Shown here piece by piece: positions 1 through 47,713 of a stretch of 47,713 bases of DNA; positions within the stretch are counted from its first letter, which is position 1, and the number at the start of each line of letters is the position of its first letter. The notes beneath the pieces are model-generated. The model saw only the letters and a list, made by a program, of their open reading frames with translations, was not told the DNA's origin and did not search any database. Origin of the DNA: Rhizaria sp. SCN 62-66 (taxonomy: Eukaryota); the NCBI GenBank assembly GCA_001724265.1, contig MEDY01000228.1, positions 1-47,713 of the forward strand, given 5' to 3'. Both the position numbers and the translations under genes were made by a program.

Positions 1-132
1 TTTGACGATTATTTCACAGAGATTTCTATTGTGGAAGTTACCTGCCGAAAACTGCGTTTTTGGCGTTTTTTAGTTGACGCTACATAGGGGTTACATGTAC
101 ACAAAAAGTACTTCTGCTTTTGCCCCATGTGT

Positions 133-3100
133 TTACGCTTCATCGCCACCCTTGACTTCCGCCTCATCGCCCTCTGGCTCCGGCGACTGGCTGTGGTCGC
201 CCTCAGCAGGCGCGGCGGCGGCACTGAGCTTCGCAAGAGTCGCGGAGTTTGAGGCCCCAGTCGCAGCAAGAGCGGTAGTGGCAGCGGTAGCGGGGTCGGT
301 GGGCTCAGCATCGAGGTCGACGACGACGACAGGCGTCGCGCTGCCGGCGCTGTCACCGCTGCTCGCACTCCCAGTAACAGCAGCCGAGTCAGCAACAGTA
401 GCGTCAGGACTAGTTGTGCTGGCGCTTTGCTGCTGCTCAGGGGCAGGGGCAAGGGCAGGAGTGACCGTTACGATGACAGGGGCAGGGGCAGAGTCAGTGA
501 CAACGGGGTTTGAGTTGCTCTCGCCGCCCACGGTCACGCCAGCGCCCAGCTGAACAGCGTCGTTGTCGTCAGCTTCCACCTCCTCAGCGCCAGCGCCAGC
601 GCCACTGTGTGCAACAGCGTTGCTGTTGCTCTTGCCGGCGCGCGCTTTCTCTGCCTCCGCCTCTGCCTCCGCCTTGGCCGCAGCCTCGGCCTTGGCAGCA
701 GCAGCAGTCGCGGCGCGGACGCGCGCGCGCTCCTCGTCCGCGGCCTCGGCCTCGCGGCGCCGGCGCAGCATCTGCCCGCGCGCTGCGTGCTCCTCGTCCC
801 TGCGCCTAAGCGCCTCGGCTGCCCACTCGGCCTCGATCGCGGCGAGCTCGTCGTCGGAGAACTTGACCGCGAGCGCGCGCGCGAGGAAGACGTCTGCGTC
901 CTCGACGATGGCGCGGTCCTGGTGGATGTCCTGCATAAGGTAGATGTCGACGTCCTCGACGGGCATGGCGAGGAGCTTGCCGCGGACGGCGAGCAGCACG
1001 GCCACGCACGTCTGTGCGATGATCTTGCGTGACCCTTCCGCTAACATAACGTCCCACACGCGCAGTGAGACGTGCAACGGGAACGAGTAGACAAACACGC
1101 ACATAATCCAGCGCGGCAGCACCACGGACAGCGAGACGCGGTGGCGCGTGAAGTGGGCCGCGAGGTCGGGCGCGCGCAGGGCCAGAAGGCGCTCTGCATG
1201 GAAGGTAAGCCGCTTGAGAAGCGGGAAGGAGGGCGAGAAGAGGCCGCGGAGGTTGTACTTGGGGTGGTTCATCAGCGCGACGAGCAGCCAGAAGGCCTCT
1301 TCGGCGTGCATGCGCATCGTCAGCACCGCAGCCAGGAAGCTCATGCCCTGGCAGTACGACACTGAGCAAATAAAAAATCAACAAGAATGTGGATATATTG
1401 TGTCAAATTAGTGATTAACAGATTAAAATAGAGCATACAGTTAGTTAACACCTTTAAGTTCGCCATCGTCAAGTTTTGAAATTGATGATTAAGCTCGAGC
1501 AAGATATCGCCAGGAGTGTGTTTTGTCTTAAGTTTTCTGCGCGTACCTTCCGGGTCGAACTTGGCGTACGCGACGAGCACGTCTGCGAGCGTGGCGTGCG
1601 CGGGCGAAAGCAGCACCGTAGCGTCACGCAGCGCCGGGTCGTCCACGGGCTCCAGCGCGAAGACGGCGTGGCGCGAGAAGGTGCGCGGCAGGTCTTTGAG
1701 GATGATGCGGAACGACGGGTGGTTCATCGGAGCAGCCGAGAGGAGCTATGCAGCGCAGCGAAAAGCAGAACAGAAGAAGCAAGGAAAAGATGAGAATGCT
1801 GAAAAGGAAAAAACAACAACGTTGTTGAAAATAACAACAAATTTAAGTCAGAAATAATAGATATTGTTTGATATCTCGATGATTTCAACTTACTTCTTGG
1901 AAGAGCCGGGGGTACCGCCTGCGGTCCACAAGCACGCCCAGTGCTTCGGTGAGCACGCCCGCCTCGGTGGCGGGGCCGTGCAGCGCGGACGCCGCCGCAC
2001 TGGGCGAGCCAGGCCCGGAGCCCGCAGCGCTGACGCTGACGCTCCCGCGCGCGGCCGTGACCGCGGAGTCGCTCTGTCTCGCGTCGTGGCCACTGCTCCC
2101 ACTTGCATTGCCGTGAGCGCTCGCTGCCGCTGTTGCGGCGGCGGTGGTGGCGTGTGCGAGGAGCTCTGCGACGGCGTCGCGGCCGACGGCGATGGTGCGA
2201 GTGGCAACGTCGCCCCACCAGCCCCCCGCGGCGTCGACGTCGAGCGCGCGCTCGGCCGCGGCCGTGCAGGGCTCGTCCTCGAGCGCGGCCGCGATGTCCG
2301 CGTCGAGGTCGCTGTGACCCAGGTCCAGCCGGTGCCGCCACACGCCCAGACCTGCAGCAGCAGCAGCAGCAGCAGCACTGCCACTGCCGCTATTGCCATT
2401 CAGACCGTCGCCTAGCAGAGACGCCACGTGCTGCTGCTGCTGCTGCTGCTGTTTGTTCTCTGCACTGTCCTTGCCGTCCGTCAGCGCCGCTGCAAGCGCG
2501 GCGATAGCGGCGGCGGGCGCGCGCGAGGCCGTCACCATCGCCACGCCGGCCAAGTACGCCTCGGGCGCCTCGTACACCGCGTAGTTGTACCCCGCAGTGG
2601 CGGCCCCCGCGCTGGCGGCGGCGAGTGCGACAGATGCAGGCAGCCCGGGGGCGCGGGCGCGCGCGTCGCCCTCGAGCGCGAGCGCGCCGCGGTGGGCGAC
2701 GCTGCAGCCGACGACGACGCTCACGCCGCCGTTGGAGCTGGAGCCAGGGCCAGAGCCGAGTGCCGTTGCGCCGGGGACGGGGGCGATGCGGGCTGTGGGG
2801 TGAGGGGGAGAGTGGGCGTGGGCGCCGATTGCGTCGGCGTTGGCGACTGTTGCGCCCGCACCCACAGGAGCAGCGACAACTTCAGCAGCAGGAGCAGCAG
2901 CAGCAGCAGCAGGATTAGACTTGCTGCTAGAGCCAGCTCTATCACCGCTCTTAGCCGCCGCGCTGTCGGCGGCAAGCGCGCGCGCGACCGACTTGTTGGC
3001 GGCAGCGCTGGCGGCAGCGTTGGCAATGTCCACCGCGTTGGCCAGCGTCACGTGCACGGTCAGGTGCCCGTTGGCCCTGCCCCCCGCGCCGGGGACGCCG

Positions 3101-5649
3101 CGCCAGGCCCCGACGGCGGAGCCCGCCAGCACGGGCCAAGCGGCGCCGCGCAGCGCCTCGGGGATGCCCTTGCGCGCGCGCGTCAGCGTCTTGGCGGGCA
3201 TGTCGCGCAGCGTCGGCACGGCTACGGGCGCGGGCGGCGGCGCGGGCGGCGGGACCCCCAGCCGCAGCAGCGACAGCACGCGCGCGCGCACGCCCGCGCC
3301 CGCGGCCGAGGCGGCGGCCAGCGCGGCGGCCAGCGCGGCCTTATCCGCCTTGCTCCGCCGCACCGGCTTCCGCTTGCCCTTCGCAGCCGTGGCCGCAGCG
3401 ACCGAGGCGGCCTCGGCCTCCGAGCTGCTGGAGCTGCTGGAGTCCGAGTCGGAGTTCTCCAAGTCAGCGAGCGCAAGCGCAGCCGTGGTGGCGGCGACGG
3501 CGGCCGCGGCAGCCTCGGCGGCGGAGTCGGGCGCCGCAGCGCCGGCGGGACGCGGGTGCGGGGGCACTTTGAGCGGGAAAAACGGCCACACACCACAGTC
3601 GTCACCGTGGCCATCCATGTTGTCGGCGTTGGCCCGCTGACTAAGCGCGTTGGCGTTGTTGTTGTTGTTGTTGTTGGCGAGGTCGACGGCCGCGAGCGCC
3701 TGCTGCTCGGCCTTGGACAGCGCCGCCGCGCCCGTCGTCATGTTGACGCTGCCGCGGCGGCGGCCCGTGGGCGTGGCCGTGGTGCTGGAGCCCGGTGCGA
3801 TCGCGGCCAGAGGCTCCCGCAGCAGGCCACCGCCCGCGCGGCCCAGTGGCAGCATTGCCGCCAGCGCCGGGGACGACGGGACCGGGTCCTGGGCGGCCGA
3901 GTGACCGTGGGCCGCGGACGCCGAGGGGCGGACCGGGGTCGACGGTGCTGAACTCCCTTCATTTCTTGCGCTGTTACTGTTGTTGTTCTGCGCAGAGGAG
4001 GAGGCGGAGGAGGAGGAGGCGGAGGCGGCGGCGAGGATAGCGGCGGCGTGCTGGGGGTTGGCCTTGCGCCAGCGCTGCCACTCGCGCTCGCGGGCTTTGT
4101 CGCGGGCCTTTTCGCGCTCCTGCCGCTGCATGATCGCCTTGAGCAGACGCTTTTCCGCTGTGGATAAACCGCAAGTTGAGACATACCAGAAGAAATAAAA
4201 AGAAATATAAATATGAGCGAAGTTCAAAACAATACAAAGTGACTACAAGTTTCAAAAAGCACATCGCAATACAAAATGATGATCTGATACAGTCAATGTT
4301 CGAGTCAATGTTTGCTTTCAGGAATGACTTCTGAAGCCTGGCTGGCTGACAGACATACCTGAGCGCTTGGCCTCCGTGAGCATGTCGAGCCACTTGCGCT
4401 CGCGGCGCGTGTCGCGCTCGCGCGTGTCGGCCGACACGGGCCCCGCGCCGGGCGGCGGCGCGCAGTCTTCGCCGCTCGCGCGACTGCTGGAGCTCACGCC
4501 CACAATACCGCCACCGCTCATCGCAACGCCGTTGCTGTTGCTGAGGGGCTTGCCGCCGGCGCCGCGGGAGGGCGTCTGCTGGTGCGCAGTGGTGTGTGCG
4601 TAGAAGGCGGGGAACAGGTGCGCGTTCTGTGCCACGTCGAAAAGGTCGAACCCGCGCGCGCGGCGAGTCGACCCGCCGCCGCCGTTGTTGCTGATGCCGG
4701 CTGTGGTGTGATGGCTGGTGCTGCCGCGGCTCAGGCGGCTGCCGGGCGTCGCCGCCGCCGCCGCCGCTGTTGCGGTGGTCGAAGTGTGCGTGTGCGCGCG
4801 CGTGCGAGCGGGCGTGGCCAGCGGGGTCCGACGTGCCAGGCGAGCAGCAGCAGCAGCGGCGGCGGCAGAGGAGGCGTTCGTCGTGCTCGAAGCCGCAATC
4901 GCGTTGCTAGAGATGTTGCCGTCGTCGTCGTTGTCGTCATCGTCGTTGGCGGCGTGGGGAGCGATGGACGAGACAGGGTCGCTACTGTCGTTGTTGTTGT
5001 TGTGCACGGTGTTGCTATTGTTGTTGCGGATGTTCATAGTCCCGACGATCACGCCGTCTTCGTCTTCGTCATCGTCGCCATCGCCGGCTGCTGCTGCGGC
5101 GTCGTCGTAGTTCCCGTCGTAGTCGCCGTCGCCCTCGTCAGCCTCGGCCTCGGCGGCGGCAGCGGCGGCGGCGGCGGCGGCGGCGGCGGGCTCGGCAAAG
5201 ACGATCTCTCCCCAGCGCGTCACAAGATACGGCCGGTGCGGGCGCAGAGGGAACACTGAGGGCGGCAGCGGGGGCCGCGGCGAGCCCGCCAGCCCGGAGC
5301 TGAGGCTGGAGCCTCCACTGGCGCCGTGCGGGCGCTGCGGCGTCGCCAGGAGCGAAGACGACGCGGTGGCGGCGGTGGCGGTGCTGCCGACCGAGGGCCG
5401 ATGCGGCGTCGGCGTGCACGGCGCGCGCGGGGGCAGGCCGAGCCCGGCGGCGGCAGTGGAAGCAGTAACCGCGGTCTCCGTGGAGGCCGCGTTCGAGCTG
5501 CTGGCGGTTGTGGAGGTGTCGGCGAGCGCGGTGAGCTCCACTTCGGGCTGGTCCGCCGTGACCGCGAAGGCCGAGGAGAGCGCGAACGTGGGCGCGCGCT
5601 TGAGCGGCGTCGCGGGCACGTCGTCGGCGTCCGCGTTGCTGCTGCTCAT
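133..5649 (-). CDS. TBC-domain Rab GTPase-activating protein (TBC1D10/EVI5/USP6NL-like), 4 exons: complement(join(133..1361,1547..1745,1894..4157,4359..5649)), ~1660 aa
   Basis: Splicing joins the typical TBC motifs in frame: RRERKWLDML, RKGIPEALRGAAWPVL, IILKDLPRTF (IxxDxxR Arg finger), DPEVSYCQGMSF (YxQ Gln finger), AEEAFWLL and LRVWDVML. All three introns are phase-compatible GT-AG. The gene ends in TAA. Confidence 0.9.
1362..1546 (-). other. Spliceosomal intron 3 of TBC gene (185 nt, phase 1)
   Basis: Donor G|GTACGC, acceptor TTTGCTCAG|TG. Splicing restores the conserved DPEVSYCQGM motif. ACTAAC and CTAAT branch-like sites are present. Confidence 0.9.
1746..1893 (-). other. Spliceosomal intron 2 of TBC gene (148 nt, phase 0)
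   Basis: Donor GAA|GTAAGT, acceptor GCATAG|CTC, AT-rich. Splicing gives RLFQE-LLSAAPMNHP. Confidence 0.8.
4158..4358 (-). other. Spliceosomal intron 1 of TBC gene (201 nt, phase 1)
   Basis: Donor G|GTATGT, acceptor ATCCACAG|CG, AT-rich. Splicing gives ...AKRS-A-EKRLLK. Confidence 0.8.
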
Positions 5650-6140
5650 AAGGCGCAGGGGAAAGGCGGGCTCGGAAAGGAGCGACCGCGGGAGCGGCGG
5701 GGCGGGGGCGAGATTCGCTGCTTACAGTGAACGCGAGTAGAGTATGAGTCGATCTATGGGGCTCAAAAAGACGCGCTCTGCGGGACAAAAATAAAAAATT
5801 CTAGAGTATCCGAGTGAGTATAATCAGGAAATCATATGCACATCTCCATAGGCGTTGTTTTACTGACGGTTGAAGACGGCAGATTTCGTGTTTTCGCTCG
5901 AGACCCCCCAGTCGCACCACCGACGGGGGGCACGCGCGATGCACCACAAACGCACTCGCAAGAGCATAAAACATTCGAGATGACAAACTATACCACGCTT
6001 TGTTGCGGTATAACAAGGAATAAATAAACATGTGTATTCACGTCACATTATATCTGGCAGCGACCCGAATATAAATACGTTCCGCGTCGTCTAGCTGTCT
6101 CGAAAGTTTCTATTCAAACAGTGATCTGGGCCGCAAGCAC

Positions 6141-6818
6141 TCACTTGGTGAGCTTCTTGGTGACGTCAGTGAGCCCCGAAATGCTCTCCCAGTTGAGCTT
6201 CTCAAGCCGCAGCTTCTCTTGCATCTTCTTCGTCGCCTCCTCTGCCTCGGCGACCTGCTTGAGCGTGTTGGCGCCCGTCTTGCCGCCCTCCGCGGCGACC
6301 GCGGCGAAAGTGACGTGCGCGCCCGTGACGACGGCGAGCGCCTCGTCGACCAGCGCTGCCGTCGCGGTCTCCACGCGCGCGACCCGCGCGTCGGCGTCCT
6401 GCGCGCGCTGGTCGAAGTCGTTGAGGCGGAACGCAAGCACGAGCGCGACGCCCACGGCCGCGGCGAGCAGCACCGTCTTGAAGGGGTCGAACGCGCGAAG
6501 CTTCTTCTCGCGAGGCGTCATGAGGCGCTCGAGCGCGTCAGCCTTCTTGCGCAGCGCCGTGAGCTCGTCCAGCATCAGGTGCACCTTCTGCGCCTGCGCG
6601 GCCGTGAGGATCACGCTGCCGTCGGGCAGAGTGGTCGAGCCACCAGAGCCGGTGGTCGCACCGGCAGCGGCAGCGGCGGCGGCCGCAGCAGCAGCCGCAG
6701 GGGCGGCGGTGGATGGAACCGCAGTCGCGTCGTTGGAGAAGAAGCGAGCAGCAGCGGCGGAGCGAGCGCCGGCAAAAGGACGCAAGGCAGCTGTGATGCG
6801 GGTGGCACGAGACAGCAT
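6141..6818 (-). CDS. Hypothetical 225-aa protein, probably mitochondrion-targeted, with one TM helix and coiled coils
   Basis: GC-rich ORF bounded by AT-rich flanks. The N-terminus MLSRATRITAALRPFAGARSAAAARFFS is Arg/Ala/Ser-rich with no acidic residues, like a presequence. Hydrophobic segment VLLAAAVGVALVLAF. Ends in TGA. Confidence 0.7.
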   Translation of the reverse strand: MLSRATRITAALRPFAGARSAAAARFFSNDATAVPSTAAPAAAAAAAAAAAAGATTGSGGSTTLPDGSVILTAAQAQKVHLMLDELTALRKKADALERLMTPREKKLRAFDPFKTVLLAAAVGVALVLAFRLNDFDQRAQDADARVARVETATAALVDEALAVVTGAHVTFAAVAAEGGKTGANTLKQVAEAEEATKKMQEKLRLEKLNWESISGLTDVTKKLTK

Positions 6819-8356
6819 TGAGTTCGACTGGGTGGGGAGGACGCGGCAGGGCGGGAGTAGGAGGGATCAAAGTGAAGAAGTAATGGTGAGGGATAGGAAG
6901 ATAGGACAACAAATAAGAGTATCACAGAGGCCTATGAAGTGAGACAAATTGTAGGAGTATATGTTTCTGGTGTTTAATATTCTAATTGTTTATGGAGGTC
7001 GCCTTGACGGTCACTGTCGCGTATATTGAACCTTTTTCTAAGTGTTTGCGAAAGGACCCAGAGCTGCGCTGGGCTGTTGCAGCATTGTAACGGTGACACG
7101 GTCTCAACGCAGAGTAATGTGCTTCTGCTTGTGACCACAGGCTGCATATTGCTCCAGTACCACCGCGTGCACCCCTTCCTGACACTTAAGCGACCGTAAA
7201 ACACGTATTGCAGCGGCGTGCTGCTGACATCACAGCACTCCGCTGACTTGACCCCTGCCTGTGAGCGGGTTAGTTTGACCAGCAGTCGTTGACTCGCATC
7301 GCTACGCCCTCTGATTGTCTCCCACGTCACCAGCGGCACTACTAAGTGTTAAACAACCTTGATTTCAGGATGCGCTTATGTTTATTGACACCAGTACGAG
7401 CCTGGTCAGTTCCGCGAGTGCTGCAGAACAGCATCGCCCCCTTCTTTGGCGCCACACATATCGCAATTTCATGAGTGGCTGCCTTGACATCGGTGGCAGC
7501 ATTTATTGTAGTGCTACCGCGAATCTCTGATCTCGGGTAAACCAGCCGCGCGAGGCTTGCGCTAGCTGGCAGTCCTGCTGTCATTCACGCGCGACTGATG
7601 TGCATCAACATGGCCATGCAAAGGTGCGCGGAAACCAACACTGGATGCTTATGGCGGCACATGATTTTGATCAGCCTGCATAGTCTAATACAGAGTACCG
7701 TACTGTGTATTCGTCTACATTTAAGTTGATCTCGGGGAATTTAGACACTTTACGCCGGCGAGTCCCTCGTTCTCGGAGGACGTGTCTAGTTCTCTCGCTC
7801 ACCATGGTTAACGAATTGTCGGCCCGCAAGCACATTTAAGAGCAGTTCTGGACAATAGCACGGGCGATTCAAGTTTGCATTGTTGCTCCTACTGTAAACT
7901 GTTGTGCTTTCAAAGGAAATAATCATTTGGATCGTTGAGTAACGCTGCAAAAGCTGACAACATCAACGTAATCGAGCCATATAAAATTCATTGTGCACAT
8001 TTTCACTCATACAAATTTCTATCACCACCGAATAACTCTCGGATATATGCCATGATCAGAAGGCAGTGCGCTCAGGGTGTCGGCTTGTTCACTCACAGTC
8101 ACCATTGTTTGTTGCGGCTATTGCGCGATTACAGTGCATCTCATATCTCGGCGCAGCACATGATAGCCTCAATGTAACGTTGAGATATTGCAATATCCAA
8201 TAGACTGACTTGAAATATTCCAATCTAAGTTATGTACTTAGTGTATTCTTTTATATACTCTCATATTTGCCGAGTTTTCTTCGCAGACAACAGTCGTTCT
8301 TGCTTCAAGTTGTTCTTGCTGCTCACTGCCTGTTTTCGCCACTGTTTCACTCACAG

Positions 8357-11300
8357 ATGTTGTGGCCGCCGCCTCGCACGTCTTGTGCTCCATTACGCGG
8401 TGTGCGTGCACTCAACATTACCTTTGTTGGATTACTTGTTCTCTTTGCGCAATGCTGCTTTGCTGCACTTTCAACTCCGGCAGCCGCTGCCGCCTCAGTC
8501 TCGCCCTCGGCCTCTGCTCCCACTTCTGCTCGCCCTGGGCGCGGTCGGGGCGATTCATTGCTTGAGACTGGTGCACGCCCCCGCATAACGCCCCTTCGCG
8601 CTCGCGTTGCCCGCGTAATCTCTCTGCACTCCGCTGAGGTTGACGTAAACTCGGCGTTGCGCTCATTGCGCGCTCAGGCCATGTCTCCTGCAACAGCTAC
8701 ACCTATGTCGCGCTTCTCTACAATGGCTCAACGCAACCGCCCTCAGTCAACACATCGTGAGCAAACGCATGCGACGCCCGGACGCATGTTGCATACGCTG
8801 TCTCTGCATGATGGTCGCCGCGTCGCGGTCTCCGTTCCGTACAAAACCTTCTCACCGCCTGTCACCACTGCCACAAACAATGGCGCGGGCGCGAGTTTAA
8901 GCGCTTTCTCGACATTATCAAGCAATAGCGCTGCCGCTCATGAGGGTACTAACACCGATGACGGGAAGCTGCAGCAGTGGCTTGTGCACGTTGCGGGTCC
9001 CGTTTCTCACCACACACGCTCTGCGGTATGTCGGTCGTGGCTATTTTTTTTTCAAGTTGAATTTGTATGAAGTCCGGAGAACTATATTTTATGTAAGAAT
9101 TTTCTCACGCTTATTTCACTGTTGCGACTTGATGATTTGTGACATGTTAGCTGGCTTCAGTTGTACCAGGCGTCGTTGTCGGAGACTATCTTCCACAGAA
9201 CACGTACCACGTCCTTGCAACGGAGCAAGCAATGTCTACTTTACTCAGCCACACGCAGAGCATCTTTGACACTGCCAATACCCAACGCTTTAGCTCTGCT
9301 TCTGAGACTCAGAGCAAGACAGCAGCAACGCCGCACGTGTTGTTTGCAATGCATTTACACCCAGAGCTCAAGCTCTCGGACAACACCCTCGCGTTCACAG
9401 CTGCAGCTGACGAACTTAACAGCGTCACAAACACAATGAGCACTATGAACACGGATGTCTCAGTTAGCGCAACTACAAGCGCAGACGCAAGTCTTCCTTG
9501 CGTGCCCGCTGCGCCTGTTCGCCTCCTCGCACACTTAGCTCTCTCTCACCCCGAGAACGCTGACACTGACCTCGCACTGATGCGTGCCGAGGCCGTGACC
9601 GTGCTTGCCTCGGTCTCGGCCGCCGTCGCCGATGCGACCGCGCCTTACGGTATCATTTTAACTCTTCGCCTTGCTAATCGCGGTGGATCCTTACTTTCAA
9701 TCATCATCAATCACAACAACGATGACAAAGACAAGAACAAAAGCGACGATGAAAACAAGAGCGAAGACTCAAGCACATCAAACACACACAGCACGTCAAC
9801 GAATGCTAACAATGAGCAATGCGCCGACGAGAACACCCAACGTGTTCGCGCTGGCGTTGTTGCACGCGCGTTAGCTGCACACCCTCGAGTTCTCTGGGTT
9901 GAGCGCCGCGCAGAAGTTAAGCCGCTCAACAAATTCGCTTCGTTTGTAGTGCAGTCAGGTCGTCCGGAGAGCCACGCGCTGTGGCGTCGCGGCATTGCCG
10001 GCCGCGGACAAGTCGTCGCCGTTGCTGACACCGGTGTCGACCACGACAGCTGCTTCTTCCACGACCCCGAGCGCGCTATTCCGTTTAACAAGTTCGATCC
10101 CGCGCACCGCAAGATCGTTGCGTACCACACAAGCGCGGAGATCACGCCGCGCGACCTCGTGGGCGGGGACCAGATCGACGGCCACGGCACGCACACGTCC
10201 GGCACGGTGGCGGGCGCCGCGATGATCCCTCAGCCGCGCGGCGGGCGCGCGATGACGGCCGCGGAGACAGCGGACGCGGAGGAGCTGGTCACGTACCGAG
10301 GGCTAGTGCATGAGGCGAAGCTTGCAATCTTTGATTACCAGCACCCAACAGCCCAGCCGGATGAAATGGTGCTGCCTGACGACGTGTATACAGACTATCT
10401 CAAGCGTGCCAGGGATGAGTATGGCGTGCGTGTGACGTCAAACAGCTGGGGTGACCAAGTACGTCCTAGCAATACGAATATACATGTGCTGTACATGTAA
10501 TTAAAAATTAAGCATTAATTTTAATTGCAAACAACCCTTAGATGCAGTGTCACATTACGCTAACAAGATTTTTGTGCGATTCTTCTTTGTTACCAGGCTG
10601 GCTTATATGACTCGTTTGCGCGTGCTGTCGACAAGTTCGCTTGGGACAACCCAGATTTTCTCAACTTCTTTGCCGCTGGCAACACAGGCCAGCTTGGCCG
10701 CCTGACCATTGCGTCTCCAGCATTATGCAAAAATGTTGTTGCAGTTGGCAGCACTGCCAACAGCGCACTGTCGTTCAAAGAGCGCGGTATCGATGCCGGT
10801 CTGGAGATCACAACGCGGCCCGCCCTGCTCAAACCCGGCAATGTTAACAGCGCTGCGCTGCCTGCTGTAGTTGGCGTTATACCTGCCGCGTTTGGCTTGC
10901 GCTTCCCCGCCTTGGACTTGCTTGACGACATTGCTTTAATCAACGCCATCCCAGCCGACGGCTGCTCACCGCTGCGCAACGACCCCGCGTCGCTGCAGGG
11001 CGCTGCAGTGCTGGTGCGCCGCGGCAACTGCCGCTTCACGGTCAAGGCAGCTGCGGCGCAGGCTGCCGGCGCCGCGCTTGTGGTTGTTGTTGACGCCGCG
11101 GATTCGCCTGACGGCGCTGAGACTATGTACGCAACCGCTTCAGACACTGGATCTAGTGGAATTAAGCCTGACGACTACGCGAACGTTGCCGCGGTAATGG
11201 TTGAAAACGCGGCTGGCGAGGCGTTAATGCGCTATGCAGGCGTGCGCGTTGGCAGCAACAACGCCACCGAAGGCATCCGCGTCTCAGGACCTGTGCCTTA

Positions 11301-14300
11301 TGTCGCGCCGGGCCACCACGAGTTCCGTCTCTCCGCATTCTCGTCGCGCGGGCCCACCAAGGACGGCCGCCTCAAGCCCGACGTGCTTGCGCCCGGCGAG
11401 TACATTATTTCAGCACGCTCAGACGGCGACTTGCGCAGCTTCCAGTGCTCGACCAACGACGGCTCGACTCTGAAGGCAATGCAAGGCACGTCAATGGCCG
11501 CGCCGGTTGCCGCCAGCGCCGCTGTAATGATCCGCGAGTACCTCATGAAGGGCTTCTACCCCACCGGCACTGAAACCGCGCCGCAAGGTGTGTTTGAGCT
11601 TACGCCCGCCGCCGCGCGGCCAGAGGCTGTTGCGGGCATGCGTGAACACCGGTCGTCGACGGGCGCGCTGATCTCGCCTACGAGCGCGGACGCGTTCGAG
11701 CCCTCGGCCGCGCTCGTCAAGGCGCTGCTCGTCCACTCAGCGGTTGCCGTGGGCGGCCCCGTGCGGTCTGCGGTCTCCAAAACCGGGTTCGAGACCGTGC
11801 CGCCGCCGCCGTCAGTGTACCAGGGCCACGGCAGGATCAAGCTTGACAACGTCCTCACGTTTGCAGATGGCACTGACACCGACTCTGACACAGTCAATCC
11901 TGGTGGCAGCGCTATCTCGAGTGCTGCTGTGCCGCAGCCCTCTGTGTTTATGATGGACTACGCTAGCAATCCTGCAAGTGATGAGCGCTGGTATGGTGGC
12001 CCCACTGCTACAGCTTCCGCGGCGACGGGCGACACACATCTTTACTGTTTCGATCTTGCTCCGCTGATGCGTTCCGCTTTGTCGTCTTACTCAGCAAACC
12101 GCAGTTATAACGTTAGTAGCAACGGTGTTCCGCGTGCCCGGCCGTTCCACAGCGACGGCAACGTCACAGCTGCATTCTACCCATATGCGTTTAGCGCAAC
12201 TGCGGATCCTTATGTTCGCGCTACGCTTGCGTATACTGATTACCCTGCGTCACTGGCGTCAGGTAGGTTCTTGGTCAACGATCTTGACCTTACCGCTGTT
12301 GTTACCGGCGTTTCTAATGGTCCCAACGCTAACGCGGAGGCCGTGGCCACGCGCGGGCGTTCTCTTGCGCGCATGTTTGTCGGCAACGAAGGGGCTGACT
12401 ACGACGGCGCCGGCCGCAAAGACATCTCCGACACGTTCCCCGACGCGACCATCGGCGAGAGCTTCTATGAACAAATCACAAACCTTAACAGTGACCGCAA
12501 CACTGCGCGCGCAGGCTCGTTGCCGCCTCTGCCGGGCGACGCCGCCTCGCGTGCCGCGCGCGGGGGCACGACGTGGGACCACAGCAACAACCTCGAGGCG
12601 CTCACCATCACCGCGACCGATCTGCTCGGCCTCGCCGCGGGCGGCACCGACAGCGCTGCTGCTGCTGACGCGCTTGCCGCTGCGGACGTTTCTGCGCTGG
12701 CTGCCGCGGTGGCGGCGCGCGACTGGTATCTGTCGGTGCTGGTGCACGGCACGGCGGTCCCGCACGGCCCGCAGCCGTTCGCACTTGTGGTATCGACGCT
12801 GCACGGCGGTGTCATCCAGGAAACGCGCCTGCCTGCAGGCCGCTGTGCGCGCGCCGCGGGCGCTGAGCCTGTGCCCACGGTTACCACACCTCCTGCTGCT
12901 CCAACCGTGAACGCAAACGCAAACAGTAGCGGCAATACGAACATCGCTTCCGCTGTTGCTGCCGTCGCCGCAGCTGCAACTGCTGCGGTAACTGCCGCTG
13001 TATCCGCTGTAAACACCGCCATTAATGGCGCTGCTACCGCAGCTGGTGCTTTGCCAGCAGGACTGTCACTTGCGGCGCTGTGCCCTAACGCTTGTTCCGG
13101 TACGTTGGAAAACTCATGTTGCATTAATGCCATGGATTATTTGTTACATTATGTCACTCCCAAAGGAGACATATTAAATATCATAATATTAAATATTATA
13201 AATATTACAATTCAGATCTCACATACGATACTTTTTCTAACGTGCTTGATATTGTGGTGTTGATTTCTACATTCTTCAGGTCGTGGACAATGCGTTTCGT
13301 CTCTCGCGCTGACAAGCGCCGCCGCCGACATTGAGACACGCTCCAACGCCGCCGCGCGTCTGCCAGGCACATCAGCTGGCTGGGGCTGCGTGTGCTCTGG
13401 CCCCTGGGCAGGCGCTGACTGCTCTGCGTCCGCGCGCGCGCTGACCGCCGTGCCCGCCACGGTGTCCGTAGCCGACGCGCTCTCGCTAAACCGTGTCTCA
13501 GTGGCGACGCTAACGCCGGGCCGCTCGCAGTACTTCTACCTGTACGTGCCGCCGGTGCTGCAGCGCACCGTGCCTAGCGCGGACTCGGCCGAGTACACCG
13601 AGGACGGGCTCGTCATCTCCACTGTACGGTTAAGCGACGGCGGTGATGCTGACTACTTCCTCCTCGCGCCTCCCTCCGTGACAACAGATCCGACCAACAG
13701 CGGGCGCGCGCGCATCCGCGTGTCCGCGCTAGCCTCCGCGCAGCACGCCGTTGCCAGCGGTGGCTGGCCCAGCGAGAGTTACTTCTCATACTCTAACGCA
13801 CAGTGCGACAACTGCTTCGACGACCTGCTCGCCGACGCCGTCGAGTCGTTTGTGAGGAGACAACTCATCGAAGAGCGTCGCAACAGCGGCGGCAGTGGCA
13901 GCGCAAGTGCCAGTGCAGGTGACGCCGCGGCTGTGCCGGCGGTGCGCGTGTCACAATATATCCTCGTTCCCTACTCACATTTGCCGTCTGAGGGCGGGTA
14001 TTACAAGCTCGCCGCGCGCGCGGAGTGCTGTGACAACGTCACTGTCGCCCTGACTGCGTCCCTGCCTGGCGCCACTCTTAACACTCTCCCAGGCGGCGCC
14101 TCTGCCACCACAGCCGCTGCGCTTACGAGTCTTTCGACCGCGAATCACATCGCGGCCCTGGTCGCGGACGCCACGGCACCGCACACGCTCGCTGCCGCCG
14201 CCGCTGTCGCCGCCACTCGTGAATCTGCGGGCGCGCCTGGTTTCACCGCTGCGCCCGCGCCAGGCGTGCGCGTGCCCACCGTGCCGCCGCCGTTCCCCGC

Positions 14301-16164
14301 CGCGGGCGCGACTGCCGGCGCAACAGTGACGGCGCCGCCGACTGCAACCGCGGGCGGAGTGACTGTGAGTAACGGGGTGACTGTGAGCACCGCTGAGCTG
14401 CTGCAGGCCGACTCCGCAGGCGGTGCGCTGTCAAACGTGTTGTTGGCGCGCGACCCAGTTGTTGAGCGCGTAGTGCTGAATGCGCTACCGCTGTCGACTG
14501 ACGCGGTCGTGAGTTCAGTGCGGCTTGGTATCGACATGCGCACACTGCCAACGTTCTTCAACACTCTGTTCCAACAAGAGGTGTCTGCGCTGCTCGGCAT
14601 TGATGACGACATCTGCCGCATTGCAGTCGTCAAGACTGAGCGCGTACTCGCGTCAACGCCTTACCCCGAGTATCAGACGATCGATCTGCTTTCAATGAAC
14701 AGCAACGCACACGGCCATAGCATGAGCACTGCGTCTGCGCTGAGTGATAGCGCTGCAGCGCGACTAACTGATCGCATTATGGCGCGCTTTGACCAAGATA
14801 ATGGCCGCGCCGCTCCCACTCAGAACAGCGGCACCGCCGCGCACACTGCTGCGTCAACTGCCGAGAGCGGCGCTGGTCGCGTCTTCAACACAGCGCAGGC
14901 GGGCGCGAGCGGTGGCGCGGGCGCGCGCCGCGTGCTTGTTACATTTGCTATCTTGCCTCCCACCAGCGGCGCCGCGCTTCGCTCCGCCACGCGCGCTGCT
15001 AGCACAAGCGTCGACAATGCAAGCGCGGCGGAGCTGCTATCGTGCTCCGAGACGCCCGCGCGCTTCTTGAGCGGCGCGAGTGCGACTGACTTGCATAAGA
15101 TGCTGTCGAATGCGTTCGAGTTGGCGCAACCATCGTCGTCGTTCTCAATCTTTAGCGCAAACTCGAACAGTGCAAGCAATAACGGTAACATCAACACGAT
15201 GCGTACAATGAGCGCGAACCCCGACATTGCTCACAGCCACAGTAGCGAGCCCGATAGCGCGCATCAGAACAGCTTTGCCGCGCTTGCCGCTCGCGCCCGC
15301 GCTCAAGGTCTGAGTCACAGCTCCGGCCGCACGCACACCCACTCCACACTGGCGCTTCCCGCGCTGCTGCCTCTATCCGCGCTGATTATGACGCAGGCCG
15401 ACCCACAGCACCGCCCGCCGCGCGCGCTGACCGCAGCCACACTGTGCTCCGACGGTCTGTACAAGCTTATCTGCAACAGGAGCTTTAACAGGGCGGCTGC
15501 GCTCGCGTCGCTTGCTACAGTCGCCGCTACAGGTGCGACTACAACAACAGCTGGCAGCGTGTAGACAACCCGAAGCGACGACTCTAGCCCCAGCTCCAGC
15601 GCGGCATCAACAACTGGCACAAACACTTATCCGGCCACCGACAGCACGAGTAACGACGTGAGCAGAGACAACAGTGCAAGCGGTGACAACGGCGGCAGCA
15701 ACAACGGCGTTGGCAGCGGACTGGGCGTCGACGGCGAGTCCCTCTTCGGCGACTCGTTCTTCAGCAATTACCTCGCCAACCTCAACCGCAACGGCAGCAC
15801 CACGAACAAGGTGAAGCACGCGATTGATTTTGTGCAGGGGCTCAGCTACGGCATTATCGCGCTTGCGGGCCTTGCTGCCATTATTGCGGGCGTCGCGGGC
15901 TTCTTGGCCTGTCGCCGCTCTGCGAACGGTCTCAACAGAGAAAATCACGGCAGCACGAGCAGCAACAGCGTGAGCCATATCAGCAACAACGTGAGTCTCG
16001 ACGGCGTCACCGGCGAGGAAGGAGAAGAGCTTGCGTTGGCACAGAGACCCAGCGCGCGTCCGCCGCCCGGATACGTGCGTCCGGGGGCGCCCGCAGTGCC
16101 CGCGGCGGCGTCGGAAGACGGCAACTTGGAGCTCTTCGAGATGGCCAGACGCGGAGATTTATAA
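8357..16164 (+). CDS. Large subtilisin-like S8 serine protease (KP-43/Dictyostelium Tag-like) with PA insert, EGF-like domain and C-terminal TM; join(8357..9025,9151..10458,10597..13099,13280..16164), ~2454 aa including an in-frame TAG at 15562-15564
   Basis: Hydrophobic signal-like segment (ITFVGLLVLFAQCCFAA) and prodomain-like GDYLPQNTYHV. Catalytic triad motifs VAVADTG, DGHGTHTSG and QGTSMAAP, plus SNSWG, FFAAGN, FSSRGPTKDGRLKPDVLAPG and PSAALVKALLV. PA motif LVRRGNCRFTVK and EGF-like CPNACSGRGQC...CVCSGPWAGADCS. TM segment GIIALAGLAAIIAGVAGFLAC lies after the TAG; if TAG terminates, the CDS ends at 15564. Confidence 0.88.
9026..9150 (+). other. Intron 1 of subtilisin gene (125 nt, phase 0)
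   Basis: GCG|GTATGT...TGTTAG|CTG. Of the three nearby AGs I checked, this is the only one that keeps the frame. Confidence 0.75.
10459..10596 (+). other. Intron 2 of subtilisin gene (138 nt, phase 0)
   Basis: CAA|GTACGT...GCTAAC...TTACCAG|GCT. Splicing gives SNSWGDQ-AGLYDSFARAVDKF. Confidence 0.9.
13100..13279 (+). other. Intron 3 of subtilisin gene (180 nt, phase 1)
   Basis: G|GTACGT...TCTAAC...TTCTTCAG|GT. Splicing restores the EGF motif CPNACSGRGQC. Confidence 0.9.
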
Positions 16165-16570
16165 CGCATATAGCACGTGAGCCCGTGTGAGAAAACACAT
16201 TTTTTGAAGATAAATTATCAGTTAATGTAAATAAAGCTTTGTTTTGCATCGATAAAATGCGTTTTTAAGTCCGTAACGCGCGACTTCTATCTCCACCACA
16301 AACAAGTGCAACGGTCCGACAGACAGCTGGCGCCAAGCGGCTGGGCGTGCTTGGCTGCGACAGTGCGCCACGAGCGCATTTTATGAAACCTGAATCCTGC
16401 CTTATCCCGTCAACATTTTAGAATGTCGCCTATTTTCACAAATGTTATAATTTCACGAGAAAATATAATTTCAATTAGCACCCTAGTTTCTCACGACTAT
16501 AGCCCGCATTTTCGAATCCTAATTTTCGCGCTAACGACTTGTTTGCCCGTCGTCGTTTGCTTCGACGCAG

Positions 16571-18243
16571 ATGGTCTGCCCTTTCACCGAGGCAGTCCCC
16601 TTCTTCGGGTTCAGCGTCCCCACATGGAGTGCGCTCCCCATCGTCTTCACGACTGTGATCGCGATCGTCCTGTCTAAGGGCCTGATTGCCAAGTACATCG
16701 CCTTCATGGACCGCCCCGCTGTGCCCAGCAAGTCCACCGCTGACGGCTTCGGCGGCCCCATCGGCGCTTTCTTCATCATGCACTTCCTCCCGTTCTTCCT
16801 CTACGCGCTCTACTTTTCCTGCAACGCCGACCAGGTCGTGAGCCTGAACCCCCTGAGCGAGGACTTCCTCGTCTTCAAGGTCAACCCCCTCGCGGACGGC
16901 CTCTTCGCCTTCTTCGACCGCGCTTTTTCCCTTAAGGTCACGCTCATCTACTCCGCCTGGGTCTTTTTCCACTGGTTCCTCTACCTCGTCGTGCCCGGCC
17001 CCGTTGTCGAGGGCACCCCGCTCAAGAACGCCCAGGGCACGCGCCTCCTGTACCGCATTAACGCCTTCCGCTGCAACATCGTGGCGACCAGCGTGGTCCT
17101 CGCGCTCGTCTACTTCGGCGTGCTCCCGGCCACCTTCGTCTACGACAACTTCCTCCAGTTTACCACGGCCGCCATCGTCTTCTCCGTCTCCTTCTCCGTG
17201 CTGCTGTACGCGTGGTCGCGCGTGGCCGTCCCCGACAACGCCGTCGGTTACAACCCGGGCGACGCCAACCCTCTGCACCAGCTCTCGCACACGGGCAACT
17301 CGACCTGGGCCGTGTATGACCTCTGGATGGGCCGCACGCTCAACCCGCGCCTGGGCTTCATCGACCTCAAGTACGTCTGCGAGCTGCGTCCCGGACTCCT
17401 GCTGTGGTCCCTTATGAACTTCTCCTTCGCGGCCTCGCAGTTCGCCAAGCTGGGCTATGTGACGCCGTCGATGGCCCTCGTGTGCCTGTTCCACGCCTAC
17501 TACGTGCTTGACTCGCACCTGCACGAGCGCGCGATCCTCACCACCATGGACATTACTACCGACGGCTTTGGCTTCATGCTCGCCTTCGGCGATCTCGCCT
17601 GGGTCCCCTTCACCTACACCCTCCAGGTACACTATCTTTGAAAAAACGCCTTTTAAGTGAGACATATATATGTTTACGTTTTTTTTTTGTTTTAAATGCA
17701 TAATTGACAATACTGTACATGATAATATTGTTTTATCAGTGAACACTATGCATGTGCGCTCACAACATCGCGTGTTGTCTACATAATTTTTTTTCTACCC
17801 TTATCTAGGCTCGCTTCCTTGTTGACTACCCCACCACCCTGTCGCCCCTCGCGCTCGCCGCCATCGTGGCGCTGAACCTTGCGGGCCTGTACATCTTCCG
17901 CTCGGCCAACTCGCAGAAGAACCTCTTCCGTACCAACCCCTCTGACCCTGCTGTCGCCGGCTTGCGCACCATCAAGACCAAGACGGGCCGCTCGCTGCTC
18001 GCCGACGGCTGGTGGGGCCGCTCACGCCACATCAATTACATGGGCGACCTCATGATGGGGCTCGCCTGGTGCCTCCCCACGGGCTTCTCCACGCCCATCA
18101 CATACTTCTACATCGTCTACTTCACCTCGCTGCTGCTGGGTCGCCAGATGCGCGACGACCAGAAGTGCAAGGAGCAGTACGGCGAGGACTGGGACCGCTA
18201 TTGCGAGATGGTGCCCTACCGCATCATCCCCTACGTCTACTAA
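16571..18243 (+). CDS. ERG24: Delta14-sterol reductase (ERG24/TM7SF2/LBR family), join(16571..17626,17809..18243), ~496 aa
   Basis: Motifs GRTLNPRLG, DLKYVCELRPG, MDITTDGFGFMLAFGDL, YTLQARFL (spanning the intron), ANSQKNLFR, GWWGRSRHINYMGD and DDQKCKEQYG. The conserved C-terminus VPYRIIPYVY is followed directly by TAA. Confidence 0.95.
17627..17808 (+). other. Intron of sterol reductase gene (182 nt, phase 0)
   Basis: CAG|GTACAC...TTATCTAG|GCT, AT-rich, joins conserved YTLQ-ARFL. Confidence 0.92.
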
Positions 18244-18786
18244 GTCAGCAAATGCGGACATCACTGCACTGTTTAAATTAGGCAACGCTTTCGCCAATAT
18301 AACGGAAGTAATTTGTGTGTTTTTACAAGACATGCGTTGTTCTACTACATTCGAGTTGGATGTAGCAACATCTGGTTCTAAACCTAGAGTATGCTTGATG
18401 CTTGCTGGTTGTAACGTAGATAACTAGAGGTGCTGTGTAAGTGCCTGTAGTGAGCTTGCATTTGACTGATGCGCATTTATACGTCAGTTATATTATATTT
18501 CTATGAATACAGATCTAAAAACAATTATATTCACAATCTTTAGTTGCCGTTTCGGAGATTTTGTTTCAATGTTAGACAGTATTCAATGGATAGTACGTAC
18601 GTACGAATTGAATGAGGTATTTATGAAATTAGATAATACTTTTGTATTCCAATCACTGGCCTTATTGAAACGTTTCACTATGAAATAAGCGTACGAATAT
18701 CCAATGACGGTCATTGCCGATCAAAAATTGTCGCACAGTGACGCCAACTTCTTGACGGTGATGAAAGTACATACTTCAGCAGTACT

Positions 18787-19908
18787 TCAGAACTTCCACC
18801 CCATCTCGTACTCGCGCGGCTTCCCCGCTTCCCTCGCCTCCACAGCGAACGCCCTCACGGCCTCCGCCTCCGCCTCGGCCTCCGCCTTAGCCTTGGCCTC
18901 CTTGGCTTCCTTCGCCTCCCTGGCCGCCGCGGCGAGCGCGTTGCCCGCGCCCGCCGCCGCCTCGGCAGCCGCCGCGTCGCGGGCCGCGCGGAACTTGCCC
19001 AGCGCCGCCAGGTAGCTCTCCAGCGCGGGCGCGCCGCTAAAGATCCCGTTGGTGGCGGCGCCGCACACCGCGCACTTGGCGTCGCCGCCGGTGAAGCGCG
19101 CGAGGGCGCAGCGCTCGCAGAAGAAGTGTTTGCATGCGGTCGCCACAGGAGCGGCGAAAGGATTACTGCAAAGCGGGCAGCGCTCCGGAAGCTTGAGCGG
19201 GTTCGGCACGGCCGCCTCGCCGCCCAGCTCGGCCGAGACGGCGGCGTTGGGCAGCGCCAGCGCGGCGGTCGCGGCGGCCGAGGCGGCGGCGCGCGCAGCC
19301 TGCTTCTGGTTCCAGTCGGCCTCGACCTGCGCGCCGGACTTGTACCGCGCACGCTCGTGCAGGAACTTGCAGTTGTCGCCCCAGCGGCAGCGGCCCGAGT
19401 CGCGGTAGTCCTTGCACACGTCGGGCTGGTGGTCGTACTGCGAGATGCCCGCGATCGTGGTCGACTGGCGCATCGGGCCGGTGCGCAGCCACTTGGGCCT
19501 GTCGCGGTCCTCGGCGCGTGTGATCGGGTCCACCTCGTCCACGGCGGCGTCGCGCTGGCGGGCCGTGTCACGCTCGGCAGAGAAGGTCGAGGTCACGCCG
19601 CCGACGGGCGCCGCGGCCGCTGCGGCCGAGGCGGAGTCGGTCGTGCGGGTCGAGCCGCCAATCGCGGCCGCGGCCGCAGTTGCCAGCAGCGGCCGGCTGC
19701 GCTTGACCGTCGGCGCGATATCACTGCTGTCCGCACTGATGGCCGCAAAAGGGTCCGTGGCAGCTGCGGCAGCGTCGGCAGTGGCGTCGGAAGGGGCTGC
19801 GGCGGAGGCAGAGTCGGCGAGCTCTTCGCCGTCAGTGGTGCGGGCCGTGTCGCGCTTGAGCTTGCGCTTCTTGAACACAACGGCACCGGAGGCGTCTTCT
19901 GAAGACAT
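18787..19908 (-). CDS. CWC24: Pre-mRNA splicing factor Cwc24/RNF113 (CCCH zinc finger plus RING), 373 aa
   Basis: VVFKKRK N-terminus. GPMR...YDHQPDVCKDYRDSGRCRWGDNCKFLHER (CCCH finger) and LPERCPLC...PVATACKHFFCERCAL...CAVCGAATNGIF (RING). Ends in TGA. Confidence 0.93.
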   Translation of the reverse strand: MSSEDASGAVVFKKRKLKRDTARTTDGEELADSASAAAPSDATADAAAAATDPFAAISADSSDIAPTVKRSRPLLATAAAAAIGGSTRTTDSASAAAAAAPVGGVTSTFSAERDTARQRDAAVDEVDPITRAEDRDRPKWLRTGPMRQSTTIAGISQYDHQPDVCKDYRDSGRCRWGDNCKFLHERARYKSGAQVEADWNQKQAARAAASAAATAALALPNAAVSAELGGEAAVPNPLKLPERCPLCSNPFAAPVATACKHFFCERCALARFTGGDAKCAVCGAATNGIFSGAPALESYLAALGKFRAARDAAAAEAAAGAGNALAAAAREAKEAKEAKAKAEAEAEAEAVRAFAVEAREAGKPREYEMGWKF

Positions 19909-20164
19909 TGTGTTTAAAATATGGTTAAAGAAAAAACGCGGGGTGTCTAAAAAACGCTATTTTAGCGCGCTTGACGATCAGATTTCGCAGATTGGCTTGG
20001 ACGAAATCCCCACCACACCCATTGGCACTTCCTCAGACTCCCCCCCATTGACCTTCCTTCAACTCTCAACTGGCAGTATTAGCAACGCTTCTAAACGAAA
20101 GGTCAGACAGATATCGCGAAGCCTAACTTGTATAAATTTGTTTTATGTTTGAATTTAGCTGAAT
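19909..20164. promoter_or_regulatory. Short (256 bp) divergent intergenic region, probable bidirectional promoter
   Basis: CWC24 (-) and the 20165 ORF (+) start head to head. The spacer is AT-richer than the exons and has two AAAAAACGC copies. The call is positional inference only. Confidence 0.4.
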
Positions 20165-20851
20165 ATGCTTCAGAACGGCCGCATTGTGGACTGGGCCCGC
20201 ACCTTCACGGCTGCCGCGACGGCCGAGTTCGAGTCCGATCCCACCTCCACGGCCCCCCGGGCCTCCGCAACGATGCCCGCGCAGCTCACCGAGCTCGGCG
20301 TTACTACCGAAGAGTGGACTGCAGCGCTTCCGCTATTGTATGAACGCGTTTCGCTCAAATCCCGCATCTCTGAGCTCTGCAAAATGATCGAGGCAGAAAA
20401 TTGCGACAACGATAACTCTAACAAGAACGGAGACGACAACGATGATGCGACTGAAGCAGAGCCCAGCGCGGCCCAGCGCGAGTATACGGCACTCTCCGAG
20501 GCCTGCGAGCGCAACTTCGCGGATATCCAGGCCAAATTCCCCGTGTTCGAGTGCATCGACGGCTGCATGGACTGGCTGCCCCCCGCGTGGTCCGACTGGG
20601 TCGACGGCCTCGCCCCGCAGCACGACCTCGCCGGCGCGCTCTTCGCGGCCGCCGCGCTGCGCCGCGTGCTGCTGCTCCGGACGCGGGGCACACACTGCAA
20701 CCTCGCCGCGTCGCCGCCCGACAGCGCGCTGCCCCCCCGCGTCAAGGAGAGCGACGACGCCGCGGCCATCGAGGGATATCAGACGACGGCGGCGGACATT
20801 GCGCCGTATGTGGTCGAGTGTGGCGAGGACGAGGTTGAGTACTACGACTGA
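20165..20851 (+). CDS. Hypothetical protein, 228 aa (5' end uncertain)
   Basis: GC3-biased ORF with globular-looking composition, bounded by AT-rich DNA and ending in TGA. No motif recognised. An acceptor-like site at 20158 may indicate an upstream exon or leader. Confidence 0.65.
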   Translation: MLQNGRIVDWARTFTAAATAEFESDPTSTAPRASATMPAQLTELGVTTEEWTAALPLLYERVSLKSRISELCKMIEAENCDNDNSNKNGDDNDDATEAEPSAAQREYTALSEACERNFADIQAKFPVFECIDGCMDWLPPAWSDWVDGLAPQHDLAGALFAAAALRRVLLLRTRGTHCNLAASPPDSALPPRVKESDDAAAIEGYQTTAADIAPYVVECGEDEVEYYD

Positions 20852-21583
20852 GATAACGGTGCAGAGACCGTTTTGACAGAGATGTACGAGTGAATGTGAC
20901 AGCGATAGCGTTTGTGGTGAACGGGAGACTGTTTAGAATACCTTAGATATGCACAGGTTAACGGGGGATGATTGCGAGGGCCGACTATCTGCTTTAATAT
21001 CGCTACCTATAATACAGTAATTTATGTTGTTGAGTCTCAAAGTCTTTGTTGTGGCCCATTTTGACTTGGTTTTTAAGTAATTTGCGCTGTGACACTCCTG
21101 CTCACAGTCGGGCCCAACGGTGGCGCATCGTCACAGTTGAATGTGCAAGCTGCGAACAGAGATCTGACCGCCAAAACAGCAGCCATGCATTGCATAGTTT
21201 TATGCAACGATATTGGTTGCGGTAGTTTACTCCGTTTTTTAATCTCCGCTGCGCCTGACGGACGAGAGCACTTACAGAGTCCTCGTTTAATTAAACGACT
21301 TCTCCGGTTGCCATTCACCACACTCACTCTGCCGTTCACTACACTGGTGCTCACTCCTTCGCTTTTGCTCCCTTCTTCCCGCAGTGTCGCACCCTTTAGC
21401 ACGCTAATAGCTCTTGACTAAGCGCGTTTCTGTCCGGTTACAAGCGCGTCTCCTCCTTCTGCGCGCGCGCGCCGTTGTCCAACACCCAGGCCGGCCCGCA
21501 GCACTAGAGATAGCTCCAAACTTTCTCCTGCTTGCTCGCCTTCCTCAGCTTCTTGCTTCCAGCGTTGCCGTTGCTGTTGCTCG

Positions 21584-24500
21584 ATGCCGTCCTCTGGCGC
21601 CTCGATGCTCGGCACGCCCGCGCGCCGCCACCTCAAGGACAGCGCCAGCAGCTCTGCCGACAACGCCGCCGGCAGCAACAGCTCAGCCTCGGCCTCTGCA
21701 GCGGCGGCGCAGCAGTCGTCCTCGCTCTCCGGCCCCGCCGGTGTGCCCCACGCCGTCAGCAGTAGCGGTACGGGCTCTTCTGGCACGCGCCTGGGCCGTT
21801 CGTCGAGCAACAGCAGCCTCGGCGGCGGCTCGGGCGCGCTGGTTGAGGACGAGGATGACCCGCTCCTCAACGAGGGGAGCTATAGTAGGTCCTGGTGGTG
21901 CCTTCGCATCTTCCGCAACCCGCCGCTAGTGGAGCGCACCGTGCTCTACAACATTGGCGGCGGCGGCAGCGGCGGCGCTGGCGGCGGCGGCCTCAGCGGC
22001 CTCGGCGGGCTCGGTGGTGGCGGCTCGCATGCCGTTCTCGCCAGCTCCAGCCTCTCGTCTTCGCTCCTGTCGCAGTCCTCCGCGCTCACCGGCGGCGACG
22101 GCGGCGGTCTCGCGTCCGACAGCAGCGACGCCCCGGCCTCGGCGGCGGCGCTGGCGGCGTGTCCCGCGCGCGTGTCTGTTGAGCCCGCGCTGCGGTATCC
22201 GCCCAACACTGTGTGTAACCAGAAGTACTCGGTCTTGACCTTCCTGCCGCTGTTCCTCTTCAACGAGTTCCGCTTCTTCTTCAACCTGTACTTCCTCGTC
22301 GTCGCGCTTACGCAGTTTTTCCCCGTGCTGCAGGTCGGCTTCCTCTTCACCTACGTCGCCCCGCTGGCCATGGTGCTCGTGGTGTCCATGGTCAAGGAGA
22401 TCTACGACGACTTCCAGCGCTTCCTGCGCGACCACGCGGCCAACGGCGAGTTGTTCGAGCGCGTTTCCCCCACGGGTATCGTGGAGCCCGTGGCGGCCAA
22501 GGACATCAAGGTCGGCGACATCGTCGTTCTGCACACTAACCAGCGCGTGCCCGCCGACTGCGTCCTGCTGCGTACCCACGACGCGGCCGGCAGCGTGTTC
22601 ATCCGCACGGACCAGCTCGACGGCGAGACGGACTGGAAGCTGCGCCGCGCCGTGCCGACCACGCAGGCGCTGCCCGACGAGGCCGCGCTCGTCCGCATGC
22701 GCGCGCGGCTCGTCGCCGAGGCGCCCCGGCTCGAGATCTACGGCTTCGCGGGCGTGCTGACATTTTTCGGCATGCAGCCCGGGTACGAGCCGCCGCGTTC
22801 GCTCACCACGGCCAACAACAGCAACGCCGTCGGCCAGGGCAAGGGCAAGGGCCAGAAGCTCAAGGTGAAGCGCTCGGCCGGACTCCTGGCGTTCGCCCCG
22901 GCGGGCGCCGACGCCCACGCGCACGGCAGCAAGACCAAGCGGTCCGGGAGCAAGGGGCAGGGCGCCCGTCTGACCAACACCGACGACGACGACAACGACT
23001 CCGACAGCGACGACAGCGACGACGACGAGGAGGAGGATGGCGGCGACGTCGAGGCGCCTAAAGCCACCGCGGCCGCCGCGACGGCGAGTGCGACGGCGAG
23101 TGCCAGCGCGGCCGTGCAGAGCTCGATGGGCGCGACGGAGCCGCTGTCGCTGGAGAACACGCTGTGGGCCAACACCGTCGTTGCCTCGGGCACCATCGCG
23201 GCCGCTGTGATCTACACGGGCCGCGAGACGCGCTCGGCGCTCAACGCGTCACAGCCGGTCACCAAGTCTGGTCTGCTCGACGACGAGGTGAACCAGCTGT
23301 CCAAGGTGTTGTTCGGCATCACGATGCTACTAGCGCTCGCCATGACTACGCTGCGCGGCTTCGAGGGCCAGTGGTACATCTACCTCTTCCGCTTCGTGTT
23401 GCTCTTTTCATCCATTATCCCCATCTCGCTGCGCGTGAACCTGGACATGGGCAAGGCGCTCTACTCGCTGCTCATGATGCGCGACGCCGAGATCCCCGAG
23501 ACCGTGGTGCGCAGCTCGACCATCCCTGAGGAGCTGGGCCGCGTGTCCTACGTCTTCACCGACAAGACCGGCACGCTCACGCAGAACGTCATGCTCTTCA
23601 AGACGGTGCAGCTCGCGCCACAGCTGACCTACGGCCGCGAGCAGCATGACATCCTTAAGCGCATGCTCAGCGGGGCTTACGCCAAGCCCGGCACCTCCGT
23701 CCAGGCGCTCGAGGAGGCTGAGGCGGCGGCCGCGGCGGCCGCGGAGGCCGGCATTACCGCCACCCCCCACTCGCTCACCATCGCGACTGGCGGCGGCGCC
23801 AGCGGCGGCAACGCCGGTCTTAAGACCAGCGCGAGCGGCAGCGGCAGCGGCGGCGGCGGCAGCGGCGGCGGCGGCGGCGGCGGCTCTGCGGGCACGTGGT
23901 TCGCGGACCCCGAGTCCGACAACGACACCGACTCGTTCAGCGTTACCATCGCCGGCACCGACACAGGCTCGAACGCCCACACCAGCGTGGGGTACGACTA
24001 CGACCCGTTCTCCTCGGGTGCCCGCGTCCGTAGCGCTAGCAACAGCAACAGCAACAACAACAGCAGCGGCGCGCTCGGCGGATTCCAGACCGAGTCTTCC
24101 TCTCTCTCTCTCAGCTCCAACGCCAATGCTGCGCACGGTGCCGGTGCTGCGGCTGCGGGCGGCCTGCTGCAGTCGGAGTCGGCGACGGAGCTGGCGCTCA
24201 CGCGCTCGCAGTCTGCGCTGGACGCGGCCCGGCGCACGACGCGGCGCGCGCACGAGTTTGCGGCTACGGTCGAGGGCGCCGGGATGAGCCTGGGCGAGGC
24301 GCACGCGCTGACGCGGGCCGCGTTCGAGGCCGTGGCGCTATGCCACAATGTGACGCCCGTGACCGAGGAGGGCTCCGCGGGCAAGACCTTTCAGGCGGCG
24401 TCGCCGGACGAGGTCGCGCTCGTGTCCTACGCCGACTCGGCCGGGCTGGGACTCGAGGCGCGCGACGTGCAGACCATCACGCTGCGCGCGCCGACGGGCG

Positions 24501-26062
24501 AGCTGGAGACGTTCGACATCATCGTCGATTTCCCCTTCACCTCGGAGTCGAAGCGCATGGGTATTATTGTCCGTTCGCGGACCACGCGCGCCGTGACCTT
24601 CTACCTCAAGGGCGCCGAGTCCGCGATCATCCCACGTATTGAGCCCTCGGAGTGGCTCGAAGAGGAGGTCGCGAACCTGGCCCGCGTCGGGCTGCGCACG
24701 CTGGTCTACGCGAAGCGCTCGCTCACCGAGGCCGAGCTGGCGGCTTTCATGTCCCGTCTGGCCGTGGCTAAGGCGTCGATGGCGAACCGCGAGGCGCAGG
24801 TGTTAGCCGTGCTCGACTCGATCGAGCGCGGACTTACTCTGCTCGCGCTCACGGGCGTCGAGGACAAGCTGCAGGAGCACGTGCGGCCCTCGCTCGAGAT
24901 GCTGCGCAATGCGGGCGTCAAGATCTGGATGCTGACCGGCGACAAGGCCGAGACGGCGGCGTGCATCGGCATTTCGGCGCGCCTCATCGACCGCGGCCAG
25001 AGTATCGTGCGCGTGTTGCAAGCGACCTCGCGCGTCGACGCGCTGCGGCAGCTGGGGCAGACGATGTCGCAGCCTAACGCGTGCATCGTCGTCGACGGCG
25101 GCTCGCTGCAGCTGCTGCTGGACCACTTCCCCTGGGACTTCCTCGACGCTGCGAGCCAGGCGCCCGCGGTGATTTGCTGCCGCTGCTCGCCGACACAGAA
25201 GGCCGACGTGGTGACGCGCATGAAGGCCTACACCGGCAAGCGCGTGCTGGCCATCGGTGACGGCGGCAACGACGTGTCGATGGTGCAGGCCGCCGACGTC
25301 GGCGTCGGCATCGTCGGCAAGGAGGGCATGCAGGCCGCCATGGCTGCAGACTTCTCTATCACGCAGTTCTCTTTCCTGGTCCGCCTCATGCTCTGGCACG
25401 GGCGCAACTCGTACAAGCGGTCCGCCACGCTGTCGCAGTTTGTGATGCACCGCGGGCTGATTATCGCGATCATCCAGGCTGTTTTCTCGTCGCTCTTTTT
25501 CTACGTCGCCGTGTCCATCTACACCGGCTGGATCATGGTCGGCTACACCACCATCTTCACCATGTTCCCAGTCTTTTCGCTCGTGCTCGACGAAGACGTG
25601 GACCCCACCACCGCGTTCATGTTCCCCGAGCTCTACCGCGAGCTGCAGAAGGGCCGCCCGCTGTCGTACAAGACCTTCTTTGTGTGGTGCTTCCTCTCGG
25701 TGTACCAGGGCGGACTCATCATGATCCTCGGCATTCTGCTCTTCGAGGACTCGTTCGTCAACATCGTGTCGATCACCTTCACGGCGCTTATCCTCGCCGA
25801 GCTGGCCAACGTCGCGCTCTCGATCCACAAGTGGAACCCGTACATGGTCGGCGCGCAGGTGCTGTCGATCATCTTCTACTTCGTCTCCATGGTCGTTTTG
25901 CGCTCCTACTTCGATATCACCTTTATCTTCACGCTGCTCTTCATGTGGAAGGTCTGCGTTATCACCGCCGTCGTCACGCTGCCACCCGCGCTGCTTAAGT
26001 GGGCCATCGACCGCTACGACCCGCCCGCGTACTCGAAGGTCTCGCTCGCCGGCCGCGGTTGA
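21584..26062 (+). CDS. NEO1: P4-type ATPase phospholipid flippase, Neo1/ATP9 (class II) subfamily, 1492 aa, intronless
   Basis: Motifs YPPNTVCNQKYS, TDQLDGETDWKLR, IIPISLRVNLDMGK, RSSTIPEELGR, DKTGTLTQN (phospho-Asp), QAASPDEVAL, TGVEDKLQ, WMLTGDK and IGDGGNDVSM, followed by C-terminal TM helices. Ends in TGA. Confidence 0.96.
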   Translation: MPSSGASMLGTPARRHLKDSASSSADNAAGSNSSASASAAAAQQSSSLSGPAGVPHAVSSSGTGSSGTRLGRSSSNSSLGGGSGALVEDEDDPLLNEGSYSRSWWCLRIFRNPPLVERTVLYNIGGGGSGGAGGGGLSGLGGLGGGGSHAVLASSSLSSSLLSQSSALTGGDGGGLASDSSDAPASAAALAACPARVSVEPALRYPPNTVCNQKYSVLTFLPLFLFNEFRFFFNLYFLVVALTQFFPVLQVGFLFTYVAPLAMVLVVSMVKEIYDDFQRFLRDHAANGELFERVSPTGIVEPVAAKDIKVGDIVVLHTNQRVPADCVLLRTHDAAGSVFIRTDQLDGETDWKLRRAVPTTQALPDEAALVRMRARLVAEAPRLEIYGFAGVLTFFGMQPGYEPPRSLTTANNSNAVGQGKGKGQKLKVKRSAGLLAFAPAGADAHAHGSKTKRSGSKGQGARLTNTDDDDNDSDSDDSDDDEEEDGGDVEAPKATAAAATASATASASAAVQSSMGATEPLSLENTLWANTVVASGTIAAAVIYTGRETRSALNASQPVTKSGLLDDEVNQLSKVLFGITMLLALAMTTLRGFEGQWYIYLFRFVLLFSSIIPISLRVNLDMGKALYSLLMMRDAEIPETVVRSSTIPEELGRVSYVFTDKTGTLTQNVMLFKTVQLAPQLTYGREQHDILKRMLSGAYAKPGTSVQALEEAEAAAAAAAEAGITATPHSLTIATGGGASGGNAGLKTSASGSGSGGGGSGGGGGGGSAGTWFADPESDNDTDSFSVTIAGTDTGSNAHTSVGYDYDPFSSGARVRSASNSNSNNNSSGALGGFQTESSSLSLSSNANAAHGAGAAAAGGLLQSESATELALTRSQSALDAARRTTRRAHEFAATVEGAGMSLGEAHALTRAAFEAVALCHNVTPVTEEGSAGKTFQAASPDEVALVSYADSAGLGLEARDVQTITLRAPTGELETFDIIVDFPFTSESKRMGIIVRSRTTRAVTFYLKGAESAIIPRIEPSEWLEEEVANLARVGLRTLVYAKRSLTEAELAAFMSRLAVAKASMANREAQVLAVLDSIERGLTLLALTGVEDKLQEHVRPSLEMLRNAGVKIWMLTGDKAETAACIGISARLIDRGQSIVRVLQATSRVDALRQLGQTMSQPNACIVVDGGSLQLLLDHFPWDFLDAASQAPAVICCRCSPTQKADVVTRMKAYTGKRVLAIGDGGNDVSMVQAADVGVGIVGKEGMQAAMAADFSITQFSFLVRLMLWHGRNSYKRSATLSQFVMHRGLIIAIIQAVFSSLFFYVAVSIYTGWIMVGYTTIFTMFPVFSLVLDEDVDPTTAFMFPELYRELQKGRPLSYKTFFVWCFLSVYQGGLIMILGILLFEDSFVNIVSITFTALILAELANVALSIHKWNPYMVGAQVLSIIFYFVSMVVLRSYFDITFIFTLLFMWKVCVITAVVTLPPALLKWAIDRYDPPAYSKVSLAGRG

Positions 26063-26506
26063 GCCACGAGTCGGTCGTGTGACAACAAGATGAGCTTGTT
26101 GTGTTCAAGATTGTATTATGTGATGTCCTGGCCTCTTTTTAGTTTTGCAATATTATCTGATGTTTTTTTGATACTGTGAGAACAGTTAGTTTAATTTTTT
26201 GATTTGTATTTTATTATATAATACATTAATCGCGTTATTTTTACTATATCACTTTGTATTGACAAGCTATGCGTTGATATTGAGACTTGTGGTCGATATT
26301 GCTGACAGGCGTGGGTGACAGATCTTAGGTCGTCGGAGCGGAAGATTCGAGAGCGCCAATTGGCGTGAAAAGAGAGACTTAGAATATATAATTGAAATAT
26401 CATTTACTAATCTTACTATATAGTTTGGAACTCATTCGATTTGCTTACTGACGGACGTTGTGTTGCAATAACGAACTTTTCTTGTGCTTCTCTTCCAGAG
26501 CCCGCG

Positions 26507-27850
26507 ATGTCGGACGGCGCCCGCGACGACAACACAGACGCGTACGACGACTGGCGCAGCTCCGCCGCCTTTGCCGCGTCCCACGCGAGCATGCGCAGTC
26601 TGCGCGAGTGCCTCAAGAACAACGACGTCTTCGGCGTCCCCGACATGGGCGCAATCCTCCGCGCGCAGCAACAGCAAGAAGAGCAACAGCAACAACAAGA
26701 AAAACAACAGCCTGCAGACGCGAATCCAGAGGGCTCAGATAGCAGCAGCAGCAGCGCGGCGGCCGCCGCTGCGCCCCCGACGCTGCCGGTGCTGAGCGCC
26801 GTGGGCGTGTTGTCGGCGGCGACGGCGCTGAACGACGACGCGCTCTTCGCATCCCGCACGGCCCGCAACCCCCGTCGCACGCTGTCGGACCTGCGCAGCC
26901 TCGACATGAACCCCGGCAGCGCTAACCCCGGCGGCGGCACTGCGGCGGCGGGCGGCGCCGGCAGCGTGATGATGCCGTACCGGTCCGGCGCCGCGTCGTC
27001 GCTGCTGCTGCCGCGCCGCATCCTCGGCTCCCCCCACCATGCCAGCAGGGGCGGCAACAACAGCAATGACGACGATAGCTACGGTAACGTGATGCCGAGC
27101 TCCAGCGCGGTTGCGGGCGCGGCGAGCGGGATGTCGTCTTTGTACGGCTCGGCGCTGGACCTGCTGCTGCAGTACGCGCCGCCGGTCCGGCCGGGCGCGT
27201 CGCGCGCGCCCGCGGCTCAGGTGCGTCTCGATCTGTAGCGGTTCATTTAATCGAGTATATGTCGTCAATAGTCACTTTGCACGGGGATCATGTCAATGAA
27301 TTAATATTTAATTTGTGGATTTTTTATCTGAATTCGCTCTACTTATCCATGTATTCGTTATATATCGCGCGCTCACGCCCCTTTGTTATCATATTCTATG
27401 TGGCATTCAAACCTACTGTCTAACATTCCACACACACGCACAGGGCCGTTACGCGCTGGCCCCCGACGCGGCCCGCGCCCTGGACGCGCCCCTGCCGCTG
27501 TCCTTTGCGCTGTCTCTGCCGGGCACCCCAGTGCCCCTGACACCTCTAAGGGCCGACGACGCATACTACTACTGCGGCGCCACCGCCTCGCTCGATATCG
27601 ACTCCGACGCCGACGCCGCTCAGCCGCTATTGCTGCAGCCCTTGCAGCCCCACTCCAACGCCCCCGGCTACGGCTGGCGCCACGCGAGCGAGGTTGCGCG
27701 CGTGGCTTGCCCCGCCGCTGTGAACAGGCTGCTGGGGCCCGTAGCCTTGACGACCGTGCAGGGCTCCATTTCTAACTCCAGCGCTAATCCCAACTCTAGC
27801 TCTAGCGTGAACTCAGACTTCGCGTCTAGCTCGTCCAACAGCAGCAGCAA

Positions 27851-27881
<31 letters not shown>

Positions 27882-30806
27882 GAAACGAACGCTTCGAACA
27901 TCCCCGCGAACATCACACCTCCGCAGACCGAGACCTTGGTGTCGCCCTCTGCGGCCGTCTCCTCCGTGCCCGCCAGCGTCCGCACCGCCGCCCCCGCGCT
28001 TGCCGCGATTGCTGGCGGTGCCTTTTCGCCGCGGCCGCTGGCGTTTACGCGGCCGCTGCCCAACTTCCGGCCGCGGCCGCCGCTGACGCCGACACTGTCG
28101 ACGCCGACGCTATCGACGCCGACGCCCACGACCCCCAAGAGCGCGGCCACGCCGAGCAGCGCGGGGACGCCGACGCTCACGCAGTCGACGACGGCCACGC
28201 AGCCGTCAGCGACGACGACGACGAGCGCATCGGCGGCGGACGCGGCCACCGCGAGTCACAACAACAACGATAGCAAGAAAAATCATACCACCGCGCCTGT
28301 TGTCGCTAGTTGCAGCGCTGCTGCTGCTGCTGCTGCTGCTGTTGCTGATTGCAGCACGAATCTGCTGCCCGCTCGGTCCCATTCGAGCGCGGGCAGCGTC
28401 AGCGCGGGCAGCGTCGCCCCGCTCTTGGTCCCGAATCCCCTGTCCGCGACCACGACGACTCCAGTGCTCGCCTCGAGCTCTGTCATTGTGCCTCCCGCAA
28501 CTGTTTTTATGCCAGTCTTCACGCCCGCGACTCTCCCGACGACTCTTCCCGTCGCCCCTTCCTCCGCCTCTGCCTCTGTCTCCGCCTCTGGCCCTAGACC
28601 AGGACCTGCACCCGCGCCAGCGGCGCCAATGCCGGTGCCGGCGCCAGCGCTGCCCCCGGTCAATGGCACGGCGGCCGCGGTGCCCGGCCGGGGCGCGTTC
28701 CCGCTGAGTCGCGCCGTGGGGGCCCGGGGCGGCTTCTCATGCTCGGTCGGCGGGTACATGCTCACAGTCGCACACCGTCACAATACTGGCGACAAGGACG
28801 ACGGCCGCCATAGCGTGAGTGACTGCACTGATGTTCTGGGTGACCGAGAGCTGATGCTCGAGCTCAGCGCGCGGACTTTGCCTCTGCCGCGCCTCCTGCT
28901 CGCCACCACGTTCACTCCCAGTCACAGTCACTCGACTGCCGCAAGCTCAACCTCTGACTCCAGCTCTAGCTCTCGCTCTGACGCGAGTTCTTGCGCTGGC
29001 GCCCGCGTTAGCCGCAGCTCCAGCAGCAGTGTGTTCCTGTCGCTGGGCGTCCGCGGCGTGGGCTCCTCGCTGCTCCCGGGCCTGGCCCAGCTCGTGGCCC
29101 TCCTGCTGCCGCCCAGGCTCGACGCCGTCACCGTGTTCGCTGCCGTCGCCGCGCCAGAGGCAGCCGTCGCCGCCGTCGCCGCCGCGGAGGCTGCGAGTAT
29201 TGCCGCGGCGCACAGCGTTGTTAGGACTAATGACGGCGACGGCGTGAACGCTGAGACTTTGACCGAGAGCAGCAAGGATGACGATGACATCATCAAGTCT
29301 CCCGTCGAGGACGCCGACCTGAACACCACATCGGCGTTCCTTCAGTCCCACCCCGTTGCGGCGGCCGAGGAGCCTGCGTCCGCCGGTTGCTGCGGCGCCG
29401 AGGCCCGCCAGGCGCGCGCGCTGCTGTCCCTGCCGTTTCTGTCCCCTGACTACGCGGCGCAGGGCGTTGAAGACCGGCGCGACCTGCCCCTGGTCTTCGC
29501 GCAGCCCTGTCTTGAGCGCGCGCCCACCCCCGCGCTGCTGGCCGCGTGTGCCGCGCGCAGCGGCGCGGGCGAGGCGTGGACGTGGCACCCGCTGCGGCCT
29601 CTGAGCGTGAGCCGCAGTGTGTCGGCCGCCGAGCTCGCCGCGCTCGAGGCAGCTGTTCTGGAGAAGAGCAACAACACAAACAAGAACAGTTCGAACGACG
29701 CGGCCAGCACGGACGTTGGGGCTAACTTGGTAAAGAGTGCTGCGTTGCTCTATGCGCGTTCTCCGTTCCCCGCGGCCTCGGCAGCGCCGCTGTCGCCGCT
29801 GTCGTCTACCGCCTCCATCACGTCGCAGTCACCGGGCTTTGCGGGCGCCGGCACCGCCTTCTCCAGCGCTAGCTCCAGCTCCAGCTCGACCTTCAGCAGC
29901 GCGCTCAGCACCTCGGGCTTTGCGTCGAGCGCCTTCCCCGCTTTGACGGCCGCGGCGTCCCCCTGGAGCTCGCTCTGGACACAGGCCAGCGGCACGCTCG
30001 AGGCGTCGCTGCCGCTGCCGGTGCCGCTGGCGGGCCTCAAGCCGCGCTTCGCGTCGCTGCTCGCGTACGCGTACTGGCGCCTGGGCCGCACCATGGGGCT
30101 GTACGCGCGCGCCAGCCTCGACTGCCGCCAATATAGCCATGCCAACGCCGGGCCGACGACGCGGAGCGACGGTGAGCAGCGGGGAACCGCTGGCGCCGCC
30201 GCTGCCGAGAGCAGTGACGCGGACGCCGTGGCCGCTGAGGTGGCGTTGGCGGACGCCTTCACCGTGATTTGCCCCAGCATGCGCGACGCGCTGTTCCCCC
30301 TTGCCTCGGAGCACTGGGTCGCCACGTCCTCTCTCGCCCCGTCTCCTCTCGGCGCAAGCGCAACTGCCGGTGCGAGTGCTGCGACCGCGACTGAGAGCGA
30401 CGCTGTGCTGCGCAGCGCGGGCCGCTTCGCCGCGCTGCGCATGGCCCTGGTGGAGCCCGCGCGCCGCGCTGCGCGCGCGGCCGCTCTGCTCGCGCTCTCG
30501 GTCTGCACTGGAACCACCACCACTGCCGTTGACGCTGGCGCGGGCAGCGACCAGCCTTCCTTAGCGACTGCGACTGCCACTGCTGCTGCGACGCCGGCGC
30601 CGGTGTCTGCGGAGGAGGCGCTGGCGCGCGCGGGCGTGTGCGCGGTGACTGCGGCGCTGCACCAGGTGTTGCTGCTGGGCTTCGATGTCGCCTGCGAGCG
30701 CGCGGCCGACTATGTCGACGAGCAGGAGACTCTTGCGGAATCGGTGCAGGCGTTGATCGCGCTTGCGCTGTCGCTGTCCTCTGAGCCCGCGGTAGCTCTG
30801 CGCTAA
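26507..30806 (+). CDS. Hypothetical low-complexity protein, join(26507..27220,27444..30806), ~1358 aa
   Basis: Two GC-rich ORFs joined in phase 0 by an AT-rich GT-AG intron. Ser/Ala/Pro/Thr-rich with short hydrophobic islands. Ends in TAA. No domain recognised. Confidence 0.7.
27221..27443 (+). other. Intron of hypothetical gene (223 nt, phase 0)
   Basis: CAG|GTGCGT...TCTAAC...GCACAG|GGC, AT-rich. Confidence 0.75.
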
Positions 30807-31145
30807 AGTTTAGAGGGCAGAAACAGCGCATACATTCTTTAAGCTTAACAACTATATTGTTTCAAGAGTCAACTGTTTGGCAGTTGCTGCTGCTGAGTTA
30901 CAAGAAGAACTAGTACAGGAGCTGCCGGTGGGCTTGACATGAAAACGCAGATTTTCCTCGCATAAACAAGTGTTTATTCAAATGTGAACAGTATTTAATC
31001 AGATACAAGTTGCCCTTATAGCATAGATATATACAAAAATAAATCTTCCGGTGATCGAAATGCCATGCATATTATGTGAGAGACGGAAGAACTCAGGCCT
31101 GCAGTCTGGTGCACACACCCTACTGTCACGATCGCCACTGCCCAA

Positions 31146-34100
31146 TCACTCTTTGGAGCTCTTAAAATCTTCCGACAAGAAGTACGCAACAGCATCATAC
31201 TTGTGAATAGCCGCGTCAAATGTCCGCGTGGACACCGCACCCGAGCGCACGAGTTCCTTCAAGTGTTCGCGCGCCGCATCGTCGGTCATCTGCCGTTGCC
31301 CCAACACACGCAGCAACACAGTCAGTCCAAGCGGCGGCGGTCCCGCACCCGGCCGCGCCGCCGACGCGATCATCGCCAGAATATCCGCCGTGGGCTTCTT
31401 CATCAGCGTCAACAGCATGCCGGTCTGAACCGCCTCTGGACAGGCCGCAAGCACGCGCACGTCAACCTCTTCCTCAAACGCTTGCAGCAGGTTCGTCACG
31501 TCGGTATCAACAATCCCGCTCGCGTCCATCGGCGAGATCGCGCGCGCGCCAAACACCAGCACCCAGAACAGCGCGCGGTGCGTCTCAGCGTACACTGCGG
31601 CGGCCGCGGCGGCGAACAGCGCCTCCGGTAGCGCGGCAGACAGCGCGTCAAGCGCTGCGTCGAGCTTCGCAATGAAGCGGCCGGGGCCCTGCAGCGAGCC
31701 CCGCAGCGGCGCGGGCAGGAACGCAGTGTCCAGCAGTTCCGTCCGCAGGTCAACGTAAATCAGCCGCGCCGCCAATTGCAGCAGCAGCGCCTGTCGCGCT
31801 TCCGCAGCAGCCGTCACGGCCGCAGCGAAGGGGCCCGAGACGGCTGGCGCGGCCGAGCCGCCGCCCCGTGACCGCTGGCCGATCGCGCTCACACGAGCGC
31901 GCACGGGCGCGGGCGCTGGTGCGGGCAGGAGACGCGTAAGCACGCCCACGGCCGCCGCAGCGGTGACGGTGGCGTTGGTCGTCGCCATGGCTGAGGCGAT
32001 CACCTTGCCGGCCTTGGTCTGCGGCGCGCTGGCACCGACACTCGCGGCGCTGTTGGCGGCCGCGATGGCGGCGGTGGCGGCGGCAACCGCGGGCGGAGAC
32101 AGCCAGTGCGCGAGCGCGGGCTTGTAAAGCCCCGCAGCCGACGGCACTGGCGCGCCCCACGCCTGCAGCCCGGGCGCACCGCCGTCGCCGGTGTGTGAGC
32201 CCGCGTCGGCGTCAGCGCGCGCCATGGCGCCCGCGGCGGCCTCGACGGCGAGCCGGTGGACCCACTCGCCGTCCTTGACAGGCCAGCCGTCCGCGGCCGC
32301 GCAATCCAAGGCCGCGGCGCTATCGCCGCGCGCGTCAGCCGCCGGGGCCCAAACCTGCGCGCCGCCGGCCGCCAGCGCCGCGCCCCAGTGCTCCTCGGCC
32401 GCCGCAGCGAGCGCGGGCAGCGCGTCGGCGGCGTCGGCGACGGCCTTGAGGCGCGCGCACAGCACGGCCACGGTCGTCTCGGGCGCGGTGAGCCGCGTGA
32501 CGCCCGCGGCGCGCGCAGCAGCCAGCGGCGGCATCGGCACGGGCCGTGACGTTATCTGCAGGTTCGCGCCGCCGAGGATGGTGGACTTGCGCTTTGGGAT
32601 CGGCGCGACGCCCTTAAGCACCGCGGGCCGCAGCGCCTCGGCCGCGCGCGCGCCGCCGCCCAGCGCCGCGACGGCCGCAAAGAAAGATGACAACACGCGC
32701 GCGCACGCCTCGGCCGCAGCAACGGGGATGGCCATCGCCCACGCCCCGCCCGCCGCGGCCACTTCACCATGTGGCGAGGTCGCGCGGCCGCTCATCGACA
32801 CCGCGGCGGCGTTGGCGGCGGCCAGCGCGCGCCGCAGCAGCATTACCGTGTCGTCGCCCGCAGTCGCCTCGCCGCGCGCCCGCTTCGCCTCGCCCTTGGC
32901 GGACTGCGGCGCGGACGGCTGCGCGGGCGGCGCGAGGAGGCGGCCGGAAGCGACCGCGAATGCGCCCGCGTACGCTGGGCTCAGACTCAGGGCGCCGCCG
33001 GGCAGCAGCACGGCGTCATCGCGCAGCGCGCGTGCGACGGCGGCGGAGAGCGCGCCCTCGAGCCGCGCCTGCCAGGCCGCGATGAGCGCCGCGCTCAGCA
33101 GCGGCAGCGGCGGCGCGGCGGCGGCTAATGGCGCGAGCGCGTGTGGCGGCAACGCCAAAGCGCGCGGGGCCGCGGTCAGCGCTGCGGACGCAGCGGCGAG
33201 TCCCGCGAAGGCCGGCAGCGCGCCGTGGGGAAGCGCGCGTGGCAGCGCGGGGGCCGGCGTGGAAGTGCCGCCGCCGACGCTCGCGACGCCATCAATGACC
33301 TGTGTTACGGTGACGACTGTGGGAACGGGGACGGAGGCTGCAGCGCCACCGGAGCCGGAAACAATCGCTGGCGCAGAGACAGGCAAAGTCGGCAGCGCAA
33401 GCGCGGCGACGGCAAGGGCGTCGTAGCGCAGCAGTGCGGCCCAGCCTGCAAGCGCACCGAGCGAGCCTGGCAACGCAGCTTGCGCGGCAGACGCGAGAAC
33501 GGCCACCGACGCAGCGCGCGCAGCGAGCGCGGGAGTCACACCGCGCGCGCGGGAGGCGAGCCACAGCGACACGCGGTGACGCGCGCCGTGCGCGGGCGTC
33601 AGCGTCAGGGTGTGCGTGCGCTCTGCAAGCACGGGGATGCCGGGCAGCAGAGGCACCACAGACGTGGAGCTAGCGGATGTAGAATGAGGCTTGCGTTCGC
33701 GCGCCGTGTAGTTGTCCGCAAGCGGATCACGGTCGTCGTCGTTGTCATCGTCGTCGTCGTCAGAGTCGTTGTTCTTGTTGTCGTCGCTGTCATCGCCGGG
33801 CGCGCCATCGCCGCCTTCGCTCACTGTGACAACGACCTCGAGTGTGGCACGCGCCTCAGTCAACGCCTGTGCACGCATCGCGGTCGCGACCGCAGTCTCC
33901 GCCGCGGCCAGAGCGCGCGCTGCGGCGGCGAGCTCGTCCGAGTCCGCCGTCGACGACAGCAGCGCGCGCGTGCGCACAGATGCGCGCGCCGCCGCAGCCG
34001 CCCTGCGCCCGCCGTCGCTCGGCAGCGCACACACCGCCGCCGCACGCGCACGCAGCACAACGGGCGCGGGCGCAGAGAGACGCGGGTCCGCCGCCAGCGC

Positions 34101-37100
34101 CACAGCGGCAGCAGGCAGTGTAGCGCCTGAGGGCAGCAGCGCGCGCCACTGGGCGGGCACAGTCGCGAGCGCTGCCGTGGCCGCTTGTGTGGGCGACTGA
34201 GCAGGAGTGCCACCGCTACTCGTGGCAGCAGTCTCAGGAGCGACACAAGCCAGCGTCTTAGCGAGTCCCGAGAGCGGTGTCAGGAAGGCGCCGTCAGGCA
34301 GCACGGAGCGCGCACGTGCAGGCGGTTCCAGCAGCGGCGGCAACGGCGTGCCATCTGCCGCAATCTCACCAGCAGCGACTTTCTTCTTGGCTCCGCTGTC
34401 GCTGACGCTGGTCGTATCGTCACCGAGGAAATTGGCCAGATCGACCTCACCTTCGTCATCGTCCGCGGCTATGTCGTCATGGCCCGCCGCAGCTGCAGCG
34501 GCCTTGGCAAAGCCGCCGCCACTCTTGATGGCGGCTACAGCGCGCTTGCCGGCCTTGCCGCCCGCGGCGACTGCGGCGATCGCAGCAGCGGCGGCGACGC
34601 GGTCGGCGCGCGGGAACGCGGCGTCGTACGCCAACGCGGCAGACACAGCCGCAAGTGTGAGCGCAAGGCGGTCGCCCGCATCAACGGCGGCTGCTACTGC
34701 TGCTGCTGCGGCGGCGGCCTGGGCCTGGGCCGTGGCAGCCGCCGCGGGCGCAGTCACTCCGGCAGCTGCGAGGGCAGACGCTGCGGTCGACAGCGCGCGC
34801 AGCAGGGCAGCGGCAATGCCGGCGTGCGAGGTCCGCGGCGGTGCGCGGGACAGCAGTGCAGTGCCTCCGCGACTGGCAGCGCAGATATTCGAGGTTGTGC
34901 TCGAACTGAAGCCTGAACTAGAACCAGAGCTTGAACCATTGTTGGCGTTGGGCTTGCGAGGAGTCTTGGCGAATAGGTTCGCAAACGCGGCGTTGCCGTC
35001 CTCATCATCGCTATCGGCCGCGGCAGCGCTCTTGGCGGCTGGCGTCGCAGCGGGTGCATTGCTGCTGCCACCGCTGTTAACGCCAGCGAGTGTGCGGGGA
35101 GCGGAGCAAACGCGCCCGTTGATGCGGAGACGCCAGAGACAGTCAGACGCCTCTTCGTCAGCGCAGTCACGCGCCCATGACGCAGGCGCTGCAGGTGGGC
35201 CACGCAGCCGCGGCGCAGGCGCGCTGCCAGCCACCCCAGCGTGCGTCGCGTCCCAGCCCGAGGGAAACAGCGCGGACGTGGCGTCCGCAGTGGTCTCCGA
35301 AGGCACGGACACGCCCTGTGTGGCGTTTGCCGCGGCCAGCGCGCCCGCGCCACCGGGTGCGTTGTTCTCGGCCGCAGTGGGCTCCAGGCGCGGTGCGTCG
35401 TTGCAGTCCGCGACGGTCGTATGATAGCGTCGCATTGCGCTGGCGAGCAGCCAGAATTCGACCGCACCGCACGCCGCGTCTGCCGCAGCGAGCGCGTCAG
35501 GCTGGGCGTCGGCAAGAGCGCGCGCCGCAGTGATGTACAAAGGCACTACCGACGGCGCAGCTTCCAGGTCACCGGAGAAGGCCACGGACGCGCGACGCAG
35601 TGGCGCAGCCGCGGCCGCAGGGAACGACGGCGCGCAGGCCGGCGGCAGCGCCCAGAGCCAGGGCCCGGAGAGACAGTCCGCGTCGAGCACCTCCGTCTCA
35701 GAGAGCCGGTCGCCGCGGACCTGCGACAGCCACACACGGCGGCCCGCGGCGGCGGCGGCCAGCGCGCACGCAGTGGGGCTGACGCCGAAGCCCGGTGCCG
35801 CCCGCGCCAGCAGCGCAAACACGCCCAGTGCGGCGGTCCGCAGCTGCAGCACCGGACCGGGCTTGGCCAACGAAGACTCGCCCTTGTCAGTAGCAGCCGT
35901 GGGACTGTCCTCGTCGCCGTTGCCGGAGCCGCCACCACGCTTGCCGTGCGACTTGCCGCCGGAGCCCTTCTCCTTCTTGTCCTTGCGTTCCTTGCGCTCA
36001 CGCTTGTCCTTGTCCTTCTTGCCCTTGCCGCGAATCTTGCTAGTCTCGGCCGCGGTCGGCGTGGGCGCGACAGCAGTTGTGCCGTCATCGTCGTCGTCAT
36101 CGCCGTCGTCGCCACCCGCATCGTCACCGTCGCGGTCAGCGTCCTCGAGCGCCAGCTCGTGCAGCCACCACAGCAACGCGCGGCCCAGCTGGGGCGGCAC
36201 GCCGGCCCAGCGTTCGCCCGTGGCAGCACTGCCCGCGCCCGCAGTCGGGCTCTTGCTGGGAGACGCGGTGTCGAGCTCGCTGCCGCTGGAGCGCGCGGGC
36301 ACGGGCTCGGCCTCGGTCGCCGCGCCCAGCGCAAGCAGGCCGGTCAGCACGCGCTGCAACGGCGCCCGCATCGATCGCGGCGCACGCCATGCGCCCTCAA
36401 CAACAACGCTTGAGTTAGCACCGAGAGCATGAGTAGTTTCATGATCCTCATCGTCGTCGCCATCGGTGGTCTCGTCAGCTCGCGACTGGCCGTCAGAGCC
36501 GAGCCTGGCAATAACAGCGTCAAGCTCAGTCACGGACGCCGCAAGCGTCTTCGCGCCGCGCCCGGCGGCCTGCTTGACGCTCGCAGCGGGCTCAGCGTTC
36601 TTCGCACCGGCGATGGGGGTGAACACAAGCACGACGTCAGACTTCTCGTCTTCCTCCATCAAACGTGCGGTCCGCGCCAAACGTGCACGCAGCCAGCGCA
36701 GCATGGCACCGCGTGCGGCCTCCAGCGCGGACAGCACGGCGCCACATTGCTGCAGCAGCGTACGCGCCGCCGCAGCCACCGTGCTCACGTTCGCTCGAGT
36801 CTCGTCATTGAGGCCAGGCAGCAGCAGGACATCGAGGCCGCCCGCCTGCCAGCCGCGCGCCGCGCTGAACGCGCCGGCGCCGCTCGACGCACTGGCAGCA
36901 GCCACAGCGTTCGCGGCAAGCAGCACAGCGGCGGCACGCAGAAAGCCGAGCTGTTGCAGCGCCCACATGGCGTATCCCGTCGAAGCGTGCACCGCGCCCG
37001 CCTCGCGGCTCTGCACGCGGCCGCGCGCGAACGCGTCTGCGCTCACGGTCACCGCGCGCAGCAGCGCAGCAGTCGCAGGACCGAGCAGCGCCGTGGCCGT

Positions 37101-39513
37101 TTCGTGCGCGGCTGCGTCGCCCGCAGCGCCCGCGCCGAGCGCCTCCGCGGGCGCGCAGAGCATCGCGTGCACGCGCCAGGGCAGCGCGGGGGCCAGCCGG
37201 CCGGCGCCCGCAGCGGAGGCGCGGTCGAGGCTGATGCCGACGCCCTCTTCCAGCGCTTCGGCGGCCGCGGCCAGCGCCTCGCTCGCGCCCGCGGCGTCAA
37301 TGGGGCTCTTGCCGGTCTGCGCGAGCACGACCGCGGCGGCGGACTCCGCGGCGCGCGCCGAAAGCCGGCCGCCGAGCTGCGCCAGCCACTCAGACTCTGG
37401 CGCGGACAGCGCGGGCGCGGCGAGCGCGAGCAGGCGCGCAGCCAGCGGCGCACGCGCGCAGGGCGCAAGAGACCCGCCGGCCGAACGCGCGCGCATCGGG
37501 GCGGCCGTTTGCAGCCGCAGCAGGCGCAGCAGCGACGGCACGCCCACAGGCGGCACCTCGGGCGCGGCGCCGGGCGCAACAGCGACGCCGGACTTGACGA
37601 GCGCAGAGCCCATTCCGGCACCGCGTTCGTCGCCTGGGCTGCTGCTGTTGCCAGTGCCGGAGCCCGAGCCTGCGGCCGCGGTGGCAAGCAGCGCCTGCTC
37701 AGCAGCGAGCGCGCGCCACGCGGCGCTCGGCAGGGCCCAGCCACTCACCGTGCTGCTCCCGGTGCCGTTGCTACTCGTGCTGCTGGCAACGTTACTCGGC
37801 GCAAACGGGCAGTCTGAGTCAAAGCCCAGCGCCGCCCGCGGCGCAGGGCACTCCGCTGCGGGCTGCGACGGAGGCAGCGCGAGCACCCAGGTCAGCGGCG
37901 GCGGCACCGTGTCCGGCAGCGCCAGCGCGCCCGCCGCAGCGGCCACGCCAACGCCGGGCGACGGCGCCTCGCTCGCTGCTCTGGCGCCAGCGCTTGAGCC
38001 CGCACTGGCGCTGGCACTGGCGATGGACTCAGCGGCTGCAAGCGCGGATGCAAGCATGTCTGAGCCTAGCGGGCGCGCGGCGGCGGCGCGCGCAGCGGCG
38101 GCCAGCGCTGCCGCAGCGCGCGCGTCTGCGCCCACTGTCGCGAGCGAGCGGGCGGTCTGCGCGGCCGCGGCAGGCGCGCCGGCAACGCCAGCGGCGGGCA
38201 GCAGCGGCAGCGCGAGCTCGGCGGGTGGCGGGCGCGCGGGCAGCGCAGTGGCGGCGGCGGAGGAGTAATACTTGCATCCTGAAGCCAGCGCGGTCACGGA
38301 CAGTGCGGAGACTGCAACGGTGGCGGCGGCCGCGGCGGCCGCGGGCGCACGAGAGCTCGCGCGCATCGGGCCTTGCCACTGCTGCAACGTCGCTGTCGAC
38401 GTTGACACTGACGTCGAGGTAGCAGCAATCAAGGACGAAGGTGCGGAGGAGGAGGAGGAAGTGTAAGCAGAAGGGGTGTTTAAGGGGGCGCGACGCGAAG
38501 CTTCCACGCGCGAGACAGAGCCGTTAGAGCTCTGCCCCGCAACGCGGGCAGCCGCCTCAGCGGACCCCCTAGAGGTCTGCTCGCGCGGCTTAACTTCGTG
38601 TCCGACCCCGGCCCCATTTCCCGAAGCTGTGGATCCCCCTTTCTTGTCGTCTCTAATTCCTCCTCCTCCTCCCCCTCCTCCTCCTCCTCCTCTGTCATCA
38701 TCGGCGTCGTCAGCGTCGTTCTTGTCCTTGTCACCGTCATTGCTGTCGTCACTGTCGTCGAAAGGGTTCAGTCCGTCGAGCGCAGACGGCGCGGCAGGCA
38801 TGTCCATGCTGTCGTCGCTGTCGTCATCGTCGCTAGCAACAATCTTATCACGAGCTGTGGCGGACTTAACAGCAGCAGCAGCAGCAGCACCGACAGCGCC
38901 AGCAGCAGCGGCATCGTTGCTATTGTTGTTGTTGTTGTCAGCGTCTGACTAGTCTTCCGAGACGATCTCGACGTCGTCGCCATCAATGCTCTCAACTTCG
39001 CCGTCATCAGCGCCAGCAGCCACGGCACCAGCAGCGCCCGCAGAAGCAGGCGCACCAGCGGTAGCAGGGGCGGCGCTATGATGGCCGCCGTCGTCGTCGC
39101 TGTCGTCGAAGGGGTTGCTCGCCCCGGCAGCGGCAGCGCCAGCAGAGACAGCAGTAACGGCGGCCGCAGCAGCATCACCAGCGGCAGCAACAGCGGCGGG
39201 CGGAGCAGTGATCCTGCTCTTAGCGGTCACACTGCTGTCGACATCCTCAACCTCCTCACCGTCGTCATCAAACGGGTTACTCTTGCCTTCCTTGCTCTTG
39301 TTGATGCTCTTGCTCCTGCTCACATCGCGCGCGCTAGCAGCAGCGGCAGCACCGGCGGTAGCGCCGGCGGCGACGGCAGCGGTGGCAGCAGGGAACTTGG
39401 GCTTGGCGAACGGGTTCACGGCAGGCACGGCCGGGGAGCTATTACCATCATCGTCGTCAGAGTCGAAGGGGTTCGCGCTGCTGTTATTCGCAGCCGCAAC
39501 CGCAGTGGGAGCC

Positions 39514-39547
<34 letters not shown>

Positions 39548-41045
39548 CACCCGTAGCAGCAGCAACAGCAGCGGTGACGGTGTCGGGCTCCGAGTCGAAG
39601 GGGTTACCAGCGCCGTCGTCACCGCCGTCGTCGTCGCCATCATCGTCGTCGAACGGGTTGCAGCCTGCACCGGCGCCGGCGGTCGTATTCTCGTCGCCGT
39701 CATCGTCGTCAAACGGGTTCGAGCCAGCGCCGGCGCCGCCGTTGCTCGCGGGGGCACTTTGGTCCTCGTCGTCGAAGGGGTTCGAGCTTGCAGCGCGACT
39801 GACGCTCGGCTTCGCAAGTCCGCCAGCCCCAGCAACGCCAGCAGCAGCAGAAGCGGCGCCAGCGGTAGCAGCAGTAGCGGGCGTGGTCTTCGGCGCTGGC
39901 ACGGGCCGCGCCGCAGCAGCACTCGCACGAGTGCCAGACGTGGCGGCGGACGCAGCGGAGTTAGGCTTGGGCGCGGGCACGGACCTAGTGCGCTCTGGCG
40001 TCTTCATAGCCGCGGTGCCCAGGGCAACAGCAATAGCGCCAGCGCCTGCAGCGGCGGCGGCAGGCGCGGGCACGGGCCGACCGCGCGCGGCTGCAGTGGC
40101 GGCGTTGGCGGCGCGCGCATTCACCGCGAGCTCGGCAACAGGGTCCACGCGGGCCGCGGCGGCGAGCGCGGTTGAGGTGGCGGCGGCGGCCGCGGCGGCC
40201 GCGGTGGCTGCAGTGGCTGCAGGTGCGTGTGCGTCGATCGTCACCAGCGCGGCAACAAGCGCGCGGTGCGTGGCGGCGTCGGCCATGAGCGCGCTGCTCA
40301 CGGTCACCTCGGCGCCGGCCTCAGCGCCAGCGGCGGTGAGGGAGCCGGGACTACCGCTGCTACTGTGGCCGTGGGCGTTCACGGGGCCGGGGGAGCTGGC
40401 GGCGAGGCGCGCGCGCAGAGTCGCGATCGACGTCGCAAGGCGCTCGGCGGCGGGCGCGAGCAGGTCCGCGCTCAGCGCCTCCAGGGCCTCGCCGCGCGCG
40501 CGGGCCGCGGCGGCCGCGGTCGCGGTGGCGGCGTGGAGGCAGCTTGTGGCGGCCGCCAGCGACTGGGGCGCCGCGGCAGCCGCCGAGGACGCCGGAGACG
40601 CGGACGGCGCCAGTGCGGCGACGGCGGCGTCGGTGGCCGCGGCCAGCGCGAGCTGAGCCTGTGCGAGCGTGGCCAGCGCGTCGGCGACAGCGCCGGTACG
40701 GCGCGCGCTTGCACTGGCGGCATCGAGCAGGACGGAGAGGGGGGCGCGGGAGAGCGCAGCGGTGGCGGCAGGCGTCGCGTCGGCAATCGCGAGCGCGGCG
40801 GCGGGCGGCAAAGCCTCGACGCGGCAGGGGTGCGCGGTGGCGAGGTCGGCGATCGAAGGTGCGAGTGCGGGCGGAGCGCGGCCGAGCAACGGCAGCGCGC
40901 AGAGCTGGCAGTAGACGGCGCGCGCGGCACACTGCTGTGCGCCGCATGTGAGGCAGTGCTTCACCGCGTCCGCCGACAAAACAACGTCTGAGGCGCCCCC
41001 GGGATCGGGGCCGCGACCAGGCGGGGCGGAAGATGCGGTGGGCAT
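31146..41045 (-). CDS. Giant (~3299 aa) NPF-repeat protein with C-terminal PATROL1/Munc13-like MUN (MHD) region; single frame with an in-frame TAG at 38949-38951
   Basis: ORFs 38949..41150 and 31146..38807 are in the same frame and separated only by one TAG. N-terminal CLTC...CAARAVYCQLC and nine NPF motifs spanning the TAG. The C-terminal motifs RLIYVDLRTELLD, FIAKLDAAL, ALFWVLVFG, DVTNLLQAF and LLRVLGQR...AAREHLK resemble, from memory, the MHD2 region of plant PATROL1/DUF810. Ends in TGA. Confidence 0.72.
38750..39790 (-). repeat. Dispersed protein-level repeat NPF(D)(D/S)xD, 9 copies
   Basis: SNPFDDED, SNPFDDDD, CNPFDDDD, GNPFDSEP, ANPFDSDD, VNPFAK, SNPFDDDG and SNPFDDSD precede the TAG; LNPFDDSD follows it. 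Confidence 0.9.
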
Positions 41046-41593
41046 CTTGGGAGAAAAAAACGGACCCGGACCCGGCGAGTCGGGGTGGGAAGGTCTATGT
41101 GGCGACCAATGCGAGTGTTGGGGATACACAGAGAGCTGCGTAAGATACAATTAAAGATACAACTAGATCCTTTTTAATGAATTCATATGCACTCAAAAAC
41201 ACCGCGATCTACGAAGGATGGAGTGGTCCGATTGCCTGTTTATTTAGGACTTGCAAAGACTACGAGTCTGCGCCTGGCGCGTGCTGCAGTGCTGAGCAAG
41301 CCTCCTTTTCAAGCAAGGCATGTGAACGCTATGCACCGCTAGACCTGAAACAGGTGGCTTGTTGTATTATCTCGCGGTGTTTTATATTAATATGTAATTT
41401 ATTGTGTCTATCCTCAGACATCTCTGTCTTTGAATTCCCGTTCTTGAAAATGTCGCCCTCTCACCAACTTAGCCCGGCATGCATTCGTATCTTCCCTCGT
41501 GTCATAGCAGTCAAGCCTTTTCACCTCTGTGAGGCTTGCAATACCGTTCCCACTCTACTACTCTACCCGCACGTACGTGAGTTTGTGCGTGAA

Positions 41594-44500
41594 ATGTCTG
41601 TGTACGGTCGTGCTGGCGCGCCCTCTCTGTCCGCGCGCCCCGCGGCAGCGCCCGCCGGGGGCGCGCGGCCCGAGAGCTCAACGCTCAAGGCTCTGCGCGA
41701 ACTCAAAACGGGTATCGACTCGAATGCCAAGTTCGGCAAGATGGTTGGCTACTCCGTTGAGTGTATGGGCCGTATGGCGACAGACCGCAACGCCGTGGAG
41801 GACATCGCGCGGTCCGGCTGCGTTGCCTCGACGCTCAATGCGCTTAAGACCGCCAAGAACCCGTCCAACGTTGAGCTGCAGCTCTCGCTCAACAAGGCGC
41901 TCCTGCGTGCATGCGATACGCGTCCGCACAGCGAGGCCTGCGCACAGCTTGTCAGTGAGAGCATCGACGGCGACTTCGCGCCCTTCGCCAACTCCATCTT
42001 CCACCACGAAGGCCGCGACGTGCTCATGTCCAACGCGCAGCTCATGCGCAAGATGGGCTCCGTCGCCGACCCCACAGAGCGCGCGCGCAACGTTGCCGAG
42101 ATGAAGCGTCACGGCATCTACGACGCGCTTGCAATGCGCGCGCTGCAGACACCCGACTCAGACCCCGACTTGCTCGCAGAGCTGCTTAATGCGCTCGCGA
42201 CGGGCGCGCACGACCCAGACGTCGCGCAGATGCTCATCGACAAGGGTCTCTTCGAGAAGGTCATGGCTGCGCTGGCGGCGAACCCGACGCACAAGGCGCT
42301 GGCGCTTGCCGCAGCGAACCTCATTGCCGCCGCGGCTTCTGCGGGACCGCACATCGTCGAGCAGCTGCGCGCGCTCGGGCTGATCGACGTTCTCGCCAAG
42401 CTCTGCCAACAGTTCCCGCACTTCGCCGCGCTGCAGGCGGCTGTTGCGCGCGCCATGGCGCTGCTGGCGGGCGACAACGACGTCACCCGCGTACTCGCCG
42501 TGCTCCGCACTCCGGATCTCTCCTGGACCAAGCTCGCTGAGGCCACGGCGCAGCTGGCCACGATGCTGCTCGCGCCCGCCCTTGTCCCGGGCTTCCACGC
42601 CGCGGGCGGCCGCGACGTGCTCTACCCGCTGCTCAAGCGCGCCGCCGAGGCCATTTGCGGCGTTGGCGGGCTCCAGGACCCCATGCTGGTGGCCGCCTTC
42701 ACCCAGATCGCGCTAGCCATGGCGCGTTCCGTCGCTGGCAGCGAAGAGTACGTCTACGCCGCGCTCAAGGCCGGCGTCGCGCAGCCGCTCGCGCGCGCCG
42801 TCTCGGCCCTTGGCGTAGCTCTGGCGGGCGTCACGATGGGTAGCGCACCACTGGTCGACACGCAGCTCGATGCGCTTGCCGCCGGCATCGCAGCCATCCG
42901 CGCGCTCGTCACGCGCCCCGAGAACGTGACGTACCTCGAGCGCGCGGGCGCTTTAGTGGGCGCACTGCGCGCCGCGCTGCCGCACCTTGCGCACGAGGGC
43001 GTGCAGCGCGCTGTGACGGGCCTGGTCGACGCGCTGCTCGAGCACGGGATGGGGCTGACCGCGGGCACGGCGCGCACCGCGAGCACCGAGACTGTGGAGG
43101 CAATGGTGGCCGCCGTGCTGGGGCTGCTGCGCGCGCACCGCGACGACGCGCGCACGGTTGAGAGCGGGTGCGAGCAGCTCGGCCGTCTCGCTGTCGACGC
43201 CGCGGTGGAAATGGTCATCATCGCGCAGGGCGGCGGCGAGCTGCTTGTCGAGCTCATCTCGCAGCACGGCGACGACGAAGACACAATCGTGGCCGCGCTT
43301 AAGGCCGTCGACCTGGCTGCCATGCTCGCTGAGGGCTGCGAGCGCCTGCTTAAGACCGACATCGAGGCGCTACTCGCTCAGCTCGGCCGCAAGCACAAGA
43401 ACAGCGGCGCCGTACAGGAGCTCATCAACAAGATCACCGGCGCACTCGCCGCGCACCGTGCGCGCACCGTGCCGCCCGCCCCGCGCGCGCCCGCGGTGCC
43501 GCAGCCGCCCGTGGCCGCGGTGCCCGGCGGCATGGACCCCGCGCTCAGCGCGATGCTCGCGGATATGAGCAAATTCGCCGGTGGCTTCGGCGTGGGGCTG
43601 CCCGCCGGCTTCGGCGCAGGTCTCGGCGGCGGCAATGGCGGCGTGAACGAGCGCGTTGAGCACACGCGCAACATCCACCATCGCCACGGCGGCGCCGGTG
43701 ACGACGACGGCGCGAACGGCGCGGGCAAGTCGAAGCTCTCGCTTGGCGGGATCCCGATCAACTTTGCTGTGCCGGAGGAAGAGGAGGCGCGCTACGGCAA
43801 GCACTTGCTCGACGCCATGAACAAGATCCAGGGCCTCATCACCGCGCGGCAGCCCGGCCGCTTGCTAAACCTGTACGAGATGCTACTTACGCCCGCGCAG
43901 GCCTCGGTCTCGCCCGTGGACCGCGACTTCCTCCTGGGCGTCGTCTTGGCGGCCGTGGCGACGCTGGCCGACGAGGCCGCGGACGAGGAGGCCGCGGCCG
44001 GGCTCGACGGCTCCTCCGGCGCGGTCGCTGAGGGCGAGGGCTCGCCCGTGTTGTGGGAGCTGCTCGCCGCGCTGGCCGACTTCAACGTGCTCGACCGCAT
44101 CCTCGCCGCCGCCGTGCGCCACCACGACAAGGCGCTGCCGCTGCTCGCCATCGTCGTCGAGGACGCCGTCACCGTGCTCGCACTCGCGCGCCGGCCCGAG
44201 ACGGACCGCGCGCTCGAGGCCACAGGGCTCGACCCCGCGGACGCGCCCGGCGCCGACGCCGAGATGGGCAAGGGCCGCACGCAGGCCGGGCGGCGCATCC
44301 CGGCGCCCGTCGTACGCGGCGCGCTCGAGCGCACGCGCGCGGCCGTGCAGCAGATGGCGCGCGAGTACGCCGCTGGCGCGGCGCAGCGGCGCGAGGCGGC
44401 CGCGGCAGCGCGCGCGCGGCGTGCGCAGACGATGAAGGACTTGGTGATGATGGGCGAGCAACGCCGCACCGAGATGGAGCAGCAGCGCCGCGAGGAAGCC

Positions 44501-45523
44501 GCGGCGGCGTCGGCGGCCGCGATGGCGGAGCGCAGGCAGGAGATGCAGCAGATGGTCGCCGAGGCGCGGCAGAAGGTCAAGGACATCCATGAGAGCGCCA
44601 AGAAGGCCGCGGACGAGCGCATGGAGATGGAGGTCGAGGCCACCATTGCTGCCGCACGTATGGTTGCCGACGCGCGTATCGTGCTCGAAAAGGCGCTGGC
44701 CGAGGGCAAGTCGGGCGTGGACGCGGCGTCCGCGGCGCAGCAGGTCGGCATGAAGCAGATCCGCGCACCCGCGGTGCTGGACGAAGAGTCCAGGGAGTTC
44801 CTGATCGTCGGTGGCATGCTGACAAAGCACGGCAAGATGGGCCCGGCGTCGCGCCACGTCTACGTCACGCCCAACACCGAGTACTTCGTCTTCAAGGACC
44901 TCGGCGTGCTCGACGTCAAGCGCCGCCACATGATCCGCGTCACGCGCATCTCCGAAATCCTCCCTGGCCGCCGTCACACTCGCCTCAACACGCACTTTGC
45001 TGGCGATGGCACCGGCACGGACAAGAGCACCGGCGTCGCAGGCGTCGTCCCCGGCTCCGGCTCCGGCTCCGGTCCCTCGCGCAAGGCGCCCGTGCCGCTG
45101 GGTGCGGCGCACCGCGGCAGTGTCGCGCAGAGCGTCGACCAGGAGGACCACGACGAACGGTTGCGCCGCGCCTCGACGCTCAACTCGGGCGGGTACGGCT
45201 CAGGTGCGACCAACAAGGCCTACGAGGGCGCGGCGTGCTTCACCGTCTGCGGCATCGACTTGGACGGCAACGCGCGCGACTTGGGTTTTGAGGCGTCGTC
45301 GCCCGAAGAGGCGAAGCAGTGGCTTCGTCACCTCAACGCGCTGCACGCGTTTGCGCGCGCGTCGAACCGGTTTCAGGATGATAACACGATGATTATGCAG
45401 GAGAACCCGCTGCACGTGCTGGAGCAAAACGAGCGCAATCTTGAGACGCTGCGCGAGAGCATCAAGAACCGCCGCACGGTGACCACGGTTGAAGATGACG
45501 ATGACGAGCTCCCGCCTATGTGA
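41594..45523 (+). CDS. Armadillo/HEAT-repeat protein with coiled coil and C-terminal PH domain, ~1309 aa (frame is open from 41177; start uncertain)
   Basis: ARM-like helical repeats (LIDKGLFEKVMAAL, LRALGLIDVLAKL, IIAQGGGELLVELISQH) and an E/Q/R/M coiled coil at ~44340-44700. PH-like strands GGMLTKHG..RHVYVTPNTEYFVFK and terminal LGFEASSPEEAKQWLRHLNAL. GC-rich coding composition begins near 41594. Ends in TGA. Confidence 0.8.
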   Translation: MSVYGRAGAPSLSARPAAAPAGGARPESSTLKALRELKTGIDSNAKFGKMVGYSVECMGRMATDRNAVEDIARSGCVASTLNALKTAKNPSNVELQLSLNKALLRACDTRPHSEACAQLVSESIDGDFAPFANSIFHHEGRDVLMSNAQLMRKMGSVADPTERARNVAEMKRHGIYDALAMRALQTPDSDPDLLAELLNALATGAHDPDVAQMLIDKGLFEKVMAALAANPTHKALALAAANLIAAAASAGPHIVEQLRALGLIDVLAKLCQQFPHFAALQAAVARAMALLAGDNDVTRVLAVLRTPDLSWTKLAEATAQLATMLLAPALVPGFHAAGGRDVLYPLLKRAAEAICGVGGLQDPMLVAAFTQIALAMARSVAGSEEYVYAALKAGVAQPLARAVSALGVALAGVTMGSAPLVDTQLDALAAGIAAIRALVTRPENVTYLERAGALVGALRAALPHLAHEGVQRAVTGLVDALLEHGMGLTAGTARTASTETVEAMVAAVLGLLRAHRDDARTVESGCEQLGRLAVDAAVEMVIIAQGGGELLVELISQHGDDEDTIVAALKAVDLAAMLAEGCERLLKTDIEALLAQLGRKHKNSGAVQELINKITGALAAHRARTVPPAPRAPAVPQPPVAAVPGGMDPALSAMLADMSKFAGGFGVGLPAGFGAGLGGGNGGVNERVEHTRNIHHRHGGAGDDDGANGAGKSKLSLGGIPINFAVPEEEEARYGKHLLDAMNKIQGLITARQPGRLLNLYEMLLTPAQASVSPVDRDFLLGVVLAAVATLADEAADEEAAAGLDGSSGAVAEGEGSPVLWELLAALADFNVLDRILAAAVRHHDKALPLLAIVVEDAVTVLALARRPETDRALEATGLDPADAPGADAEMGKGRTQAGRRIPAPVVRGALERTRAAVQQMAREYAAGAAQRREAAAAARARRAQTMKDLVMMGEQRRTEMEQQRREEAAAASAAAMAERRQEMQQMVAEARQKVKDIHESAKKAADERMEMEVEATIAAARMVADARIVLEKALAEGKSGVDAASAAQQVGMKQIRAPAVLDEESREFLIVGGMLTKHGKMGPASRHVYVTPNTEYFVFKDLGVLDVKRRHMIRVTRISEILPGRRHTRLNTHFAGDGTGTDKSTGVAGVVPGSGSGSGPSRKAPVPLGAAHRGSVAQSVDQEDHDERLRRASTLNSGGYGSGATNKAYEGAACFTVCGIDLDGNARDLGFEASSPEEAKQWLRHLNALHAFARASNRFQDDNTMIMQENPLHVLEQNERNLETLRESIKNRRTVTTVEDDDDELPPM

Positions 45524-47100
45524 GTATGGCGCTGATCAAAGACTGACTTAGTCCATTCGCCGACAAGCTAATCGAGCACATCATTGTCCTCATCGAGCTC
45601 TGCAAGAGCACCACGCACTGCGGCATATGAGATTTGTCGCTATTTTTCCCCACACTGTCAAGCTTGGTTGATGGCTTGTTTGCGCACAGGTCAGGTCTGT
45701 CACAAGTTCAGTGTTTGTATAGTTGGTTCCCCTCAGGAAAAGTAAATTCGCCGTAAAAGTTAAAAATCGAATGAGACAACCGTTTTTTTAAACAAGAAAT
45801 GTAATAAACTCGCCCATCAATTGCGACGGAACGCAAAATAGTGATATCGTGAGGAGACTCAAGCAAGCTTTTGAAACTTTTGTGGTTACCAGTGACGGGA
45901 CCTTCACCGTTGAAGGCAGCACAAACAAATACCTCACTAAACCCTGCTGTTTGTATAAACACTTGCCTTTTGGTCAATGATAACAGCCATGGTCAGTGAA
46001 AGTATATTTTTAATCTCTACAAAGAGGGACAATGAGCCTATGAATGACAGCAACGACGAGGACGACAATTGTGAGAGGGACAGTGTGACTCTTACACTGA
46101 CTACGACGATCGTGACCGCGCAAAAGAACTTCAAGACTCCGCATTAACCGGGAGCTTCAGCCTTATTTCTAGCGTCAGCACCGCCGCGCGTCATCCCGCT
46201 CCTCCGCAGCAGCGCGCGTAATGTACCTATGTACCTTGTGATGTGCGACTTGGTATGGGACACGCTGCCACCAGTTCCGGACCTAAGCGGCCGAAAACCA
46301 CCGGCGCCAGATCTCCCGGTTACCGCACCTGTAACACCGGAGGAAGCCCGAGCCGACGCACGCGGTGTGCCACGCTGTGCGGGGCGCGGCGGCAGACAGC
46401 TGCGTGCCAGGAGCTTTGGCCGCGCTGGACGAAACACCGTGGGGCTGAGTTGAAATTTACTATACACACTTTGCGCGTCCGTCGGCATCCAATCCAGCTC
46501 AGAAGCGGCGAGGGCAGCCGCTGTTGCTGCATATGCAGAAGCGTAAGTCGCAGAGACGTCGGAAGCAAGCGCAGTTTGAGGGCGCGCCGTCTAAAACAGT
46601 GGCCGCAAACGCAGCCGCGCGTGCTGCAGGAGCAAGTGCGGATGTGGCACCAAAGCCTGTGCAATTCGGATGGACTCTGCGCAGGATGTTTGGCATGTTC
46701 TAATCGAATTGGTCAATCGTTTTGCCACACTATCGCGCTAGTTGTGTGACGATAATATGACGAGTTCAAGGTAAACTCATGTTTCAAGTTTAATATTTGC
46801 TAGTTAGTTATCGTAGGTATTAATTCTTGTGTATCATATGAATTTTTAGTTCAGAATAAATGTGTTTGTTAAAAAATAAAGTAAAATGCACTTGTTTCAA
46901 ATTGTCGCGGCTTTCGCTTGTGTAAATCACAGCACACATTCGTTTGTGAGCTGACTGGCACGAACATCATGCTGACTTATCCGTGAGATCGTTTTTATTT
47001 CCAGAACTCTCCCAGCGTTGATGCTACGCACAAAGTGCAGTAGTTGTCGGGAGCAAGTTATGTTAGAAGCGTATTGCGTGTAGGCAATGAAGCGAGGCGT

Positions 47101-47713
47101 TCATGGGTTGTTCTTGTAGCGCCGGACGATGGGGCGCAACTTGCTCGAGAGCCTTGCTTCCTCGACCTTGAGCAAGTAACGCCTGACAAAGGCTTCCTCA
47201 GTCATAAAACTCGTCTCCTTGGCAGGGACCTTGATGGAGTCTTCAGCCAACAACAGCGCGGCCTCGCAGCGCGCGCGCTCCGGAGCGGCGTCGAGCACCG
47301 TGAACACGCGCGCCAAGCGCCGCTTGAGGCGCAACTCCGCCTTAAAGGCTTCCGAGATGTAGATGCTTTTCTCGCGGTTCTCAGAGCAGTTACGCACGTG
47401 CTGATGTGCATCGCCATCAGTGTAATGCTTCATGCACACACCGCAGAAGCTTTTTTTACATGAGTTACATTCCACAGCCGCACAGTTCTCCCAATCGTAC
47501 ACTATGACTCGACAGTTTGGGTTTGGACAGGTGTCCTGCAGTCCGTTGCGCACCGCAGTCAGCAGCTCGGCGTTGCGTTTCTTGGCATCGGCGCCGTCGG
47601 CCGCGCTGCCGCCGACAGGCTGCGTCTTCTTGCACGTCCGACAAGTGAATTGCTTGAGGCCGCCAGCGACGACAGGCGGATTGCGTTGAATTTCGGGGCA
47701 GTTTGTTGTAGGG
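47101..47713 (-). CDS. 3' part of an RBR/IBR-type zinc-finger (E3 ligase-like) gene; 5' end lies outside the window
   Basis: The frame is open to the window edge: ...PTTNCPEIQ...FTCRTCKK...CPNPNCRVIVYDWENCAAVECNSCKKSFCGVC...AHQHVRNC, an IBR/RING2-like Cys pattern. Ends in TGA. Confidence 0.7.
   Translation of the reverse strand, partial: PTTNCPEIQRNPPVVAGGLKQFTCRTCKKTQPVGGSAADGADAKKRNAELLTAVRNGLQDTCPNPNCRVIVYDWENCAAVECNSCKKSFCGVCMKHYTDGDAHQHVRNCSENREKSIYISEAFKAELRLKRRLARVFTVLDAAPERARCEAALLLAEDSIKVPAKETSFMTEEAFVRRYLLKVEEARLSSKLRPIVRRYKNNP

Follow-up and report, generated by a model that had tools for sequence, protein, structure and literature searches.

A candidate variant nuclear genetic code, with UAG as a rare sense codon, in an uncultured GC-rich eukaryote

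Introduction

Nuclear genetic codes that change the meaning of UAG whilst keeping UAA as a stop codon were first documented in 2017 and have been described from a handful of lineages (PMC5304391, PMC11687900). In exLh, a member of the Sainouroidea, UAG specifies leucine and UAA and UGA are the stops (Panek et al., 2017, PMC5304391). The published account gives 384 in-frame UAG codons in 71 genes, many of them at conserved leucine positions, and among the genes that it covers the only in-frame stop codons are UAG, which never stands at a bona fide gene end; UAA was counted at 56 ends and UGA at 15. The first-pass annotation of the DNA studied here had introduced exLh as a rhizarian, which stands, although in detail it is an insect-dwelling sainouroid ('ex Lygus hesperus'; PMC5304391). 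Iotanema spirale (Fornicata), an anaerobic metamonad, reads UAG as glutamine and has UAA as its main stop (PMC5304391). There the assignment was proven at conserved positions in a transcriptome, and UAG is reported to make up about 8% of glutamine codons, so a reassigned UAG can be rare. Phyllopharyngean ciliates, in which UAG means leucine or glutamine and UAA is kept as a stop, came to light through the mining of metagenome-derived eukaryotic genomes (McGowan et al., 2024, PMC11687900). With this addition such codes are less rare than the annotation had claimed, but the lineages concerned are few.

A comparable picture is known without any change of code. In filamentous ascomycetes, genes seemingly broken by an in-frame UAG make full-length protein through A-to-I editing of UAG to UGG (PMC4817773, PMC10776026, PMC11156358), which is described as acting on RNA at hairpin loops, as stage-specific and confined to ascomycetes, and as operating alongside normal TAG terminators.

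Here we analyse one contig of 47.7 kb (the window), in which two giant genes are each interrupted by a single in-frame TAG. Its DNA is nuclear and comes from a GC-rich eukaryote, uncultured so far, of wastewater or bioreactor communities, which is represented in DNA runs X1–X4. A tree of P4-ATPases, which included no ciliates, places the organism next to phytomyxeans and apart from fungi, and this hints that it is a rhizarian; phytomyxeans were the only named rhizarians that the tree held, a limit that applies equally to any kinship with the Sainouroidea. Named matches to its ERG24 protein all have at most 45% identity and are scattered over chytrids, Thecamonas, Capsaspora and Bigelowiella, giving no placement. 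Scans of genome contigs (queries P0002 and alignment A1) and of viral contigs (query P0135, a relative's protein encoded on a 21.5 kb contig) yielded DNA neither of the organism nor of its relatives at 74–79%.

Results

Both interruptions were re-found at the positions given by the annotation: TAG1 at 15562–15564 on the plus strand, in a Ser/Thr linker of a subtilase gene (gene A), and TAG2 at 38949–38951 on the minus strand, in the acidic stretch of gene B that carries the NPF repeats. The flanking open reading frames share one frame, 13264–15564 followed by 15565–16164 (+) at TAG1 and 38949–41150 followed by 31146–38948 (−) at TAG2, and the in-frame continuation runs for 199 codons past the former and 2600 codons past the latter. 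The top-scoring frame is identical upstream and downstream of each TAG, whilst the other two frames contain stops. In this GC-rich DNA, however, 154 stop codons have at least 50 open codons on either side in some frame, so that openness alone is no proof, and we dropped an open frame on both sides as a criterion; the case is made by homology, motifs and frame. In sequence as rich in Ala as this, the codon score itself is poor at telling sense from antisense.

Other sequence sources carry the same triplets. TAG1 is covered with no differences by contigs from two studies other than the window's (X3 record 6, 14723–15597, and X4 record 13, 15285–16125), and TAG2 is identical in a separate metagenome contig, L001, which matches at 2042 of 2042 bases and may share the window's source sample. 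Assembly error is ruled out as the origin of both TAGs. In-frame UAG in intact genes is found here at two sites, each in more than one sequence source.

Gene A is, from its predicted domains, a membrane-anchored subtilase. One exon (at least 9151–10458, +; 5′ splice site at 10459) encodes the N-terminal half of the Peptidase_S8 domain (PF00082, profile positions 1–128), and another (10597–13099, splice site at 13100) the rest of it (positions 127–256), the PA domain (PF02225) and the start of an EGF-like Cys motif; the PF00082 matches score 73.6 and 30.5 bits and that to PF02225 46.4 bits, all over their cut-offs. Splicing out an intron of 180 nt with a GC content of 0.29 (13100–13279) restores the Cys motif common to two homologues, P0126 (2751 aa) and P0127 (1429 aa). 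The last exon (13280–16164) would then supply a conserved extracellular domain, the linker with TAG1, a membrane helix and a tail, closed by TAA at 16162–16164. The predicted transmembrane helix lies at 15841–15915, 93 codons past TAG1 (Kyte-Doolittle maximum 2.5, residues 858–876 of the frame that opens at 13282), so the order from S8 and PA domains through Cys motif, conserved domain and linker to helix and tail is complete. In both homologues, which are 36% identical to gene A (E 1.5e-48 and 5e-32 respectively), a single open reading frame runs from the conserved domain through a Ser/Thr linker and a membrane helix into the tail, with the helix at the equivalent architectural position. A full HMMER scan with the last exon gave seven matches; a word-based homologue search with this exon gave none, low-complexity words having probably swamped it.

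TAG1 is separated by 29 residues from the last conserved Cys motif upstream and by 93 from the helix downstream. The first methionine in the 199 codons that follow is only 8 codons from the end, leaving this segment without a usable start codon. Its coding score per codon is 0.339 against 0.205 upstream, and its GC3 is 0.75. These features indicate that gene A spans TAG1 as one gene, and because TAG1 is in frame inside one continuous gene, a full subtilase with its membrane anchor would need TAG1 to be decoded.

Gene B (31146–41045, −) would start at an ATG at 41045, with TAG2 as codon 699 from there, and ends at TGA (31146–31148). Its array of NPF motifs (38760–39782, −) has nine members where 0.06 would be expected from composition. 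Eight lie upstream of TAG2 and the ninth 61 residues past it, with the same acidic tail as the others. Near the C-terminus, starting 2,370 codons past TAG2, is a PATROL1-like (MUN-type) TPR region (31368–31841, −; PF25761, E 3e-05), which at 23.5 bits, below the Pfam cut-off of 27, amounts to a sequence resemblance. The NPF array straddling TAG2, the shared best frame and the open codons downstream indicate that gene B, too, spans its TAG as one gene; as TAG2 is in frame inside it, a full protein with NPF repeats and MUN-like region would need TAG2 to be decoded. An in-frame methionine occurs 54 codons past TAG2.

None of the gene ends in the window is a TAG. A recount agrees with the annotation's 11 ends, four of them TAA (133 on the minus strand, 16162, 18241 and 30804) and seven TGA (1885, 6141, 18787 and 31146 on the minus strand, and 20849, 26060 and 45521); two of the 11 are anchored by the C-termini of homologues and the other nine by AT-rich sequence downstream. 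The two anchored ends serve as controls. ERG24 (16571–18243, +; two exons with an intron at about 17627–17809) ends in a TAA exactly at the C-terminal end of all eight homologues checked, which bears out the view of this TAA as a genuine stop, and the NEO1-type P4-ATPase used for placement (21584–26062, +) ends in a TGA that coincides with the end of its relative P0002. The open reading frame of P0002, which lies on a contig of 17.8 kb, starts partway through the protein, as would be expected if an in-frame stop stood upstream. A TGA at 4318 is intronic, hence no gene end. Were TAG to account for 25–35% of stops, as in GC-rich eukaryotes that use the standard code, the chance of seeing none in 11 ends would be about 0.04–0.01, in what is a small sample.

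As the annotation had noted, neither TAG is followed by the AT-rich sequence of an intron or spacer: over the next 150 nt the GC content is 0.60 for TAG1 and 0.55 for TAG2, against 0.34–0.49 past the 11 gene ends. The four verified introns are 138–223 nt long with a GC content of 0.29–0.39, whereas every in-frame GT..AG stretch able to remove a TAG has a GC content of at least 0.54; a cryptic intron was rejected on this ground. The only further TAG that closes a well-scoring open reading frame, at 27236–27238, sits within an intron (27221–27443, +; 223 nt, GC 0.39).

In-frame TAG is very infrequent, at 2 in ~13,000 codons or about 0.15 per 1000 codons, in line with the annotation. The window's conserved genes (ERG24, the P4-ATPase, the S8 domain and RabGAP) contain no TAG, and both sites fall in unalignable, unconserved low-complexity linkers, so that, as had been foreseen, no amino acid can be assigned. 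Neighbouring residues, Ser/Thr-rich at TAG1 and acidic at TAG2, give no consistent hint. ARAGORN found no tRNA genes in the 47.7 kb window. Among RNA contigs (polyA run X6 and run X7) none crosses TAG1; pieces from X6 flank it at 14872–15205 and 15942–16205, which could be DNA carry-over, and no X6 contig spans an intron junction. Fold energies in 51-nt windows at the TAGs and over the 120 nt after them show no departure from shuffled controls (z values 0.15, −0.46, 1.17 and −0.69).

Discussion

The in-frame TAGs, together with the lack of TAG gene ends, suggest, short of proof, that UAG stands for an amino acid in this organism. On every point that the window allows to be checked, the annotation holds: the TAGs are real, each lies in one gene and in neither an intron nor a spacer, TAA and TGA are genuine stops, and no TAG ends were seen. 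The step from there to decoding is the weaker part, resting as it does on two codons and 11 gene ends in one 47.7 kb contig. On balance we consider it fairly probable that the organism uses UAG, rarely, as a sense codon and keeps UAA and UGA as its stops.

The window resembles exLh in that the only in-frame stop codons are UAG and these are not found at gene ends, which in the window are UAA in four cases and UGA in seven. The differences are the far lower frequency, the lack of any UAG at a conserved position and a very GC-rich genome. With Iotanema spirale the window would share the uncoupling of UAG from UAA and the minority status of the codon, although that organism is a metamonad whose assignment comes from conserved sites. 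The phyllopharyngean ciliates likewise show reassignment of UAG only, but in them UAG is widely sense and suppressor tRNA genes have been identified, whereas the codon is rare here and the window holds no tRNA genes. As for the ascomycetes, the window shares with them the in-frame UAG in seemingly broken genes, and differs from them in showing no hairpin signal and no TAG terminators among its 11 ends.

If the code were standard, the two sites could be recoded singly, by restorative editing of UAG in the mRNA or by programmed or leaky readthrough that yields short and long forms. Fungal A-to-I editing favours the triplet TAG (PMC4817773, PMC11156358, PMC10776026), which is the interruption in both genes, and a subtilase made both as a secreted protein stopping at the TAG and as a membrane-anchored readthrough product would make functional sense. 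The folds at the TAGs and in the next 120 nt, however, do not exceed those of shuffled sequence, and we found no significant hairpin of the kind used in A-to-I editing; the U at position −1 is automatic for UAG. This ordinary RNA structure argues against a site-specific readthrough signal, as does the difference between the two sites in the first two codons past the TAG, ACA ACC at TAG1 and TCA GAC at TAG2, so that neither a common stimulatory context nor a structure for programmed readthrough is seen. Neither pair matches a readthrough context known to us. Readthrough is known to add short extensions, not one of 2600 codons as in gene B. In Fusarium graminearum, 71 pseudogenes with restorative editing are reported (PMC10776026), and by that measure two cases in 11 genes would be far too many. 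Fungi that edit use TAG as an ordinary stop, as opposed to none of 11 ends here, and in the P4-ATPase tree the organism does not group with ascomycetes. Taken together, recoding of the two sites singly seems unlikely to us.

Alternatively, both TAGs may be ordinary stops, their absence from the other 11 ends being chance; with these two included, 2 of 13 ends would be TAG, an unremarkable share. Gene A would then encode a subtilase that was truncated recently and is now secreted, which is biologically plausible, its old anchor region persisting as 3′ UTR, and gene B would have been inactivated recently or else be two genes, one with the NPF repeats and one with the MUN domain, the latter starting at the methionine downstream of TAG2. 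The linkers that hold the two TAGs are free of constraint, and a nonsense change is most easily tolerated in such places; in genes of high GC3, moreover, most of the single-base changes that create a stop would give TAG. Against this, the downstream frame of gene A stays open for all its codons although it has no start codon, for which we estimate a chance of about 0.0015 at this GC content, whilst the other frames past TAG1 hold 1–5 stops per 60 codons; the same segment keeps the linker, helix and tail order of the homologues and has the gene's best coding score. In gene B the codons past TAG2 remain open as far as a recognisable domain, and the NPF array crosses the TAG. There is no AT-rich 3′ UTR or promoter past either TAG, unlike at all 11 real ends, and assemblies of other studies or collections have TAG as their consensus at both sites. 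That two recent, fixed in-frame truncations should occur among 11 genes with the downstream coding sequence intact is improbable, and we hold ordinary stops at both sites to be quite improbable as a whole.

Under the reading of UAG as a sense codon, UAG would have lost its role as a terminator, leaving UAA and UGA to end genes. Decoding would presumably be genome-wide, through a tRNA with anticodon CUA, an eRF1 that no longer recognises UAG, or both, which is the route of the known UAG-only codes. Since the codon is rare and found only at unconstrained linker positions, it may be young or poorly translated. We put forward more tentatively, as a proposal with somewhat less than an even chance of being right, that the DNA belongs to uncultured eukaryotes of a lineage not yet recognised and possibly rhizarian, present in the wastewater samples of several studies, in which UAG is at an early stage of capture from stop to sense. 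On that proposal UAG would have been purged from gene ends and would only be starting to reappear at unconstrained linker positions.

In practical terms, gene calling under the standard code already splits this organism's proteins: the segment past TAG1 has been deposited in a public protein collection as a separate protein of 168 residues (P0124). Every new case of a UAG-only code tests whether the evolution of eRF1 and tRNAs can separate UAG from UAA. A GC-rich protist outside the ciliates in which sense UAG is still very rare would, if true, be the closest yet to an intermediate stage. Were early capture to be borne out, the organism would offer a natural snapshot of UAG becoming uncoupled from UAA, and the amino acid concerned could differ from the leucine and glutamine seen so far.

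Results

The 47.7 kb window is eukaryotic nuclear DNA, with a GC content of 0.51–0.78 across its length and a composition that sets GC-rich exons against AT-rich introns and spacers; the four verified introns are 138–223 nt long, have a GC content of 0.29–0.39 and show GT..AG ends. The recognisable genes encode a RabGAP-TBC protein, a subtilase with S8 and PA domains (gene A), ERG24, a CCCH/RING protein, a NEO1-type P4-ATPase, an IBR protein and a giant protein with a PATROL1-like C-terminus (gene B). In a run search, at least half of the words of 9151–18243 were present in bioreactor, wastewater and one unlabelled run (three studies), with smaller shares in runs from four further studies. In run X4, contigs identical to the window occur together with others from a second close strain or species over ERG24 (16993–18357): one variant contig carries 17 differences in 1052 bases of the 3′ exon and other variant pieces lie in exon 1, none of them found in X3, the run of another study. 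Depth spikes (up to 154×) and many false joints at 13872–14605 and 18643–19000 in all four aligned runs are an artefact and not a feature of the genome, since GC-rich low-complexity coding repeats draw contigs of other organisms.

Our count of gene ends agrees with that of the first-pass annotation: 11 in the window, four TAA (133(−), 16162, 18241 and 30804), seven TGA (1885(−), 6141(−), 18787(−), 20849, 26060, 31146(−) and 45521) and no TAG. A TGA at 4318 was rejected as a gene end, being intronic and downstream of a 5′ splice site, as was a TAG at 27236, which lies inside an intron. The TAA of ERG24, previously proposed as a true stop, falls where eight of the eight homologues checked end, and the P4-ATPase TGA coincides with the end of its 79%-identical relative; TAA and TGA are thus genuine stops. 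TAG makes up 25–35% of stops in GC-rich standard-code eukaryotes and, if this share is assumed, the chance of finding none among 11 ends is about 0.04–0.01.

Two TAG codons are in frame. TAG1 (15562–15564, +) joins ORFs 13264..15564 and 15565..16164, and TAG2 (38949–38951, −) joins ORFs 38949..41150 and 31146..38948. On either side of each TAG the joined frame ranks highest by a codon-usage score whose training set was three confident genes from the window, and stops are present in the other two frames. Counting any frame, 154 stop codons in the window have at least 50 open codons on either side; openness alone is therefore weak evidence here, and evidence independent of open frames was sought. 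The 150 nt 3′ of the two TAGs have a GC content of 0.60 and 0.55, compared with 0.34–0.49 past the 11 gene ends, and every in-frame GT..AG stretch able to remove a TAG has a GC content of at least 0.54, which bears out the earlier statement that no AT-rich intron or spacer lies there. When contigs from four runs were aligned to 8000–19000, TAG1 was covered without difference by X3 record 6 (14723–15597) and X4 record 13 (15285–16125), from two other studies, and no variant at TAG1 was seen among the matches listed. A search of JGI metagenome contigs with the TAG2 flanks, the codon itself being left free, returned one contig, which carries TAG and matches at 2042/2042 bases, its source sample possibly being that of the window. 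The polyA run X6 gave small contigs on either side of TAG1, one spanning the TAA at 16162, and none of them crosses TAG1 or any splice junction. The two TAGs are neither intronic nor sequence errors.

TAG1 lies within a single gene, gene A. Exon 13280–16164 belongs to the subtilase gene because splicing from 13099 to 13280 restores a Cys-rich EGF-like motif that is uninterrupted in two homologues. When this exon, translated under table 15, was searched by HMMER against the full set of 1.84 billion representatives, seven matches were obtained. Two are the window's own fragments, and two are long homologues with 36% identity each: P0126, of 2751 aa (E 1.5e-48), and P0127, of 1429 aa (E 5e-32). 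Both are single ORFs in which a conserved domain ending in Cys-x-Asp-Gly is followed by a Ser/Thr/Asn-rich linker, one hydrophobic helix, basic residues next to it on the C-terminal side, and a tail, and gene A keeps this order across TAG1, with 29 residues from its last conserved Cys to TAG1 and 93 from TAG1 to the predicted helix (Kyte-Doolittle 2.5). In the 199 codons past TAG1 the first Met comes only eight codons before the end; the coding score per codon is 0.339, against 0.205 upstream, GC3 is 0.75, and the frame closes with TAA followed by AT-rich sequence. The public protein collection lists the piece after TAG1 (15661–16161) on its own, as a 168-aa 'protein' given a forced start (P0124), which shows that standard-code gene calling splits genes of this organism. 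P0126, P0127 and P0131–P0133 are giant single-ORF membrane-anchored subtilases (1,400–2,770 aa) from metagenome contigs of other uncultured eukaryotes, with a common layout of EGF-like motif, conserved domain, linker and transmembrane segment.

Gene B (31146–41045, −) encodes an N-terminal Cys-x2-Cys...Cys-x2-Cys motif, acidic NPF motifs, some 2,000 residues rich in Ala and an end resembling PATROL1/MUN, where a PATROL1-like TPR profile matches with E 3e-05, under the Pfam cut-off. We know of no description of this combination; acidic NPF motifs are of the kind that bind EH domains. The frame of 3,335 codons contains nine NPF motifs, where composition predicts 0.06. TAG2 is preceded by eight of them, at distances of 277 to 55 residues, and followed by the ninth at 61 residues, with the same acidic tail on every motif except one. 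The 2,600 codons past TAG2 contain no stop. Judged by sequence alone, a Met 54 codons downstream could be an independent start, but TAG2 has no AT-rich spacer, GC in 100-nt steps being 0.52–0.73 around it compared with 0.38 in the genuine 5′ spacer near 41100. TAG2 in turn lies within a single gene, gene B.

The nearest proteins are metagenomic (P4-ATPase 79%, ERG24 74% identity), those of named organisms reaching at most 60% and 45%, respectively. In a FastTree phylogeny of 52 of the 120 P4-ATPase matches listed (named ones spanning the listed groups and 16 unnamed; 68 left out), the window and its relative join Plasmodiophora and Spongospora in a seven-row clade (local support 100); the window and relative sequences are flagged for odd composition, and a single gene is insufficient for deep placement. 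The tree hints that the organism may belong to Rhizaria, the supergroup of exLh. The P4-ATPase relative (P0002; window 21584–26062) is recorded as a 1039-aa ORF without the N-terminal 440 residues, starting mid-protein within a low-complexity insert, as would be expected if the relative had an intron or an in-frame stop, perhaps TAG.

Discussion

A genome-wide change of code, with UAG read as sense, is in our judgement the probable reading: it would account for all the observations together, explaining at once both in-frame TAGs and the absence of TAG terminators. Site-specific recoding at both codons is unlikely, as it would require an unusually large fraction of recoded genes and leaves the missing TAG terminators unexplained; RNA structure at or after either TAG does not exceed shuffled controls, and the two codon contexts are unlike each other. 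One form it may take is restorative A-to-I editing of UAG in mRNA, which is documented in filamentous ascomycetes (PMC4817773, PMC10776026, PMC11156358), but the P4-ATPase tree does not put the organism with fungi. That the TAGs are true stops created by two recent nonsense mutations is improbable, slightly more so than recoding, since each mutation would need to have reached fixation in the populations that several studies sampled, while hundreds to thousands of downstream codons stayed open and in frame in two of the 11 genes. The little probability left over falls to explanations outside these three.

If UAG is indeed sense, its amino acid is not assignable from this window, because the only two codons (about 2 in 13,000) both lie inside linkers; ARAGORN found no tRNA genes in the window. 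UAG-only reassignments are described in exLh (Leu) and Iotanema (Gln) (PMC5304391), and in ciliates in three phyllopharyngean lineages, with UAG as Leu or Gln (PMC11687900). As described there, every in-frame stop in exLh is UAG and its genes end in 56 UAA, 15 UGA and no UAG, a pattern that the window shares, although its UAG usage is far lower. In its low UAG use the window appears nearer in spirit to Iotanema, where the same source puts UAG at about 8% of Gln codons. Our search of the full-text literature on UAG-only codes turned up only exLh, Iotanema and the phyllopharyngean lineages; among the matches listed, none reports a UAG-only code in a protist from wastewater or activated sludge. 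If confirmed, the reading of UAG as sense would represent a further UAG-only code, in a new GC-rich uncultured lineage in which the codon is unusually infrequent.

Follow-up and report, generated by a model that had tools for sequence, protein, structure and literature searches.

UAG as a proposed rare sense codon, probably for glutamate, in a GC-rich protist genome

The present study analyzes a long gene with an NPF repeat array that is divided by an in-frame TAG. The window is the whole stretch of DNA analyzed, 47,713 nucleotides, and makes up all of contig C228 of assembly G000 (34.9 Mb, 714 contigs). Patterns in the window and in further loci of the assembly are consistent with a nuclear code in which UAG is a rare sense codon, mainly for glutamate and without real termination, and in which UAA and UGA are the stops. 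We consider this code likely and regard it as close to certain that UAG is read as some amino acid; the assignment to glutamate is the less sure of the two. Reassignment in nuclear genomes almost always affects UAA and UAG jointly, and the few UAG-only exceptions test why this is usually so (PMC5304391, PMC11687900). If true, the present code extends the UAG-only reassignments by a further amino acid, with codon sites, tRNA gene and release factor change supplied together by one assembly. Given the rarity of UAG, visual inspection would not reveal such a code, and genes annotated in the standard way, including that of eRF1 itself, would be cut short.

The NPF-repeat gene and its in-frame TAG

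The TAG lies on the minus strand in the context GAA GAC TAG TCA GAC. The features of the gene, and the one other in-frame TAG of the window, are as follows.

38952 to 41045, minus strand: codons 1-698, with an N-terminal Cys-pair motif, an Ala-rich region and NPF motifs 1-8 (Pfam NPF PF16601, E 5.7e-5, below the curated cut-off)
39093 to 39116, minus strand: eighth NPF motif, NPFDDSDD (sequence)
38949 to 38951, minus strand: in-frame TAG, codon 699, most likely Glu (identical bases in run X3)
38808 to 38948, minus strand: 47 coding-like codons from the TAG to the next ATG (codon score +21.6; no stable 3′ structure, z +0.51)
38745 to 38768, minus strand: ninth NPF motif, NPFDDSDD, identical to the eighth (sequence)
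31146 to 38948, minus strand: remaining 2600 codons, ending in TGA, with a read-through product of 3299 aa (open frame)
31368 to 31841, minus strand: helical domain at the C-terminus, resembling PATROL1/MHD2/Sec6 (tethering-factor fold), no more than a lead (below the Pfam cut-off with PF25761, E 3e-5)
15562 to 15564, plus strand: in-frame TAG in a subtilase (S8/PA) gene (codon score +11.4)

The original prediction was that the two open reading frames on either side of the TAG are one gene with a translated UAG, and this is supported, although the decisive evidence (stop census, TAGs in eRF1 and kinases, CUA tRNA, eRF1 Thr32) comes from outside the window. The upstream part is 698 aa long from the ATG at 41045, the 733 aa first given being the stop-to-stop codon count. 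NPF motifs start at 39782, 39719, 39659, 39605, 39473, 39416, 39278 and 39116 before the TAG and at 38768 (residue 760) after it; eight motifs had been claimed upstream with a ninth, like the eighth, about 60 codons on in the same frame, and the measured distance is 61 codons. NPFDD occurs six times in the frame of this gene, and the six-frame translation of the G000 DNA analyzed, about 2.0 million residues, has just one further occurrence (locus L001 there is a duplicate of the window), so that continuation of the array across the TAG is not a matter of chance. The 141 nt past the TAG had been described as GC-rich and coding-like against AT-rich spacers. Their coding character is borne out by a codon score of +21.6, as opposed to -11.7 to +8.1 for equal lengths after nine TAA or TGA gene ends of the window, but the compositional contrast is modest (56% GC compared with 37-51% in nine other spacers).

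The TAG is real and did not arise by an error of assembly. In run X3, which belongs to study P2 and is separate from run X1 of study P1, the possible source, contig 4 is colinear with the window over 38949-39500 and 37621-38862 with 0 differences, the 86 bases between the two matches having been skipped as repeat. In record 13 of run X4 the aligned piece starts at 38952, adjoining the TAG, though 53 more letters exist, and this may reflect masking or a variant at the codon.

An alternative explanation could be that the standard code applies and that the TAG is a local matter, i.e. a nonsense allele, a short intron ending in TAG, a boundary between two genes or a site of programmed readthrough. 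We find this extremely improbable. Short in-phase GT..TAG pairs (15, 24 and 48 nt) are present and would fit such an intron. However, the four real introns of the window are GT-AG introns of 140-223 nt with pyrimidine tracts and 30-39% GC, while the 100 nt upstream of the TAG have 64% GC. A splice junction removing the TAG, one of the outcomes against which the original prediction was to be judged, was checked on the DNA, and no GTA donor, the usual type in this genome, lies within 300 nt upstream. Leader addition by trans-splicing, another such outcome, is unsupported as well, the genes alternating between strands and having cis GT-AG introns. No stimulating structure was found 3′ of the three TAGs examined (z +0.51 at this one), no leaky context is common to the TAGs (of 30 TAGs, 13 have C at +4, 7 have G, 6 have A and 4 have T), and the identical TAG in a second study (run X3) argues further against a local accident. 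Also on the side of the standard code are a broken paralogue, L119, indicating that pseudogenes do occur, and the frequent coincidence of TAGs in Pfam matches with intron acceptors or introns (6 of 11 in kinases and the single cases in kinesins and in DEAD proteins). It would nonetheless leave three observations unexplained: a CUA tRNA, gene ends that are never TAG, and a TAG within the sole eRF1 gene found.

Because UAG appears to be sense genome-wide, as judged from the census, eRF1, the CUA tRNA and TAGs at glutamate sites, 41045-31146 is most likely one gene of 3299 residues. Since no listed RNA contig crosses the TAG (the poly(A) run X7 has pieces on either side), we infer from the DNA, rather than observe, a single transcript across it. 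The read-through protein is Ala-rich, and its nine NPF motifs, a type of motif bound by EH domains, lie in a stretch that is acidic and probably disordered. For the last 160 residues Pfam gives a weak PATROL1-like match, below cut-off, the PDB no match, and the Atlas neighbours in PATROL1/MHD2, Sec6 and Vps53 clusters (top 0.93-0.94, with recognition low at 1414). An NPF protein with a tethering-factor-like domain at its C-terminus may act in vesicle traffic, for instance in tethering or recycling, which is at most a lead.

Stop codons, release factor and CUA tRNA

The stop census covered about 0.96 Mb (about 3%) of G000, in partly overlapping loci many of which were chosen around tRNAs and kinases, with ends defined by a codon model and not by homology. 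It gave 144 stop-type codons with coding up to them, or 73 after removal of those near a splice donor. Among 47 clean gene ends, with AT-rich DNA behind, 27 were TAA, 20 were TGA and none was TAG, a weak result by itself in so small a sample (p 0.09 if TAG ended just 5% of genes). GC-rich DNA free of TAA and TGA for 40 codons followed 13 of 14 TAGs, compared with 2 of 59 TAA or TGA codons (Fisher p 1.7e-11).

In-frame UAG was found within conserved coding sequence of eRF1, four intact kinase matches, the APE site of a NEK kinase, and MORN and EFHB-like proteins. Eleven of 142 kinase profile matches contained a TAG, five of them exonic, four intron acceptors and two intronic; kinesins (54 matches) and DEAD proteins (43 matches) had one TAG each, both intron acceptors, and thus no exonic case. 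All TAA and TGA codons inspected inside kinase matches lay behind a splice donor, no exonic in-frame TAA or TGA was found in the intact genes inspected, and there was no sign in these of UAA being read as an amino acid. One of the five exonic kinase cases, L119 with three TAGs, was dropped from the code sums because a TAA and a shift of frame interrupt it. L119, L120 and L121 form a TAG-rich family combining a kinase with repeats that we take to be Sel1-like, and L120 and L121 seem intact apart from their TAGs. The subtilase gene of the window (S8 and PA, 9232-16164, plus strand) has two introns; its TAG is followed by 199 codons that include a hydrophobic, membrane-like helix, with the first Met at 192 and no usable start.

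The family search for eRF1 in G000 gave three matches, namely one eRF1 on contig C63 and two other exons, presumably of Pelota. The eRF1 gene ends in TAA and contains the following feature.

L009:1594-1596 (G000:C63), minus strand: in-frame TAG in the N domain of eRF1, mid-exon (aligns with human Glu107, E107)

If UAG were a stop, eRF1, an essential protein, would end within its N domain. In 117 homologues this column holds E in 106, D in 10 and V in one. The N domain is also altered at stop-binding residues. The G of UAG is contacted by Thr32, which is replaced in Iotanema (Thr32Gly) but kept, as part of GTS, in its standard-code relatives (PMC5304391, PMC9161772). The G000 protein has Thr32Ser in GTS (0 of 117 homologues), Gly57Ser (0 of 117), Thr58Lys (1 of 117) and Lys130Gln (0 of 117), and keeps E55, L69, S70, Y125, C127 and F131, leaving YxCxxxF intact. 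Its closest relative, P0004 (84%), keeps Thr32, has Thr58Lys in common with it and has Val at the TAG position, and would be a suitable outgroup for dating the change of code; in a tree of 30 rows the G000 eRF1 joins one protein on a long branch. Locus L189 is the same eRF1 locus (100% over 1626 nt), genomic and possibly not independent. Exon 2 of eRF1 has one TAG among 13 Glu-type codons, for which lock-in, feedback or chance are all possible. A second, apparently independent change of the GTS threonine would make the proposal that loss of Thr32 uncouples UAG from UAA testable in yeast or lysate.

A single candidate suppressor tRNA gene was found.

G000:C84:76008-76080, minus strand: tRNA gene with CUA anticodon (pattern search, ARAGORN, Rfam)

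It folds into a full ARAGORN cloverleaf, matches Rfam RF00005 with 58 bits (cut-off 29) and has a T-run behind it, and the surrounding DNA has 63% GC and genes like those of the rest of the genome. A search for Glu-type acceptor ends gave ten matches and none in the control: eight Glu(CUC), one Glu(UUC) and this gene. No tRNA with a UUA anticodon was seen among these ten or among tRNAs called in the fetched loci. The CUA tRNA is identical to Glu(CUC) at 47 of 73 ungapped positions (64%), sharing acceptor pairs one to five as well as the T-stem, and the two anticodons are one base apart. Alignment scores were 68 with Glu(CUC), 51.5 with His, 50.5 with Glu(UUC) and 30 with Gln(CUG), in a comparison with 11 tRNAs that lacked several isotypes and with 63 of 506 candidates scored. 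The ARAGORN label "Pyl" follows the anticodon alone and was rejected given the RF00005 match and Glu-type stem; pyrrolysine and programmed readthrough were likewise set aside for UAG, the tRNA being Glu-type, the three TAGs having no 3′ structure and the +4 bases being mixed. A first tRNA pattern, with a gap one base longer than the CUA tRNA allows, found no suppressor in 29 of its loci and two more, and pattern matches on contigs C441 and C79 were not tRNAs. The tRNA-Ala genes (L013, L016 and other loci) start with GTG, where tRNA-Ala usually begins GGG, and tRNAs of this genome are generally divergent.

A mechanism that would connect these observations is that the CUA tRNA derived from tRNA-Glu by one anticodon change, would be charged by GluRS and would pair with UAG and not UAA, while Thr32Ser in eRF1 would remove the contact to the third-position G and so weaken recognition of UAG. 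One consequence would be the single 3299-aa gene at 41045-31146. UAG itself is rare, about 30 candidate TAGs as against about 7,300 GAA or GAG in the training set of the codon model, or some 0.4% of glutamate codons, a rough figure as the two sets are not identical. AT pressure is not the driver since the genome is GC-rich. A tentative and rather unlikely extension is that the code has been caught early in a GC-rich protist, with one diverged suppressor tRNA, UAG at less than 1% of glutamate codons and a UAG in the eRF1 gene itself. If this were true, that UAG would lock the code in; negative feedback is also possible if eRF1 still fires at UAG, as a eukaryotic counterpart of the autoregulation of bacterial RF2.

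Alternatively, UAG may be ambiguous, a leaky Glu/stop codon that selection holds at low frequency, at which the CUA tRNA competes with a partly terminating eRF1 and the UAG of eRF1 may act in feedback. We judge this quite improbable. The low frequency of UAG would fit it, as would the presence of one tRNA-CUA gene beside eight Glu(CUC) among the ten Glu-type matches, the retention of a hydroxyl in the change from Thr to Ser at eRF1 32, and the distribution of exonic TAGs, five in kinase but none in kinesin or DEAD matches. Partial termination is harder to reconcile with the absence of TAG from all 47 gene ends, with the occurrence of the codon in a gene that is essential and at a kinase position that does not vary, and with the lack of a common leaky context in the +4 bases; moreover, AT-rich codons are scarce in this genome anyway (TTA 22 and ATA 7 of 11,929).

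The amino acid and the known codes

Three conserved sites give glutamate. These are eRF1 107, the NEK kinase (L167/L171), in which AP-TAG aligns with SPE of Nek7, i.e. the Glu of the APE motif, and the EFHB-like protein, in which NYGN-TAG-P corresponds to NYGNEP in the sole homologue found (68% identity). The MORN site does not; there 18 homologues, aligned over the N-terminal part, have K in 6, R in 6, H in 3 and E, Y and F in one each. Summed Pfam bits over six sites, with 8 of 20 residues tried and L119 left out, were E 427.2, K 424.1, Q 423.0, S 418.7, D 416.1, Y 414.8, L 414.3 and W 409.1; with L119 included the leading sums were E 467.7, K 464.9 and Q 463.6. The margin of 3.1 bits of Glu over Lys rests on the APE site, and without that site the sums tie (K 358.0, E 357.5, Q 356.8). 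In the Pfam screen of 30 TAG segments six had a match, few with the TAG at a conserved column. Elsewhere the evidence is mixed: CaMK1D has Tyr at the L112 site, in-genome paralogues at other TAG sites have Q, D, W, L or T, and a flank-context score that placed M, Y and Q above E was uninformative. A count of APE patterns (9 matches, 11 in the control) was at chance level and was rejected, with only L167/L171 being translated, which is a kinase. Many of the TAGs may be one-step mutants of CAG, TGG or AAG codons at positions under little constraint.

The chief competitor for the identity of the residue is glutamine, as in Iotanema, or a Glu/Gln mixture produced by a mischarged CUA tRNA, which we think improbable. 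Of 33 hand-picked TAG sites, three of them in L119, six (18%) lie within Gln tracts, a location shared by 3% of GAA/GAG and 30-35% of CAA/CAG codons; one paralogue has Q at each of two sites, Q exceeds E at the MORN site (47.6 and 46.7 bits), and glutamine is the commonest published UAG-only change (PMC11687900). However, CAG becomes TAG by a single transition, which would probably make TAG frequent in loosely constrained Gln tracts whatever its meaning. Glutamine is opposed by the Glu acceptor stem of the CUA tRNA, unlike the Gln tRNAs of this genome, by the APE site (E 69.7 compared with Q 66.2 bits), by the EFHB relative, which has E, and by eRF1 107, where Q occurs in none of the 117 homologues (a distant metagenome locus, L194, does have Q).

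Among published codes, UAG-only changes are to Leu (rhizarian exLh, ciliate MAGs), Gln (Iotanema, several ciliates) and Ser (Scotinosphaera) (PMC5304391, PMC11687900). UAG as Glu has been reported with UAA as Lys and UGA as stop in Oligohymenophorea sp. PL0344 (PMC10553269), and UAA and UAG are both Glu in peritrich ciliates and Blastocrithidia (PMC11687900, PMC12153298). A nuclear code with UAG as Glu and UAA as a plain stop was not found in the literature searched, mainly open-access papers. The closest parallel is Iotanema spirale (UAG Gln; UAA and UGA stops), in which UAG alone is likewise reassigned, UAA and UGA end genes and the GTS threonine of eRF1 is changed (PMC5304391, PMC9161772). 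The two differ in the residue (Gln in Iotanema, most likely Glu in G000), in the substitution (Thr32Gly and Thr32Ser), in the CUA tRNA gene, found in G000 and just predicted in Iotanema, and in frequency, UAG being far rarer in G000 than in Iotanema (204 in 126 genes). The codes of exLh (Leu), phyllopharyngean ciliates (Leu or Gln) and Scotinosphaera (Ser) are also UAG-only with UAA kept as a stop, and in the ciliate MAGs the CUA suppressor derives from an ordinary tRNA, as is proposed for G000 (PMC5304391, PMC11687900). In contrast to the Leu and Ser codes, Leu lies 12.9 and Ser 8.5 bits below Glu at the six sites of G000. PL0344 reads UAG as Glu through CUA tRNAs derived from tRNA-Glu and uncoupled from UAA (PMC10553269), but has UAA as Lys and 10 CUA tRNAs, whereas in G000 UAA is the commonest stop (27 of 47), one CUA tRNA was found and UAG is rare. 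In peritrichs and Blastocrithidia a tRNA-Glu(CUA) also reads UAG as Glu (PMC11687900, PMC12153298), but both UAR codons are Glu (in Blastocrithidia with UAA dual and UGA Trp), and G000 showed neither exonic in-frame TAA or TGA in the intact genes inspected nor, among its ten Glu-type tRNA matches, a UUA anticodon.

The organism and other loci

G000 represents a GC-rich eukaryote, probably a flagellate, as suggested by its cis GT-AG introns, the abundance of kinesins and the presence of proteins of EFHB and MORN type. The only 18S gene found (L221:459-4903, contig C706) is divergent, contains four group I introns and has 40% GC compared with 59% in other loci; it may belong to another, co-binned organism, e.g. 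an amoeba. Its first insertion has room for an open reading frame that may encode a His-Cys homing endonuclease. The G000 DNA analyzed yielded neither a polyubiquitin junction nor a marker motif. Locus L078 (G000:C3:10001-20000) holds three ubiquitin-like copies that end RGG-HPQ-stop and have NK in place of the GK usual in ubiquitin, two of them with internal deletions. Long exact pieces of the genome occur in 4 runs of 3 studies, and the organism recurs in wastewater and bioreactor runs and therefore should be reachable.
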